Positions 1-64,000 of a DNA stretch of 64,000 nt are shown here, piece by piece. The stretch's first letter is position 1. The number at the start of each line of letters is the position of its first letter. Below the pieces are notes generated by a model. The model saw nothing but the letters and a program-made list of their open reading frames with translations, searched no databases and was not told the origin of the DNA. Source of the DNA: an uncultured Actinomycetes bacterium (GTDB lineage: Bacteria; Actinomycetota; Acidimicrobiia; IMCC26256; JACDBD01); assembly GCA_963737605.1 (NCBI GenBank), contig CAVTTE010000013.1, forward strand, positions 75,282 to 139,281. Direction: 5' to 3'. The position numbers were made by a program, and so were the translations under genes.

Positions 1-404
1 CCCTCATCGTCTCCGGCTCCGGCCACGTGCACCGACAGCGTCGAGCCCGGCGTCACGTCGACCCGCCCGCTCACCGACGCTCCGGCACCGCCAGGCCCTT
101 CCGTGTTGCGGCCCGTCGCGCCGTGGCCGCCGTCGGCGGTGATCGTCACGAAGCAGATGCCGGGCGGCACGGTCGCTGCGTCGGCCTGGAACCCGGGCGT
201 GCTCGACGAGAACAACGTCATCGGCGCCGCGCCCGCCGGAGCCGCTCCGATCACCAACGCCGCGCCGGCGACGAGACTCGTCGCCGCAACCGCACTCGCC
301 AGACGTCGCATCGTCACCCGGGTTCCGCGCCCGCCCCAGGCACCGGACACCACAGGTCGGCGCGGACGATAGAACCCGACCACGGGCGGTGCAAGCATCC
401 GCAC
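1..404 (-). CDS. Secreted glycine-rich protein, N-terminal part (runs off the window start)
   Basis: Not in the ORF track. My minus-strand translation from GTG 404 (after AGAGGGAG) or ATG 311 gives MRRLASAVAATSLVAGAALVIGAAPAGAAPMTLFSSSTPGFQADAATVPPGICFVTITADGGHGATG..., a signal peptide ending in A-G-A followed by a Gly-rich region. Confidence 0.65.
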   Translation of the reverse strand, partial: MRMLAPPVVGFYRPRRPVVSGAWGGRGTRVTMRRLASAVAATSLVAGAALVIGAAPAGAAPMTLFSSSTPGFQADAATVPPGICFVTITADGGHGATGRNTEGPGGAGASVSGRVDVTPGSTLSVHVAGAGDDE

Positions 405-595
405 GGGGGGTGGTCTCCCTCTCTTCTCCTCGAGGCGAACCCTGGCGTGAGTCGGTTGCGGGATCAGCCCGGTGCCGCGCCGTATGTTGCGGCGCCTGAG
501 CTTTCGAGACTTGACGACGGCCAGGCCTCGTGACCGGGCTCGATGGGATACGCGTCGTTGGGACCCGCCTCGGTTTCGGTCCCGTCGTCATGAAC
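405..595 (-). ncRNA. Candidate structured cis-regulatory leader RNA (unassigned family)
   Basis: Complementary segments: AGCCCGGT 466-473/ACCGGGCT 533-540; GCGCCG 477-482/CGGCGC 490-495; GGGACC 560-565/GGTCCC 578-583; TGACGACGG 512-520/CCGTCGTCA 582-590. Lies directly upstream of an RBS. Confidence 0.45.
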
Positions 596-737
596 TACAT
601 GGATCCGACCCGACAGGACCCCCGACGTGTCACCTTACAACCCCCCACCCCCCCGCATCTTCCCCCCTGCAACTGACGACACCGGACCGTCTCGCCCCGG
701 CAACGCATGAGGCGCAACGTCCCTCCGTGTTGCATGA

Positions 738-1119
738 CTACCCGACGAGTCGACCGCGCAGGCGCTGGTACTCGTCGTCGGAGAGCTTCCCTTCGCTCTT
801 CATGCGGTCGAGCTTCTCGAGCTCGTCGGCGACGCTGAAACCGACGGCGTGCCGAAGCTCGTCTTGGGCCTGCACCGGTTGCCCGCGTGCTCCGCTCCGC
901 CATGCCGGCGTGCTGCGTGATGAGGTAGATGAGCACGCCGAACCACGGCACCACGACCACGAAGATCACCCAGAAGGCCTTGACCCAGCCGCTGATGTCG
1001 TGGCGCCGGAAGACGTCGACGAACACCGTGATCACGAGCCAGAACAGGATCACCCACGCAAAGACGTACAGAACGCCCAAGAGAAAATCGCCGAACGTCC
1101 AGTCAGCGCCGAGCACCAT
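738..1119 (-). CDS. PLDc N-terminal / SHOCT domain membrane protein (one indel)
   Basis: VFVDVFRRHDISGWVKAFWVIFVVVVPWFGVLIYLI plus, after a frame change, SVADELEKLDRMKSEGKLSDDEYQRLRGRL (SHOCT). Confidence 0.8.
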
Positions 1120-1234
1120 GCCGAACCTCCCTCGAAAGACGGCCGGCGTGAGTATGGCCCGGAAAACTCGAAGACGCTACCGACCGCGCGGTCGAACGCG
1201 CGGCCCGAACCGTTGCCGCCGCGTCGCGCGCGGC

Positions 1235-2510
1235 TCAGCCGAGGACGTTGCCGACGAAATGGATCCCGAGACCCACGAGCCCGCCGACCACGGTGCCGTT
1301 GATGCGAATGAACTGGAGGTCCGGGCCGAGCAGGATCTCGAGCTTGCGTGAGGTCTCCTCGGCGTCCCAGCGGGCGAGGGTGCCGCTGACCAGGCCGGCG
1401 ATCTCGGCGTGGAAGTGCTCGCCGATGTAGCGGACCCCCACTCGACGACGTCGTCCACCTTGCCCGCGAGCAGCGGGTCACTGCCGAAGCCGCCGCCCGG
1501 CGGCGACGATCGCGTCGGTCAGGCGCGGCCGCAGCTCGGATTCGGGGTCGGCGGCCTGGGACCGCAACGCCGCCTTGGCGTCGATCCAGAGCGAGCCGAG
1601 CCATGCCGCAGCTCCGGATGATCGAGCAGCTCGAGCTTGAGCTGTTCCCCGCGGCCGGTACTCCGGTGAGTGCTCCAGCTGGTCGGCGAATTCCCTGATC
1701 CAGTCGTCAAGGCGTGATCGCAGCTCGTGGTCTTCGTCCGGTCGATCGCGTCGAAGAAGCTGCAGAGGCCGTCGAGGAGGCGGTCGAAGATGCGGCGGTC
1801 GATCGCGGTCGGGCACCCACCACGGCGACTCCTCCTCGAAGCGCGGCCGCAGGGTTTCCCGGTTCTCGTCGAGGAAGCGGCCCGCCCCGCGCAGCACGAC
1901 GTCGAGCAGTCGCTGGTGGCGACCGTCTTCGGTGGCGGGCGCAGCGCCTTGCCGGCCAGCGGCGCGAGCGGGACAGTCTCGAGGCCGCGCCGAACTTGTT
2001 CGTCCAGCGCGCCCTGGACGTCCTCGTTCGTGAAGCGTGTCCGCGAGCTCAACGGCGACGTCGGCCACGTGGCGGGCGACGACCTCGGCGTGCGCCGGGT
2101 CGGCGAGCCAGGCTCCCAGGCGCCGGCGATGTGCGCCTCGCGGAGGCGCGCGCTCATGGTGTCGGGGCTGAGGAAGTTCTCCTGGACGAACGCGCCGAGC
2201 GTTTCGCCGAACTTGTCCTTCCGCTCCACGATGACGGCCGTGTGCGGGATCGGGACACCGAGCGGGTGACGGAACACGGCGGTGACGGCGAACCAGTCCG
2301 CCACTCCGCCGACGAGGGACGCCGCCACGGCCGCCTGCACGTACCCCGTCCATCCCGGTCGTCCCCGAAGACGGTGACGACCACAAAGGCGACGGCCATG
2401 ACCACCAGCAGCCCCGTGGCGCGCCGCTTCATGGCGCGGAGTCGGTGGATGCGCTCTGCCTCTTCGCGAACAGGTGGGGCGGAGCCCGGGCGTAGTCGGG
2501 TGGATGTCGA
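1235..2510 (-). CDS. DUF445 family membrane protein (frameshifted; start approximate)
   Basis: MKRRATGLL...ASLVGGVADWFAVTAVFRHPLGVPIPHTAVI; C-terminal GPDLQFIRINGTVVGGLVG. Confidence 0.85.
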
Positions 2511-2685
2511 TGACCGGCCGTCTCGGCGTCGCCCGCCCGGGTCTGTAGCGAAGTCATAAAGCGGCGAGAACTTCCCGAACGGGCTGTCAGCGAGCGTGCC
2601 GCCGCCGAGCGACGCCGGTCCCGGGCGCGGTCTGACGTGACCCGGCCGGGCTCCGGTCAGTCGCCTCTTGAGGTCCGGCCTCCAA

Positions 2686-3538
2686 TCACCCGGGCGCCCC
2701 CGTCGTCGTCGGGCTCCCGCCCAGCAGCTCTTGGAAGTCGACGACTTCGCTCGCGGCGGGGCTTCCACGTTCACCGGTGCTCCGAGATCGAAGTACTCGA
2801 ACGCGATCGAGCCCTTCGCCTTCGATGACGCAGCCGCGACGAGGAGCCGAACCTTGCGAAGGCGCCCCTTCCCGTCGACCCACACGTCGGCGGGAATCGT
2901 CCCGGATCCGAGCGCCCCGATGCTGTTTCTGACCTCGCGGCGCCGTTCCTCGGGGGCGCTGTTCACCGCCTGCTCGGCGTCGATGGCGACTCGATACCGC
3001 GTCGTGTCTCGCGCCGTGTACTTTCTCAGCGCCGATCCGCTTCACCTCGCCCTTCGCGCCCCGGAGCGTGTCGAGGCTGCCATTCGGGTCGCTCTGGCCG
3101 ATCTCGCCCCCCCCGCCGAACATCTGCGGGTCGAGCTTCAGCCACTTCTTGCCCGCGAGATCGGGGTCGACGACGGATCGCCGCCCTCCAACGTGTCGAG
3201 GCTCAGGTACAGGACGCCGCCCACGACGAGGGTGCGCACCTTGCCGCTCCCCTGAGATCAATCACCGCCGCGGTCCACAGAGTACTGACCCGCGCGGCTC
3301 TTGAAGTCGAACGAACCGTCGAACGTGACCTTGCTTTGTCGCCTCCACCGCCGGCCGTGGTCGTCCCGCGAAATTTCGCACCGCCCGCCTTGGCGAGCTC
3401 GTCGCCGGACTTCGTGAATGCGCGTAGATCGCCGTCGGAGTCCACCGCGCCGGCCCGCCGGCAGAAACCAAGGTCACAAAGGCCGTTGCGACGACGAGGG
3501 CCGCGAAGATGAGAGAGGGTCGATGCCGGGGAGCTCAT
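2686..3538 (-). CDS. LppX/LprAFG-like lipoprotein (frameshifted)
   Basis: Fragments GKKWLKLD, DPNGSLDTLRG, IPADVWVDGKGRLRKV, FEYFDLGAPVNVEAPP. Confidence 0.7.
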
Positions 3539-3737
3539 CGGTCCGTGAACGGTAACCGCTCGGCGGCGGCTCAACTGGTCGGCGGCGACGCGTGCACCGA
3601 CGTCGACGAGTGGGGCGGCGGTCGAGACGCCGTTGACGGAGGGCGACTCCGGCTCTCTGTCTTGTCCATTCGTTCGGGAGCGGCGGTGTCGACGGGCTCT
3701 ACCGGCGCAGCAACAAGTAGCAGCTAAGTTTGCGGGC

Positions 3738-4486
3738 ATGCGCACGCTCGTCGTCACGCCGACGTACAACGAGGCCGAGAACATCGACGAGTTCCTCCGG
3801 CGGGCCCGCGCCGCCGTTCCCGACGCCGACATCCTCGTCGTCGACGACAACAGCCCCGACGGCACCGCCGAGCTCGCCGAGCAGGTCGGCCGCCGAGCTC
3901 GGGCAGATCGACGTGCTGCGCCGGCCCGGCGAAGACGGGCTCGGCGGCGCGTACCGCGCCGGGTTCGCGATCGGGCTCGAGCAGCGGCTACGACGTCGCT
4001 CGTCCAGATCGACGCCGACCTCTCCCACGACCCGGCCGTGCTCCCGACGCTGCTCGCGGCGCGATCGAGGGCGGCGCCGACGTCGTCGATCGGCTCGCGC
4101 TACGTGCCCGGCGGCTCGATCCCGCACTGGCCGTGGTTCCGGCGGGCGCTCTCGCGGTGCGGCAACCGCTACGCCGCGCTCGTGCTCGGCACGGCGGTGC
4201 AGCGACGCGACGTCCGGCTACCGCGCGTACCGGGCCGACATGCTCAAGGCGATCGACTACGCGCAGCACCGGGCGAAGGGCTACGGCTTCCAGATCGAGT
4301 CGGCGTACCGCGTGCTGGCAGTGCGGGCGGCCGATCGTCGAGGTGCCGATCGTGTTCACCGACCGGGTGCGCGGCCACTCGAAGATGACGTGGAGCGTCG
4401 TCGCCGAGGAGCTGGTGCTCGTCACGTGGTGGGGGCTGCGCGACCGGAGTTCCGGCGGCTCTGGCGCGCCGGCGGCTCAGCGGTAG
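3738..4486 (+). CDS. ppm1: Polyprenol monophosphomannose synthase, GT2 (frameshifted)
   Basis: MRTLVVTPTYNEAENI...VVDDNSPDGT...QIDADLSHDP...GSRYVPGG...GYGFQIE...EVPIVFTDRVRGHSKM. Confidence 0.85.
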
Positions 4487-5988
4487 CCGCGTCCGCTCCC
4501 CGCCGCGTCGTCCGCTTTCTCCTCGTGGTACTCCTCCTCGACGTTCACGTCCAGACGTCGTGGTGCGCGCCGAAGATGTTCTCGACCGTGAGCATCGCCG
4601 TGTACATCGAGTGGTCCTGGTTGTTGTACTGGTGCATGCCGTTGCGGCCGACCGGGATGCACGTTCGGCGCGTGTCGCTCGAGCCACTCGCGCAGCATCG
4701 CGACGTTGGCCTTGTAGTGCTCGTCGTAGAACGGGTACGCCTTCGGCATCCGCACGACGTAGCCGGCCTCGACCTTCGCCGGGTCGACGAGGCCGAGCTG
4801 CCGAGCTCGCGCTTGCCCTGCTCGATCGAGCTCCTCGTCGGGCTTGGTCCACATCTCGTCGCCTTCGACACGAAGAACTCGAGACCGAGGCACGTGCGGC
4901 CTTCCTTCACCAGGTACGGCGACCACGACCGAAGTTCTGGATGCGGCCGACCTGCACGCTCGGCGTCGTTGACGTAGATCCAGTTGTCGGGGAAGCCGTA
5001 CTCCTCGGGCACGACGAGCGCGACGGTGAGGAAGTCGCGGTAGCGCAGCTCGTCGGCCGCGGCCTGCACCTCGGTCGGGCACGGGCGGGTCCATCGCCTG
5101 CAGCAGCGCGCAGATCGGCATCGACGAGATCACGTGGTTGCACGGGTACGTCGTCGGCACGCCGTCGGTCGTCGGCGGTGACCGCGACCGCCTTGCCCGT
5201 CCTCGTGCTGGATCGTCGACGACCGCGCGAGTCTCATCACGACCTTGGTGCCCTGGGCCTCGACGAGCTCGCGGCAGCGCTCCCACATCATCCCGGGCCC
5301 GTACTTCGGGTACTGGAACTCCTCGATGAGGCACGTGATGCTTCGACTTCTGCGTTGCCACCGCTTCGGCATGAGCGCTTCGCACGACCGCGTTGAACAG
5401 CGAGAGGTTCTTGATGCGCTGCGCGGCCCAGTCGGCCTGGAGCTCGGTGACCGGCACGCCCCACACCTTCTCGTTGTACGTCTTGAAGAAGTGCTGGTAC
5501 AGGCGCCAGCCGAACCGCGACGCGATGAAGCCCTCGAGCGTCGTCTGGTCCTTCGGCGGCTGGATGCGCGCCCAGACGTACGACAGCGACGCAGCGGACC
5601 GCTTCGACGAGCCCGAGGTTCCGCAGCGCGTTCATCGCGCTTGAGCGGGTAGTCGTAGAACTTGCCCTGGTAGTAGATGCGGCTCATGCGCGGCCGGAGC
5701 AGGAAGTCCTCGGCGCCGAGGATCTCGTGCCAGAGGTCCTCGACCGGCTTGCACCTTGGTGAAGAAGCGGTGGCCGCCGATGTCGAAGCGCCAGCCGTCG
5801 CGCTCGACGGTGCGGCTGATGCCGCCGACGACGGTGTCGGCCTCGAGCACGGTCGACGTGATGCCGCCGCTTGGTCGAGCTTGTACGCGGCGGTGAGGCC
5901 GGCGGGCCCGGCGCCGATGATGACGACGTTGGGCGAGCCGCGAGTCGGTCGGCACGGCGTGGACTGGTCCGTCGAGCTCCGTCGTCAT
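4477..5988 (-). CDS. FAD-dependent oxidoreductase (UDP-galactopyranose mutase / protoporphyrinogen oxidase-like superfamily; frameshifted)
   Basis: VVIIGAGPAGLTAAY; GGISRTVERDGWRFDIGGHRFFTK; GRNGMHQYNNQDHSMYTAMLTVENI. Confidence 0.8.
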
Positions 5989-6094
5989 GCGAGGCTCCGA
6001 GCTGGCGTGTCAGGGGGGCGCGGCGCCGAGTGCGCACCCGGGGCCCGAGCACGACAGTGTACGGCCTCGGCCGGACTCCGACCCGCCGACCGGC

Positions 6095-7209
6095 CTACGG
6101 CACCCACGACGCCGAGGAAGCCAGCACGGAGTACCCCACCAGCCCGGCCGCCGACAGCACGAGCACCGCCCGGTCGACCTCGCCGGCGGTGACGATCGCC
6201 ACCCCGAGGACCAGCGGGAACGCGCTGATCGCGTAGCGCTCGAACGAGTCGAGGTTCCGCGCCGACAGGCTCACGACGAGCAGCGCCGCCGCGTAGCCGC
6301 CGTAGGACGCCGGGAGCCGCCGGAACAGGACGACGAGCAGCACGAGGAACACGGCCGCCCACAGGACGTGCAGCCCCGACCCGAAGCGGTCGCCGTGGAA
6401 GAGGTCGCCGACCCCGTCGAACGCCGCGTGAACGGGTCGACGAACCCGCCCCGGGGGCGCGTTCGTTCTGCACGCGCAGCGGGAGCCACAGGTCGCCGTA
6501 CGCGTAGCCGGACCCACAGCAGGTAGAGGCCGCCCCGACGGCGGCCGCGAGCACTGCGCCGATCCGCGCGACCCGGTCGCGCCGTCGACGCATCGCGCCA
6601 CGTCCGGGCGGCCTCGATCGCGGCCGGGACCACGAGCAGCACGCCGAGCGGGCGGGTCAGCCCGGCGAGCACGCCGAACGGCGACCGCCCAGCGCGAATC
6701 GCCGCGCCGCAGCGCGAGGAACATCGCGACCGAAGCAACATGAACGTCGCCTCGGCGTAGCCGAGGACGAGCGCGACCGCCGGCGGGAAGACGCGGCGAA
6801 CCAGGCCGCTCGCTCGGCCGAGCGCGTCGTCGCCGGTCTCGCGGCGGGCGAGCCGGTAGAGCAGCGCGCCGAACACGAGCGCGGAGCCGTTGGCGATGAT
6901 CAGCAGCGCGGCCGCGTCGTTGCCGGCGAACACGACGCCGAGCCGCGGGCGAGCAGCGGCACCAGCGGGAAGAAGCGCAGCGCCGCCGGGCGCAGCGCGC
7001 CGTAGCCGTGCTCGGCGATGTCGCGGTAGAACGCGGCGTCCCAGGCGAACAGGCCCTGGCCGAGCTGCACCGGCCGGGTCGCGCCCCCGAGGTGGTCGAC
7101 GGCGAAGCGGGTCAGCGCCAGCGAGCCGACGACGAGCACCCGGGCGAGCGCCCACGGCAGGACCGCGGCGCGCAGGTCGCGCCGGACGAACTCCCGGAGG
7201 CGTCGTCAC
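6095..7209 (-). CDS. GT-C mannosyltransferase (PIG-V-like; frameshifted)
   Basis: AWDAAFYRDIAEHGY...FFPLVP...YAEATFMLL...LAGLTRPLG...FERYAISAFPLV; multiple TM segments. Confidence 0.75.
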
Positions 7210-8773
7210 CGGGCCGGGTACTCGAACAGGGCCATGACTTCGAGAACTTGTCGTTCGCGTCGACCAGCTGCCGTACGCCGGGCCGGGCGGCGCTCGACGA
7301 ACGGCCGCGATCTGCTCGCACCGCCCTCGTTGCCGCCCGGTACTGCCCGCGACCACGTACCAGATCGTGCTGGTCGGGACCGGCCCGGTCGAGGACCCGC
7401 TGCGCGAACGCGCGGGGTCGGCGTCGGTGGCGGCGCTGCTCGTAGTCGACCCAGTCGACGAGCTCCGGCGGTCGCCCGCGGGGAACATCAGCTGCACGAG
7501 GCCGGGCTCGCCGTCGAGCAGGCGGCTCACGCCCGGCCCGAGCTGGTCGGGGCAGTACACGACGACGTCGCCGGGTTGGCGCCGGCGCGCGATGGCGACG
7601 CGGCCGTGCGCCGCCTGGGTGCGTTGTCGAGCACGTTGCGAGAGCCGCCGCCGAGGCCGAGAGCACGACGACGACGAGCACGACGGCCCGCACCCGCATG
7701 TCGCGAACCCGATGAGCCCGTACGCGAGGACCAGGACGAACAGCGGGAAGACGACCGACGCGTACCGGCCGGCGAACGTGCCGCCGGCCACGAACGCGGC
7801 GCGCCGCCGGACAGGAGCGTGGCCACCGAGATCACCGCCTCGACCCGGACGCCGGGCGGGTCCGCAGGTCGAGCTCGACGCGGTGGCGATCGACGCACGG
7901 CCGAACACCGCCAGGAGGACCAGCAGATCAGGACGACCGAGAAGCGCGAAGGCCTCGGCGTGCGTGCCGCCGGCGAAGTCGCGCAACCGAACGTGAACGA
8001 GCCGTTAGGAAGACCGCGTCGCCCCACGGTGTCCCGGTGTGCTCCTGCTGGTAGAGGAAGGTCGGCACCCACGGCAGGAACACGATGCCGCCGGCGACGA
8101 GCGCCACGAGGGCCGCCCGGGCCGCACGTCGCGATCCGCGTCGAGCCCCGCCAGGCCTGCCAGACAGCAGCGCGCCCACGACCGCGATCAGGTAGAAGGA
8201 CCAGTAGTGGGTGTACAGCAGCAGCGCGGCGAGAGCGCGGCGACCGCCTGCCGGCCGAGCGACGGTCGTTCGAGGAGCCGCCGGACCGCGAGGTACCCGA
8301 CCGTCACCAGCAGCATCACCAGCGAGTACATGCGGGCCTCGGTGCCGAAGCGGATGGCGAACGGCGACGCCGCCAGGATCAGCACCGCGACCCAGCCGCC
8401 GGTGCGGCCGGCGACGCGGCGGCCGGCGAACCACATCGGCACGAAGGTCGCCACCGAGAGGACCCCGGACAGCGAGCGCACGGCGAAGTTGGCGGTGCCG
8501 AACACGTCCGTCCACCCGTGCAGCAGGAAGTAGTAGAGAGGCGGCGCGCCGTCGTGGCGGAGCCACTCCGGGATGTCGCCGAGGGCAGGCGGGAGATGTT
8601 GACCGAGAGCGCCTCGTCGAGCCAGAGGTCGCTCAGGGTCACGAACCGCAGCACGAGCCCGCCGCGATCACGAGCACCGCCGCGGCGACGATCCACGGCG
8701 GGCGAGTCTTCTCGGCGGGGCGGCGCCGTCGGGCGGGCTGGTGGCGCCCGGGTGCCTCGGAGGCCACCTTCAT
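7206..8773 (-). CDS. GT39/PMT_2-type GT-C glycosyltransferase (frameshifted)
   Basis: LRFVTLSDLWLDEALSV...HDGAPPLYYFLLHGW...AVRSLS...EARMYSL...LLYTHYW. Confidence 0.8.
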
Positions 8774-8801
8774 CGGTCGAACGGTAACAGCCGCGACCGG
8801 A

Positions 8802-9254
8802 TCAGGCGGGTTCGTCCGCTTTCTTGAAGTCCCACCACTGGACCTCGACCATCATCGGGAGCAGGTACCGACGTAGAAGCTCGTGATCGCGAGCATCCCG
8901 TGGTCGTCGACCTCCTTGTCGATGATGTCGACGCGGTCGTCGCGCGTCCTGGAACGCCTTGGCCCGGGCGAGCATGTCGTCGAGCTCTGCCTCGGTCTCG
9001 ACCGACATGCCGAAGTGGTCGAGCCGCGGGCACGCCATCGGCGGGTCGTCGGCGATGAGGAACACGAACTGCTCGTAGCTGTACGCCGACAGGACGAGCT
9101 TCGCCGTCCTCGGTCTCGGTCGGCAGCTCCTTCCAGCCGAACACCTCGTCGTAGAAGCGCACGAGGTCGCGCCGGCCGTCCTCGTCGAGCAGCGTCGGGC
9201 GGGACGCTCATGGCCACGTGGTTGAAGCGCGGCTTGCGCGGTCGGGGTCGTCAT
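8802..9254 (-). CDS. VOC/glyoxalase-fold protein (frameshifted)
   Basis: FNHVAMSV...RFYDEVFGW...LDHFGMSV...MMVEVQWW. Confidence 0.65.
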   Translation of the reverse strand: MTTPTAQAALQPRGHERPARRCSTRTAGATSCASTTRCSAGRSCRPRPRTAKLVLSAYSYEQFVFLIADDPPMACPRLDHFGMSVETEAELDDMLARAKAFQDARRPRRHHRQGGRRPRDARDHELLRRYLLPMMVEVQWWDFKKADEPA

Positions 9255-10292
9255 CGTGCGCCTCCGTTTCCCGTCGCTCCTCGCGGGCGCGACCAGCACC
9301 TTGGCCGGGAGCTCGCCCGCGACGAGCCGTTCGACCGCGTCGAGCAGGCCGTCGAGCGGGACGTCGTCGGGCTCGATCAGCGCGTCGGCCGGGAAGCCCG
9401 GCGACGCGAGCAGCTCGAGCGCGCGCTGGAACCCGTCGGCGTCGTAGACGAACGCGCCGGTGATCACGAGCTCGTTCAGGAGGATGCGGTTGTGGTCGAA
9501 CCGGGGCCAGCTCATGCCCGCGCCGACGAGCACGAGCGTGCCGCCCCGCTTGAGCTGCGCCAGCCCCGCCTCCATCGCCGCGCGCGTGGCCCGAGCACTC
9601 GAGCACGACGTCGAAGGGCTCGTCGACGAGGTCGAACGGCATGCCGGCTTCGGCAGGTCGTCGGGCGTGACGACGGTGGCGCCGAGCTGCTCGGCGAGCG
9701 CCCGGCGGCGTCGGGTGCGGCTCGCTCACGACGATGTCGGTCGACGCCACGCGCGCGGGCGGCGGCGACGCTGAGCGCGCCGATGGGCCCGCGCCCCGGT
9801 GACGAGCACGCGCTGCCCGGCCTGCGACGCCGCCCGGCGTGAGGCCGTGCAGCGCGACCGCGAGCGGCTCGGTCAGCGCGGCGGCGCGCATCGACACGCC
9901 GTCGGGGACGCGCAGGAGCTCGTCCTCGTGGACGCGCACGAACTCGGCGAACGCGCCCTGGAACTCGCCGACGCCGGGATTGGCCCGGCCGGAGCACAGC
10001 TGCGGCCGCCCGGCCAGGCAGTACTCGCACTCGCCGCAGCGTTGCGACGGCCCGCCGACGGCCGCGTCGCCGGCCGACCACCGGGTGACCTCGTCGCCGA
10101 CCGCGACGACGCGGCCCGAGTACTCGTGCCCGCCGATCGAGCCCGGCGCGCCCCAGCCCTCGACGAAATGTGCAGGTCGCTGCCGCACACGCCGCAGTGG
10201 CTCACCTCGAGCAGCACGTCGCCGGGCCGAGCTCCGGGACCGGGCGCTCCTCGACCGCGACGTCGCCGGGCCCGGTAGACCGCGGCCCGCAT
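9251..10292 (-). CDS. Zinc-dependent alcohol dehydrogenase (MDR; frameshifted)
   Basis: MRAAVY...CGVCGSDLH...GHEYSG...CGECEYCLAGRPQLC...TEPLAVALHG. Confidence 0.9.
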
Positions 10293-10321
10293 CGTCGCCG
10301 GAAGGGCTCCGGCCGTGCTCC

Positions 10322-10337
10322 CTGACACGAATGTCAG
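10322..10337. promoter_or_regulatory. Palindromic operator CTGACA-CGAA-TGTCAG
   Basis: Perfect 6-bp-arm inverted repeat in the divergent ADH/EEP intergenic region; the same core recurs at 20701 and 57791. Confidence 0.7.
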
Positions 10338-10379
10338 AGCGTAATAGGGTCCGCGCCGGGGGGGGGAATTCGCAGATCG

Positions 10380-11390
10380 GGGCTCGTCATCGTGCTCGTC
10401 GCGCTGCGATGCTGGCATCGCGCTCGCGGCACTGGCTCGCTGACGCTCGGCGCAGCGAGCGCCTGCGAAAGAGGGACGTCGAGGTAGACCTACGGATCGT
10501 CAAATATCAACATCCTGCACGGCATCTTCTGCCCGACCGACACCGACACTTGCCAGGGCCCGACCGAATCGCGCTGTTCCTGACCCAGCTCGAGGCTGCG
10601 AAGTGCCCGCAGGTCGTCGGCCTCCAGGAGAGCGGTCAGCGGTCAGTTCGCCGGGCTGATCAAGAGGCAGCTCCCGTGGTGAGTGCAAGTACGAGATTCC
10701 GATGTCGCTCACGGAAGCCGAGCATCGACAAGGAGCTGGTGTTCACCACGCTTGCCGGCCAAGAACCCGAAGGTGGCCGTCGCTCGCCGGCGGATTCCGC
10801 AACGCGACCCGCGTGGAGCTCCAGTCGGCTCTCGGACCGCTCGTGCTCGTCGTGACGCACCAGGACGGCGATCCGGAGCCCGGCTACCCCAGCCATGCCA
10901 CCCGACCAAGTGCCCACCGGTCTGCCCCGCGGGCACCTCGTTCGCCGCGTGCCAGACGATGCTCGGCGAAGGCAATCGCCGACGACGCCGGCGGGAGAAG
11001 GCGATTCGGCTGCTCATGGGCGACTTCAACGTCCCGGCGGCGACGCCCCGCTACCAGGGCTCATCGCCGGGGCTGGGTCGACTCGCACCTCGCCGCCGGC
11101 AACGCGGAGTGCGACAATGCCACCGGCGTGGACTGCACGGGCGGGCCGGAACGACATGAACACCGACGACCTGAAGGACCCGGCCGGAAGGAATCCGAGC
11201 GCATCGACTTCATCTTCGTGAAGTCGCCGACCAACTGCCCGGTGCAGTTCGACACGCCCAGGGACCGACGCCAAGCGACGGGCTCGGCACGGGGCTCTTC
11301 GCCGACGAGCCCGCCGTCGACGGGCCGGGCGGCATCGTCTACCTCCGACCACACGGGAGTCAGCGCAGACATCTCCTGCGAAAGGGCTGA
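10380..11390 (+). CDS. Secreted endonuclease/exonuclease/phosphatase family protein (heavily frameshifted; start approximate)
   Basis: NILHG, QVVGLQE, LLMGDFNV, ERIDFIFV, SDHTGV: the EEP catalytic motifs in order. Confidence 0.7.
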
Positions 11391-11394
11391 CACC

Positions 11395-13054
11395 ATGAGC
11401 GCAGATCTCGTCATCCGCGGCGGGACCGTCATCGACGGCACCGGTGCGCCGGGCGTGCGCGCCGACGTCGCCATCGCCGACGGCCGCATCGCCGAGATCG
11501 GCGACGGCCTCGACGGCACCCGCGTCCTCGACGCCGCCGGGCACGTCGTGACGCCCGGGTTCATCGACATCCACACGCACTACGACGCGCAGGTGTACTG
11601 GGACCCCGCGCTCACGCCGTCGTCGTGGCACGGCGTCACCAGCGTCGTCGCCGGCAACTGCGGGTTCACGATCGCGCCGTGCCGGCCCGAGCACCGCGAG
11701 CTGATCGCCCGCACGCTGCAGCACGTCGAGGACATGAGCCTCCCCACGCTCCAGGCCGGGATCCCGTGGGACTTCGAGACGTTCCCCGAGTACCTCGACT
11801 CCGTCGAGCGCCACGGCAGCGTCCTCAACTACACCGCGTACGTCGGTCACACCGCGATGCGCCTGTTCGTGATGGGTGACGACGGCTACGAGCGCGAGGC
11901 CACCGACGACGAGCTGCTCGCGATGGCCGACGTCGTGCGCGAGGCGGTGGCGGCGGGCGCGGCGGGCTTCGCGTCGAGCTCGTCGCGCGACGCACAAGGG
12001 CGACGGCGGGCGGCCGGTGCCGTCCCGGCTCGCCGACATCCACGAGATGGAGGTCATCAGCGCCGCTGGCGAGCCGGGCGCGGCGTCGGCGCGTTCCTCC
12101 CGGGCGAGCGGGTCACGCACCCCGAGGTCTACGACCTGCAGCGCGCATCGGCCGGCCGTTCACGTGGACCGCGCTGCTCACGATCAAGGGCTACCCGTGG
12201 CACGAGGACATGGCCGAGCTGAACGCAGAGGAGCGCGCGACGGGCGTCGACGTCTGGCCGCAGGTCACGTGCCGGCCGCTCACGTTCCAGATGAACATGG
12301 AGGAGCCGTTCACGTTCAACATGAACCCGATCTTCGAGGCGCTCATGGACAAGACGGTCGAGGAGCGGCTGGCGGCGTACCGCGATCCCGAGTGGCGCAA
12401 GAAGGCGCAGGACGAGCTGGACGAGCCCCGGTTCTTCAAGCCGAACTGGGAGAAGCTCTCGGTCAGCGAGACCACGAAGTACCCGGAGCTGATCGGGACG
12501 CCGGTTGCGGCGATCGCGAGCGAGCGCGGCCTGCCGCCGCTCGACGCGATGCTCGAGATCGCGGTCGTCGGAGAACCTCGAGACCGCGCTTCCGCAGCAT
12601 CCTCGCCAACGACGACGAGGACGCGATCGGATGGCTGCTCCAGCAGGACGGCATGCTCATCGGCCTGTCCGACGCCGGCGCGCACGTCAGCCAGCTGTGC
12701 GACGCCTGCATGGCCACCGACCTGCTCGGCAACTGGGTACGCGACCGCGGGGTGCTCACGCTGGAGGCCGGCGTGCACAAGCTCACCGGCGAGCCCGCCG
12801 GCGTGTACGGGTTCGCGCGATCGCGGCTGCTCGCGCGAAGGCAGACCGCCGACCTCGCGGTGTTCGATCCCGACACCGTCGCTCCCGGCCCGCTCCGGCG
12901 CATCCGGGACTTCCCCGCCGACGGCGAGCGGCTCGTGGCCGACGCGCCCGAAGGCATGGCGCACGTCGTCGTGAACGGGACGCCGATCCGCGTCGACGGC
13001 GAGCCTGTCCCCGACGCCGTCGCGTCGAAGCCGGGTCGCCTCCTGCGAGGCTGA
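11395..13054 (+). CDS. N-acyl-D-amino-acid deacylase family amidohydrolase (frameshifted)
   Basis: MSADLVIRGGTVIDGTG...PGFIDIHTHYDAQVYWDP...GNCGF...SDAGAHVSQLCD...ADLAVFDP. Confidence 0.9.
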
Positions 13055-13094
13055 TGTCGCGTCAATACGAAGGTACGAATCGACGCCGCGAATG

Positions 13095-13787
13095 TCACGA
13101 TTCGGGCGTTGAGCGCGTCTTCCCGATCCGTTCGTACGCCTCGTCCGGGATCGCCGACGTGTCCTTGTAGATGTGGTGGACGCACGCCTCGCCCTTGCGC
13201 TCGGGTGGGTGCTCGATGCTCGTCGGTGCGCCACCCCATTCGACGGGCTGCATCTCGTTGTTCACCGAGCAGTGGGCGCAGTACACGGGCAGCTCGTCGC
13301 GCATGAACGTCCGGCCGCTCTGCTCCCGCAGCGTGAGGTACGCGGGGTCGCCCTCGTAACGGCCCTCGTCGATCAGGCGGCCGCCGCTCCCACACCGGAA
13401 CGACAGCACGATCTTCTCGTCGTCCTCGTCGACGTCGACGCTGCCCATGTTGCTCACCATCGCCCGGGCGATGACCTTGGCGCGCGACCGACGCCGGGAG
13501 CGAGCCCCAGTCCGTGCCCGTGTCGCGTCGGGGGCGCACGAACTCGTCGCCGGTCTTGCGCAGCGCTCGCTCGACGGCCTCCTCCCCCAGCTCCTCGCCG
13601 ATGAACGTGAGCAGCGACGTGATCCAGTTGATCGAGTAGTCCTTGAGCGCGCCCCACTGGTCGACGGCCTTGTCGAGCAGCGCGGAGCCGTCATCGCTCC
13701 GCCCGCGATGAACGCGGCGCGGGCCTGCTCCCACAGCGGCGTCTGCATCTTGTCGATGTCGGCGTCGGAAAGCATCGGGTCGGTCAT
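13095..13787 (-). CDS. Conserved hypothetical protein with CGSGG and YCAHC motifs (internal indels)
   Basis: ORF 13095..13787; coherent C-terminal half FRCGSGGRLI...LPVYCAHCSVNNE...ACVHHIYK. Confidence 0.6.
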   Translation of the reverse strand: MTDPMLSDADIDKMQTPLWEQARAAFIAGGAMTAPRCSTRPSTSGARSRTTRSTGSRRCSRSSARSWGRRPSSERCARPATSSCAPDATRARTGARSRRRSRAKVIARAMVSNMGSVDVDEDDEKIVLSFRCGSGGRLIDEGRYEGDPAYLTLREQSGRTFMRDELPVYCAHCSVNNEMQPVEWGGAPTSIEHPPERKGEACVHHIYKDTSAIPDEAYERIGKTRSTPES

Positions 13788-13823
13788 GGCCCGCCCCCTC
13801 GTCGCTTGCTGGTGTGGCTTCGA

Positions 13824-15021
13824 CTATCTCGGTAGCCCGAGCACGCGCTCGGCGATGATGTTGCGCTGGATCTCGCTCGTGCCGCCCGGGATGGTGCCTG
13901 CGAACGACCGGAGCCACTGCGTCGCCCACGATCCGTCCCGCCACATCGTCGGCCCGAGGGTGCGAGTGTCGAGGGCCTCGGGGCCCTGCGCTTCGATGCC
14001 GGCGGCCAGGCACTTCTGGAGCGTCTCGCTGCCGTACAGCTTCAGCAGCGAGTGCTCCGGCGACGAGCGGCCCTGCATGAACTTGGCGAAGCCGCGGTAG
14101 CCGAGCAGCAGCAGGGCCTGCGAGTCGATGTAGAAGCCTGCGACCTGGTCCCGGAAGCGCGGGTCGTCGCGCAACGGGCATGCCGTCGGGCCCCTGCCGG
14201 TCGCCGAGGTCGATCATCGCCCGCGACGCCGCGGTCGACTGCGTACGCGTAGTCGATCCAGAGCATCGCGCGTTCGTGCGCGAGCGATCCCTGCGTGATC
14301 GGCCATCCCTGGTGCAGCTCGCCGAGCAGGTGCTCGGCGGGCACGACCACGTCGGTGAAGAACACCTCGTTGAAGTCGTAGTAGTCGGGCTCGGAGAGCT
14401 CCGGGAACGGCCGGCATTCGATGCCGGGCGTCTTCATGTCGATGATCAGCGCGCTGATGCCCTTGTGCTTGGGCGCGTCGGGATCGGTGCGCACGAAGCA
14501 GAGGCACCAGTCGGCGTGGTGCGCGCCGGAGGTCCATACCTTCTGGCCGTTGACGACGAAGTGGTCGCCGTCGAGCACGGCCCGGGTCGACAGCGAGCGC
14601 AAGGTCGCTGCCGGCGCCGGGCTCGCTCATCCCGAGGCACCACGCGATCTCCGCCCGCAGCGTCGGGAGCAGGAACCGCTCCTGCTGCTCGGGCGTCCCG
14701 TAGTCGATGATCGACGGGGCGATGATGCCGAGCCCCTGCGGGTTCAGGCTGCGGGGGATGCTCGCGCTTCGAGAGCTCCTCGAAGTAGATCATCTGCTCG
14801 GCCGGGGTCGCGTTGCGGCCGCCGAGCTCCGGCGGCCAACCGGGCACGAGCCAGCCGGCCTCGAACAGCGTCCGCTGCCACCGCCGCGCCCAGTCCGGCA
14901 GGTCGGCGCTCGACTGCTTCGGCTCGTTCATGACCTCGCGGCGCCGGCGCGTGCGCGTCGAGCCACGCGATCGAGCTCGGCGCCGGAACGCCTCTTCCGC
15001 TTCGCCGTACCGCAGTCGCAC
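13824..15021 (-). CDS. Acyl-CoA dehydrogenase (full-length subunit; frameshifted)
   Basis: WPPELGGRNAT, GMSEPGAGSDL, VVNGQKVWTS, VRTDPDAPKHKGIS, TIPGGTSEIQRNIIAERVLGLPR. Confidence 0.9.
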
Positions 15022-15065
15022 GGCTCCGACGGTAGCCTCGGCCTGACCACGTCCGGCCGGTCCGT

Positions 15066-16169
15066 GTGGACTTCGAGTTCAGCGAGGATCAGGAGCTGCT
15101 GCGCGACGACGGTGCGCCGCTTCCTCGCCGAGCGGGCGCCGATCAGCCGTACGTCCGCGAGATGCTCGACGACGAGCGCGGCACGACCGACGACGTGTGG
15201 TCGGGGCTCGCCGCGCTCGGCGTCGACCGGCCTGCTGGTGCCCGAGGCGCACGGCGGCGCGGGCATGGGCATGGTCGACATGGCCGTCGTGCTCGAGGAG
15301 CTCGGCCGGGCCGTGCACCCCGGTCCGTTCGCGTCGACCGCGGTCGGCGCCGTGAGCCTCGTCGCGTTGGCCGGGAGCGCGGACGACGCCGCCGAGCTGC
15401 TGCCCGGGCTTGCTTCCGGTGAGTCGACCGGCACCGTCGCGCTCTCGTCGGCCGGCGACACTCGCGCCGCAGTCGACGACGGTGATTGGAGCATCACCGG
15501 TGACGAAGACGCACGTCGCGGACGCAATCGCCGCCGACATGCTCGTCGTCACGGCCACCACGACCGAAGGCGAGCTCGGCGCCTTCGCCATCGAGCGCGA
15601 CGCGCCCGGTCTGGAGGTCACGCCGACCGCGACCGTCGACGGGACGCGCAAGTTCGCCACGGTCACGCTCACCGAGGCGCCGGCGCGCCGCCTCGGCACG
15701 GGCGACGCGACCGAGCGCGGTCGCCGAGACCGTCGACCGTCTCGGCATCGCCGCGGTCGTGGACGGCGTCGGCGCGGCGTCGCGGGCGCTCGAGATGGCC
15801 GTCGAGTACGCGAAGGAGCGGCGCCAGTTCGATCGCCCGATCGGCTCCTTCCAAGCCGTGCAGCACCTGTGCGCCGACATGCTGCGCGCCGTCGAGCTCG
15901 CCCGAGCCGGCGGCTACTACGCGTGCTGGGCCGCCGACGCCGCCGACCCGGCCGAGCGCCACCGCGCCGCCACGATGGCGCAGGCGTTCGCGGCCGACGA
16001 GCTGTACACGGTGGGCGCGTCGCTCATCCAGGTCCACGGCGGCATCGGCTTCACCTGGGAGCACGACGCGCACCTCTATTACAAGCGCCTCCTCACGCTG
16101 AAGGAGCTCGCCGGCGGCTCGCCCGGGCAGCTCGAGGAGCTCGCCTCCCTGGTCCTGGATTCGGGGTAG
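15066..16169 (+). CDS. Acyl-CoA dehydrogenase (short partner subunit; frameshifted)
   Basis: MDFEFSEDQELLR...EYAKERRQFDRPIGSFQAVQH...QVHGGIGFTWEHDAHLYYKR. Confidence 0.9.
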
Positions 16170-16185
16170 CTCGCTCCCGCTGGAC

Positions 16186-16205
16186 AGGTGACCAAATGGT
16201 CACCT
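16186..16205. promoter_or_regulatory. Probable ArsR operator AGGTGACCA-AA-TGGTCACCT
   Basis: Perfect 9-bp inverted repeat 12 nt upstream of the ArsR ATG. Confidence 0.75.
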
Positions 16206-16217
16206 ATTCTCGCGGGC

Positions 16218-16991
16218 ATGGACGAAGTGTTCAGGGCCCTCGCCGACCCGACCCGGCGGAGCCTCCTCGACGAGCTCTTCCGGGAAGACGGGCAGACGCT
16301 GAACACGCTGGAGGAGCACTTCTCGATGACGCGCTTCGGCGTCATGAAGCACCTGAAGCAGCTCGAGGAGGCAGGACTGGTGGTCACCCGGCGGCGAGGC
16401 CGCGAGAAGCTCCACTTCCTGAACCCCGTCCCGATCCAGCTCGTCCACGACCGGTGGGTGAGCAAATACGCCGAGCCCTGGGCCGCCGGCTTGAGCGGGC
16501 TCAAGCGCCAACTGGAGGGACAACAAATGGAGAAGGTTTTCGAGATCTACATCAAGACCACGCCCGAGCGCCTCTGGGAGGCGATCACCGACCCCGACAT
16601 CCGCGCCAAGTACAACTTCGGCGCGGGTGTCTTCTCGGAGTGGAAGCGCGGCTCGCGTCTCGACATGAGCGCGGGAGACGGGAGCATCGCCCTGGGCGAG
16701 GGCGAGGTGCTCGAAGCCGACCCGCCCCGCCGGCTCGTGCACACGATGACCGCGTTGTGGAGCGACGAGGTGAAGAACGAGGGCAGCTCGCGGGTCACGT
16801 GGGAGATCGAGCCGGTCGGCGACTCGTGCCGCCTCAGCCTCACGCACGACCAGCTGCGCGACGGCGCGAACGCCGAGCTCTACGGCGGCTGGCCGCAGAT
16901 CCTGTCCGGCCTCAAGACGTGGCTCGAGACCGGAGAGGAGCTCACGACGCCGGGCTCGCTGATGTACACGCAGGGATCGGGCGCGGCTTGA
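16218..16991 (+). CDS. ArsR-family regulator fused to SRPBCC/AHA1 domain
   Basis: MDEVFRALADPTRRSLLDEL...RFGVMKHLKQLEEAGLV; then VFEIYIKTTPERLWEAITDP...GGWPQILSGLKTWLETG. Confidence 0.9.
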   Translation: MDEVFRALADPTRRSLLDELFREDGQTLNTLEEHFSMTRFGVMKHLKQLEEAGLVVTRRRGREKLHFLNPVPIQLVHDRWVSKYAEPWAAGLSGLKRQLEGQQMEKVFEIYIKTTPERLWEAITDPDIRAKYNFGAGVFSEWKRGSRLDMSAGDGSIALGEGEVLEADPPRRLVHTMTALWSDEVKNEGSSRVTWEIEPVGDSCRLSLTHDQLRDGANAELYGGWPQILSGLKTWLETGEELTTPGSLMYTQGSGAA

Positions 16992-17028
16992 GCTGAACGG
17001 ACGCGGGGAGACACCGAAGGAGCGAGAG

Positions 17029-17625
17029 ATGCGCAAAGTCGTCGTGATCGAACACGTGACGCTCGACGGGGTGATGCAGGCCCCGGGCCGTGCCGAGGAG
17101 GACGACCGCGGCGGGTTCGATCACGGCGGCTGGGCGCATGCCCGCACCGACGAGGTGATGGGCCGGAAGATGGGAGAGGGGATGGCCAAGGAGGGCCGTT
17201 GCTCTTCGGGCGACGGACCTACGAGGACTTCTTCTCGTTCTGGCCCAACCAGACCGACAACCCGTACACCGAGGTGCTCGACAACACGCGAGAAGTACGT
17301 GGCTTCGACGACCCTGAAGGAACCGCTGCCGTGGCGCAACTCGACGCTCCTCGACGGCGACGCGGCCGAGGCGGTGGCGAAGCTCAAGGAGCAGCCGGGC
17401 AAGGACCTCGGAGTGCTCGGCAGCGGGCAGCTGGTCCGGTCGCTGATGCAGCGGGGTCTCGTCGACGAGTTCGTGCTCATGATCCACCCACTCGTCCTGG
17501 GGACGGGTCGACGTCTCTTCGCCGACGGAGGCGCGTTCGCCGAGCTCCAGCTGACCGACACCACGACGACCACCACGGGCGTCGTGATCGCGAGGTACCG
17601 GGCGGCACCGCACACGGAGGGGTGA
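17029..17625 (+). CDS. Dihydrofolate reductase / RibD C-terminal family protein (compensating indels)
   Basis: TLDGVMQAPG, LFGRRTYE, LGSGQLVRSL, VDEFVLMIHPLVLGTGRRLF. Confidence 0.9.
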   Translation: MRKVVVIEHVTLDGVMQAPGRAEEDDRGGFDHGGWAHARTDEVMGRKMGEGMAKEGRCSSGDGPTRTSSRSGPTRPTTRTPRCSTTREKYVASTTLKEPLPWRNSTLLDGDAAEAVAKLKEQPGKDLGVLGSGQLVRSLMQRGLVDEFVLMIHPLVLGTGRRLFADGGAFAELQLTDTTTTTTGVVIARYRAAPHTEG

Positions 17626-17716
17626 CACTGATGGGTTTAGCTGCCCCCTATTTGGCGCGAAACTTCTGGTACCTCCCGAGCGAGGACGAATCGCCTTCGC
17701 CCCCTTGGGAGAACGA

Positions 17717-17758
17717 GGAAGGTGGGAGACCAGATAGGACCGGGGTCTCCCGCCTTCC
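17717..17758. terminator. 15-bp hairpin between convergent genes, probable terminator
   Basis: GGAAGGTGGGAGACC / GGTCTCCCGCCTTCC with one G-U pair and a 12-nt loop. Confidence 0.6.
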
Positions 17759-17788
17759 CGCGTCCGACGAACGAGAGTCGCGCCCGGT

Positions 17789-19008
17789 TCAGCGGCGGTT
17801 CGTGAGGAGCAGGCACCCGGCCAGCGGGCCGCCGCCGGCCGCCGCCACACCGACCTCGGGATCGCCCGGCACCTGGCGCTCCCCCGCCTCGCCCCACAGC
17901 TGCACGCACGCCTCGTGGAGGAACCCGTAGCCGTGCAGCCGGCCCGCCGACAGCTGGCCGCCGTGGGTGTTCAGCGGCGAGCTCGCCGTCGCGCGCGATG
18001 CGCTGCCCGCCCTCGACGAACGGCCCCGACTCGCCCTTGCCGCAGAAGCCCATGGCTTCGAGCCACGACATCGTGATGAAGCTGAACCCGTCGTACATCT
18101 CGGCGAGCTGCACGTCGGACGGCTTGAGGTCGGTGCGCGTCCACATCTGCGCGGCGGCGTCGCGGCACGCCATCGTGGTGAGGTCGTCGAACTGGTCCCA
18201 CGACGGCCGGCCGTGCAGCGCGGTGCCGACCGCCTCGACGTTGATCGGCGGCTTGCGCAGGTCGGGCGACGGTGTCGGCGTGCGACACGATCACCGCGGT
18301 GCCGCCGTCGCACGGCACGTCGCAGTCGAACAGGCACAGCGGCGACGAGATCATCCGGGCGTCGAGGTAGTCGTCCATCGTCATCGGGTCGCGGTAGATC
18401 GCCTTCGGGTTCAGCGCCGCGTTCTTGCGGGCGTTGAGCGCGATCTGCGCCGAGCTGCTCGCGCGTCGTGCCGAACTCGTGGAAGTGGCGCTGCGCGAAC
18501 ATCGCGATCCAGGTCGCCGCCGACGGCGCCGCGAACGGCAGGTTCCACTGCATGAAGCCCGCCGGCGCGGAAGCTTCCGCCGCCGCCCCCGCCGCCGGGC
18601 ATCACCGCGGCGCGGCCCTGCTCGCCCTGGGCGCTGCCCTCGTAGACGCTGCGGAAGCACAGCACGTGCGTCGCGAGCCCGGCCGCGACCGCCATGCACG
18701 CGTCGATCACCGAGCCGAGCTGGCCCGGGCAGCTCGATGCCGCCCGTGTACCAGCCGAGCTCGAGGCGCAGCGCGTCCTGCACTTCGACGACGCCCGCGC
18801 CGGAGAAGCCGGGCGGCGTGTCCATCGGCCCCGGGATAGGTGGCGATGCCGTCGATGTCGGTCGGTGGTGAGGCCGGCGTCCTCGATGGCGGCGAGGCAG
18901 GCGTCGAGCGTGAGGTCGAGCGGGTCGCGGTAGCAGGCGGCGGCCGATGTCGGACTGCCCGACGCCGCTGATGACGGTGCGCCGCTCGATCGGGTCGACG
19001 ACGGCCAT
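17789..19008 (-). CDS. SCP-x/Ltp2-type thiolase-fold protein (frameshifted)
   Basis: VISGVGQSDIGRR, PLCLFDCDVPCDGG, AEMYDGFS, NTHGGQLSAGRLHGYG; no N-terminal catalytic Cys seen. Confidence 0.85.
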
Positions 19009-19437
19009 CAGCGCCACCGGCTCGAACAGCGGGATGTACACCGACTCGTCGCCGTCGTCGTGCCGCTCGAAGACGACCTGCACCGGCATGCCGATGCGCA
19101 CGTCGTCGGGCGGCGCAGTTCACGATGTTGGTCGTGAGCCGCAGCCCTTCCTGCTCGGGCAGCTCGACGATCGCGACGACGTACGGCGGCTCGGGCCCGG
19201 GCATCCACGGCTGGTAGGTTGACCGAGAACGTGTGCACGGTGGCGCGGCCCGACACCGCCTCGACGGCGAGGTTCTTGCCGTGGCACTTCGGGCAGCGCG
19301 GCGTCGGCGGGTGCACGTAGGTGCCGTCGTCCTGGCAGCGCAGGAACCGCAGCTCGCCCTCGGCGCCCGCCGGTCCAGAAGTGCCGGTTCCGGTCGGTGA
19401 TGCGGGGCAGGATCCGGAACGGGACGTCGTCGCTCAT
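19008..19437 (-). CDS. DUF35 Zn-ribbon/OB-fold protein (frameshifted)
   Basis: RCQDDG..HPPTPRCPKC...SGRATVHTF...YVVAIVELPEQEGLRLTTNIV...IPLFEP. Confidence 0.85.
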
Positions 19438-19788
19438 CAGTCGTCCTCTTCGGGCTCCGGGCGCGGCGTCGAAGCCGGCGCGGGCGTGCGGGATCGCCTC
19501 GACCGCCGGGCAGCAGCCCGAACCCGGGCAGCGTGAGCATGATCGAGCCGAGGATCTCGTCCCAGCTCGCGCCGACCTCCTTCGCCAGCATGGCGTGGCG
19601 CCGCACGCCCGCCGGGTTGCGCAGGATCACCGTGCAGACCAGGCGGATCAGCTCGTGGGTCTTGCGGTCGGGCGCCTTCAGCGAGTCGATCTGGCTGAGC
19701 CACGCGTTCTGCGCCGCGTGCAACGACGGGAAGACCTCGTCGAGCGGCTCCTCGAACGGGAAGTCCAGTCCGGCTGCTCCTCCGCCAC
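19437..19788 (-). CDS. Carboxymuconolactone decarboxylase/AhpD-like protein
   Basis: PDRKTHELIRLVCTVILRNPAGVRRHAMLAKEVGASWDEI; no CxxC. Confidence 0.7.
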
Positions 19789-19802
19789 GGCGATGACGAT
19801 AG

Positions 19803-20247
19803 CTACGCCGCTCCCCGGTCTGCACGCTCGGCCCGCGGGGCCGGAACACGGGGATCGTCACGTCCTCCGAGGTCTCCTGGAACAGCGACCTCGAGCGCCA
19901 TGCCGACCTCGAGCGCGTCGAACTCGCAGTCGACGACGTTGGTCATCATCCGCGGGCCCTCGTCGAGGTCGACGACGGCGGCCACGTACGGCACCCGCTC
20001 GGGGAACGGCGGCAGGTCGTTGCGGCGCACGACCGACCACGTGTACAGCGTCGCCCGGCCGCTGGCCTCGACCCACTCGACGTTCGTGCTCCAGCACACC
20101 GGGCAGAACGGCCGGGGATAGAAGTGGTAGCGCCCGCAGTCGCCGCAGCGCCGGATGAGGAGCGTGCCGGCCCGGGCCGCGTCCCAGAACGGCTGGGTCT
20201 CGAGGTCGGGCGCCGGCAGGTCGAAGCGCGGGCCCTGCCGCGGCCAT
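19803..20247 (-). CDS. DUF35 Zn-ribbon/OB-fold protein (frameshifted)
   Basis: PFWDAARAGTLLIRRCGDCG..FYPRPFCPVCWS...SGRATLYTW...LDEGPRMMTNVV. Confidence 0.85.
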
Positions 20248-20678
20248 CAGCCGCGGGTCGGGAGCGCGGCGACGGCCACGCCGCTGATCTTCGCCTCGCC
20301 GTCCTGGTTCACGACCTCGCAGTCGAGGTCGACCCGGTGCTCGCCGTGCTCCTCGTACTTCTTCTGCACGGTGACCTTGGTCGTGAGCGTCTCGCCCGGC
20401 CAGGTCTGCTTGGTGAAGCGCACCTTGTACTCGCGCAGGTTGCCGACGCCGACGAAGTCGGTGAGCGCCTTGCCGAGGATCCCGGCGGTGAACATGCCGT
20501 GCCCGAACACGCTCGGCAGCCCCGAGTCCTTCGCCTTGACCTCGTCGGTGTGCATCGGGTTGAAGTCCCCCGACGCCCCCGCGTACATCACGAGGTCGGT
20601 GCGGGTGAGCTCGTGGGAGAACTCGGGCCCCGTGTCGCCCTCTTTGATGTCGTCGAAGAACAGCTTCTGCTCGGCCAT
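20247..20678 (-). CDS. MaoC-family (R)-hydratase
   Basis: YAGASGDFNPMHTD...VFGHGMFTAG hydratase-2 motif. Confidence 0.92.
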   Translation of the reverse strand: MAEQKLFFDDIKEGDTGPEFSHELTRTDLVMYAGASGDFNPMHTDEVKAKDSGLPSVFGHGMFTAGILGKALTDFVGVGNLREYKVRFTKQTWPGETLTTKVTVQKKYEEHGEHRVDLDCEVVNQDGEAKISGVAVAALPTRG

Positions 20679-20700
20679 AGGTATTGAGTTACCCGTTCCC

Positions 20701-20714
20701 TGACATGGGTGTCA
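20701..20714. promoter_or_regulatory. Palindromic operator TGACA-TGGG-TGTCA
   Basis: Perfect inverted repeat 22 nt upstream of the MaoC/DUF35/thiolase operon start. Confidence 0.7.
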
Positions 20715-20730
20715 ACTTCCCGCGGCGACG

Positions 20731-21138
20731 CTAGCGGTCACCCTCGATCGCGAAGGTGTTGCCGTCGGGATCCTTGAACCAGGCGATCTTGCCGCCGCCG
20801 GCGCGGGGTGAGACTCCCCTCTCGTCGGTCCCGTAGTCGAAGCCGCTCTCGAGCACTCCCTCGAAGTGCTCGAAGGTCACGCCGTTCGAGGCCAGCTCGC
20901 CGACCATCTGCCCGACGTCGTCGACGTACCAGGCCGCCAGGGTCGCGGTCGACCGGCCGGCGTGGTCCGGAGACGGGTAGACAACCAGCGAGACGTCACC
21001 TCCTGACGCATAGACCTTGCTTCCGTCAGGCCCGGTCCGTACCGCCGAGAGACCGAGCTTCCCTTCGTAGAACTCCTCCGCCCGTGCCATATCGGTAACG
21101 GCGACCTCCGCGTTGAGTCTGCAGCTGCTCAGGCTCAT
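20731..21138 (-). CDS. VOC family protein
   Basis: AVTDMARAEEFYEGKLGL...KIAWFKDPDGNTFAI. Confidence 0.9.
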   Translation of the reverse strand: MSLSSCRLNAEVAVTDMARAEEFYEGKLGLSAVRTGPDGSKVYASGGDVSLVVYPSPDHAGRSTATLAAWYVDDVGQMVGELASNGVTFEHFEGVLESGFDYGTDERGVSPRAGGGKIAWFKDPDGNTFAIEGDR

Positions 21139-21194
21139 TTCGACCTCCTCGGCTCGGCGTGGTCACCATTCTTCCGGCCTGGGAACGCCGCGGC

Positions 21195-21636
21195 TCAGGT
21201 CGAAGCCTGCGGGCGAGCGGTGGCGCGCACGGTGATGCCGAACTCGTCGCCCGGTGCGACGATCTGGAGCAGCGAGAACTCGACCGAACCTCCGACGGTG
21301 ACCATCACCGCGTCCTCGGTCGCCTCGATGCGGGCGTCGCGAAGCGCCCGGCGATCGAGCTGATCCGCCAGCGACGCCCGCGCCCGGCGTTGAGCATCCG
21401 CGGGCACCAGCCGCACTGCGCCGCTGTCTCCGGTAGGCGGCCTCGTCCAGAGCAGAAGCTCCGGCGACGGCCGCCGCGTCGGCGGTGGCGGCCAGCGTCC
21501 GTCGCTCGGAGAAGGCGCGCCACAGGTCGAGGCTGATCCCGCCGAGGAGGAACAGCATCAGGCACAGCCCGAGCATCCACAACGTGATCGTGCCGGACTC
21601 GCGGCGCTCTCTCGGCTTCGGCTGCCGCTGCTTCAT
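21195..21636 (-). CDS. TadG-like pseudopilin (one indel)
   Basis: ESG|TITLWMLGLCLMLFLLGGISLDLWR...LAATADAAAVAGASALD. Confidence 0.8.
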
Positions 21637-22067
21637 TCGAAGCTCCGGTACTGATCGACCGGCTCGCTGTGATGAGCAGTCCAGCTCCAAGCTCCGACAC
21701 TGCCGATCCCGGGAATCGTGACGGCAGGAACGGCGACGGTCACGGAAGCACGCACGTTGCCGCCGCGCGGGAGCCGTCCGCCAGGCGCACAGTCGAGTTG
21801 CACGTCGACGTCACTGGGCGAGAGCCCGAGGTTTCGCGCCATGTCATGACCGGTCTCGACGGCGCGCCCGCGATCGCAGACCCCCGCCACGGCGACGACC
21901 CGTGACACCTCTCGGGCGATCGAGCGCGCTGTCGTCTGGCGCTCCGACCACGTCGGCAGCGTCAGGACGAGCAACGCGACGGGGAACACCAGCAGGCCAA
22001 CGCCGAGCGCAAGCTCTGCCGCGACATAGCCACCCTCGCGAGACCGGCTATGTCGGCGCACACTCAC
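21633..22067 (-). CDS. TadE/TadF-like pseudopilin
   Basis: EGG|YVAAELALGVGLLVFP...AREVSR; C-terminal VDQYRS. Confidence 0.8.
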   Translation of the reverse strand: MSVRRHSRSREGGYVAAELALGVGLLVFPVALLVLTLPTWSERQTTARSIAREVSRVVAVAGVCDRGRAVETGHDMARNLGLSPSDVDVQLDCAPGGRLPRGGNVRASVTVAVPAVTIPGIGSVGAWSWTAHHSEPVDQYRSFE

Positions 22068-22456
22068 GGGTGCTCCTTCACCGATCGCGCGTCGAGGCTG
22101 AACGTCCAGTCGGGGACCAAACCCGGCAACCATCCGTGCAGCGTGACGTGAACGGTCGCGTGCATCTCGTCCTCGTCGGCGCTCTCGCACCGAACGCTGA
22201 CATCTCTCCCGAGGCGTCCGGCCAACAGGTCCCCGAGGACATCGCGGGCACGTGATTCGCACTCGCCTGTCGTCGCGCCGAACCGACCTCCCGCCCGCGC
22301 CCCCTCGTCGACGGCCGCTCTCACGACCCCACGGGCGTACAGGAACACGATGAAGTTCGCCATCATCACGAAGACGATCAGCGAGAAGGCCGTCGCGGCG
22401 ACGTACTGGACGGTGGTCATGCCTTCCTCACCGCACCGCCGGTCGCCGTCGGCCAC
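22064..22456 (-). CDS. tadE: TadE-like pseudopilin
   Basis: EEG|MTTVQYV...VRAAVDEGARAG. Confidence 0.8.
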   Translation of the reverse strand: MADGDRRCGEEGMTTVQYVAATAFSLIVFVMMANFIVFLYARGVVRAAVDEGARAGGRFGATTGECESRARDVLGDLLAGRLGRDVSVRCESADEDEMHATVHVTLHGWLPGLVPDWTFSLDARSVKEHP

Positions 22457-22458
22457 GC

Positions 22459-22686
22459 TCAGACCCCCAGCTGCCCCCGGATCCAGTTCACGATGTCGAG
22501 CCCGAGGGTCTGGAGGACCGCCCAGATCGCGACGAGCGCTGCGATACCGAGTGCGGCGTTGCCCAGTAACTCGGCCGTTGTCATCCCATCTTCCGACCTG
22601 GCGGCCGAGCCCACCCGGGCCACCAAGCCGATCCACCACGACGTCGGAGCCCACCCTTCGTCTCCCTTCGTGTCTGCGTGCACCAT
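22459..22686 (-). CDS. flp: Flp-type major pilin
   Basis: Short protein with prepilin site SEDG|MTTAE followed by a hydrophobic helix, directly after tadC. Confidence 0.75.
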   Translation of the reverse strand: MVHADTKGDEGWAPTSWWIGLVARVGSAARSEDGMTTAELLGNAALGIAALVAIWAVLQTLGLDIVNWIRGQLGV

Positions 22687-22693
22687 TGATCGA

Positions 22694-23635
22694 TCAACGG
22701 CTCCCGAAGATGACCGACGGGAGCGGAGCGGCAATGAACAGGAGCATGATCGGAGCGAGGATCGCGATGGTCGGCACGAGCATCGCGGCGCGGCGCTTTG
22801 TCGCAAGACGACGCAGATCCTCTCGACGCGCGTCACGGAGGTCCTCACTCAAGGCGCGCAGCGCACCCCCGAGGTCGACGCCACGCTCTGCGCCCGTGGC
22901 GAACAACTTGTACGTACGGGCGACACTCGGCTCGGGCGTCAACTCGGCGGCACGCCGGAAGGCGTCCGGCTCCGACACGCCGCTGCGCACCCACGTCAAC
23001 ACGGCGTCGAGCTCCTCGACCATGGCGCCCGTCCCGCGATCCACGATGCGCTGCGTCGCTTGCACCGGCCCCGCGCCGGTTCGCAGATGGATGGCGAGCA
23101 GCTGGTTCACCGTGTAGAGCTCGAGCCGCAAGCGGTCGCGGCGATCTTCGATGGCCCGGTCGATGCGGCCCTTCCAGCGCGTGGACCCGTACACGAGGCC
23201 ACACACGGCGAGCAGGAGCGTCAGCAAAGGCGACCGAATCGCGATGCCGATCGCGCCGCCCGCTGCGCTGAACAGCGCAGCCTGACCGAGGGCACGGATC
23301 CGATACTCCTCGGTGGTCAGGTCGTGGAACCCGGCCTGTCGCAGCTTGAGACGCAAGTGCTCGTCACTTCGGGTTTCGACCAGCCGACCCACTCGAGCTG
23401 CGAGCGCGTGCAACGGCGGCCAGAACAACAGGCTCACGATGCCGCCGTGCGCAGGCGCGCTTTGTTGCGCCACGCCCAGCACATCTGCGCTGCGCCCCAA
23501 GTCGGCGCGAGCGACGATCGTGTAGGGCCGTACCCGACCGGCAAGTCGTGGCGTCGGCTTGACGACCAGACCGGCGACTCCGGCGCAGAGGAGCGCGGCG
23601 GACATCCCTCCGAGGACGAGGATGCCGGTGCTCAT
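22694..23635 (-). CDS. tadC: TadC / T2SS F-family platform protein
   Basis: LAIHLRTGAGPVQA...ERGVDLGGALRALSEDLR...MLVPTIAILAP. Confidence 0.85.
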   Translation of the reverse strand: MSTGILVLGGMSAALLCAGVAGLVVKPTPRLAGRVRPYTIVARADLGRSADVLGVAQQSAPAHGGIVSLLFWPPLHALAARVGRLVETRSDEHLRLKLRQAGFHDLTTEEYRIRALGQAALFSAAGGAIGIAIRSPLLTLLLAVCGLVYGSTRWKGRIDRAIEDRRDRLRLELYTVNQLLAIHLRTGAGPVQATQRIVDRGTGAMVEELDAVLTWVRSGVSEPDAFRRAAELTPEPSVARTYKLFATGAERGVDLGGALRALSEDLRDARREDLRRLATKRRAAMLVPTIAILAPIMLLFIAAPLPSVIFGSR

Positions 23636-24532
23636 GCGCGCTCTCTCGTTGCGACCGTCGCGCTGGACCCGAACACTCGCTGCTCGGCGCGCGTGCTCGC
23701 CAGCCGAGCGATGAGGAATCCGCCGGCGACGCTGAGCAAGCCGGCGATGAGCACGACGACGAGACCTCCCGTCGATCGGTAGAAGTCGCGGAATGGCCCT
23801 TCTCTGATCGTGAGGGCGACCAGCACGAGCCACGGGAGCACGAGCACGGCTCGGGCGTTGATCTTCATCTCCAAGCCCTCGGTCTCCACCTCTTCCAGCA
23901 GCTTCAGGTCGCGTGTCGTTGCGGCGACGAGGTCCTCGAGGATGTCCCGCACGATCTGTCCGCCTCGCTCGTGCGCGATCACCAGAACCTCGATCACCCG
24001 GTCGCTCGTGGGATCAGCAAGCTCCTCCTTGATGACCTCGAGGGCCGGGACGGTCCCCAACATCCGCGACAGCATCGGGAAGCGCGTAAACGCCTCTTGA
24101 AGCGGTGCAGGGCCGGATGCCGCGAGCGCGTTGAGCGCTTGTGACAACGAGCGCCCGGCCGCGATCGAAGCAACGACGTCGCGGAGCCCATCGGGCCAAG
24201 CCGCCTGCACTCGTCGCAGATGAGCCGTCCGCCGGCGAGCGAAGTACGCGCGCGGCAGATGCCGCGACACCCGCTGCGGGGACCAACGCAACCAACGGCG
24301 CACCGGTCACGGCCACGATGGCGACGAACGCGACCGCGCCGACGGCGACCGACCCCGCGATGAATTGCCGGGGCGTGACCGCAACTCCCGCCTGGTTGAG
24401 CCACAGTTGGCGGTTGCTGATCTGGGCTCGGCGGCGGAACCGCCGGATCTTGATCTCGGGCGTGTAGCCCGTCGCGTACCCGACGAGGAAGTACACGAAG
24501 ACGCCGACGGCGAGCCCTGCGAGCAGCGTCAT
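23632..24532 (-). CDS. tadB: TadB / T2SS F-family platform protein (one indel near 24260)
   Basis: AWPDGLRDVVASIAAGRSLSQAL...ERGGQIVRDILEDL...NARAVLVLPWLV. Confidence 0.85.
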
Positions 24533-25812
24533 CGCGGTACCTCGGCGCCTTCGACGATGGCCCGCAAGCTCAGACCTCGAGGTAACGACCGATCGACACG
24601 GCTCTCGAGACGTGCCGGGAGGACTCCGGTCCACTCGAGCGGGCGCCCAAGGGCTTCGCGCACGAAGATGGGTTCGACGGTGAAGTCCTCGCTGAGAGCG
24701 GGAACCACAGCCACGATCTCCATGACCTGACGGCGGATCCCGTCGGTGTCGTTCGGCGGGATGTCGTCGCGGTCGAGATGGATCACCAGATCGAGCGACT
24801 GCGAGAAGACCTTGCGGACGATGCGCTCGGTGACGTTCTCGCCCGCCATCAGCGCCGCGTTCACGAGCGCGTGCAGCGCCTCGGTCGCGTTGTTGGCGTG
24901 GATGGTGCAGAGAAACCCGCAGCCGGCGTTGACCGCCCGGCTCAGCTCGAACGCTTCGGCGCCACGCACTTCGCCGACGACGATGCGGTCGGGGCGCATC
25001 GCGAGCACGAACTTGACGAGGTCGCGCAGGCTGATCTCGCCCGTCCCGTCGAGCGCCGGCGGCCGGACCTCGTAGTACGACCCGTGGGTGACCGGCACTG
25101 CGATCTCGCGGATCTCCTCGCAACAGCGGACGCAGTGACTCGCGGGCTCGGCGGCGATGAGGGCGGCCGCCATCGTGGTCTTGCCGGCTCCAGGCTCGCC
25201 CGAGATCGCCAACCGGCTGCGCACCTGCATCATCGCCCAGAGGAAGTCGGCGGCCTCCGGGCTGATCGAGTCGAGGTCGACGAGACTTCCGAGTGTCACG
25301 TTGCGGACCGTGTATCTCCGGAGCGTCGCCGACAGGCGATCACCGACAGGTGGGATCGCCGCCGTCAGGCGGGCGCTTCCTTGCAGGACGCGGGCCTGGA
25401 CGATCGGGTGCTTCGTGTTGAGCTGCCGATCGGTTGGCGCGAGCAGCCGTTCGACGATCTGGCGGTTCTCGCCCTCGCCGGTCGGCGTCGTCAGGCCGCG
25501 CAACCGGCCCGACGAGTCGAGAAATGACACACGCGGGCCCTCGAAGAAGATCTCCTCGACGTCGGGGCGGGCGATCAGCTCCGTCAACGGTCCGAAGTCG
25601 GTGATCGACCGCAGGACCCGGCCGATCATCTCGCCCGGATCACTGAGAGGAATCTCGTCACCAAGATGGGCGCGGCGCTGATACTCGTCGACGGCGCGAT
25701 GCACCTCGGACTGCACCTCGTCGAGATCACCCTCGGGCCGGAGCCGCCGTCGCTCGATACGGACGAGGGCATCGCGGCGGATGCCGTCGTAGGCGTCGGC
25801 GCGGACAGTCAT
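24529..25812 (-). CDS. tadA: TadA/CpaF pilus assembly ATPase
   Basis: FGPLTELIARPDVEEIF, Walker A GEPGAGKTT, MRPDRIVVGEVRGAEA, CTIHAN. Confidence 0.92.
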   Translation of the reverse strand: MTVRADAYDGIRRDALVRIERRRLRPEGDLDEVQSEVHRAVDEYQRRAHLGDEIPLSDPGEMIGRVLRSITDFGPLTELIARPDVEEIFFEGPRVSFLDSSGRLRGLTTPTGEGENRQIVERLLAPTDRQLNTKHPIVQARVLQGSARLTAAIPPVGDRLSATLRRYTVRNVTLGSLVDLDSISPEAADFLWAMMQVRSRLAISGEPGAGKTTMAAALIAAEPASHCVRCCEEIREIAVPVTHGSYYEVRPPALDGTGEISLRDLVKFVLAMRPDRIVVGEVRGAEAFELSRAVNAGCGFLCTIHANNATEALHALVNAALMAGENVTERIVRKVFSQSLDLVIHLDRDDIPPNDTDGIRRQVMEIVAVVPALSEDFTVEPIFVREALGRPLEWTGVLPARLESRVDRSLPRGLSLRAIVEGAEVPR

Positions 25813-27060
25813 CGCGTCACGACGGGCACGCGTCCTCGGCGCTTCCCCGATCCGCCCTTCGCCCGCGCCGGGCGACGGCGACGGCGGCACGACCTTCGTC
25901 GCGAGCTCCGCGACCGCCTTCGCATAGGGGCCGTGAGCAACCAGCGTGCCGGACCAAGCCGCCGCCTCGACCCGAGGATCGTGCGGCAGGAACACGAGAC
26001 TCGCGGGCTCGAACGTCCGACGGATCTCCTGTTCGAGCTGGGCCTTCCGGAACGCGTCGCGTGGAGCCCGGTTGATAGCGAGATGAATCGTTGCACCCGC
26101 GTTCAGAGCACGAACCTCCGCCACCCAGCCGAGCAAGCGGGTCACGCCGACAGGCGTGGCAGGGGCGACGCCGATCACGTCGGATGCGTCGCACACGACC
26201 GCGCGGCTGATGCCGTACCGGCTCCGCCCACCGCGACCAACGTCCTCCAAACGGCTCGCGATGTTGGCGATGACGTACCGCCGAGTCCGACCGACTGCCT
26301 CGATCACGTCGAGCACCTCGGTCGGACGCACCTGCGACCAAGCGCCGACATTGGGGAGACCCGACAGCACGTCGAGCTCGCGCGCAGCTCGAACGATCGC
26401 CGTATCCACGTCGCCCATGCCGTATTCGACGGACTCGATCGCGCTCCGCAGGTTGGGCTCGATCGGCAACCCGAGGCGTTGCGCGATCGACGGGACCACC
26501 TCGTCCGCATCGACGATCGCGGCGCGCCCTCCCTGGCTGCGAAGCGCGGCCGTGAACGCGATCGCCAGCTCGGTGGCACCGGCGCCGGGCGTCCCGCCGA
26601 CGGCGAAGAGCCGCCAGCTCCGCAATCGATCTCCGTGGGCGAGCGGCGTCGGCACTCGCTGCCCGTCGACGGCAGCCTCGAGTGCGCTGATGGACGGCGC
26701 GGGCTGGTGGCGCTCGGGCGCAAGGGCGGTGAAGACGTCGACGAACTCCGCCATGGCGGCGTCCGACGCGAGCACCCGGTCGATGCCCAGCGACGCGAGG
26801 AACTCGCGTCCCGCTGGTTCCTCAGGATCGAAGACACCGAGCAGGCAGCGGCCGCGCCGGTGGACCGACTCGACGAACGTTCGCGTCAGCCCGGGCCAGC
26901 GATGGCTCACGACGAGCGTGCCGTACTCCTCGTCGAACGCCAGCGTCGGGTCCACGATGACCTGTCGGACTCGCGCGCCGCCGTGATCGGTGAGGTGGCG
27001 ATGCAGGCCCTCGACCCACGCCTCGGGCGAGAAGACGAGCGCGACTTCCGGCTCGGGCAT
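25809..27060 (-). CDS. TadZ/CpaE-like protein (pseudo-receiver + degenerate MinD-type P-loop); reads in frame into tadA in this sequence
   Basis: GGTPGAGATELA (Lys-less Walker A), AIVDAD, HLAINRAP, FLPHDP; ATGA overlap at 25809-25812. Confidence 0.75.
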
Positions 27061-27062
27061 CC

Positions 27063-27818
27063 CTACCGTCCGCTTGCGCCGGCCGACGCATCGACGGGCA
27101 AGGGCGGCGTCGCCTCAGCCGGGCGCGAACCGGTCGTCCTCGTGATCACGATGTCGCCACCGGCAATCCCGGCCGCAACGAGCTGCGATTCGCGCGCGTC
27201 GACGGCGAGCGTCACCGTGAACTTGTCGTCCACCCCGCCGAACGCCCCTCCCCGATCGGGCCGTCCCACGCTCAGGACCTCGGCGTCGGCGACGATGATC
27301 GACACCTCGTGATTGCCGGCCAGGATCACGTCGACGCGGTCACCCGCTTCGAGTTCGCCGTTGACAGCCCGGGCCGGATCGATCGCGACGCTCATCGCGC
27401 GCTTGCCCGCCGGTGCAGCGGCCGGACGGACGGCCCGGCGATGAACCAGCTCACCGGCTGCAATCGGATAGGCGGCGACGGAGTCGCGCAACCGCTTCAC
27501 GTCGTTGGGCTGGAGCACTGTGCCCAGGAGCGAGTCGTCCATCTTCACCCGCTCGTAGCGAACCGATGACTCGGTGAGCGCGGAGCCGGGCGCGAGGTCC
27601 CGAGCGGCCACGGCAACCGGTTGCCGCTCGTCCGCGCGGCGAAGCACCGCCACTGTCAGCAGGAGTCCGAGCAACCCGGCGACGATCATCACCAGATGGC
27701 CGGTCGAGAACCGGCTCATCAGACTCCGGGGCAGCGAAGTGGCGGGCCGGGTGACGCTCTCGGTGCGCCGTGATCTCGGCGCCACCACCTCCGCCATCCA
27801 CCCCTCCGCCGCCGTCAC
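27063..27818 (-). CDS. cpaB: CpaB/RcpC SAF-domain protein
   Basis: VAVAARDLAPG (SAF), KRAMSVAIDPARAVNGELEAGDRVDVI, VTLAVD. Confidence 0.85.
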   Translation of the reverse strand: MTAAEGWMAEVVAPRSRRTESVTRPATSLPRSLMSRFSTGHLVMIVAGLLGLLLTVAVLRRADERQPVAVAARDLAPGSALTESSVRYERVKMDDSLLGTVLQPNDVKRLRDSVAAYPIAAGELVHRRAVRPAAAPAGKRAMSVAIDPARAVNGELEAGDRVDVILAGNHEVSIIVADAEVLSVGRPDRGGAFGGVDDKFTVTLAVDARESQLVAAGIAGGDIVITRTTGSRPAEATPPLPVDASAGASGR

Positions 27819-27891
27819 CGCTCAGGTGAACATTTCGCCAATAGTGCAGAACCCGCCCATATGCCGTCAAGCAGCACAATCGGTGTCGCAG

Positions 27892-27921
27892 TCAGGATGC
27901 CTCAGAATGCCTGAGCCTGTC
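27892..27921. repeat. 10-bp-period tandem direct repeats in the cpaB/HTH divergent promoter
   Basis: TCAGGATGCC TCAGAATGCC TGAGCCTGTC; ATGCCGTCA also at 27861 and 27957. Confidence 0.55.
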
Positions 27922-27964
27922 AAGAGTCCCTATTGGGGGGTGCCGTGAAGGGTAAGATGCCGTC

Positions 27965-28210
27965 ATGTCCCCAGCCGAGGCGGACGCGGGAGCCGACTTC
28001 CCGCCCGTCCTCACCACTGCCGATGCAGCCGAGCTGCTCCAGGTGCACGTCGAGTACCTGCGCAAGCTCGTGCGCGACGGCAAGGTCCCGTGCCACCGGT
28101 TCCCCGGCGGGCGGGAGATGCGGTTCGACCGCGACGAGCTGCTCGAGTGGTTGCGGTCGCAGCCCGGGCACGACCAGTCGACGTCGACGAAGCGCGACGC
28201 CGACGCGTAG
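27965..28210 (+). CDS. Small HTH_17 (excisionase/BldC-like MerR-fold) DNA-binding protein
   Basis: VLTTADAAELLQVHVEYLRKLVRDGKVPCHRFPGGREMRFDRDELLEWL. Confidence 0.88.
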   Translation: MSPAEADAGADFPPVLTTADAAELLQVHVEYLRKLVRDGKVPCHRFPGGREMRFDRDELLEWLRSQPGHDQSTSTKRDADA

Positions 28211-28216
28211 TCGGGC

Positions 28217-28789
28217 TTACTCCCTCCAGGGGTGAGCCCACGCGACGTGATCCAGCGGGAGGTACGTGTCGCTCCCGTCGGCGTCGCGCACGGCCACGTG
28301 GTCTCGCCCGATCGTGAGGAGCCCTCGGAGGCCTTCGGAGAAGAGCGGGGAACCGATCACCGCGTCGATCTCCTCCCCGTCGTATTCGAGGAGACGCGCC
28401 CGGAACGTGCGCGCCAGCGGCTCGGCCCGCCGGCCGCCTTCGCGGGCGCGTTCGACGACGCGGATGACGAGCGGCACCGGCGTGCGTTGGTGGCCGACGA
28501 CCAGCGCGATGTCGACCCGGCCTGCCGCCGTGCGGAGCTGGACGTAGTCGGCGCCGACGGCGTCGATGACACCTCGGAACGAGCTCTCACCGACCTGCAT
28601 GGCGACGGTGTCGCCGCGATGTTGGAGCTCGCGGGTGATGTCGAGGAGGTCCCGGTGCCGGGCCCACTGGCGGGCGGCGGCGTGGGCGTACTCCTCTTCC
28701 TCGGCGCGTCGATCCTCGCGGGCCGCGCCGGCGGCGTCTTCGAGCTCGGGATCGCCGGCGAGCTCGTCGAAGGAGTCGCCTGGAGTCAT
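28217..28789 (-). CDS. Conserved hypothetical protein (acidic helix + two small beta-barrel-like repeats)
   Basis: C-terminal half of ORF 28217..29428 from ATG 28789 (preceded by GGAGG); FRGVIDAVGADYVQL and LRGLLTIGRDHVAV repeats. Confidence 0.7.
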   Translation of the reverse strand: MTPGDSFDELAGDPELEDAAGAAREDRRAEEEEYAHAAARQWARHRDLLDITRELQHRGDTVAMQVGESSFRGVIDAVGADYVQLRTAAGRVDIALVVGHQRTPVPLVIRVVERAREGGRRAEPLARTFRARLLEYDGEEIDAVIGSPLFSEGLRGLLTIGRDHVAVRDADGSDTYLPLDHVAWAHPWRE

Positions 28790-28854
28790 GCGCGCGCCTC
28801 CGGGGGACGGTGTTGCGGCACCGTACCCCCGGAGGCTGCGCTGCCTCGCGTTCC

Positions 28855-29428
28855 TCAGTCCTGCTTGACGGCCTCGATCTCGAACTCGAGGCTGGGCCTT
28901 CTTGCCCACCAGGACGCCGCCGCTCTCGAGGGCGACGTTCCAGGTGAGGCCGAAGTCCTCGCGGTCGACCTCGGTGCTGGCCGAGAAGCCGGCCCGGCGG
29001 CCGCCCCACGGGTCGGTCGTCCAGCCGTGGTACTCGACGTCGAGCATGACCGGCCGGGTGACGCCGTGGACGGTGAGGTCACCCTCGAGGCGGAAGCCGC
29101 CCGGCGTGTCCCCCTCGACCCTGGTGCTGCGGAACGTGATCTCCGGGTACCGCTCGACGTCGAAGAAGTCGGGCGAGCGCAGGTGCTCGTCCCGCTTCGC
29201 GTCGCCGGTCTCGACGGTGGCGGGGTCGATCTTGACCTCCACCCACGAGCCCAGCGGGTCGTCGGAGATGTGGATGTTGCCCGAGACGCCGTGGAACTTG
29301 CCCCGTACCTTGCTCACCATGAGGTGGCGGGCCGAGAACTCGACGGCCGTGTGGACCGGGTCGAGCTGCCAGTCGCCCGGCTCGGGGATCTCGACGCCTT
29401 GGATGCTGCGAGTCTCTGTCTGGCTCAT
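28855..29428 (-). CDS. YceI family protein (indel near 3' end)
   Basis: WQLDPVHTAVEFSARHLMVSKVRGKF...RDEHLRSPDFFDVERYPEITF...REDFGLTWN. Confidence 0.92.
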
Positions 29429-29474
29429 ATCGGCGCTCCTCGTGTGGAGGGAAGTCCTTTGAGCGCGGCAACCG

Positions 29475-29486
29475 TTGCATAAGCAA
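29475..29486. promoter_or_regulatory. Probable MarR operator TTGCATAAGCAA
   Basis: Near-palindrome between the divergent yceI-like and marR-like genes. Confidence 0.5.
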
Positions 29487-29523
29487 TGATATTCCTCGCA
29501 ACTCTCTCGGTAGGGTGAGCGCC

Positions 29524-30000
29524 ATGGCCAGGGCCAGTACTCGAGCTCCCGAGCTCACCGACCAGCAGCTCGAGGCCTGGAAGGCCTTCATCCGGGCCCA
29601 GTCCGAGCTGCTCAAGACCCTGAACCAGGAGCTCGAGGCCGACCAGGGCATCCCGCTCACCTTCTTCGACGTGCTCGCCCAGCTCTCCTTCGCCGGTGGC
29701 CGGCTCCGCATGAGCGAGCTGGCCGACGCCGTGGTGATCTCCCGCAGCGGCGTGACCCGGCTCGTCGACCGGATGGAGCGGGCCGGCCTGGTCCGCCGGG
29801 AGGCCTGCCCCGAGGACCGGCGGTCGATGTACGCCACGCTCACGCCCAGTGGGAAGCAGGCGCTGGCGAAGGCGCGTCCGTTCCACCTCCGCGGCGTCGC
29901 CGAGCACTTCGGCCGTCACCTGAGCGACGAGGAGGCGAAGACCATCGCCGCCGCCCTCGGCCGGATGGCGCCGTCACCCGACGGCGACGAGGCCTGCTAG
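29524..30000 (+). CDS. MarR family transcriptional regulator
   Basis: LRMSELADAVVISRSGVTRLVDRMERAGLVRREACPEDRR...LTPSG. Confidence 0.92.
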   Translation: MARASTRAPELTDQQLEAWKAFIRAQSELLKTLNQELEADQGIPLTFFDVLAQLSFAGGRLRMSELADAVVISRSGVTRLVDRMERAGLVRREACPEDRRSMYATLTPSGKQALAKARPFHLRGVAEHFGRHLSDEEAKTIAAALGRMAPSPDGDEAC

Positions 30001-30023
30001 CCGAACACGGCGAGGCGCGCGTG

Positions 30024-30417
30024 TTACCGCCGGCGGGACTGCGTGCGCTTCGACTTCCGCGTTCCGGACTTCGCCTTCCCCGGCGCCCGCGCCCGAGTTC
30101 CCTTCGAGGGCTGGCCGCGGTCGCTTCCTTTCGACTCGGGCTTCGCGATACCCGCCATATCGCTGGCGAGCTGCTTCGCCAGAAGTGCCGAGCATTGCGC
30201 CGATGGCGGACCAGGCTTGGCCCTCAGAACGTGCGACCGTCACGAGCTCGGCGATCTCGGACTCCGCTGCGGCACGCTTGAGTACGGCCTGCCGCAGATT
30301 CCGAAGCGTTCGCGCATCTCGAATGTCCTCGGTCCGCGGCTGGAGCTCGTCGAGCTGCGCTGACAGCTCGTCTGCATGTTCGATGATCTCCTGGAAGCTG
30401 CGGGGCACTCGAGTCAC
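30024..30417 (-). CDS. Putative antitoxin with C-terminal HTH (3' end frame ambiguous)
   Basis: PRSFQEIIEHADEL...ARSEGQAWSAIGAMLGTSGEAARQRYG; GTGA overlap with the upstream gene. Confidence 0.7.
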
Positions 30418-30650
30418 CTCGGGAGGTACTTGTCTCGGGCGGGCCGGAACGCATGAATGATCACCGGTCCCCGATCGCTGTCCACGATCCCCACCTCGAC
30501 CAGCGTTGCCGTTCTATCCGGCCCCACGATCATCGTGACCTCATCGTCATTGGGATCCACCACCACGTACAACGCGTTATTGAAGGCATGGAGGATGTCA
30601 GCGTCCGGCACCTTGTGCTTACGCGCGGAATCTGCAACAACCGGCTCCAC
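30414..30650 (-). CDS. Putative RelE/BrnT-fold toxin
   Basis: 78 aa: SARKHKVPDADILHA...IVGPDRTATLVEVGI...IIHAFRPARDKYL. Confidence 0.7.
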   Translation of the reverse strand: MEPVVADSARKHKVPDADILHAFNNALYVVVDPNDDEVTMIVGPDRTATLVEVGIVDSDRGPVIIHAFRPARDKYLPR

Positions 30651-30694
30651 CGGCAAGTTACCTTGTAGAGGTCGGCTTCGCAAGTTATGTTGCG
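30651..30694 (-). promoter_or_regulatory. sigma70-type promoter with two overlapping operator-like repeats for the TA pair
   Basis: Minus strand TTGCGA-17 nt-TAACTT-4 nt-GTG; CAAGTTACCTTG (30654-30665) and CAAGTTATGTTG (30681-30692) overlap the -10 and -35 elements. Confidence 0.6.
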
Positions 30695-30758
30695 GAACCG
30701 GGGAAGTCAGTCTGGCGAGCACCGTCAGCCGGTGGCTGCAGCGGTGGCACGAGGTCGG

Positions 30759-32015
30759 CTAGCCGATCACGCCTTCGGCGCGGAGGTCGGCGAGCTCGGC
30801 GTCGGAGAGGCCGAGCTCCTCGTGCAGCACCTCGTCGGTGTGCTCGCCGACCCACGGCACGCGCGTCTCGGGGCCGTCGGCCATCTTCGACATCTTCACC
30901 GGGTTGCCGGGGATGAGCACCGGGTCGTCGACGTCGTCGGTGCGGGGCATCTCGACGAGCATGTTGCGCGCCGCGACGTGCGGGTCGGCGATGACGTCGG
31001 CGGCGGTGTTGCACGGCCCGGCGGCGACGCCGGCCGCGCTCAGCTCGTGGCAGGCGTCGAGCTTCGTCTTCGTCGCCGCCCACTCCTCGATCGCCGGGCC
31101 GGATCACGTCCTCGAGGTGCTCGCGCCAGCCCTGGCGGGTGGCGAAGCGCGGGTCGCTCGACCCACTCCGGATGGCCGACGAGCGTCGGCGAGGCGCTCG
31201 AACTGGTGCTCACGGCCGACCTGCATGATGAACCAGCCGTCGGACGCGCGGAACCCGTCCATGATCAGCAGCGGGCCCGGGGCCGCCCGGGCGCAGCGCC
31301 CATCGACCAGAAGTTCGTGACGAGGTCGGTCATCGAGACCATGGCGTCGAACATGGCGACGTCGACGTACTGCCCTCGCCGGTGCTGGTCGCGATGGCGG
31401 AGCGCGGCGAGCACGCCGATGACGCCGAACATCGACGTGCCGATGTCGCCGAGCGCGCCGACGGGCGCGGGGATCGGCGGCTGGTCCGCGCGGCCGCTTG
31501 TACTCGTAGATGCCCGACATGGCCTCGACGATCGGCGCGTACGCCGGCCACCGTCGTACGGGGTCTCGACGGTGTTGCCGAAGCCCGAGATCGACAGGTA
31601 GATCGACCGCGGGTGCACGGCGGCGACGTCGTCGTAGCCGAGCCCGAGGCGCGCCATCGCGCCGGCCTTGAAGTTCTCGGCCACCACGTCGAAATGCGGC
31701 GCCAGGCTGCAGGAACAGCTCGCGGCCCTCGGGCGCTCTTGAGGTCGAGGCCGACGCTGCGCTTGCCGAGGTTGTTGCGCAGGAACGTCGCGCCCACGCG
31801 CCGGCCCTGCGGGTCGTCCATCGCCGGCAGCGAGCCACGGCCCGACTCCCCGTGGACGGGATGCTCGACCTTCACCACCTCGGCGCCGAGGCGGGTCGAG
31901 CAGCTGGGTGGCGAACGGGAGCGCCTGCATCTGCTCGGCGGCGAGGACGCGGACACCGTCGAGGGGCTTGCCGTACCGCTGGGCGTCGGCGTTCGCCGAC
32001 GTCGCCGAGCTTCAT
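30759..32015 (-). CDS. CaiB/BaiF class III CoA transferase (frameshifted)
   Basis: KPLDGVRVLAAEQMQALP, NNLGKRSVGLDLK, DVVAENFKAG, ISGFG, VPWVGEHTDEVL. Confidence 0.9.
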
Positions 32016-32024
32016 GAGCTCACT

Positions 32025-32361
32025 CTAGGAGCGCTGGACGAACGACAGGGTGTGGCCGTCGGGATCGTGCAGGTACGCGTGGCGGCGGCCCCACGCCATG
32101 TCCGTGGGCGGGAAGTCGAACTCAATCCCCGCGTCAGATAGCTGGTCGTAGTAGCCGTCGAGATCGGGTACCTCGAAGTAGAGGTTGATACCCGGTGTGT
32201 CGACTGAGCCGTCGTCCGGGCACGGGATGTAGCAGAAGGTGACCGCCGCCCGGCGCCCCCATGCGTGCGAGGCCCTGGTCGTCCCGCACCAGCTCGAACC
32301 CGCACGTCGTATAGAAGGACACCGCCTGGGGCAGCGACGACACATACAGCATCGCCGACAT
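32025..32361 (-). CDS. VOC family protein (frameshifted)
   Basis: LYFEVPDLD...PPTDMAWGRRHAYLHDPDGHTLSF. Confidence 0.8.
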
Positions 32362-32429
32362 CAACTCGGGCGGCCGTCTCGTGTCTTTTCTCGTTCGCGG
32401 CACATCTCGATCAGTTCCTTCGGCATGGT

Positions 32430-32707
32430 TCACGGATAGGACGAGCTCCAGCACACGAGTCGGCGACCTCGGGCCGCACCCGGTAGTATCCGCTCGTGGC
32501 CCTGCTTCTCCACGCTGACGAGCCCGGCGTCGTGCAGCACCGTGAGGTGGCGGGTACGTGGTCGACCACGCGGTCCAGCACCGGCGCCCGCGATCTCGCC
32601 CGACGTCATCGACCCGCCGCCGAGGCCCGTCGAGCACGGCCAGGATGAGCCGCCGGCCCACGTGGGCGAGGGCGCCGAGCACTTCGTCGGTCAGGTCCTA
32701 GGGCCAC
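32430..32707 (-). CDS. ArsR family regulator (heavily frameshifted)
   Basis: LGALAHVGRRLILAVL; MTSGEIA; HLTVLHDAGLVSVEKQG. Confidence 0.6.
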
Positions 32708-32818
32708 GAAATACTACCTCGCCGTAAAAATAGATTGATTCGCCGACCGTGCAATCATGATAATTAGCCGATCGTGCAAGAAAGTCAAGCGCCGGCTTCC
32801 TCGTACACTGCCAAGCCC

Positions 32819-34228
32819 ATGCGAGGGATCGTCAGCGCCGGCGGCTACGTGCCCGTACCGCCGCCTTCAGCGGTCGGCCATCGCCGACGACGTTCGGCAG
32901 CGGCGGCGGCAAGGGCACGCGGGCGGTCGCCTCCTACGACGAGGACACCACGACGATGGGCGTCGAGGCCGCCCGGCTCGCGCTGCGCGCGCGCCGGCGG
33001 CGACCAGCCGACGCGCTCTGGTTCGCCACCGCGAACCCGGCCTACCTCGACAAGACCAACGCCACCGCGATCCACGCCGCGCTCCGGCTCGACACCGACG
33101 CTCCGCGCGATGGACGTCGGCGGCGCGGTCCGCTCGGGCGTCGGCGCGCTGCGCGCCGCGCTCGACGGCCGCGGCCCGCGCTCGTCGTCGCCGCCGACAT
33201 GCGCACCGGTCTGCCGACGAGCGCCGACGAGGCGGCAGGGCGGCGACGGCGCGGCCGCCGTCCTCGTCGGCGACGACGCCGACGGCCCGGTGATCGCCGA
33301 GCTACCTCGGCGCGGCGTCGGCCACCGAGGAGTTCCTCGACCGCTGGCGCACGCCGGGCGACGCCGCTCGAAGCAGTGGGAGGAGCGGTTCGGCGAGACC
33401 AAGTACATCCCGCTCGGCGAGCAGGCGTGGAACGCGGCGCTCAAGGCCGCCGAGCTCACGCCCGACGCAGGTCGACCGCTCGATCGTCACCGGCCCGCAC
33501 GCGCGGGCCGTCCGCGCGCTCGCCCGCCGGCTCGGCGTCGCCAAGGAGCGTCGTCGACGACCTCGCCGCACGGTCGGCAACACCGGCACCGCCCACCCCG
33601 CGCTGCTGCTCGCCGACGCGCTCGAGACGGCCGAGCCGGGCCAGGTCATCGCGCTGGTCGTCGCTGGCCGACGGCGCCGACGTGCTGCTGTTCCGCACGA
33701 CCGACGCCATCGCGTCCTACACGCCGGCCCGCCCGGTGGCGGCCAGATCGAGCCGGCGGCGACGCTCCCCTACGGCAAGTTCCTCACCTGGCGCAGGGTC
33801 GATCACCCTCGAGCCGCCGCGCCGGCCCGAGCCCGATCGCATCTCGGCCTCGGCCGCCGGCCGCACCGAGGACTGGAAGTACGGCTTCGTCGGTTCGCGC
33901 GACCGCGTCGACGCGGCGCGCTGCACCTGCCGCCCGCGCGGGTCTCGCATGATGGGCGGCGCGGTCGACGACATGGAGCCGTGCCGATGGCCGACGTGCC
34001 GGCACGGTCGCCACGTACACGGTCGACCGCCTGGCGTACTCGCCGAGCCCGCCGATCGTCGTCGCGGTCGTCGACTTCGACGGCGGCGGCCGCCTCCCGG
34101 TCGAGCTGACCGACGTCGACGCCGACGAGGTCAAGATCGGCGACCGGGTCGAGATGACGTTCCGCCGGCTGTTCACCGCCGACGGCATCCACAACTACTT
34201 CTGGAAGGCCCGGCCCGTCCGGGCCTGA
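32819..34228 (+). CDS. HMG-CoA synthase/KAS III-like domain fused to DUF35 OB-fold (heavily frameshifted)
   Basis: MRGIVSAGGYVP, DEDTTTMGVEAAR, GDGAAAVLVG, VGNTGTAH, YTVDRLAYSPSPP, MTFRRL...HNYFWKARP. Confidence 0.8.
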
Positions 34229-34246
34229 CCCGTCAGGGAGAAACAC

Positions 34247-35428
34247 ATGGGCATCGCACGGCATCAAGGACCAGGTCGCCATCGTCGGGATGGGCTGCAC
34301 GCAGTTCGGCGAGCACTGGGACAAGAGCACCGACGACCTGCTCATCGAGGCGTCGCACCAGGCTTCGAGTCGGCCGGCGTCGACCAAGGACGACGTCGAC
34401 GCCTACTGGCTCGGCACCGCGAAGTCGGGCATGAGCCGGCATCACGCTGGCCCGCCCGCTGCAGCTACGGCAAGCCCGTCACCCGGGTCGAGAACTACTG
34501 CGCCACCGGCTCCGAGGCGCTGCGCAGCGCCGCCTACGCGGTGGCTCCGGCGCCTACGACATGGCGATGGCCGTCGGCGTCGAGAAGGTGAAGGACAGCG
34601 GCTGCCAGGGCCTCGCGCCGGCCGCCCAACGACGGCACCGCCCGCACGCTCACCGCGGCGGCGATGTTCTCGATGCGCGCCGGCCTACGCCAAGAAGTAC
34701 GGCGTCGACGACGACGAGATGCGCGAGGTGCTGGCCCGCATCGCGTGGAAGAACCACTACAACGGCGCCCGCAACCCCCGGGCGCAGTTCCGAAGGAGGT
34801 GACCAGGAGACGATCTGCAACGTCGCCGCTCATCGCCGGCCGTCTGCGGTGTGTTCGACTGCGCGGGCGTGGCCGACGGAGCGGCCGCGGCGATCGTCTG
34901 CGGGCCGAGGACGCGCACCGGTACACCGACAAGCCGCTCTACATCAAGGCGCTGTCGTTCGTGGCCGGGCAACGGCAGCGGCAACCTCGACCCCGACTAC
35001 GACTACACGACCTTCCCCGAGATCGATGCGGCCGGCCGCCGACGCCTACCCGCAGGCCGGCGTCACCGACCCGCGCCGCGAGATCGCCATGGCCGAGGTG
35101 CACGACTGCTTCACGCCCACCGAGCTGGTCCTCATGGAGGACCTCGGCTTCGCCGAGCGGGGCACGGCCTGGAAGGAGGTGCTGGCCGGCACGTTCGACC
35201 TCGACGGCGAGATGCCCGTCAACCCCGACGGCGGGCTCAAGAGCTTCGGCCACCCGATCGGCGCATCGGGCCTGCGCATGATGTTCGAGTACTGGCTCCA
35301 GCTGCGGGGCGAGGCGCCCGAGGAGCGCCAGATCGACAACCGACCGCAGCTCGGCCTGGCCCACAACCTGGGCGGCTACCCCGGCGAGATGGTGTCGTTC
35401 GTCGATCGTCGGCGCCGAGCTCGGCTGA
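34247..35428 (+). CDS. Acetyl-CoA acetyltransferase (SCP2-type thiolase; frameshifted)
   Basis: GMGCTQFGEHW, VENYCATGSEA, EVHDCFT, KSFGHPIGASG, HNLGG. Confidence 0.88.
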
Positions 35429-35432
35429 CCTG

Positions 35433-35621
35433 ATGACGGACCGAGAGCAGGACCGCGACCAGGACCGCGAGCACGTCAGCGAAGAAGAAGCCGAGGAGCT
35501 CGAAGAAGAAGCGGCCGAGCGCAATCCCGATCCTCAGACTCGCCGGGAAGCGCTCGAGCTGGAGCTGATGGAAGAGGGCCGCTCCGAGGCGGGCGAGGAC
35601 GTCGGCGACGAGATCGACTAG
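35433..35621 (+). CDS. Small highly acidic hypothetical protein (62 aa)
   Basis: MTDREQDRDQDREHVSEEEAEELEEEAAERNPDPQTRREALELELMEEGRSEAGEDVGDEID; GC3-rich codons. Confidence 0.55.
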   Translation: MTDREQDRDQDREHVSEEEAEELEEEAAERNPDPQTRREALELELMEEGRSEAGEDVGDEID

Positions 35622-36398
35622 CCGGCAAGTGGGTGCTGCTCGAGGAACGTCAGCACCGTGCGCAGGAAGTCGTCCGTGCGCTCGAACATCAAGCCGTGAC
35701 TCGCACCCGTGCCCGTCATCAGTTCGAAGGTCGCGCCGGAGATCCGTTCGGCGACGGCCCGGCCATGGCGCGGCGGCGTGACGATGTCCTGCTCGCCCGT
35801 GAGCGCCAGCGTCGGCACCGCGACGGCGTCGACGCGGTCGAGACTGTCGAAGTCGAGGTCGGCTTGCCATTGCTCGGCGACGGTGCGGATCTGCTCGGGT
35901 GTCGCGGGGGTTAGCGGCGCCGTCCAGGCCAGGAACTGCTCGAACTCGGGGGACGCCAGGAACTCGGCCGAGTAGACGACACCGAGCGTCATGAGCGCGG
36001 TCGCGAGATCGCCCGTTTCCCATGGGTACTTCAGTGCGGTCATTAGAGCGCTCATGACACCGTCGACCCGGCCCCACGTGCCGTAGTAGAATGAAGCCGA
36101 CGCGACGGTGCTCAGGGCGCGCCAGCGCGAGCCCCTTGGGGCGACGAGGCTGCCCAATGACGAACAGCCGAGGACGTGGGCGCATGGATCGAAAAGCGCC
36201 TGGAGCAGCGCGCGGCGGCCGGTGAGGGCGGACCCCCATCGGCGCGGCGCCGCGTGCTCGGAGTCGCCTCAGCCCGCGGTAGTCGAAGTTGACGACCTCG
36301 TAGTGATCGGCGAGGGTCGTCTCCACCGGCATCCACGTCCCGAGCGACGCCGCGGTGCCCATCAAGAGGAGCAGCGCCGCCGCTCCGATCCGCGGTAG
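35618..36398 (-). CDS. Alpha/beta hydrolase (frameshifted; start approximate)
   Basis: LLLMGTAASLGTW, FDYRG, VPTLALTGEQDIVTPP, ASHGLMFE. Confidence 0.75.
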
Positions 36399-37375
36399 TC
36401 AGGCGGGCGCGGGAATCCAGGTCGATCAGCTCGTCGACCACTGTCTCGGTCGGGTCGTCGGCGCCGAGGAGCTGTCGAGCTCGGCCGGTCCGCCTCCGAC
36501 ACGCCATTCCACCGCGGCGACGTTGGCGGCCACCTGATCGGCCGTTGTCGCCCCGGCGATGATCGACGTCATCGTCGGCTGCGCGGTCAGCCACGCGAAC
36601 GCGAGCTCGAGGATCGTGTGAACACGCCGCTGCGAACACGCTGAGCTCGTCGACCTGGTCGAAGTTCGGGTCCGACATGACGCGCGCGGCGCGTTCCTCG
36701 GGGAGCTGCGACAGCTGCGTGTCCTCGGGCGCGGGCGCGCCCCGCCGGTATTTCCCGGTGAGGAGTCCGCTCGCCAGCGGAAGTAGGGCAGGACAGCGAG
36801 GCCGTCCCGAACCAGGCCGGAACGACGTCCTGCAATGGCTCCCGGTGCAGCAGGTTGAAGTGGTTCTGCGCGCTCACGAACCGGGCGAGGCCCTGACGCT
36901 CCGAGACTGATTCGGCCTCGTCGATCTGCTCACCAGAAGTGAGTTGCCGATCTCGCGCACCTTCCCGTCGCGCACCAACCGATCGAGGCGGTGAGCGTCT
37001 CCCCGATCGGCACGTTGGGATCGGGCCCGTGCTGCTGGTACAGGTCGATGCGGTCGGTGCCAGACGCCGCAGGCTGCCTTCGACCGCGTCGGCGACCAGC
37101 GCGCGCTGGCGCCGGCGTGGCTCGGGTCGTCGTCGATCGGGCGACGAACTTGGTGGCGATGACCGCCTCGTCGCGCCGGCCGGCGAGCGCGCGGCCAAGG
37201 TACTGCTCCGAGCGCGTGCCGCCGTAGACGTCCGCGGTGTCGAAGAGGTCCATGCCGGCGTCGAGGGCGGCGCGAACGACGGCGGCGCTGCGCTCCTCGT
37301 CGATACGCATCCCGAAGTTGTTGCACCCCAGCCCGACCAGCGTGACCTCGAGCGACCCGAGCTGCGCATCTCCAT
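36399..37375 (-). CDS. Aldo/keto reductase (frameshifted)
   Basis: VGLGCNNFG, FDTADVYG, IATKF, DRIDLYQQH, GKVREIG, QNHFNLL. Confidence 0.88.
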
Positions 37376-37454
37376 CCGCGGGAGCTACGCAGTGGACAGA
37401 TGCTGAACGCTGGTCAGGATCTGACACGCAGCAGCGGAACGGGATCGGGGGCTC

Positions 37455-38063
37455 GTGCCAGCGGTGAGGGAGCGGACGCGGCGCACGCAGGCGGAGCGGC
37501 GGCGGCCTCGGAGGACGACTCCTCGAAGCAGCTGCCACGCTCGTCGCGCCGCGGCACCGCCCGCGCCAGTTCACCGACATCGCCGCCACCGCCGGATGCG
37601 GCCGGGTTGCCGACGACCTCTTCGGCTCGAAGGAGGCTACTCCTCGCGCTGGCGGACTTCCTCGTGGATCGGTTCCGCACCCGACTGTTCGAGCGCGCGC
37701 TCGAGCAACGCCAAGGCCTGCCCGCGCTGCTCATCTGGCTGCGGGTCTACGTCGACAGCCTGCGCGGCCCGAGCTCCAGGTCCACGCCGCGTCGTGCTCC
37801 TCGGCGAAGCCCTCGGTTCGGAGCCGCGTCCTCCCGCGATCAACCGGCTGCACCGAACGTCCGCTCGATGGTCGAGCACTACCTGCGCGACGGCATCGAG
37901 CACGGTGGGGTCAGGCGCGACGTCGACCCCGCGGCGCAAGCGGCGCTGCTGATCGGCACGCTCGGGGCATCTCGCTGCTCGCCGTGACCGATCCCGACTC
38001 GCTCGATCTCGACGCGCTCGCCCGCCGAGCTCGTGCCGCGACGGAACGTCCCTGCATGCCTAG
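37455..38063 (+). CDS. TetR family regulator (heavily frameshifted)
   Basis: RRTQAERR, LLEAAATL, FTDIA, LFGSK, GIEHGGVRRDVDPAAQA. Confidence 0.65.
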
Positions 38064-38091
38064 CCGGCGAGCCGCCGCCGAGGAGACGCAC

Positions 38092-38834
38092 ATGGAGCAC
38101 GTCCGCTCATTCAACGGGACGCGCATGCATACGCCGTGCAGGGCTCCGGACCGGCAGTGCTCTTGCTGCACGGCTTCGCCGCCGACCACGTGCTCAATTG
38201 GGCTCGTCCGGGCGTCATCGACGCGCTGACCGGCACGGCGGAGCGCGTAGTGCGCGACCGACGCCCGGGGTCATGGTGCGTCAGACAAGCCGCACGATCC
38301 CCACGGTACAGCGGCGACGCCATGGTGCACGACGCGCAGGCGGTCCTCGATCACCTCGGCGTCGAGCAGGTCGACGTGGTCGGCTGCTCGATGGGCTCGA
38401 TGGTCGCAGCCCGGCTGGTTCCCGACGAGCCCGCACCACGCTCTCGTGCTCGGCGGCGTGGAGCGAGGGTGGTGCGCCGCGAACAGCGGCCGCGGGCCCG
38501 AGGCCATCGCGCCGCGCTCCTGGCGGACGACCCGGCGTCGATCGAGAACGTCGCCGGAAGGCGTTCCGAGTTCGCCGATTTCACGGGCGCCGACCGTCTT
38601 GCGCTAGCAGCGGTGACCGTCCGACGCGCTGCGATGTTGGGTCGCTGGACGCGATCACGGTGCCGACGTCGTCGTGACAGGCGAGGACGACAGGCTCATC
38701 CGGTCGCCGAGCGAGCTCGCCGAGCGACTGCCGTCCGGCCGGTCAGTGACGGTGGCGGGCGACCACCTGGGCGCTCCGTCGACCCCGCGTTTGCTCGAGC
38801 GATCGTCGAATTCCTCGAGGAGGAACACGAATGA
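38092..38834 (+). CDS. Alpha/beta hydrolase (frameshifted)
   Basis: GSGPAVLLLHGF, VVGCSMG, VVTGEDD, GDHL. Confidence 0.75.
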
Positions 38835-40205
38835 CCGCGACCGCCGAAGGCTCCTGTTGATCGTCGCGGCGGTAGTGCTGGCTGCAGCGACACGCGCGCC
38901 GTTCGCGAACGCGGCCAGACGAGCAGAAGATCGACGTCGAGTTCGAGCAGCTCCGGCTTCACCACGCCGGGAACGCCCGCCAGAGTCCGACAAGATCAGC
39001 ATCATCGGACCAGCCACGACGCCGAGAACGTCCTCGTCCTCGTGCCCGGTACCTCCCGAGCGGCCTCTTCGAGCCCTGGCGAAGGACATCGTCCGTAAGT
39101 CGAAGGGCTGGCAGGTACAGGCGATCGAGCGCCGGGAGAGCTTCCTCGAGGACCACTCGGTGCTGAACCAGGCCAAGAAGGGCAAGGCCATTCCGCGGCG
39201 GCTGCTCACTCCTACCTCAGCTTCATCACCGACCCCAGCATCACGAAGCACTTCCAATTCGTCCCGGACGCCGACGTCGCGTTCGCGCGCGACTGGGGCA
39301 TGAACATCAAGGTCGAGGACATGCAGCGCGTCGTCGAAGCGGCCAAGAAGGAAGGCGGCAAGGTCGTGCTCGCGGCCACTGGCTCGAGGGTCGATGACGA
39401 CCGCGTATGCCACCTGGGACTTCAACGGGAAGCCGGCGCGAACGACCTCTCGGGGCTCGTGTTCATCGACGGGGCAGCAGCCCCACGCCGTCGAGCCCCG
39501 ACCAGGCGAACATGCAGCTGCAGCGCTCCAGAGGCTCCCGTGGCTCACGTTCGGCGGCATCCCCGCGCCGTACGCCGGCTTGTTCAACGCGACGGGCTCG
39601 ACCGGCGTGAAGATCGCGCCCGACAACCCCTCCCTCGGCTATGCGTGGCCGCGCTGCCCGCCAACCTGAAGCCGCCGGTGGCGCCGACGAACGAGGGGCA
39701 ATACGGGTACGCCCTCGACGTCAAGACGTCACCGATGGGCCTGCGCGCCGCCCAGGCGCACCTCGGCCAGCTCAAGGAGAGCGGTGATCCACGCGGTTGG
39801 GACGGCGCGGCGCGCTCACGCCGATCATGCGCTACGCCGAGATGTTCTCGGGATCGGGTCTCCAGAGCCGCGACGGCACCACGTGGTACCACCCGCAGCG
39901 CTTGACGATCGACTCGGGTGCCGTGGCAGAAGGAAACGCGAACGACACGCAGAGCATCCTGGACATGCACACGACGCACGGGCGGGATCTGCCGAAGCGG
40001 CTCCGGATGTACGCCTTCGGCGCCGCCCTCGGGGGCAGCGCATCCTCGACGGCGCGACGATCCTCGCCGATCAGTCCGGCATCCCGCACGACCAGCTCGT
40101 CCTGGTGAACGGCGAGGCGGACTATGCGCACAACGACCCTGCCGGCGCGAGCCCGAACGACGAGTTCCTCCGGAACCTCACGCCGTTCCTGAACAGATCG
40201 GTTAG
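38831..40205 (+). CDS. Secreted hypothetical protein, probably alpha/beta hydrolase fold (heavily frameshifted)
   Basis: Hydrophobic N-terminus; NVLVLVPGT, DMQRVVEAAKKEGGKVVL, LSGLVFIDG, WYHPQRLTID, YAHNDP. Confidence 0.55.
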
Positions 40206-40771
40206 GAGCGGGCGCGCCTCTATCGAGTGCCGGGATGGCAGCGAGCCGCGCTTCGAGGTTTGCGATGAGCGCCTGCGTCCGCTCGTAGGCGCGAGCACTC
40301 GGGAGCAGATTCGATCCGCGGTAGGCGAAGGTGCCGCACTGCCGGCGGTCCAGCCGGCAAACCCGACCGCGGGGCACGCGTAGAGGTTCAGCACCCCGAT
40401 GTGCTCGCCGTGCGCAACGAGCGGGAGGGCCACGCAGGCGATCAGCCCGACACGGCGGGCCGACGAACCAAACCTCGGCCATCGCTCGTCAGATGTGACC
40501 GGCTCGAGGTCGTGGCGCAGGCCGTCGCGCAGGCACTCGACGCACGGGCCGTCATCGAGCTCGTCCTGGAGGGCGTCGAGGTCGAAGCTGCGGAGTCCGT
40601 CGTCCGACGAGCGCCGGCACCGCCATCGTCGAGCACCTGGATGCCGACCCCGTCGCATTGACCGAGCGAGCTACGAGCGAGATCGACGACATCCTGGGCG
40701 GTGCCACCGAGGGGCTGTTCGAACACGAGGATCTCGGAGAGCCGGGCGAGCCCCACCGCATCCTCGGGCAT
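40202..40771 (-). CDS. GAF-domain protein of the GAF-ANTAR type, no complete ANTAR (frameshifted)
   Basis: LDALQDELDDGPCVECLRDG, RWPRF, ALPLVAHGEHIGVLNLYA. Confidence 0.65.
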
Positions 40772-41010
40772 CACCCGCCGAGAATATCGTCTGGAGACTC
40801 CACGACGGCCTTGGCGAGGTCGCGCAGCTTGATGTTGCGGTGTTGGGAGAGGTCGCGGAGGGGTTCGAACGCTTCATCGGGGCGACAGTGCTCGCGCGTC
40901 TGGATGATGCCCTTGGCTTGGCCGATCACGTCGCGCGACTGAAGGGCCTCCTGCAGCTGCTCGATGACCGCGTGCGCCTTCGCGTAGGCGCGAGCGTTCG
41001 TCTCAGCTGC
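40771..41010 (-). CDS. ANTAR domain (no clear start codon; possibly 5'-truncated)
   Basis: QLQEALQSRDVIGQAKGIIQTREHCRPDEAFEPLRDLSQHRNIKLRDLAKAVV. Confidence 0.7.
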   Translation of the reverse strand, partial: AAETNARAYAKAHAVIEQLQEALQSRDVIGQAKGIIQTREHCRPDEAFEPLRDLSQHRNIKLRDLAKAVVESPDDILGG

Positions 41011-41893
41011 CGCTCTCGGAAAAGGGTTCTCTGCCCATCTGCTCGCGCACGGTTGTGACGGGCGGGTTGGTGAGCGTTCGGCGCTGCCAGTTCGCGCCGT
41101 CGACGACCAGTGTGTGCCCGGAGATGAACCGGCCGTACGGCGACGCGAGAAACGTCGCCGCCCATCCGAGCTCCTGACGCCGGCCCACGCGCATCGCCGG
41201 CTGGCACGGGTCCTTGTCACTCGTGCGATCGAGGTTGTCGCGGATGTCCGCCGTCATGTCCTCGTGTGGGAAGAGCCCGGGCACGAGCGCGTTGACCTGG
41301 ATCCCGTAGGGGCCCCACTCGACGGCAAGCGACTCGGTGAGGTTCTTCACGCCCGCCTTGGCTGCCGCCGAATGGACGAAGCCCGGGCCACCCGTCCAGG
41401 CGTAGGACGCGCCGACGTTCACGATCGACCCGGGCGACCCGGCCGCGAGGTGCCGGCGGGCGAACTCGCGCGCGCACAGGAACGTCCCGTTGAGGGTGAT
41501 GTCGACGACGGTGCGCCACACGTTCGGCGACATGTCCTCGGCCGGGACGGGAAAGTTGGCGGCGGCGTTGTTGATCAGCACGTCCGGCAGCCCTAGCTCT
41601 GCCTGCGCGGCGTCGAACGCAGCGGCGATCTCTTCCGGCTGACGGATGTCGCATTGCACCGTCAACACCGCGGCGCCGAGCGCCTCGATCGTCTCTCGCC
41701 CGGCGGCGAGGTGCTCCTCCTTGCGGCTCGCGATCACGATCGCCGCGCCGAGCCGGGCGAACTCGGTCGCAATGGCCTTGCCCAGGCCGGTGCCGCCTCC
41801 GGTGACGAGCACGCCCACGCCGTCGAACGTGCCGGCCGGGAGCGCCGACTCACCGACCGGCGGCGGCTCGGACAAGCCGATTAACTCCGTCAC
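41003..41893 (-). CDS. SDR, 2,4-dienoyl-CoA reductase-like
   Basis: TGGGTGLG, NNAAANF, HSAAAKAGV, LAVEWGPYGIQVN. Confidence 0.9.
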   Translation of the reverse strand: MTELIGLSEPPPVGESALPAGTFDGVGVLVTGGGTGLGKAIATEFARLGAAIVIASRKEEHLAAGRETIEALGAAVLTVQCDIRQPEEIAAAFDAAQAELGLPDVLINNAAANFPVPAEDMSPNVWRTVVDITLNGTFLCAREFARRHLAAGSPGSIVNVGASYAWTGGPGFVHSAAAKAGVKNLTESLAVEWGPYGIQVNALVPGLFPHEDMTADIRDNLDRTSDKDPCQPAMRVGRRQELGWAATFLASPYGRFISGHTLVVDGANWQRRTLTNPPVTTVREQMGREPFSESGS

Positions 41894-41924
41894 CGTGTCC
41901 CCCTTCTTTCGGCGCGCTCGCCCG

Positions 41925-42704
41925 TCAGCTGCCCGTGTACCGCGGCGCGCGATCTTCGCCACGCGCGACGCGTAGCTCCGCGATGTCGTCGCTCTTGTTG
42001 ATGAACGTCTGGTAGATCATCTCGTCGGCCATCGACGACCGAATCGCCGGGACCGCCAGATGCCGGATGACCTCCCGGGCCATCTTCACGGTGACCGCCG
42101 GGAGGAAAGCAACGTGCTCGGCGATCTCCCGAACGGTCGTGTCGAGCTCGTCCTCGGATACGACGCGGCTCACGACGCCGTGCGTGAGTGCCTCGTCGGC
42201 GGTGAGCACCCGGCTCGTGAGCACGAGGTCGCTGGCGAGGCCGGCGCCGGCCATCTCGAACAACGCCCCCATGCCGCCCGTGTCGGGAATGACCCCGTAC
42301 GTCAGCTCGGGAAGGCGAAAGCGCGCCCCTTCGGCGGCGACGCGCACGTCGCACAACAGCGCACGCTGGAACGACGCACCCATCACCCAGCCCTTGCAGG
42401 CGACGATCACCGGCGCATCGAGGTCCCACAGCTGCTGGATGCCCCGATGCCCCCGGCGCATCAGCTCGTGATGCGAGACCGGCGTCTCGTGCGCGCCGAT
42501 CGCGCTCACATCACGACCGGACGAGAACGACTTGCCTTCGCCCCGCCAGACGACAGCTCGGACCTCGGGGCGGTTCCGCAACTCGGCGAAGATCGCGAAG
42601 AGGCGTTCGTCCATCTCGTCGTCGAACGCGTTGTGCTTCTCAGGGTTGTCGTTGGTCACGATCGCGATCGGGCCGTCGACCTCGAGCCGCACTCGGTCGC
42701 TCAT
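41925..42704 (-). CDS. Enoyl-CoA hydratase/isomerase family protein
   Basis: NPEKHNAF, SFSSGRD, CDVRVAAEGARFRLPELTYGVIPDTGG. Confidence 0.9.
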   Translation of the reverse strand: MSDRVRLEVDGPIAIVTNDNPEKHNAFDDEMDERLFAIFAELRNRPEVRAVVWRGEGKSFSSGRDVSAIGAHETPVSHHELMRRGHRGIQQLWDLDAPVIVACKGWVMGASFQRALLCDVRVAAEGARFRLPELTYGVIPDTGGMGALFEMAGAGLASDLVLTSRVLTADEALTHGVVSRVVSEDELDTTVREIAEHVAFLPAVTVKMAREVIRHLAVPAIRSSMADEMIYQTFINKSDDIAELRVARGEDRAPRYTGS

Positions 42705-42818
42705 CGATGACACACCCCGGTTGAGAGTCTGCGGAACGGCACCGTACCGGAGACTGCCGCCGTCGACGAGATGAACGCGTCGGTTCCCGCGCCCTAGCCG
42801 GTACGCTCGACGGCTCCC

Positions 42819-42890
42819 GGCGGCGTAGCCGAGTGGCACAGGCAGAGGTCTGCAAAACCTTGTACGCGGGTTCGATTCCCGCCGCCGCCT
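42819..42890 (+). tRNA. tRNA-Cys (GCA), CCA not encoded
   Basis: Acceptor GGCGGCG/CGCCGCC with U discriminator; D-arm AGCCGAGTGG; anticodon loop CT-GCA-AA (GCA at 42852-42854); T-loop GGTTCGATTCC. Confidence 0.97.
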
Positions 42891-42942
42891 CGAACCCAGG
42901 CGCCCAGCCACGAACGAACCTGTGCTGACACACTGCGGGCGC

Positions 42943-43395
42943 ATGGTTCCGTCACTCCTGCTCCAGCAGCTTCGACAGGCACGCGACCTGGCCGATCGCC
43001 ATTACGCCGAGCCGCTGGATCTCGAGGCGCTGGCGGCCGCGGCACACGTGTCGAGGTACCACTTCGGCCGGTGCTTCGCCGAGACCTACGGCGAGACGCC
43101 CATGCGCTACCTGACCCGGCGACGGATCGAGCGCGCCCAGGACCTGTTCCGATCCGCGAACCTCACCGTGACGGAGGTGTGCATGCTGGTCGGCTTTTCC
43201 AGCCTCGGTTCGCTTTCGTCGCGCTTTCGCGAGCTGGTGGGCGAGTCGCCGACGGCGTATCGCGACCGGTGGGCCGCTCGAGGCGGGCCGCACATCCCGG
43301 GCTGCTTCCTGTTCATGCGGGGTGTTGACCGGTGGCAGATGAAGGACCGCAATCTCGGAGAAGCCTCTCGGCCGACCGATCCGCAAGGTGCTCGC
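42943..43395 (+). CDS. AraC family regulator (HTH only); in frame with the next gene in this sequence
   Basis: ARDLADRHYAEPLDLEALA...YGETPMRYLTRRRIERA...VGFSSLGS...PHIPGCF. Confidence 0.88.
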
Positions 43396-43833
43396 ATGAT
43401 TACGAACGTTTCGCTCGCGACGGTGTGGGTCAACGACCAAGACGAGGCCAAGGCCTTCTACGTCGACAAGCTGGGTTTCCACGAAGGGTCGGACGTGGCG
43501 ATGGGCGACGGCTACCGCTGGGTCACCGTCATTCACGCCGACCACCCCGAGATGCAGCTCACGCTCATGCGCCCGGGCCCCCCGCTCGATGACGAGGACG
43601 CCGCTGCGTTTCGGCGCATGCTCGACAAGGGCTCCCTCGGAGCCGTCGGCCTGGCCACGGACGATTGCCATCAGACGTACGAGGAGCTGAGCGCCAAGGG
43701 CGTGACCTACGTGCAGGAGCCGGCGGACCGTCCCTACGGCGTCGAAGCGATACAGCGCGACAACTCGGGCAACTGGCTCGTGCTCGTCGAGCCGAAACCG
43801 TTCAACCCCGCAGACTTTGCGTCTGGCGCGTAA
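43396..43833 (+). CDS. VOC family protein
   Basis: MITNVSLATVWVNDQDEAKAFYVDKLGF...RPYGVEAIQRDNSGNW. Confidence 0.9.
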   Translation: MITNVSLATVWVNDQDEAKAFYVDKLGFHEGSDVAMGDGYRWVTVIHADHPEMQLTLMRPGPPLDDEDAAAFRRMLDKGSLGAVGLATDDCHQTYEELSAKGVTYVQEPADRPYGVEAIQRDNSGNWLVLVEPKPFNPADFASGA

Positions 43834-43843
43834 GTCGGCGCCG

Positions 43844-44506
43844 ATGGCGACCGCGCTCCACATCTTCGATTGTGACGGCGTGCTGGTCGACAGCGAAGTT
43901 CTGGCGACCCGTATCGAGTCGCAGCTCCTCCGCGACGTCGGTGTCGAGCTCACACCTGAATCGATTGCCGCCGCGTTCGTCGGGATCTCCGACGCCGAGA
44001 TGCACGATCGCATCGAAGCCGATTGGGGTGTCACGTTGCCCGAGGATTTCACCGTGACAAGGGCTGGACTGCTCGACGAGGTCTTCCGCACCGAGCTGCG
44101 GGCGGTCGCGGGCATTGCAGGCGTCCTCGAGGCACTCGACGAACCGCGATGTGTCGCATCGTCGAGCTCACCGGATCGCATCAGGACGTCGCTTGCCGTG
44201 ACGGGCCTCGACAGCTTCTTCGGCCCCCATGTCTTCTCGGCCAGCAGCGTCGAGAGAGGCAAGCCGGTGCCAGACCTCTTCCTCTACGCGGCGGACGCCA
44301 TGCAGACCGACCCCGCCCGATGCGTCGTCATCGAAGACAGCACGCCCGGCGTTGCGGCGGGACGCGCCGCCGGCATGCAGGTGGTCGGTTTCACCGGCGC
44401 CAGCCATTGCGTCCCGATGCTCTCCGACCAGCTCCGGGAAGCCGGTGCGCACACGATCGCCCCGGACGCCGATGCCCTCCTCGACGTGTTGACCCGCTCC
44501 GCGTGA
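43844..44506 (+). CDS. HAD-IA family phosphatase
   Basis: IFDCDGVLVDSE, GKPVPDLF, VIEDSTPGV. Confidence 0.92.
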   Translation: MATALHIFDCDGVLVDSEVLATRIESQLLRDVGVELTPESIAAAFVGISDAEMHDRIEADWGVTLPEDFTVTRAGLLDEVFRTELRAVAGIAGVLEALDEPRCVASSSSPDRIRTSLAVTGLDSFFGPHVFSASSVERGKPVPDLFLYAADAMQTDPARCVVIEDSTPGVAAGRAAGMQVVGFTGASHCVPMLSDQLREAGAHTIAPDADALLDVLTRSA

Positions 44507-44601
44507 CACTCCTCGGCTTCGACGCTTGACGCGCTCGGTACCCGGCTACAGGTAGGAAAGTCCACGGGGCCGCGGGGACGCCGGACGAACAGGGCGCGAA
44601 G

Positions 44602-45624
44602 ATGAGCGCCTTGCACACCGGGGGAAGGGGCGGCCTCAAGCTTGCGGCGTGGCCCATCGCGCTCGTCGTCGGCGCGCTCGGGGTCGCGGCGTGGTCCACT
44701 CCACCGGCCGCACCGGACTCGTTCGCGCGCGGCCGCCGGCCGAAGGCCGCGCCCATGGGCACACACGCGGTCGGTCGCCTCGAACAGACCTTCGTCGACG
44801 ATTCCCGCCCCACCAAGGCGAAGCAAGGATTCGGGGGCGCGCCGAACCGCACCTTGCACACCACCATCTACTACCCGGCCCGGGGGAAGTCGGGGGACGC
44901 TGTCACGCCGGACGCGACGCCCGACCGCAAGGACGGCCCCTACCCGATGATCCTGTACAGCCACGGGCACAACTCGTTCGGCGCCGAGTTCGAGCCCCTG
45001 CTGCGCCAGTGGGCATCGGCCGGCTACGTCATCGCGGCGCCCGACTATCCGTTGTCGAACAAGAACGCGCCCGGAGGCGCGGACGGGTCCGATCTCGGCG
45101 AGCAGCCCGCCGATGCCCGCTTCGTCATCGACCGGCTGCTCGAGTCGAGCTCGAAACGCTCGGGTCAGCTGTCACAGTTGATCGACGCCAATGACGTTGG
45201 CGCGTCGGGCCACTCGCTCGGCGCGCTCACGACGTACCGCCTCGTGTACGAGACATGCTGCGCCGACAATCGGGTCAAGGCAGCGGCGCCAATGTCCGGG
45301 GTCGCAGGGGGCCCGCCGGAGTTCTTCACCGGTATCCCTACGCCATTGCTGGCCGAGCACGGCGACGCCGACGGCGCGATCCCTCACCAAGCCGGCGCAG
45401 CCACTTTCGCCAACGCAAGCCCGCCGAAGTTCTTTCTCACATTGATCGGCGGAGCGCACACGCCTCCGTATCGCGGTGCGGCCGATCCTGCACCCGCAAC
45501 AGTTGCGCACGTAACATTGGACTTCTTCGACCGCTACCTGAAGAACGATCGGAGCGCGCTCGAGCAGCTACGCCAAGATGCCGACCGGCCCGGCGTGGCG
45601 ACGCTTCAGGAGCAAGCGCGGTGA
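44602..45624 (+). CDS. Secreted alpha/beta hydrolase (chlorophyllase/PAF-AH-like)
   Basis: Signal peptide; YPMILYSHG, nucleophile GHSLG, HGDAD, GAH. Confidence 0.85.
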   Translation: MSALHTGGRGGLKLAAWPIALVVGALGVAAWSTPPAAPDSFARGRRPKAAPMGTHAVGRLEQTFVDDSRPTKAKQGFGGAPNRTLHTTIYYPARGKSGDAVTPDATPDRKDGPYPMILYSHGHNSFGAEFEPLLRQWASAGYVIAAPDYPLSNKNAPGGADGSDLGEQPADARFVIDRLLESSSKRSGQLSQLIDANDVGASGHSLGALTTYRLVYETCCADNRVKAAAPMSGVAGGPPEFFTGIPTPLLAEHGDADGAIPHQAGAATFANASPPKFFLTLIGGAHTPPYRGAADPAPATVAHVTLDFFDRYLKNDRSALEQLRQDADRPGVATLQEQAR

Positions 45625-45648
45625 CCGGCCCATGACCGGAGGGGAACG

Positions 45649-46749
45649 ATGATCGAGGCCCGAAAGCCACGCCGCTGGCGCGCTCGCCTGGCCGCCGTGA
45701 CGGTGGTGGCCGGCGTGCTCACCGCGGGCGCCGGCATCACCGCGCCCGCCGTCACCGCGACCGCGCCGAGCAAGGCCCGGCCCCCGAAAGTCGCGGCGAT
45801 CGGGAAGTACGCCGTGGGCATGAGAACTGAGACGTTCGTCGACAGCAGCCGACCCACCGACGCGAATGGCGATGTACCGGGTACGCCGACCCGCACGCTC
45901 CTCACCGCCATCTACTACCCCGCGCAGGGCGCTCCCACCGAGAAGCCCGTCGAGAACGCCCCACCCGACACGAAGAACAGTCCGTACCCGCTCATCCTGT
46001 TCAGCCACGGGCTCGGCGCCCGCGGCGTGTACTACGAGAACGTCATCAAGACCTGGGTCTCGGCGGGGTACGTCGTCGCCGCGCCCGACTATCCGCTGTC
46101 GAATGCGAACGCGCCGGGCGGCGCCAACTTCGGCCGAGCCGTCGCCGACACGAAGAACCAACCAGCTGACGCAAGTTTTGTGATTGACCAGGTGATCAAG
46201 CTGAACAAGCAGAAGGGCGGACTCGGCGGGATCGTCGACCCGAAGCGCATCGGCGCATCGGGTCACTCGCTCGGAGGCATCACGACCTACGGGCTCGCCT
46301 ACAGCGCGCTGCTGCACGCGACAAGCGCATCAAGGCGGCCATCCCGATGTCGGGCATCGTCGGCGTTGTCGAGAGCGCCGATCAGTACTTCAAGAATGGC
46401 GCCACTCCGCTCCTGAGCCTGCACGGAAACGCCGACCCCGTCCTGCCCTACTCGGCCGATATGAACGGCTTCGCGCGGGCGCAGCCGCCGAAGTACTTCC
46501 TGACCTTCCTCGGCGCCGGACACGTCCAACCGTTCCTCGGGGGCGACAACCCCTCGGCGGTTGCGCTCAAGCAGTCGACGATCGACTTCTTCAACCGCTA
46601 CCTCAAGGACGACAAGGCCGCGCTCGAAAAGCTGCGCCAGCACGCCAACGTGCCGGGGCGGTCGACCCTCGAGGAGCATCCCGACGAGCACGGCGACGGC
46701 CGGCGCGCCGACGAGCACGACGAAGAAGTCGACCCGCCCGAGCAGCTGA
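45649..46749 (+). CDS. Secreted alpha/beta hydrolase, tandem paralog (indels)
   Basis: Signal peptide; YPLILFSHG, GHSLG, HGNAD, GAGH; Thr-rich tail. Confidence 0.85.
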
Positions 46750-46773
46750 CGCGGCGAGGAAGGTTGGGGGGCC

Positions 46774-48714
46774 GTGGGGGGCCGCACCGCGAGGCGCGCA
46801 GTCACGTGTCTCGCTGTCGCGGGCGCGCTCGTCTCGACGGGTGTCACGGCCGCGGCGGAGCCGCGTTCCCCGGCGAAGCCGATCAGCCGCTGCGACTGGC
46901 CGATGTGGGGCCAGCGCATCGAGCGGCCGTTCGCGTCTCCGTGCCCCACCCAGCTCAGCCCGCAGACGGCGAAGGACCTGAAGCAGATCTGGTTCTTCAA
47001 CGCCAAGGACACCGTGACCGCGACGCCCGCGGTGGTCGACGGCGTCGCGTACGTCGGTGACTGGTCGGGCAACTTCTACGCGATCGACCTCGAGACGGGG
47101 AAGCCACGCTGGACCTACCAGGCGCACGTGCACGGCCAGGTGTACGCGGGGCAGATCGTCTCCTCGGCCGCGGTCGCCGACGTGAAGGGCGTGCGCACCG
47201 TGTTCTTCGCCGGCGGCAAGACGCTGTATGCGCTGCGGGCCGACGACGGCCGCGAGCGCTGGAAGCACGAGGTGGGCCGCCGCGGCGACGACAACGACCC
47301 CAGCGAGATCGAATCGTCCCCCGTCGTCGCCGACGGCATGGTCGTCTTCGGCACAGACGTGCACAACAGCGGGAACGGCGAGCCCGCGGCCGTGATCGCC
47401 GTGGACGCCGCCACCGGCAAGGCGCGCTGGACCACCGTGACCGCCCCGACCGAGGGTGAGGGCGCGACCGGTCCCGGGTGCGGCGACGTGTGGGGCTCGG
47501 CCGACCGTCGACCCGGCGGCGAAGCTCGTCTTCGTCGGGACCGGGAACTGCACCAGCAGCCCCGACGGCTACGGGCGATTCGCGGAGGCGATCGTCGCAC
47601 TCGACCTCGGTTCGGGCGCGGTGCGCTGGACCTACCAGCCTCACCAGCCCAACCGCGACGACCTCGACTTCGCCGGTGCGCCGAACCTGTTCGACGCCGG
47701 CGGTCGGGCCCTCGTCGGCCTCGGCAACAAGGACGCCGCGTACTACGCAGTCGACCGCGTCGACGGGCGAGCTCGTCTGGCGCACGCAGGTCACCGAGCC
47801 CGGCATCCCGCGGCCGAACACGAACTACTCGACCGGCGGCTTCATCGGCGCGACGGCCGTCGCAGACGGCGTCGTCGTGGGCGGCACCGCTGTCGGCGGG
47901 ACCCCGGCGCTCCACGCGCTCGACGCCGCCACCGGCGCGATCAAGTGGCAGCAGGCCGAAGCCGCCGACACGTACGCGTCGGCCGCCATCGCCAACGGTG
48001 TCGTGTTCCTCGGCAGCACGACCGACTTCACGCTTCCGGGCCCTCGACCTGCAGACCGGTGAGGTTCTCTGGTCGAAGGAGCTTCGTGGCGGCGTCGCCG
48101 GTGGCGCCGCGATCGTGGGCGACGACGTGATCGCGGTGGCCGGGATCCGCGAGCCGGGCGTCGGCAACCGGAATCGCAACAGCGGCGTCTACCGCTTCTC
48201 GCTGCGCGGCAAGCCCGTCGCGTCGGCGCCGACCACGACGAAGCCCCCGCCGCCGACGCCGCCGAACCCACAGGCGGCCGCGCAGGCGTGTGTCGCCGCC
48301 CCGTGCAACCTCAACTTCGACCTCACGAAGGACCGCGTCGCGGACGACACCGGCACCGGCACGGTGCAGGTGTCGCTCGACCCGTTCAAGGTCGTCGTCC
48401 AGGCCGACGGGCTCGGCGATCCGACCCGCTGGCTCCGGCCCGGCAGCGCGGCGCAACAGGCGGGCGCGACGACCTACGCGGTCTACCTGTCGCAAGGGAC
48501 CGACAACCCGGCGGGCGGGCTGGTCTGCACCCTCGACGCCGACAACGACTGCACGGCGACCAAGCTGCCGGGCCGCCGCGGCGCGACGTACGACCGGATC
48601 AGCATCCTCGCGGTCAAGGACCCGAAGAAGCTGCCGTCGCTCGCCGAGGGCTTCGACCGGCTCGTCACGACCAACGCGATCGACATCCCGATCACACCGA
48701 AGGCGAGGAAGTGA
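46774..48714 (+). CDS. Secreted PQQ-type beta-propeller protein (PVA-dehydrogenase-like; indels)
   Basis: CDWPMWG, TATPAVVDGVAYVGDWSG, repeated A-x-D-xx-TG-xxx-W motifs, CGDVWGS, DLDFAGAPNL. Confidence 0.8.
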   Translation: MGGRTARRAVTCLAVAGALVSTGVTAAAEPRSPAKPISRCDWPMWGQRIERPFASPCPTQLSPQTAKDLKQIWFFNAKDTVTATPAVVDGVAYVGDWSGNFYAIDLETGKPRWTYQAHVHGQVYAGQIVSSAAVADVKGVRTVFFAGGKTLYALRADDGRERWKHEVGRRGDDNDPSEIESSPVVADGMVVFGTDVHNSGNGEPAAVIAVDAATGKARWTTVTAPTEGEGATGPGCGDVWGSADRRPGGEARLRRDRELHQQPRRLRAIRGGDRRTRPRFGRGALDLPASPAQPRRPRLRRCAEPVRRRRSGPRRPRQQGRRVLRSRPRRRASSSGARRSPSPASRGRTRTTRPAASSARRPSQTASSWAAPLSAGPRRSTRSTPPPARSSGSRPKPPTRTRRPPSPTVSCSSAARPTSRFRALDLQTGEVLWSKELRGGVAGGAAIVGDDVIAVAGIREPGVGNRNRNSGVYRFSLRGKPVASAPTTTKPPPPTPPNPQAAAQACVAAPCNLNFDLTKDRVADDTGTGTVQVSLDPFKVVVQADGLGDPTRWLRPGSAAQQAGATTYAVYLSQGTDNPAGGLVCTLDADNDCTATKLPGRRGATYDRISILAVKDPKKLPSLAEGFDRLVTTNAIDIPITPKARK

Positions 48715-49863
48715 TGACGCAACGACGTCGACTCCGTCCGATGCTCGTGGGAGCGGTTGCCGCGGTCGCGCTCGTCGCGGCGTGGGCCGCGCCCGGCGGG
48801 ACCACCCGACCCGCACAGACGTCATCGAAGGGGGTCATCGTCTTCAACGGCGAGGGGAACAACCTCAACGCCTATGCCGCGGATCCGCCGTTCACGAAGC
48901 AGAACGTGATCCGCAACCACGACGACGACCCGAACGGGCTCGACATCAATGCCCAGATCTGCTTCTTCCCCGACGGATCGAAGCGCTTCATCGCCGGCGA
49001 GGACACCGGCCAGCCGAACCCGCCCCAGGGCTGGGGGATCTTCCAGCTGAAGGGCGGCACGGTCGGCAAGCTCTCGGCGAAGAAGGTCGGCAAGCTCACG
49101 CCGACGTACCAGCCCAGCAACGACAACGCCGAGAACTACGGGTGTGGGTTCCTGTCCGACGGACGAGTGCTCACGACCGACATCGGCAACCAGGCGTCGG
49201 GCCCCGAGGACGGACAGCTCATCGTGTGGTTCCCGCCGTTCAACACCACCAACGTGCGCTACTGCAAGATCGACGTCGGCATCGCGACGGCGGGCGGCAT
49301 CTACGTCGACTCGAAGAATCGCGTGTACGTCCCGTCGGCGTCGTCCGCCGACCGCGGGGGTGGTGCGGTACAGCGGGCCCTTCCCCACCTCGGACACCGC
49401 CAAGGGCGGTTGCGGCGCGAAGGACGCCACCGGCGCCCCCATGGCGCCGTCGGTGAAGAAGGAGCAGTTCATCGGGCTCGGGAACGGCCTCGCCGCACCG
49501 ATCGCGATCGTGCGGGCGCCGAAGAACGACTTCTATGTCTCCAGCGTGATCAGCGGCGTGATCAACGAGTACGACGCCAACGGCGGCTACGTGCGGACGA
49601 TCCTGCAACCGCCCGCCGGCGAGACCCTCGGCGAGACGACGTTCTCGACCGGGACGCCGCTCGGGCTCGGCGTCGGCCCCGACGGCACGCTGTACTACGC
49701 CGACATCGGGATCACGATCACGAGCGAGGGCATCGGTCCGGGTCCGGAGGGCACGGTGCGCCGGATCCGTTTCGTCAACGGCCAGCCGCAGCCGCCGGAG
49801 ACCATGGGCGGCGGCCTCGCGTTCCCGGACGGCATCGGCGTGTACGCGCCCAAGAAGAAGTGA
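48714..49863 (+). CDS. Secreted beta-propeller protein (NHL/SMP-30-like; one indel)
   Basis: Signal peptide; repeats TAGGIYVDSKNRVYV, TPLGLGVGPDGTLYYAD, GLAFPDGIGV. Confidence 0.65.
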
Positions 49864-50551
49864 GCGACTGAGCCGACGTGGGCGGCTCGGATTGCGAGCA
49901 CATCGGTCAGGGTCTGCTCGCGCAGCCGGCCAACACGCTGTCGAGCCTGGCGTACGTGCTGGCGGGCGTGCTGCTCCTCCGGCGCGCGCTCGCCGGCCGC
50001 GTCCGGGCGCGCGCATCGTGCCGGCCGTGTACGCGGTGACGGTGATCGGCGTCGGAATCGGCAGCGCGGCGTTCCACGGTCCGATGCCGGCATGGGGCCG
50101 CTTCGGGCACGACCTCTCGATTGCCGCGGTGCTCGCGTTCGTCATCGGCTACGACGTGGCGCTCGCCCGTGGCGCTTCGGCGAACGCGGGCCTGGCGATG
50201 TTCGTCGGGATAGCCGGCGCGTGCGCGGTGGTGCTCGCGGTCTCGCCCGACGCCGGCAACGCGCTCGACGCGGTGCTCGTCGCCGGAGCGGTCGTCGCGG
50301 AGATCGGCGCCTCCCGCTCGGCCGCGGGGCGCGCAACGGCCGACGGGCGGCTCTGGATCGCGATCGTCGGCGTGGTCACGATCGGCGCGCTCCTCAACGC
50401 GCTCGGTCGCACCGATGCGCCGCTCTGTGAGCCGGAGAGCCCGGTGCAGCTGCACGCGGTCTGGCACGTGCTCACCGCGTTCGTGCTGTGGCTGTACGGG
50501 TCGGCCGTCTTGGGGCCGCGTGAGCAGGCTCGGCCTAAGATTCGGGCGTGA
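49860..50551 (+). CDS. Ceramidase-like (CREST superfamily) membrane hydrolase (indels)
   Basis: DCE...QPANTLSSLAY; GIGSAAFHG (SxxxH); HDLS; QLHAVWHVL (HxxxH). Confidence 0.75.
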
Positions 50552-51978
50552 CTTCCCCGGTTCGGGTTCTGGCCGTGGGCGCGGCCGCGCCCGCACGGCG
50601 ACTGGCGGCCGCCGACGTCGCCGCCGCCTGGGGTCGCGGCGGCGGGCGGGGCCAGGTCGGGGTGTGCGCCCCCGACGAGGACGTGCTCACGCTGGCGGCG
50701 GAGGCTGCGTCCCGCGCCATGGCGGCCGCCGGGCTCGAGAACGACATCGTGGACGGCCTGTGGTGGGGCACCACCCGTCCGCCCTTCGCCGAGGGGCCGA
50801 GCCACGCCGTCCTGGCCTCGGCGCTGGGGCTGTCGGCGCACTCCGGCGGCGCGCTGTTCTCGGGGTCGCCGCACGCGGGGATGGACGCTCTGCTCGGTGC
50901 GTACGACGCGATCGCCGCCGGGAGCGCACAGGTTGCGCTCGTCGTGGCGGCAGACGCGCTCGTGCCGGGGCCGGGCACCACGTTCGAGGAGCGCGCCGGC
51001 GGGGGCGCGGCTGCCGTCGTGCTCGTCTCGGAGGGCGGCCACGCGTCGCTGCCCGCCCGCGTCACCCGCACACATCCGTTCCTCGACCGCTACCGCTCCG
51101 ACGCCGACGACGGGACGCGCGATCTCTACGACGCGCGCCTGTTCCGGGAGGAGATCTTCCTGCCGGTCGTGCAGGAGGTCGGCGAGCAGCTCGCCGCGCT
51201 CGAGATCGACGAGTGGTCGCTCCCCGACCCCGACGGCCGCCTCGGCGCGACCGCCGCGCGCAAGCTCGGAGGCGGCGCGCCCGCCTCGGCGAGTGTGTAC
51301 GCCGCCATCGGCGACACGGGTGCGGCCGCCCCGCTCCTGGGCGCGCTCGGCTCGCTCGACGCCGCGCGGACCGTCGCCGTCGTCGGCTTCGGTGGAGGAC
51401 GCGCCACCGGGATCGTGATCAACGCCGACGGCCCCGTGCGCGGCGCGGCGACCGTCGGTGACGCGTGGGCCGGCGGTCAGTCGATCTCGTACGCCGAGGC
51501 GTTGCGCGCCCGCGGGCAGCTTCAGGCCGTCGGCGAGACCATCCCGATGGGCGTCCCGCCCGAGAGCGCGCTGTTCGTGCGCGGCGCGGAGGAGATGCTC
51601 GGGCTCCTCGGGGCCCGGTGTGTCGACTGCGGCACGATCAACACTCCGCCGACGATCCACCCGTACTGCATCAGCTGCGGCAGCACGAAGTTCGTGCTGG
51701 TCTCGCTGGCCCGTCGGGGGGTCGTGCACACGTTCGTCGTCAACCACACGATGCCCCCACCGTTCGAGGCGCCGTTGCCCCTGGCCGTCATCGACCTCGC
51801 CGACGGCGCGCGCGTGATGCTGCAGGTGATCGGCGACGGGAGCGACATGCGGATCGGCGCCGAGGTCGAGCTGGTGCTGCGCCGGTACGCCTTCGAACGG
51901 GGCGTGCCCGTCTACGGGTTCAAGGCCCGGACGATCGCGACGCGACCGCGAATCGAGCGAGGAGTAGCGGAGCACGCC
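50548..51978 (+). CDS. HMG-CoA synthase/KAS III-like domain fused to DUF35 Zn-ribbon/OB-fold; in frame with the thiolase in this sequence
   Basis: DEDVLTLAAEA, GGGAAAVVL, IGDTGAA, RCVDCG...CISCG, LVLRRY...YGFKAR. Confidence 0.85.
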
Positions 51979-53154
51979 ATGGGTTGGAATCGCGTAGCCG
52001 TGGCCGGCGCCGGCCTCATCAAGTTCGGTGAGCTGTTCGAGCAGAGCTACGAGCAGATGGCGGCGGGGGCGTTCCAAGCTGCGGTCGCCAACGTCGACCG
52101 GGGCGTCGAGCCGGAGCAGATCGACGCCGTGTTCGTCGCCACCCAGCGGGGGACGCTCTGGGGCCAGGAAGGGATCGGCGGGAACACGGTGCCGACCGCC
52201 ATCGGCCTCGCCGGCGTCCCGTGCACGCGGATCGAGAACGCCTGCCCGTCGGGCTCGGATGCGTTCCGCGTCGGCGCGATGGCCGTGGCGAGCGGGGTGC
52301 ACGACGTCGTCCTCGTCATCGGGGTCGAGAAGATGCGCGACAAGTCGACCGAGGAAGGCCTGCTCTCGCGGGCTGCGGCCGGGCATCCGATCCTGACCCG
52401 GGGTGAGACCGCGCCGGTGCTGTTCGCGCCCTTCGCCACCCGCCACATGAACGACTACGGGACGACGCGCGAGATGCTCGCCTCCGTCGCCGTGAAGAAC
52501 CACCACAACGGCGCCCGCGACCCGTACGCGCACTTCCAGAACGAGATCACGGTCGAGAACGTCCTCGACTCGCCGCCCGTGTGCCATCCGCTGCACCTGC
52601 TCGACTGCTGCCCGCAGACGGACGGCGCCGCGGCCACGATCCTCGTCAACGCCGATCGGGCCGCCGAGTTCACGGACAAGCCCGTGTACGTCGCCGGCTT
52701 CGGCGTCGCCACCGACCACCCGTACCTGCACGAGAAGCAGAGCTTCACCGGCCTCAAGGCCACGACCCTCGCCAGCGAGCGGGCGTACCGGATGGCGGGG
52801 GTCGACCCGAGCCAGATCGACTCGGCCGAGGTGCACGACTGCTTCACCATCACCGAGATCCTCGACGTCGAAGACCTCGGCTTCTTCGACAAGGGCAAGG
52901 GAGGCGTCGCTTCGCTCGAGGGCGAGACCTCGCTCACCGGCCGCATCCCGATCAACACGTCGGGCGGCCTCCTGGCGAAGGGGCACCCGATCGGCGCCAC
53001 CGGCGTCGCCCAGCTCACCGAGTGCTGGTGGCAGCTGCGGGGCGAGGCGGGCGAGCGGCAGGTCGAGATGCGCAACGGGTACGCGCTCCAGCACAACGTG
53101 GGCGGCCGCGGCTCGGGCGTCTCGGTCGTCAACATCCTCACGACCAACCGGTAG
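51979..53154 (+). CDS. Thiolase (SCP2/archaeal-type)
   Basis: IENACPSGSDA, EVHDCFT, NTSGGLLAKGHPIGATG, HNVGG. Confidence 0.92.
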   Translation: MGWNRVAVAGAGLIKFGELFEQSYEQMAAGAFQAAVANVDRGVEPEQIDAVFVATQRGTLWGQEGIGGNTVPTAIGLAGVPCTRIENACPSGSDAFRVGAMAVASGVHDVVLVIGVEKMRDKSTEEGLLSRAAAGHPILTRGETAPVLFAPFATRHMNDYGTTREMLASVAVKNHHNGARDPYAHFQNEITVENVLDSPPVCHPLHLLDCCPQTDGAAATILVNADRAAEFTDKPVYVAGFGVATDHPYLHEKQSFTGLKATTLASERAYRMAGVDPSQIDSAEVHDCFTITEILDVEDLGFFDKGKGGVASLEGETSLTGRIPINTSGGLLAKGHPIGATGVAQLTECWWQLRGEAGERQVEMRNGYALQHNVGGRGSGVSVVNILTTNR

Positions 53155-53161
53155 GCGGCTG

Positions 53162-53956
53162 GTGCTGCGCGTCGAGACCGGCGCCGACCACGTCTGCCGC
53201 GTCACGCTCGAGCGGCCCGAGGCGAAGAACGCACTGACCGTCGAGATGCGCGACCAGCTCGTCGAGGCGGTCCGGGCCGCCCGCGCCGATGCCGACGTGC
53301 GGGCGCTGCTGATCACCGGGACGGGCGACGCCTTCTGCGCCGGCATGGACCTCGGAGCATCGACGGTCGCGCAGGCGGGCCGGGAAGGCTTCGACACGCG
53401 TGCTACCGCGGAGGCGCTGCGCGTCGGCGTGCAGGCGTTCATCCGCGAGCTGTGGGAGCTCGACAAGCCGACGGTGGCGGCGGTCAACGGCGTCGCCGTC
53501 GGCCCCGGCGCCCACCTCGCCCTCGCGTGCGACTTCGTGCTCGTGCACAACGCCACGCGCTTCCTCTGGTCGTTCCACCGCTGGGGCCTCGTCGTCGACG
53601 CCGGCGGCGCGTACCTGCTCCCCCGCCTCGTCGGGCTCCCCCGCGCCAAGGCCATGGTGATGCTCGGCGAAGGATGCACCGGCGCCGAGGCGGTCGACCT
53701 CGGGCTCGCGTACCGGTGCCTCGAGCCCGACGAGCTCGAAGGCGAGGCGTCGGCGCTGGCGGCGCGCCTCGCTGCCGGGCCGACACGCGCCCTCGGGCTC
53801 TCGAAGCGCCTCCTCAACGAGAGCTTCGAGACCGACCTCGCCGACTCGCTCGAGCGCGAGGCCGCGTACCAGTCGCTCGCGACGACCTCGGGTGACCTCG
53901 TCGAGGGCATGGCCGCGTTCAAGGAACGACGCGACCCGCGGTTCACGGGGCGATAG
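53162..53956 (+). CDS. Enoyl-CoA hydratase/isomerase (PaaG-like, Asp in GLVVDAGG)
   Basis: AFCAGMDL, KPTVAAVNGVAVG, FHRWGLVVDAGG, FKERRDPRFTGR. Confidence 0.9.
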   Translation: MLRVETGADHVCRVTLERPEAKNALTVEMRDQLVEAVRAARADADVRALLITGTGDAFCAGMDLGASTVAQAGREGFDTRATAEALRVGVQAFIRELWELDKPTVAAVNGVAVGPGAHLALACDFVLVHNATRFLWSFHRWGLVVDAGGAYLLPRLVGLPRAKAMVMLGEGCTGAEAVDLGLAYRCLEPDELEGEASALAARLAAGPTRALGLSKRLLNESFETDLADSLEREAAYQSLATTSGDLVEGMAAFKERRDPRFTGR

Positions 53957-53958
53957 GC

Positions 53959-55143
53959 GTGCAGCTCGCGTGGGGTCCCGAGGAAGAAGCGTTCCGAGCC
54001 GAGCTCGTCGCGTTCCTCGACGAGCACGTGCCGCACGAGGCGGACGCAGGCTTCGACTACGCGGACTCCGGCGAGCGGGACGAGGGTGAGCTCATCCCGG
54101 CGTGGTCGCGCGCGTGGCAGGCGACGCTGTTCGACCACGGCTGGATGATCCCCGCCTACCCGCCCGAGCTCGGCGGCCGGAACTGCACACCGGTGCAGAC
54201 GCTCATCTACCTGGAGGAGATGGCACGCCGCCGCGTCCCCCGGTCGATGCACTTCCCCGGATACGCGATCGTCGCTCCGAGCCTCCTCGAGTTCGGGAGC
54301 GACGAGCAGCGCGAGCTCGTGCCGGCCGCGATCCGCGGCGACACGATCTGGTGCATCGGCATGAGCGAGCCGAACGCCGGCTCCGACCTCGCCGGCTTGT
54401 CCACCCGCGCCGAGGTCCACGACGACCACTTCGTCGTGAACGGCCAGAAGGTGTGGACGAGCTACGCCATGGCGGCGCAGAAATGCTTCTGCTACGTGCG
54501 GACCGACCCGAGCGTGCCGAAGCACAAGGGCATCAGCCTCCTCATCATGGACATGGACACGCCCGGCATCGACATCCGCCCGCTGCGCCACATCAGCGGC
54601 GCCGCGAACTTCGCCGAGGTGTTCTTCAGTGACGTCGTCGTCCCGCGCGAGAACCTCGTCGGGACGCTCAACGACGGATGGCGGATCACGCAAGGCTCCC
54701 TCGCGCACGAGCGCGCCGGGCTCTGGGTCGAGGGCGTGTCGCGCCTCGAGTCGACCATCCACGGCCTCGTCGGCGTCGCGACACGTCGCGGCCTCATCGA
54801 CGATCCGATCGTCCGGCGCCGGCTCGCGGAGCTCTCCGAGCGCGCCGCCAGCCTGCGCGCCCTCGGCTACAAGGGGTTCTCGAGCTTCGCCCAGGGCAGC
54901 TCGGCGCCCGAGCACTCGTTCATGAAGATGGCGACGTCGGAGCTCGGCAAGGAGTGCTGGGAGTACGGCATGGAGCTCCAGGGCGCGTACGGCGCGGTCG
55001 CCGACCCCGACCGCGGCGAGGAGGACGGCCGCTGGGTCATGGGCTTCTTCATGAGCTTCGCCAACACCATCGCCGGCGGCTCGTCCGAGATCCAGCGCAA
55101 CATCATCGCCCAGCGCGTGCTCGGGCTCCCGAGGGCCAGGTAG
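53959..55143 (+). CDS. Acyl-CoA dehydrogenase (full-length subunit)
   Basis: GMSEPNAGSDLA, NGQKVWTS, TIAGGSSEIQRNIIAQRVLGLPR. Confidence 0.93.
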   Translation: MQLAWGPEEEAFRAELVAFLDEHVPHEADAGFDYADSGERDEGELIPAWSRAWQATLFDHGWMIPAYPPELGGRNCTPVQTLIYLEEMARRRVPRSMHFPGYAIVAPSLLEFGSDEQRELVPAAIRGDTIWCIGMSEPNAGSDLAGLSTRAEVHDDHFVVNGQKVWTSYAMAAQKCFCYVRTDPSVPKHKGISLLIMDMDTPGIDIRPLRHISGAANFAEVFFSDVVVPRENLVGTLNDGWRITQGSLAHERAGLWVEGVSRLESTIHGLVGVATRRGLIDDPIVRRRLAELSERAASLRALGYKGFSSFAQGSSAPEHSFMKMATSELGKECWEYGMELQGAYGAVADPDRGEEDGRWVMGFFMSFANTIAGGSSEIQRNIIAQRVLGLPRAR

Positions 55144-55145
55144 CC

Positions 55146-56135
55146 GTGGACTTCACGCTCTCGCCCGACCAGGAGCTGCTGCGCGACACCGCGCGGCAGC
55201 TGCTGCGACGTGAGTGTCCGCCCGAATTGCTGCGGGCCCACATCGACGATCCCGCGGCGGCGGACCCGCTGTGGCGGCACCTGCGCGACTTCGCCGCCCT
55301 CGGTGACGGCCCGCTCACGGACCTGTGCCTGTTCGCCGAGGAGACGGGTTACGTCGCCGCTCCGGGCCCGTTCTTCCCGACGGCAGCGCTGTTCTCCCCG
55401 CTGCTCGGCGCCCTCGGTCACGAGCTCCTGTCCCCCGCCGTCGCCGGCGAGATCACCGGCACGGTCGCGGTCGCGGGCGCCGACGGCGTCTGGCAGGCGA
55501 ACGACGACCGGGTGAAGACGTTCGTGCCCGAGGCGGACCGGGTGGACTGGGTCGCGGTGGTGTCGAGCGGTCCGGCGGTGACGCTCGTGCAGTCACCGTC
55601 CGTTCGACAGGTGATGACCGTCGACTTCTCGCGCCGCATGTTCGAGGTGGAGGTCGGCCCGGGCTCGGGGCCGGCGCAGTCCGTCGACCCCGAGGCGTTC
55701 GAGACCGTGCTCGAGCGGGCGACGGTCGCGCTCGCAGCCGAGATGGCGGGCACCGCCCGCCGGCTGTTCGACATGACGCTCGCGTACGCCAAGGAGCGCG
55801 TGCAGTTCGACGTGCCGATCGGCTCGTTCCAGGCGATCCAGCACAAGCTCGCCGACGTGGCGCTCGATCTCGAACGGGCGACCAGCGCCGTGTACTACGC
55901 GGCGATGGCGATCGACGCCAAGGACGCCGACCGGCATCGGGCGACGCACGTGGCGAAGGCGGCGGCCGGCACCGCTGCCACGCGCGCGGCGAAGGACGGC
56001 ATCCAGGTCCACGGCGGGATCGGGTACACGTGGGAGCACGACCTGCACCTGTTCATCCGCCACGCGTACGGGTCCGAGGCGTGGCTCGGCACCCGCGACT
56101 GGCACCACGACCGCCTCGCCGAGCTGCTGTTCTGA
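55146..56135 (+). CDS. Acyl-CoA dehydrogenase (short partner subunit)
   Basis: DFTLSPDQELLR, YAKERVQFDVPIGSFQAIQH, QVHGGIGYTWEHDLHL. Confidence 0.92.
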   Translation: MDFTLSPDQELLRDTARQLLRRECPPELLRAHIDDPAAADPLWRHLRDFAALGDGPLTDLCLFAEETGYVAAPGPFFPTAALFSPLLGALGHELLSPAVAGEITGTVAVAGADGVWQANDDRVKTFVPEADRVDWVAVVSSGPAVTLVQSPSVRQVMTVDFSRRMFEVEVGPGSGPAQSVDPEAFETVLERATVALAAEMAGTARRLFDMTLAYAKERVQFDVPIGSFQAIQHKLADVALDLERATSAVYYAAMAIDAKDADRHRATHVAKAAAGTAATRAAKDGIQVHGGIGYTWEHDLHLFIRHAYGSEAWLGTRDWHHDRLAELLF

Positions 56136-56901
56136 TCAGGCGGGTCGTGCTGCGACACGCGCGAGCGCGTCGGCGATGAACGGGTAGGCGGCGTCGGCCC
56201 ACGCCGTGTGACCGATCCGGTTGGGGTGGAAGAGGTCGGCGCAGAACATCTCGGCGGTCCGGAACCGCGCGTCCGTGAGCTCGGCGATCGGGACCTTCAC
56301 GACGTGGTCGTGGCGGGCGGCGACCCGGGCGTGGGCACGGTCGAAGGCCGCGCTCCGCCGGGACGCCAGCGCCTTCAGCGGGTGCGCGAGCCGGGGGATG
56401 TTGCCGAGGTCGCCGATGCCCGTGAGCACGACGTCCGTTCCCGCCTCACCGAACGCCTCGACGACGGCGTCGAGATCGGCTTCGAAGCGTCGCAAGCCGC
56501 GTGCCGTGGGTCGCGTCGTTCGCGCCGACCGACACGACGGCGACGTCGGGCCGCAGGCGCTGCGCTTCCGGAACCTGACCGACGAGCACGTCACGCACCC
56601 TCGACCCGCCGGCGGCGACGCTCACCAACCGGATGCGCAGATCGGCGGCGAGTCGTCGCACCACCTGCCGGGACCACAGATCGTCACACGACTCGAGCCC
56701 GGGACCGGTGACGGTCGAGTCGCCGAGCAGGACGAGCCGAACCTCGGGGGCCGAATCCGGCCCGAACACGCAGTCGGGATCGAGGTCGCGGAAGCTCGGG
56801 AGCGGACGGTGCGCGACGTACCAGAACTGCGCCGCGACCGTCCCGACCGCGGCCATGGCCGCGAACGGGACCCCCGCCGCTCCCGCCAGCCCGAGTCGCA
56901 T
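56136..56901 (-). CDS. SGNH/GDSL hydrolase (one indel)
   Basis: LLGDSTVTG, SVGANDA, DLFHPNRIGH. Confidence 0.88.
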
Positions 56902-56963
56902 CCGCGCTGCCACGGGCACATTCTCCGACGCCGCGCACAGGATCGGGTGGATTTCGGAGCGAA

Positions 56964-57743
56964 CTACGAGCGGAGCGCGCCCGGCTCGTCGAGCCAGCGG
57001 TTCAGCGCCGCCGTCCGGGCGTTGCGGCAGATCAGCACGTGCTCGACGACGCGGCGGACCCGGCGCTGCTGCCCGGCCGTGACCGCCACCTGCCGCAGCA
57101 GGTAGTCGGCCTCGACGCCCGTGGTCCTCCTCGGCATAGGCGTGCACCTTGAAGTTCTCGACCTCGATGCCGTAGTGGTCCCGCATGCCCTCGTACATCT
57201 TCACCGCGTAGTTGGTGGAGGCGGCGAAGCGCTCGCCCGCCCAGCCGAAGGCGGCCAGGCCCTCCTCGTACGACCGGCGCATGTAGAAGAGCGTCGTGAA
57301 CACCGAGCCGATCGACTCGGGCATGGCGCGGTACGACACGAGCTCCTCGTCGGTGATGCCGAGCTGGTGGGCCCAGTCGACCTTCATGTCGAGGTGGTTG
57401 CGGTCCCCCGCGAAGCCCATCTCGTCGGCGAGGTTCTGCGCCCAGTGGACGAAGTGCTCGCTGCTGCCGAGATCGACGGCGTCGACGTCCGGGCGCGTTC
57501 GACACGATCGAGCCGAACTCGCTCGTGTACCACTTGCCGAGGAAGTAGTACTCCTTGCACAGCCGCTTGAGCAGGTCCATCGACAGGGTCCCGTCGGCGA
57601 CCCGCTCCCACACGAGGTTCTTCTCGGTCGCGACCTCGGCTTGGAGCGCCTCGAGCGACGACCATGAACTCGTCGACCGGCTGCGCGGGCGCGTTCTCGG
57701 CGCCGGACCCGCGGATGTCCCGGAACTCGCGGTGCTCGGACAT
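56964..57743 (-). CDS. Heme-oxygenase-like diiron enzyme (TenA/PqqC/CADD superfamily; frameshifted)
   Basis: Reconstructed helices with NLADEMG...NHL, AGER, FKVHAYAEEDHG: an E-x8-H / E / H-x3-E-x2-H ligand set. Confidence 0.75.
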
Positions 57744-57790
57744 GGCCGCTCCTCTATCTCCGCCTGACGACCGAAGGCTACGATATAGGG

Positions 57791-57804
57791 TGACATAGGT
57801 GTCA
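57791..57804. promoter_or_regulatory. Palindromic operator TGACA-TAGG-TGTCA
   Basis: Perfect inverted repeat centred in the 106-nt divergent gap between the diiron enzyme and hydantoinase B genes. Confidence 0.72.
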
Positions 57805-57849
57805 GATTCGCCCGTCGCATCAGGTCACGCGCGGCCAGGAGAGTCCGTC

Positions 57850-59670
57850 ATGAACGTCGATCTCGTCCAGCTCGCCGGCCATCGGGGACGTCTCCACGAT
57901 CGCCCCACCGTCGACCAGGTGACGGCCGAGGTGATCCGGGGCGCGATGGAGACCATCTGCTTCGAGATGGCCACCTACGTGTCGCGCACGGCCACGACGC
58001 CGATCCTCAACCAGAGCAACGAGCGCAACGCGACGATCCTCGACGCACAGGGCCGGCTCGCCGCCCTGTCGGTCGGCATCCCGCAGTTCATGCTCACCTC
58101 CACGCTGCCGGTGCGCTTCGCGCTCGAGTACCTCGGGCGTCGACGAGTTCCACGAAGGCGACGTGTTCGCGGCCAACGACCCGTACCACGGCGGCGGCCA
58201 CCTCCCCGACTACAACGTCTTCGCGCCCGTCTTCGGCGACGATCCCGAACACGGGTGAGCGGCGGATGGTGCTCATCGCGAGCATCCAGTGCCACCACGG
58301 CGACACCGGCGGCGACGTGCCGGGTGGCTACAACGTCACCGCCAACGACATCTGGGGCGAGGGTGTGCGCTGGCCGGTCGTGAAGGTGATCGACCGGGGC
58401 GTCGAGCGCCGCGACGTGCTCTACGCGATGGCGGCCAACAACCGCCTGCCCGACTACATCGGCGACCTGCGCGCGCAGATCGGCGCCGCGCAGCTGGCCG
58501 CCGACCGCCTCGGCGACATCATCGACCGCTCCGGCGTCGACACCGTCGAGCAGTCGGTCGACTTCATGATCGACTACGCGGCGCGCCGGTTCCGCGAAGA
58601 GGTCACCGCGTGGCCCGACGGCGTCTACGAGGCCGACGCGTACGTCGACCACGACCCGCTCGGCAACCCCGACATCCACCTGCACGTGAAGATCACCGTC
58701 GACGGCGACGACCTGACGATCGACTACACGGGCAGCGACACGCGCCAGGAGATCCAGGCGTGGTCGACGTTCGGCAACACCCGCGGGTACACGGTCGGCC
58801 AGATCGCGTCGATGATGGACCCGGAGATCCCGAAGAACGAGGGGTTCTTCGACCAGATCAAGCTGATCGTGCCGCAGGGCTGCGTGCTGAACCCGCACCC
58901 GAGCAAGCCGGTGAGCGCGGGCACGCACCACCCGGGCGCCGACGTCGGCGAGGTCATCGCGGTCGCGATGCAGCACGTGCTGCCGGACAAGGCCGTGCCG
59001 CAGACCTACAAGACCGGCATCCCGACGATCATCGTCGGCGTCGACCCGCGCACGGGCCAGTCGTTCACCGACCACTCGGCCGAGGTGTACGCGGGCTGGT
59101 GCAACGCCGGCAAGGGCATGGACGCGTGGGGGGCGCAGAACGCGGCGTTCGGCAACCTCTGGAAGGCGACGGCCGAGATCAACGAGAGCCTGTACCCGCA
59201 CGTGCAGTGGAGCCGCGACTACCGCACCGACTCGGGCGGCCCGGGCCAGTGGCGCGGGCTGTGCGGCAGCCACTACGAGAAGGAAGTGCTCGTCGACGCC
59301 AAGGTCTACACGTACGTCGTCGGCATGAAGTACCCGATGCCGGGCATCTGCGGCGGCGAGCCCGGCGCGCCGAACAAGATGGTGATCCGCTACGGCTCCG
59401 ACGACCCGTTCGTCGTGCAGCACACCGCCGACTGGGTGCCGATCGACGGCGGCGCAGCGCGTCATGTACGACTACGGCGGCGGGGGCGGCTGGGGCGACC
59501 CGCTCGACCGTGACCCGCAGGCCGTGCTCGACGACGTGCTCGACGAGTACGTGAGCGTCGAGGGCGCCGAGCGCGACTACGGCGTCGTGCTCACCGGCTC
59601 GCTCGAGGACCTCACGCTCGCGGTCGACGAGGAGGCGACGGCCGCCCTTCGCGCACAGCGTCGCGGCTGA
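57850..59670 (+). CDS. Hydantoinase B/oxoprolinase family subunit (indels)
   Basis: SRTATTPIL, ANDPYHGGGHLPD, CHHGDTGGDVPG, DSGGPGQWRG, GGGGWGDPLDRDP. Confidence 0.92.
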
Positions 59671-59671
59671 C

Positions 59672-61762
59672 ATGGGCTACCGGGTGGGCGTGGACGTCGG
59701 GGGGACGTTCACCGACCTCATCTGCGTGACGCCCGACGGCGAGGTCGTGCTCGACAAGACGCCGACCACGCTCGACGACCAGTCGATCGGCGTCATGAAC
59801 GGCCTCGCAGCAGCTCGCCGACCGGTTCGACCGCCCGCTCTCCGAGCTGTGCGCCGAGCTCGACATCCTCGTGCACGGCACCACCACCGCCGACAACACG
59901 ATGATCGAGATGAACGGCGCGCCGACCGGCCTGCTCGTGACCGAGGGGCATCGCGACGAGATCGAGATGCGCCGCGTCCACAAGGAGCAGATCTGGGACC
60001 CGACGTACCCGGCACCGCCGCCGATCGCGCGCCGCCGGGCGCGCATCCCGATCCCCGAGCGCATGAACTTCCGAGGGCGAGGTGCTGCACGCCGCTCGAC
60101 GAGGACGCCGTCCGCCGGGGCGTGCGGCGGCTGCAGCAGCTCGGCGTGCAATCGATCGCGGTGATGTTCCTGTTCTCGCTTCGTGAACCCGGAGCACGAG
60201 CGACGCGCCGCCGAGATCATCCGGGAGGAGTTCCCCGACGTCGACCACGTCTCGCTCTCGCACGAGGTGATGGCGCGCGGGCCGGAGTTCGAGCGGGTGT
60301 CGACGACGCTCGTGAACGCGTACGTGGCGCCGAAGATCGCCGCGTACGTCGGCCGGCTGCAGGAGAAGCTGCGCGCCGCCGGCTACGGCGGGCCGCTGCT
60401 CATCATGCAGTCGACCGGCGGGGTGATGCCGCCCGACTACGTCGCCCGCCGGGCGGTGTCGCTGCTGGCGTCCGGCCCGACCGGCGGCGTGATGGGCGCG
60501 GCGCTGGCCGCGGGCAAGGCCGGCGTCGAGGACTTCATCGCCGTCGACATGGGCGGCACCAGCTTCGACCTGTGCCTCGTGCGCGGCGGGCAGCCCGAGA
60601 TCAAGACCGACTGGAACTGGCGCTACCGGTACTACATCGGCCTGCCCATGGTCGACGTGCAGAGCGTCGGCGCCGGCGGCGGGTCGATCGCCCGCGTGCG
60701 CCAGGGCGCGCTGCTCGTCGGTCCCGAGAGCGCCGGCTCCGCGCCCGGACCGGTCTGCTACGGCCGCGGCGGCGACCCGCCCGACGGTCACCGACGCCGA
60801 CGCCGTGCTCGGGTACCTCCCGCTCGACGGGTTCGCCGGCGGCCGCATGACGCTCGACGTCGACGGCGCGCGCGACGCCATCCAACGCGACGTCGCCGAG
60901 CCGCTCGGACTCGACGTCGTCGAGGCCGCGTGGGGCATCGAGCGCATCGTGAACGCCAACATGGCCAACGCGACCCGCCGGGTGCTGGCGTCACACGGCG
61001 CCGACGCCCGCGAGCTCGCGCTGATCGCGTACGGCGGCAACGGCGCCGTGCACGCGTGGGCGATCGCCACCGAGCTCGGCATCGACCGCATCCTCGTCCC
61101 GAAGGCGGCGCCGGCGTTCTCCGCCCTCGGCGTCCTCGTCGCCGACTACGTCGTCGATCTCGTGCGCGCCTACGTCGTCCCGCTGTCGCAGGTCGACCTC
61201 GGCGCGGCTGCGCGCGCTCATGTCGCGAGCTGCAGCGACGAGGCCGCGCAAGGAGCTCGACCCGACCGGTCTCGCCGACGACGCAGGTCGACGTCGGCCT
61301 GTTCGCGCAGATGTGCTACCCGGGTCAGAACTTCGACATGAGCGTGCCCGTCCCCGAAGGCGACGCGCTCGACGAGCCCGGGCTCCTCGACCTCGCCGAG
61401 CGGTTCCACGACCAGCACGAGGCCGACCGCGGCTTCTGCTTCCGCAACCAGCAGCCGTTGCTGCGCGGCGTGCGGCTCGTCGCCCGCGGCTACACGCCCA
61501 AGCCCGAGCGCCTCGGCGCCGCTCGGCGCGGTCACGCGACGCGACGGCGGCGCGGCGAGGCACCGGCGCGCGTACTTCGGGCCCGAGTTCATGGGGTCGG
61601 GTTCGTCGACGCGCCCGTCTACGACGGCTCCGCTGCTCGGCCCCGGCGTCGAGGTGCGCGGGCCCGCGCTCGTCGAGGAGCCGTTCACGGTGGTGGTGCG
61701 TTCCGCCGGGCGCGACGGCTCGCCTCGACGAGCTCGGCAACTACGCGCTCACGGTCTCGTAG
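59672..61762 (+). CDS. Hydantoinase A/oxoprolinase family ATP-binding subunit (frameshifted)
   Basis: GVDVGGTFTD, HGTT, EFERVSTTLVNAY, SGPTGG, DMGGTSFD, GAGGGSIA, GPESAGSAPGP. Confidence 0.92.
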
Positions 61763-61773
61763 CCTCCGCGTGC

Positions 61774-62346
61774 GTGCCGGTCTTCTTCGATCCTGAGTCG
61801 TACGCGATCGTCGAGGCGGCGTGCGAGCGGCTGATCCCGGCCGGCGGAGGGACACCCCGGCGCCACGGCGCTCGGCGTCGCCGACTACATCGACGGGCTG
61901 CTCGGCGCCTTCGCCGTCGACCCGCCCCGGATCTGGGCGGGCGGGCCGTTCTCGGGCCGGCACGGCGGCGAGGCGTCGTTCGGCACGTTCCTGCGCGCTC
62001 TCGCGCGCTCGAGGAGCTCGCGTGGCGCACGCGGATCGAGGGCTCGCAGGGCATCGCCGAGCGCGAGTTCAACGGGCCGGTCGCGGGCTGGCAGCAGCGA
62101 GTACCGCGACGGGATCGCCGCGCTCGGCCCCGACTTCGCCACGCTCGCCGCCGACGAGCAGGACGCGCGCCTCGACGCCGCGCCGGAGTTCAAGCAGCTG
62201 CTGTACGGGCACGCGTGCGAGGGCGCGTACGGCGCGCCCGAGTACGGCGGCAACCGCGACCTCGCGCGGCTGGCGAGGCGATCGGGTTCCCGGGCGACGT
62301 GCAGCCCCGCGGCTACACCGACGACGAGGTGACCGGCCGTGACTGA
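61774..62346 (+). CDS. Gluconate 2-dehydrogenase subunit 3-like protein (frameshifted)
   Basis: IVEAACERLIP, VADYID, EGAYGAPEYGGNRD, IGFPG. Confidence 0.8.
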   Translation: MPVFFDPESYAIVEAACERLIPAGGGTPRRHGARRRRLHRRAARRLRRRPAPDLGGRAVLGPARRRGVVRHVPARSRALEELAWRTRIEGSQGIAEREFNGPVAGWQQRVPRRDRRARPRLRHARRRRAGRAPRRRAGVQAAAVRARVRGRVRRARVRRQPRPRAAGEAIGFPGDVQPRGYTDDEVTGRD

Positions 62347-64000
62347 TCGCGATTGCGACGCGGTGATCGTCGGCAGCGGCCCGGCGGGTGCGACCGCGGC
62401 CGACGTGCTGACGGCGGCGGGCTGGTCGGTGATCATGCTCGAGAAGGGCCGCAACCACCTGCTCCGGCTCGAGCCGCCGTTCGCGCCGACGGGCGACGAT
62501 CAGCAACGACGAGATCAAGTTCATGCAGCGGCACTTCCTCGGCCCCGACCCGCTGCTCGAGCCGCGCACGTTCCGCCGCTCGGTCGAGGACGGCGATCGA
62601 GCCTTCACCGGCGACGTGAACAACCTGCCGTCGACGGTCGGCGGCGGCGGCTTCCACGCCGACGGCAAGCTGCCGCGCTTCCGGGAGGTCGACTTCCGCG
62701 CCCGCACCGAGCTCGGCCCGATCGACGGCGCCGACGTCGTCGACTGGCCGCTCGACTACGACGAGCTCGAGCCGTACTACGCCGAGGCCGAGCGCGTCGT
62801 CGGCGTGGCCGGCGATCACACCGCCAACCCGTTCGCGGCGTGGCGCTCCGGTCCGTATCCCGATGCCGCCGGGGCCCGACATGTTCTGCGCCGTGCTCAC
62901 GAGCGAGGCCGCCGACGCGGCTCGGCTACCACCCGTACCGCGCGCCGACCGGCGTGAACAGCGTCGAGTACGACGGCCGGCCGGCGTGCAACAACTGCGG
63001 CTTCTGCGGCTTCTTCGGCTGCCCGATCGACGCCAAGGGCGATCCGGTCGCGTCGCTCCGGCGCGCGCTGCGCACCGGTCGGTGCGAGATCCGCCCCGAG
63101 TCCTACGTGCGCGACGTCGTGCTCGACCGCACCGGGCGCCAGGCCCGCGGCGTCCGGTACCTCGACAGCGCGCAGCACGAGCACGAGGTGAGCGCCGGCC
63201 ATGTGGTGCTCGCGGGTGGCGCGTTCGAGACCCCGCGCCTGCTGCTGCGCAGCGGCATCGGCAATCCCGACGTCGTCGGCCGCTACCTCATGTTCCACTT
63301 CCAGACGCTCGTGCTCGGCATCTTCCCGTTCCGGCTGCACGCGCACCGCGGCCGGGCCGTGACGCACTGATGGACGATCCGATGATCCCGGACGCGGCGG
63401 CGTCCCGCGCCGCGCAGGGAGCCGGCCTCCCCTACTTCCGCGGCGGGATCGTCGAGCACGGCGGGGCCGGCCAGCCGATCATCGAGGCGATCCACCTGCC
63501 GCCCGGTGAGCTCCACTCCGCAGCTGATGGTCGAGTCGACGCTGCGCGACCGCATGGCGGTGTTCACGATGCAGGGCGAGGATCTCCCCCAGGCCACGAA
63601 CCGGGTCGACCTCGACCCGCACGTACGCGACGTGTGGGGATCACCGGCGGGACGGGTGACGTACACGCCCCACCGCCACGAGGTCGCGTGCGCCGAGCAC
63701 TGGGCGCCACGCTTCGAAGCCGTCATGCGCGACGCCGGCGCCGATACCGCGTTCTGGGTGACGTCGCCGCCCCGACCCGGAACCGAGTTCGAGGCGATGG
63801 ATCCCACGCCCATCTCGCGCCACGTCATGGGGACGGCGCGGATGGGCGACGACCCGCGCACGAGCGTCTTCGACCGGTGGCAGCGCCTCCACGACGTCGA
63901 GAACGTGCTGTGCACCGACTCGTCGGTGTTCCCGACGTCGACGGGCTACGGACCGACGCTCACGATCGTGGCGCTGGCGATGCGGGCGTGCAGTGCCCTC
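62339..64000 (+). CDS. GMC-family flavoprotein oxidoreductase (frameshifted; runs off the window end)
   Basis: IVGSGPAG, VGGG, WPLDYDELEPYY, CNNCGFCGFFGC, ETPRLLLRS, HVMGTARMG, PTLTIVALA. Confidence 0.9.

What the first reader, a model, noticed from the sequence alone, without database searches (positions are those of the whole stretch)
10322..57804. Recurring TGACA-N4-TGTCA palindrome defines a candidate catabolic regulon
Seen: three perfect copies, all intergenic and within ~50 nt of start codons. They are 10323-10336 (Zn-ADH / EEP-amidohydrolase divergent gap), 20701-20714 (MaoC-DUF35-CMD-DUF35-thiolase operon) and 57791-57804 (diiron enzyme / hydantoinase-GMC divergent gap). The last two differ at one base. 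My rough estimate, assuming 70% GC, is about 0.01 chance copies of these 10 fixed bases per 64 kb, although the motif was picked post hoc. No regulator gene lies next to any of the three, and the motif is not the mycobacterial KstR box. Inference: one trans-acting dimeric regulator couples these dispersed operons into a single, possibly undescribed, catabolic network.
Basis: partly seen in the sequence, partly recalled or inferred. Interest (0 to 1): 0.72.

Follow-up and report, generated by a model that had tools for sequence, protein, structure and literature searches.

The report
Acidimicrobiia fat-breakdown TetR repressor regulon
The three palindromes are real, conserved promoter sites from a set of about 35 in this uncultured Acidimicrobiia genome, likely bound by one self-regulating TetR repressor that would control acyl-CoA (fat-type) breakdown genes: an ordinary kind of circuit, with a regulator I found no paper on.

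Summary
The three copies are real (chance 0.01 per window). They are the perfect members of a broader box, cTGAC[A/G]-N4-[T/C]GTCAg, with 33 intergenic sites in this 64%-complete Acidimicrobiia genome. Those sites are enriched before acyl-CoA/beta-oxidation genes (16 of 33 vs 171 of 1610). All three are conserved before orthologous genes across families (27/29, 28/29, 25/30; controls 0) and overlap predicted -35, -10 or +1 positions, as repressor sites do.

The likely regulator is a TetR with an EthR-like fold, encoded 22 kb beyond the window. It is the only one of 29 TetR genes with a strong own box, and 63 of 69 orthologues carry that box. Box-rich genomes track its family: 20 of 24 with it, 0 of 95 without. 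A box-less paralogue with the same recognition helix may share the sites.

It is not KstR: separate KstR-like genes and boxes exist in this genome. The exact string equals the CusR/CopR copper box, but targets and context do not fit. Binding and ligand (acyl-CoA likely) are untested. The scan reached the same reading earlier on another genome (e1-4126249). Verdict: new member of a known kind; modest interest.

The parts
10323..10336 (.). Operator site 1 (class A box). Lies 1 nt downstream of a predicted minus-strand -10 (TACGCT, 10338-10343), so it would cover +1 of the Zn-ADH gene
   Evidence: kept before 25 of 30 ADH orthologues
9135..10292 (-). Zn-dependent alcohol dehydrogenase, frameshifted in this assembly; target of site 1; end approximate
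   Evidence: Pfam ADH_N and ADH_zinc_N; intact in relatives
10350..13054 (+). Divergent EEP-like gene (frameshifted, start approximate) and Amidohydro_3 gene; possible secondary targets of site 1
   Evidence: amidohydrolase; Exo_endo_phos at this place in relative L233; amidohydrolase directly divergent in L230
20701..20714 (.). Operator site 2. Its arm is the predicted minus-strand -35 (TTGACA, 20710-20715); 18-nt spacer; predicted -10 at 20686-20691; predicted leaderless start at 20678
   Evidence: kept before 27 of 29 MaoC orthologues, all 27 reading TTGAC there
17789..20678 (-). MaoC hydratase - ChsH2/DUF35 - unknown small gene - ChsH2/DUF35 - SCP2-type thiolase operon; target of site 2
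   Evidence: Pfam
57791..57804 (.). Operator site 3. Begins 6 nt after a predicted plus-strand -10 (TACGAT, 57779-57784), i.e. at the predicted +1 of the hydantoinase-like operon. (The candidate regulator for all three sites, TetR P0001, lies outside the window at G000:C13:161134-161817, +, with its own box at C13:161054.)
   Evidence: kept before 28 of 29 hydantoinase-B orthologues; regulator:
57850..64000 (+). Hydantoinase/oxoprolinase B and A subunits, an unknown gene and a GMC oxidoreductase; target operon of site 3 (frameshifted)
   Evidence: Pfam; weak caprolactamase-model hits far below cut-off; PDB hydantoinase and acetophenone carboxylase hits
57032..57743 (-). Heme-oxygenase-like diiron enzyme divergent from site 3; possible target; this neighbour is not constant across families
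   Evidence: Pfam Haem_oxygenas_2; DUF6597 at this place in L201

Best explanation
The three palindromes are conserved promoter-overlapping members of a genome-wide box, cTGAC[A/G]-N4-[T/C]GTCAg, that is likely the operator of an Acidimicrobiia TetR repressor (P0001, EthR-like fold), predicted to repress its own gene and about 35 promoters of acyl-CoA/beta-oxidation and feeder-oxidation genes. Shown: the box, its enrichment, its conservation, its overlap with promoter-like hexamers, its target classes, and its link to this TetR clade. Inferred: a P0001 dimer binds one TGAC half-site per subunit and blocks RNA polymerase at -35, -10 or +1; a lipophilic effector, most likely a fatty acyl-CoA (about 55%), fills the long ligand pocket and releases the DNA, switching on CoA ligases, acyl-CoA dehydrogenases, hydratases, thiolases, P450s and dehydrogenases together. 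A 55%-identical paralogue with the same recognition helix may also read the box.
For: Motif: 39 sites at <=1 mismatch with N4 vs 7-15 at other spacers; 33 intergenic PWM sites vs 0-9 for 20 column-shuffled PWMs. Targets: 16 of 33 vs 171 of 1610 background gaps (p 9e-8) and 43 of 209 within the same dense regions (p 0.001). Footprint: 27/29, 28/29, 25/30 vs 0/27, 0/29, 0/30 control windows. Promoter overlap; a TANNNT ending on the box's first T in 11 of 66 orientations vs about 1.5 expected. Regulator: the only one of 29 TetR loci with a box above 12 bits within 400 nt; box upstream in 63 of 69 orthologue-clade rows vs 3 of 48 others, and in 14 rows with no divergent MaoC hit; TGAC-N6-GTCA is the top de novo dyad upstream of 44 distant homologues (23 of 44). 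Co-occurrence: 20 of 24 genomes with the family have >=21 pattern hits vs 0 of 95 without; within the order 19 of 19 vs 0 of 10. G026 (100% complete) has only the orthologue and 42 hits. Fold: EthR, Z 20.0, rmsd 2.7 over 191 residues.
Against: No binding or expression data. The own-gene box in G000 is shared with a divergent MaoC operon. G067 (97% complete) has 28 hits but only the box-less paralogue was found. G022's single copy has no upstream box. G081 has 33 hits with only a 39% homologue. Four family-f23 genomes have the gene and its box but only 7-13 hits. Genomes are kin, and the TetR travels with the catabolic genes, so co-occurrence alone cannot single it out. The >=21 cut was chosen after seeing the data. 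Non-TetR families were checked only for one LuxR-type and ten OmpR-type regulators. A few sites precede non-catabolic genes (mIHF-gmk-rpoZ, an ECF sigma). The ligand is inferred from target classes only.
Confidence: 0.75

Rival explanations
1. The box-less paralogue (G000:C6:530730-531257, 55% identical, same recognition helix) is the main or an equal reader of the box: either two effector inputs on one operator set, or a heterodimer.
For: Recognition helix TSHGTFYLYF in 102 of 119 family rows, both clades included; both genes are usually present; G067 has 28 hits with only the paralogue found.
Against: None of the 16 rows of the paralogue's core clade has an upstream box; G026 has only the orthologue and a full set; G067 is in 90 contigs and may simply lack the gene in the assembly.
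Confidence: 0.12
2. A KstR-like TetR with shifted specificity binds the box (TnnCACnnGTGnnA differs from the KstR core only at positions 4 and 11), making this a steroid regulon.
For: Same 14-bp geometry as TnnAACnnGTTnnA; two KstR-like genes in the genome, one inside the box-dense region; ChsH2, Ltp-type thiolase, IpdE2-like and FadD17/CasI-like targets, all below curated cut-offs.
Against: Neither KstR-like gene has a class A box upstream (scores -2.7 and -2.5). The C6 gene has a KstR-type palindrome just upstream, and canonical KstR boxes cluster around the C8 gene. KshA_C was not found in this 64%-complete assembly.
Confidence: 0.04
3. An OmpR-family response regulator of the CusR/CopR or GraR type binds the sites, since TGACA-N4-TGTCA is their published consensus.
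For: [quoted passage not shown]
Against: No copper genes among the first genes behind 33 annotated sites; none of 10 OmpR-type genes has a box within 400 nt upstream (coordinates compared); position 5 is G as often as A; the sites overlap core promoter elements.
Confidence: 0.03
4. The palindrome is two back-to-back -35 hexamers (TTGACA-like) of overlapping divergent promoters, not a factor-binding site.
For: At site 2 one arm is TTGAC in 27 of 27 orthologues; many sites lie in divergent gaps.
Against: Site 2 is not in a divergent gap; the base before TGAC is C in 82% of half-sites; sites 1 and 3 lie at -10/+1; spacing is fixed at N6; the box is tied to one gene class and one TetR clade.
Confidence: 0.02

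Closest known systems
Mycobacterial KstR regulon (PMC1995591, passages read)
   Same: Autoregulated TetR repressor; 14-bp palindrome over the core promoter; tens of intergenic sites, often in divergent gaps; lipid-degradation targets.
   Different: Different box (TnnAACnnGTTnnA) and a different protein: P0001 has no NF033703 hit at E<=0.001. Separate KstR-like genes and boxes coexist in this genome.
TetR-type FadR of Bacillus, Thermus and Sulfolobus (PDB 3WHB/5GP9/6EL2; PMC5597230 and PMC6449355 passages)
   Same: TetR repressor of dispersed beta-oxidation operons; among the best sequence hits in the PDB.
   Different: NF053878 score 50 vs cut-off 200, matching the HTH only; the Thermus box is the 15-bp TTRNACYNRGTNYAA; the Sulfolobus logo could not be seen; acyl-CoA sensing is untested here.
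M. tuberculosis EthR (PDB 5MYM, 1U9N; PMC3326297 and PMC7382501 passages)
   Same: Closest solved fold (Z 19-20, about 3 units above FasR); best profile hit in the PDB (E 1.6e-17); some homologues carry PF21313; long hydrophobic pocket that held hexadecyl octanoate.
   Different: 22% identity; EthR binds a 55-bp operator cooperatively in the ethA-ethR gap, whereas this protein is linked to a 14-16-bp palindrome at about 35 promoters.
CusR/CopR copper box (PMC12428095 passage)
   Same: Identical 10-base string TGACA-N4-TGTCA.
   Different: OmpR-family activators of copper genes in Proteobacteria; here the targets, the box position and the linked regulator all differ.

Membership tests
TetR-family repressor regulon | N-terminal TetR HTH | tested here: met
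   PF00440 E 6e-17
TetR-family repressor regulon | All-helical TetR ligand/dimer domain | tested here: met
   AlphaFold model pLDDT 86; EthR Z 20.0
TetR-family repressor regulon | Short palindrome conserved upstream of its own gene | tested here: met
   63 of 69 orthologue-clade rows vs 3 of 48 others; de novo top dyad
TetR-family repressor regulon | Direct binding and ligand-induced release | not testable with these tools
   needs EMSA or DAP-seq
KstR | Box TnnAACnnGTTnnA | tested here: not met
   class A has C/G at positions 4/11; true KstR boxes occur separately
KstR | Protein is a KstR orthologue | tested here: not met
   no NF033703 hit for P0001; other genes score 172 and 110 bits
KstR | Steroid ring-opening genes (kshA) in the regulon | tested here: inconclusive
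   PF19298 not found, but the assembly is 64% complete
Bacillus-type FadR | Family model above cut-off | tested here: not met
   NF053878 50 vs 200 bits
Bacillus-type FadR | Controls dispersed beta-oxidation operons | tested here: met
   (prediction from sites)
Bacillus-type FadR | Long-chain acyl-CoA effector | not testable with these tools
   inferred from target classes only
EthR | EthR-like fold | tested here: met
EthR | Long cooperative 55-bp operator beside a divergent ethA monooxygenase | tested here: not met
   14-16-bp box; the divergent neighbour is usually MaoC
CusR/CopR regulon | TGACA-N4-TGTCA string | tested here: met
CusR/CopR regulon | Copper-resistance targets and a box at an OmpR-type regulator gene | tested here: not met
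   one search compared

The most novel reading that the evidence does not exclude
This EthR-fold TetR is the undescribed master switch of lipid and hydrocarbon catabolism in a large order of Acidimicrobiia. A paralogue pair with identical DNA-reading helices but diverged pockets reads one operator set as a two-input (possibly heterodimeric) gate, and a fused double-TetR cousin reads an asymmetric TAAC-N6-GTCA box. Its ligand would point to the natural effector class of EthR-like repressors, which one paper calls unidentified.
Probability: 0.2. Interest if true: 0.58.

Novelty: new member of a known kind. Interest (0 to 1): 0.33.

Why it matters
It gives a testable regulator, box and target list for carbon catabolism in Acidimicrobiia, a mostly uncultured group for which one literature search found no regulon paper. 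The box is a cheap marker for grouping unknown genes (hydantoinase-like, diiron, DUF35, P450) into one acyl-CoA pathway. The mechanism itself, a TetR repressor over beta-oxidation genes, is textbook, so interest is moderate.

Tried and rejected
1. The strict 10-base motif: only 3 copies genome-wide; it is a subset of a wider box.
2. One merged TGAC-N6-GTCA motif: it splits into two classes (0/1/2 half-sites with C at position 5 in 28/5/15 sites vs 19/22/6 expected).
3. KstR-like TetRs as binders: rejected.
4. The LuxR-type response regulator behind site C6:687059: close orthologues occur only in the own genus; no match in motif-rich G063, G067, G096 and G131; generic hits of about 45% identity in 6 of 8 motif-poor genomes.
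5. OmpR/CusR: rejected on context.
6. Expression: four runs laid on 57000-60000 were all contigs of relatives, with no start or strand information, so inconclusive. They do show single extra bases in the window at 57115, 57662 and 58135-58138, so the frameshifts are likely assembly errors.
7. The protein atlas gave no result. Two FdmR paper look-ups, with ids from recall, found nothing held, so FdmR's box was not compared. The motif logos of 30 mycobacterial TetRs (PMC4482099, Table 2) are pictures and could not be read. RegPrecise and CollecTF were not available.
8. My own errors: the paralogue was read in the wrong frame, so the 'bitsPar' column and that tree tip are void; corrected.
9. No complex prediction was run: a heterodimer of 55%-identical TetRs would pass by likeness.
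Full report
OBSERVATION. The window holds exactly three TGACA-N4-TGTCA copies at the stated places; shuffles give 0.01. They are the only exact copies in the 3.34-Mb, 64%-complete assembly G000, where the window is C13:75282-139281. All are intergenic and 22-47 nt from start codons. Close homologues are labelled Acidimicrobiia. The assembly is full of frameshifts, likely errors, so I called genes with a hexamer model and scanned the fragments separately.

THE REAL BOX. With one mismatch allowed there are 39 sites at spacer N4 (25 intergenic) against 7-15 at N2, 3, 5, 6 and 7. TGAC-N6-GTCA gives 45 intergenic hits against 3-17 for other spacers 0-15. These split into class A, cTGAC[A/G]-N4-[T/C]GTCAg, which includes the three window sites, and class B, cTTGACCG-N2-CGGTCAag. 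Class A has 33 intergenic sites at >=14 bits (53 in all); 20 column-shuffled matrices gave 0-9 intergenic hits (1-48 in all). My gene cores mask a few plausible sites, and 39 sites score >=17 bits. The matrix was trained on this genome, so its own counts are partly circular. 26 of the 33 sites lie in three regions that make up 14% of the assembly.

TARGETS. I annotated the first genes behind 30 class A sites outside the window. By my reading, 19 of 30 lead to acyl-CoA dehydrogenases, CoA ligases, thiolases, enoyl-CoA or MaoC hydratases, ChsH2, CoA transferases or a thioesterase. Most others lead to P450s, ALDH, SDRs or hydrolases. Three do not fit (mIHF-gmk-rpoZ, DUF6529, an ECF sigma). An automated rule gave 16 of 33 against 171 of 1610 background 5' gaps (p 9e-8) and 43 of 209 inside the same regions (p 0.001). 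Steroid-flavoured models score below cut-off and KshA_C was not found, so the substrate is best called acyl-CoA/lipid-type, not specifically steroid.

CONSERVATION AND PROMOTER GEOMETRY. I searched 39 chosen genomes (same genus or motif-rich) and took the 30 best loci for each of three window genes. The box lies before 27 of 29 MaoC, 28 of 29 hydantoinase-B and 25 of 30 ADH orthologues; one row each was dropped from the first two sets for short flanks. Control windows inside the operons gave 0 of 27, 0 of 29 and 0 of 30. The arms stay fixed while the spacer varies (conditional on detection by the matrix). At site 2 one arm is the -35 hexamer; at site 1 the box follows the -10 by 1 nt; at site 3 it starts at the predicted +1. 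Genome-wide, a TANNNT ends on the box's first T in 11 of 66 orientations, about 1.5 expected. These promoter calls are consensus matches, not mapped starts.

REGULATOR. Of 29 TetR loci (30 matches), only P0001 at C13:161134-161817 has a class A box above 12 bits within 400 nt (20.1, at C13:161054; next best 11.1). It lies 22 kb past the window's right end, divergent from a MaoC-SDR operon. In a FastTree tree of 119 non-identical homologues, its clade (support 0.81) has the box in 63 of 69 rows (2 of 71 dropped for short flanks) against 3 of 48 outside. Fourteen boxed rows have no divergent MaoC hit (one locus is truncated), which points to autoregulation. Dyad enumeration without my matrix ranks TGAC-N6-GTCA first upstream of 44 homologues at 55-80% identity (23 of 44; next 18). 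Among 121 class genomes, 20 of 24 with the family (E<=1e-40) have >=21 pattern hits (median 36) against 0 of 95 without (median 3, maximum 19); two weak hits have 33 and 5; within the order it is 19 of 19 against 0 of 10. The cut was set after the fact and the genomes are kin. In 301 phylum genomes the family is rare (34 hits at E<=1e-30) and motif counts are mostly low, yet 4 of 10 distant homologues with the same helix keep an upstream box. The model folds as a TetR, closest to EthR (Z 20.0, 22% identity; FasR 16.7).

AGAINST. There are no binding data. A paralogue (55% identical, same recognition helix, no own box) is usually present. G067 has 28 hits with only that paralogue found, G022's single copy lacks a box, G081 has 33 hits with a 39% homologue, and four f23 genomes have gene and box but 7-13 hits. 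G166, with no family hit, has 23 hits in 8.5 Mb.

RIVALS. The KstR box differs at two mirrored positions, but the genome's two KstR-like genes lack class A boxes and KstR-type boxes occur beside them. The exact string is published for CusR/CopR and upstream of vraFG, but there are no copper targets and no box at any of 10 OmpR-type genes (one search compared). A LuxR-type regulator behind one site does not track the motif.

LITERATURE. Nine searches were run. One search (Acidimicrobiia + regulon + transcription factor binding) found 0 papers; one search found the string only in plant papers, CopR/CusR and GraSR. I read matched passages only, of PMC1995591, PMC4482099, PMC5597230, PMC6449355, PMC7382501, PMC3326297, PMC3388012, PMC12428095 and PMC3128592; all others I saw as listings. 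Logos in figures, supplements, the FdmR paper, RegPrecise and CollecTF were not seen and could hold a match. Unpublished genomes: G012 is one row among the 63 of 69; G144 and G188 are two negatives; no conclusion depends on them.

VERDICT. A real, order-wide conserved operator and a strongly implicated TetR repressor of acyl-CoA catabolism. The sites being transcription-factor operators: about 0.95. P0001 as the main reader: about 0.75. Acyl-CoA effector: about 0.55. New member of a known kind; interest 0.33.

Noticed in passing
G000 genome-wide; e.g. C6:477690, C6:212178, C7:240341, C12:230726: A second box, cTTGACCG-N2-CGGTCAag (18 intergenic sites), with one copy 84 nt upstream of the HTH of TetR P0002 (C6:477774). 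Targets include acyl-CoA dehydrogenases, ALDH, ADH, SDR, ECH and metallo-beta-lactamase-fold genes. Likely a second TetR regulon; best NCBIfam hit FasR, 65 vs 330 bits.
   Followed up: partly
G000:C7:512736, 516421, 525338; double TetR at C7:525505-526319; L339 in G139: A fused double-TetR related to P0001 (one helix of the SHG type, one not) sits near three sites, two of them asymmetric TAAC-N6-GTCA, before xanthine-dehydrogenase-like, SDR/P450 and aldo-keto reductase genes; the same asymmetric sites recur upstream of its homologue in G139.
   Followed up: partly
G000:C8:140028-198628 and C6:705049-705588 (L012:2050-2660): A separate canonical KstR-type system: two KstR-like genes and a cluster of five AAC-N2-GTT boxes before amidohydrolase, sulfotransferase, F420/luciferase-like, ALDH and acyl-CoA dehydrogenase genes.
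   Followed up: partly
window 16189-16202: Palindrome TGACCAAATGGTCA just before an ArsR-HTH/SRPBCC gene; likely that gene's own operator, not class A (scores 1.8 vs 21.5).
   Followed up: partly
window 50548-53154: An 868-aa fusion with an unassigned N-terminus, a ChsH2 zinc-ribbon/OB domain and a thiolase, followed by ECH and two acyl-CoA dehydrogenases, with no class A box nearby.
   Followed up: no
window 21163-27818: Tad/Flp pilus cluster (TadE/G, two TadB/C, an 843-aa ParA-like plus CpaF ATPase, CpaB).
   Followed up: no
window 57850-61341: The hydantoinase-B-like protein is unusually conserved across the order (80-98% identity in 30 loci) and nearly always carries the box; its substrate is unknown.
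   Followed up: partly
whole window: Dense single-base frameshifts, likely long-read assembly errors.
   Followed up: partly
L263, L264, L269, L276 (other Actinomycetota families): Homologues only 32-38% identical that keep the SHGTFY helix have the class A box upstream (4 of 10 such loci); 0 of 10 loci with a GHGTFY helix do.
   Followed up: partly

What the first reader, a model, noticed from the sequence alone, without database searches (positions are those of the whole stretch)
56964..64000. Diiron HO-like enzyme divergently paired with an ATP-dependent hydantoinase/carboxylase and a two-subunit GMC dehydrogenase
Seen: a heme-oxygenase-fold protein with a CADD-like ligand set (DEMG..NH, GER, VHAYAEEDH) shares a 106-nt promoter region, centred on the TGACA palindrome, with a tightly coupled hydantoinase B - hydantoinase A - gluconate-2-DH-subunit-3-like - GMC operon. 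An SGNH hydrolase follows the diiron gene. Established: HDO enzymes (CADD, UndA, SznF, BesC) perform N-oxygenation or C-C cleavage, and HyuA/B-family pairs are ATP-dependent lactamases or ketone carboxylases. I know of no described pathway combining them. Inference: an uncharacterised route that oxidises a substrate (GMC, HDO) to a lactam or ketone, which is then opened or carboxylated and fed to the co-regulated CoA-dependent operons.
Basis: partly seen in the sequence, partly recalled or inferred. Interest (0 to 1): 0.72.

Follow-up and report, generated by a model that had tools for sequence, protein, structure and literature searches.

The report
Optional diiron oxidase in catabolic regulon
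An uncultured soil actinobacterium carries an unstudied two-iron-type oxidase gene back to back with an ATP-driven ring-opening enzyme operon under one shared DNA switch, but relatives keep either part without the other, so the oxidase is likely an optional member of a large, undescribed nutrient-breakdown gene network rather than a fixed step of one new pathway.

Summary
Observation confirmed. After allowing for single-base assembly errors, the locus holds a CADD-like heme-oxygenase-fold protein (six 3His/3Glu ligands invariant in 80 of 80 homologs; CADD's sacrificial Tyr27/Lys152 replaced), facing hyuB-hyuA-subunit3-GMC across 106 nt centred on TGACA-N4-TGTCA. The linkage is real: hyuB is adjacent in 19 of 23 HDO genomes. 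It is not obligate: 34 of 53 genomes with the hyuB orthologue lack the HDO, 28 of 68 actinobacterial HDO loci have another neighbour, and the SGNH gene follows in only 17 of 71. The stable feature is the palindrome, which stays with each gene when they separate (65 of 68; 18 of 20; background 3%) and heads a genome-wide set of CoA-dependent catabolic genes. HyuAB fits the two-subunit lactamase branch, not the carboxylases. Best reading: an accessory O2-activating oxidase in an undescribed Acidimicrobiia catabolic regulon; substrates unknown. The scan had no sequence match to this protein but has noted catabolic CADD-like HDOs in other genomes.

The parts
56964..57743 (-). CADD-like HDO (258 aa in intact homologs); predicted 3His/3Glu dimetal site E107, H116, E170, H200, E204, H207; three assembly frameshifts near 57658, 57490, 57113
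57744..57849 (.). 106-nt divergent promoter region
57791..57804 (.). TGACA-N4-TGTCA palindrome (family consensus TGACR-N4-YGTCA), likely operator of a dimeric regulator; a TANNNT -10-like hexamer follows it on the HDO strand
57850..59670 (+). hyuB, hydantoinase/oxoprolinase beta subunit (about 608 aa); metal tetrad E58/H117/D120/H148 and Y160 (L024 numbering) align with CapB D41/H99/D102/H124/Y136
59672..61762 (+). hyuA, ATP-binding alpha subunit (about 690 aa) with DVGGTFTD, DMGGT and GxxPGP motifs
61774..62346 (+). gluconate-2-dehydrogenase subunit-3-like small subunit; no twin-arginine motif in 34 of 34 homologs
62339..64000 (+). GMC flavoprotein large subunit with Cys cluster (CNNCGFCGFFGC) like FAD-glucose/fructose dehydrogenase; ends 30 nt beyond the window
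56136..56919 (-). SGNH/GDSL hydrolase after the HDO; seen beside it in only 17 of 71 actinobacterial loci, all close relatives
50548..56135 (+). Conserved flank of the same island: HMG-CoA-synthase-like/DUF35 fusion plus thiolase (read through as one ORF here), enoyl-CoA hydratase, two acyl-CoA dehydrogenase subunits

Best explanation
The locus is the middle of a conserved Acidimicrobiia gene island in which a CADD-like protein with a complete six-ligand site and a hyuB-hyuA-subunit3-GMC operon share one palindrome, and the protein is likely an accessory two-iron oxidase of a genome-wide, likely catabolic regulon rather than an obligate partner of HyuAB. Mechanism, step by step. (1) Shown: the palindrome sits in front of both genes and in front of about 25 other operons for CoA ligases, acyl-CoA dehydrogenases, hydratases, thiolases, P450s and amidohydrolases. 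Inferred: a TetR-type repressor binds it over the promoter and releases it when a pathway intermediate accumulates. (2) Inferred from family: HyuA phosphorylates a cyclic amide with ATP and HyuB's metal site hydrolyses it, opening a lactam-type ring, possibly on a CoA-linked or bulky substrate. (3) Inferred from neighbourhood: the opened carbon chain is CoA-activated and shortened by the flanking dehydrogenase pair, SDR, hydratase and thiolase/DUF35 complex. (4) Inferred: the GMC pair is a cytoplasmic FAD/iron-sulfur dehydrogenase for an alcohol or hemiaminal of the same substrate class. (5) Inferred: the HDO binds two irons, activates O2 and oxidises a diffusible small molecule (C-C cleavage, desaturation or N-oxidation), widening the substrate range of the regulon in lineages that keep it. 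It does not cut its own side chains as CADD does.
For: Ligands invariant in 80 of 80 homologs. AlphaFold model pLDDT 92; best matches CADD 8va9 (Z 22.6, rmsd 2.5, 207 aligned) and FlcD (Z 22.3). W45 replaces Tyr27 in 80 of 80, and M182 replaces Lys152 in 79 of 80. Class sample of 251 genomes: HDO in 23, hyuB orthologue (75% identity or more) in 53, both in 19, adjacent in all 19. HDO-less genomes keep the same order thiolase-ECH-SDR-ACAD pair-[site]hyuB-hyuA-[site]sub3-GMC (GMC within the fetched stretch in 10 of 20 loci, thiolase module in 11 of 20). The palindrome stays upstream of the HDO in 40 of 40 hyuB-adjacent, 9 of 9 GMC-adjacent and 16 of 19 other actinobacterial loci, and upstream of hyuB in 18 of 20 HDO-less loci, against a 3% background. 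It gives 32-42 strand hits per genome against 0-2 for the control in 5 of 5 hyuB-bearing genomes. Downstream genes are catabolic families. HyuB scores 203 and 191 bits against caprolactamase and N-methylhydantoinase, 91 and 51 against the carboxylases.
Against: No substrate, metal or activity is shown for any protein. The HDO-hyuB head-to-head pair is the commonest arrangement (40 of 68) and is scattered over the HDO tree (7 changes, at least 3 forced by starred branches; quick tree only), which fits an old, selected link. HyuB carries Glu, as acetone carboxylase does, where the lactamases carry Asp (173 of 173 sequences with the motif). The genomes are 85-100% complete MAGs, so some absences may be gaps. 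The regulator is a candidate only: a one-mismatch site lies before the genome's TetR, and 7 of 14 homologs show a strict or loose site.
Confidence: 0.57

Rival explanations
1. Dedicated new route: the HDO and the GMC pair oxidise one substrate to a lactam that HyuAB opens. The HDO performs the O2-dependent entry step for a substrate that HDO-less relatives cannot use.
For: Adjacent and divergent in 19 of 19 genomes that hold both genes, in seven families. One shared operator. When hyuAB is missing locally the HDO still faces subunit3-GMC in 9 loci. The arrangement is spread over the tree.
Against: 34 of 53 hyuB genomes lack the HDO. A 15-locus clade has the HDO beside thiolases and an acyl-CoA dehydrogenase. 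9 of 9 non-actinobacterial loci have neither hyuB nor GMC nearby. The slot upstream of hyuB holds varied genes in HDO-less genomes.
Confidence: 0.2
2. HyuAB is a housekeeping 5-oxoprolinase or a similar metabolite-repair lactamase, and its place in the island is incidental.
For: No PxpA (PF03746) in 5 of 5 genomes searched, with a working control. In the 99%-complete genome G015 this is the only HyuB found.
Against: No match at 1e-100 in 189 of 251 class genomes. It keeps the catabolic operator in 58 of 60 loci. Its 55-75% paralogs also sit among CoA ligases, acyl-CoA dehydrogenases and thiolases. Confirmed oxoprolinases of this fold are fused proteins of about 1250 aa (PMC8453981, section 2.1). 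No direct comparison with OplA sequences was run.
Confidence: 0.1
3. HyuAB is a two-subunit ketone carboxylase that makes a beta-keto acid for the neighbouring CoA-dependent enzymes.
For: Glu at the gating position as in acetone carboxylase Glu89. Thiolase and CoA genes nearby would suit a beta-keto acid product.
Against: All described carboxylases need a gamma subunit and 3-5 genes (PMC5214803 section 7; PMC13677872 passages). The operon has two hyu genes in every locus drawn. The beta subunit is about 608 aa (hydantoinase-like). NCBIfam ApcD scores 99 against a cut-off of 1500. PF08882 was not found in 5 of 5 genomes, but the control did not ring.
Confidence: 0.08
4. The HO-fold protein is not a small-molecule oxidase: it is a self-sacrificing cofactor synthase like CADD (using Trp instead of Tyr) or a metal-free TenA/PqqC-type enzyme.
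For: CADD-type pABA synthases are the closest solved relatives. W45 is invariant at the Tyr27 position. JGI labels homologs 'PqqC'.
Against: No conserved Lys at or near position 152. TIGR04305 scores 42 against a cut-off of 200. No folate or pqq operon genes among the recurring neighbours. All six ligands are invariant.
Confidence: 0.07

Closest known systems
CADD/CT610 and NePabS-type 4-aminobenzoate synthases (HDO superfamily; PDB 1rcw, 8va9, 9pj4)
   Same: Seven-helix HO-like fold (Z 22.6) and 3His/3carboxylate ligand set in register.
   Different: About 20% identity. Tyr27 is Trp and Lys152 is Met; relay tyrosines 43, 141 and 170 are Leu/Phe, Gly and Asn (from the alignment). It sits in a catabolic regulon, not a folate cluster.
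Substrate-oxidising HDOs FlcD, HrmI, UndA, BesC
   Same: Same fold (Z 19.4-22.3); likely O2 activation at a diiron site on a bound small molecule.
   Different: The review read (PMC13108848, first of 6 parts plus term searches) describes characterised HDOs as natural-product or cofactor biosynthetic enzymes; this one lies among degradative genes. Identity 13-18%.
ATP-dependent caprolactamase CapAB (PDB 6yra) and N-methylhydantoinase (PDB 7hk5/9h03)
   Same: Best structural relatives of both subunits. Two genes in B-A order as for capBA, ATP motifs, metal tetrad, Tyr136 equivalent.
   Different: Far below the equivalog cut-offs (261 and 600 against 1000). Glu instead of Asp41. Embedded among CoA-dependent genes.
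IaaCE 2-oxoindoleacetate(-CoA) gamma-lactamase of anaerobic indoleacetate degradation
   Same: Precedent for a two-subunit lactamase inside a CoA-dependent degradation cluster (named in PMC8453981 and PMC5214803).
   Different: Not compared by sequence here. That the iaa cluster uses a molybdenum hydroxylase and a B12 mutase is recalled, not from a call; neither was seen among the neighbours.
FAD-dependent glucose dehydrogenase (6a2u) and fructose dehydrogenase (8xcm) large subunits
   Same: GMC fold, Cys cluster for an iron-sulfur centre, small partner subunit.
   Different: No twin-arginine motif on the small subunit (0 of 34) and no cytochrome gene in the operon, so likely cytoplasmic; substrate unknown.
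KstR/KstR2-type TetR regulons of actinobacterial lipid and steroid catabolism (recalled; KstR passages seen in PMC3388012)
   Same: One palindrome heading many acyl-CoA operons, with a TetR gene nearby.
   Different: Different operator sequence; TGACR-N4-YGTCA was not found described in the one motif search run.

Membership tests
HDO superfamily (3H/3C class) | Seven-helix heme-oxygenase-like fold | tested here: met
   Model pLDDT 92; Foldseek and VIA best hits CADD, FlcD, HrmI, UndA.
HDO superfamily (3H/3C class) | Three His and three carboxylate ligands in register | tested here: met
   E107, H116, E170, H200, E204, H207 align with the CADD ligands and are invariant in 80 of 80.
HDO superfamily (3H/3C class) | Binds a dimetal cofactor and activates O2 | not testable with these tools
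   Needs reconstitution and spectroscopy.
CADD/NePabS pABA synthases | Sacrificial Tyr27 and Lys152 | tested here: not met
   Trp in 80 of 80; Met in 79 of 80; flanking positions not conserved as Lys.
CADD/NePabS pABA synthases | TIGR04305 score above cut-off; folate gene context | tested here: not met
   42 against 200; no folate genes among recurring neighbours.
TenA / PqqC (metal-free HO-fold) | Lacks the dimetal ligand set; thiamine-salvage or pqq operon context | tested here: not met
   Ligand set complete; no PF03070 hit for P0004; no pqq operon among the neighbours.
ATP-dependent hydantoinase/lactamase (Hyd branch) | Two genes only; ASKHA ATP motifs in alpha; D/E-H-D-H metal tetrad in beta; beta about 570-610 aa | tested here: met
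   (tetrad motifs in 33 of 35 full-length homologs).
ATP-dependent hydantoinase/lactamase (Hyd branch) | ATP-dependent hydrolysis of a cyclic amide | not testable with these tools
   Needs assay.
Caprolactamase CapAB (equivalog) | NCBIfam NF050156/NF050157 above cut-off | tested here: not met
   600 and 261 against 1000.
Acetone / acetophenone carboxylase | Gamma-subunit gene in the operon; 3-5 genes | tested here: not met
   Only hyuB-hyuA in all loci drawn; criteria from PMC5214803 section 7.
Acetone / acetophenone carboxylase | Gamma subunit anywhere in the genome | tested here: inconclusive
   PF08882 not found in 5 of 5 genomes, but the control genomes did not ring either.
5-oxoprolinase (OplA type) | Groups with confirmed OplA in a family tree; acts on 5-oxoproline | not tested
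   No stored OplA reference sequence was available for a tree; only indirect evidence.
FAD/iron-sulfur two- or three-subunit sugar dehydrogenases (GDH/FDH type) | GMC domains, Cys cluster, small subunit | tested here: met
   Cys motif in 34 of 39 ORF pieces.
FAD/iron-sulfur two- or three-subunit sugar dehydrogenases (GDH/FDH type) | Tat export signal and cytochrome c subunit | tested here: not met
   0 of 34 small subunits with a twin-arginine motif; no cytochrome gene in the operon maps.
TetR-type catabolic regulon | Conserved palindrome upstream of many operons, above chance | tested here: met
TetR-type catabolic regulon | Identified regulator binds the site | tested here: inconclusive
   One-mismatch site before the TetR at G000:C13:161089; strict or loose site before 7 of 14 homologs; binding not testable here.

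The most novel reading that the evidence does not exclude
This HDO subfamily is a degradative diiron oxygenase that supplies the O2-dependent entry step of an undescribed pathway. In that pathway a new Glu-gated HyuAB clade opens (or, less likely, carboxylates) a ring on a CoA-linked natural product. All of it lies inside a class-wide TGACR-N4-YGTCA regulon that defines what abundant uncultured soil Acidimicrobiia feed on.
Probability: 0.22. Interest if true: 0.8.

Novelty: new variant of a known kind. Interest (0 to 1): 0.5.

Why it matters
Characterised HDOs are biosynthetic in the review read here, so an HDO wired into a degradative regulon extends the family's role. The HyuAB clade is very conserved (85% or more among the 120 best hits) yet has no characterised member. 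The palindrome gives a direct handle: it lists about 25-30 co-controlled operons per genome across several Acidimicrobiia families, so finding the ligand of one regulator could reveal the carbon source of a widespread uncultured soil group. The result also lowers the first claim: the enzyme combination is not one fixed pathway.

Tried and rejected
Single-sequence fold was useless (pLDDT 39); the alignment-based model was used instead. Plasmid collection: no HDO match; hyuB hits all under 60% identity (31-34% in the 30 rows shown of 398), so no cultured, annotated close relative was found there. Phylum sample: hyuB-clade matches in 12 of 401 genomes only. ESM Atlas on homolog P0010 returned only PF14518/PF03070 clusters. 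The sigma-70 promoter scan found nothing. Expression: RNA runs held only a small share of the words; one RNA-library contig of a relative spans the whole HDO gene (X16), but no silent control was laid and DNA may be present, so this is not used as evidence. A HyuA/B tree against characterised enzymes was not built because no reference sequences were stored; bit scores and published criteria were used instead. The careful HDO tree did not finish; the quick tree is quoted, with three short-flank loci (L023, L028, L042) left out. No complex prediction was run, since no binding is claimed. Literature: searches found no paper combining an HDO with hydantoinase genes or describing the palindrome; one search did not identify the 7hk5 paper. 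The library lacks most subscription journals. EdcR's operator (PMC8700777, passages) is a different sequence. PMC10433963 and PMC13154177 (passages) gave no link. Supplements were not read; the family tree in the supplement of PMC5214803 could refine where HyuAB falls. Rejected: pseudogenes; SGNH as a pathway member (17 of 71 loci); steroid catabolism as an assignment (similar enzyme families, but ring-cleavage genes were not searched, so it is left open).

Full report
Setting. The window is part of contig C13 of a 64%-complete assembly. Its nearest homologous loci are titled Acidimicrobiia or Actinomycetota. The assembly is rich in single-base errors. Against six close relatives, 34 frame-breaking indels fall inside the six genes of interest, each seen in at least 4 of 6 alignments. 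Short-read contigs from public runs lack the extra base at nine of these places (table cut). I therefore analysed intact homologs: P0004 for the HDO (98% over the largest piece), L024 for hyuB, L033 for hyuA, L037 for the small subunit and L034 for the GMC.

Observation. The gap between the HDO start (57743) and the hyuB start (57850) is 106 nt, with TGACATAGGTGTCA at its centre. hyuB, hyuA, the small subunit and the GMC are separated by 1, about 11 and minus 8 nt. The GMC ends 30 nt beyond the window.

The HO-fold protein. It scores above the PF14518 cut-off. An alignment-based model has pLDDT 92. Its best structural matches are CADD (Z 22.6, rmsd 2.5, 207 aligned) and FlcD (Z 22.3), then HrmI, UndA and BesC. 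The six CADD ligands map to E107, H116, E170, H200, E204 and H207 and are invariant in 80 of 80 homologs. That is the 3H/3C set described in PMC13108848 (I read part 1 of 6 and term passages). The sacrificial residues of pABA synthases, Tyr27 and Lys152 (PMC11965152, passages), are Trp (80 of 80) and Met (79 of 80), and TIGR04305 scores 42 against 200. So it is an HDO by fold and ligands but not a CADD-type synthase. Metal binding itself is untested.

HyuAB. Both subunits score best against caprolactamase and N-methylhydantoinase (beta 203 and 191 bits, alpha 424 and 418) and lower against the carboxylases (91 and 51; 362 and 259). The ATP motifs and metal tetrad defined in PMC8453981 (passages and section 2.1 part 1) are present. 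By the criteria of PMC5214803 (passages and section 7) and PMC13677872 (passages), carboxylases need a gamma subunit; none lies in any operon drawn. The genome-wide search for it was inconclusive. The pair is far below the caprolactamase cut-offs, so it is an uncharacterised clade. One feature points the other way: Glu replaces Asp41 in 173 of 173 sequences, as in acetone carboxylase. A plain oxoprolinase role is not excluded, since PxpA was not found in 5 of 5 genomes and G015 has no other HyuB. Against it are the patchy distribution, the shared operator and the CoA-gene neighbours of its paralogs.

GMC pair. Closest solved relatives are FAD glucose and fructose dehydrogenase large subunits. 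The Cys cluster is kept and no small subunit has a twin-arginine motif (0 of 34), so a cytoplasmic enzyme is likely.

Is the combination conserved? Among the 80 best of 118 HDO loci, I grouped 71 as actinobacterial and 9 as other. The 71 include three records with other titles but the same gene order and tree position. Three loci with under 200 nt upstream were dropped. Of the remaining 68, 40 face hyuB, 9 face subunit3-GMC and 19 have another neighbour, mostly thiolases and acyl-CoA dehydrogenases. None of the 9 others has hyuB or GMC in reach; their neighbours are P450s, amidohydrolases and dehydrogenases, read by eye from N-termini and cluster labels. In 251 class genomes the HDO was found in 23, the hyuB orthologue (75% identity or more, my threshold; 62 genomes matched in all) in 53, the GMC in 57, and HDO plus hyuB in 19, always adjacent. 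These tallies include unpublished genome G012 as one row; removing it gives 22, 52 and 18. Thus 34 of 53 hyuB genomes lack the HDO. A profile search found no HDO-like match in 7 of 8 of them and only distant ones in the eighth, while G000 and G015 rang as controls. I fetched 20 of the 34, chosen for long contigs; many show the same island with other small genes or nothing in the HDO's slot. On a quick HDO tree the hyuB-adjacent state needs 7 changes, so the link is old or recurrent but repeatedly broken. Related genomes are not independent, and no significance is claimed. SGNH follows the HDO in 17 of 71 loci, all close relatives.

The palindrome is the stable element. TGACR-N4-YGTCA lies within 300 nt upstream of the HDO in 65 of 68 actinobacterial loci, 0 of 9 others, and upstream of hyuB in 18 of 20 HDO-less loci, against 3% of random windows. 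A TANNNT hexamer follows it within 6-16 nt, mostly at 9-10, on the HDO strand in 57 of 67, so it overlaps the likely -35 region. The genome has 36 sites against 3-19 at other spacers. For 20 of the sites I scanned downstream ORF pieces: CoA ligases, CoA transferases, acyl-CoA dehydrogenases, MaoC-type dehydratases, SDRs, thiolases with DUF35, a P450, flavin monooxygenases, an aldehyde dehydrogenase and amidohydrolases dominate, with a few unrelated genes. Five hyuB-bearing genomes from four families have 32-42 strand hits against 0-2 for the control. Of five genomes without hyuB, four are at background and one has the regulon. A TetR with a one-mismatch site before its own start is the best candidate regulator.

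Reading. Shown: genes, ligands, linkage, its limits, and the shared site. Inferred: a repressor-controlled degradative regulon in which HyuAB opens a lactam-type ring with ATP, the flanking CoA enzymes shorten the product, the GMC pair oxidises an alcohol-level intermediate, and the HDO is an optional O2-dependent oxidase. I give this 0.57, the dedicated route 0.20, housekeeping oxoprolinase 0.10, carboxylase 0.08 and a CADD-like or metal-free role 0.07.

Novelty. Eight paper searches (listings and abstract starts) found no description of this combination or palindrome; the library omits most subscription papers and I read no supplements. The scan's own notes have no sequence match but report CADD-like HDOs in catabolic clusters of other genomes; these are unchecked leads that agree with my reading, which was written down before I saw them. 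Each part belongs to a known family. The new element is an HDO subfamily without self-sacrifice residues, placed in an apparently undescribed catabolic regulon. Verdict: new variant of a known kind, interest 0.5.

Noticed in passing
window 10323-10336 and 20701-20714: The two other perfect palindromes head a Zn-dehydrogenase / amidohydrolase-3 divergon and a MaoC-DUF35-thiolase operon, members of the same regulon.
   Followed up: partly
G000:C13:161050-161820 (L141:5090-5821) and G000:C6:530730-531200: Two related TetR genes; the first has a one-mismatch palindrome just before its start and faces a MaoC-SDR operon. Best candidate regulator.
   Followed up: partly
window 50548-53154: HMG-CoA-synthase-like domain fused to DUF35, then a thiolase: a PhlABC / archaeal thiolase-HMGCS / BbsAB-type module. 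In the alignment the HMGS-like part lacks the catalytic Cys. Two genes in relatives, one ORF here.
   Followed up: partly
L153:8279-10084 and L154:8254-10038: hyuB paralogs (73-74%) with no hyuA called beside them, next to amidohydrolases; L154 also has a ferritin-like diiron-type ORF upstream (by eye). A stand-alone beta subunit would be unusual.
   Followed up: no
L135-L140: In another actinobacterial family a 53-58% paralog forms a hyuA-hyuB-thiolase operon (5 of 6 loci), again tying this clade to CoA chemistry.
   Followed up: no
hyuB codon 58 (window about 58021): Glu at the CapB Asp41 position in 173 of 173 sequences, matching acetone carboxylase Glu89.
   Followed up: partly
L103, L110, L113 (after hyuA); L038, L058 (before the HDO); L144: A roughly 830-aa protein that looks like a GH38 mannosidase (motif read by eye, not scanned) recurs beside hyuA or the HDO in unrelated arrangements.
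   Followed up: no
L176:3012-3665 (G000:C6:about 707010): The palindrome also precedes a lipoate-ligase-like gene, which may connect to an earlier scan note on an HDO beside such a gene.
   Followed up: no
L039, L064, L089: Records titled Burkholderiales or Acidobacteriota carry the Acidimicrobiia gene order, palindrome and tree position; probably mis-binned or mislabelled.
   Followed up: partly
G038: Has the palindrome regulon (42 strand hits against 0 control) but no match to the HDO, hyuB or GMC queries, so the regulon is wider than this island.
   Followed up: no
window 46816-50515: Beta-propeller (PQQ-type) protein, a predicted lipoprotein and a ceramidase-family membrane protein precede the thiolase module and travel with the island in several genomes.
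   Followed up: no
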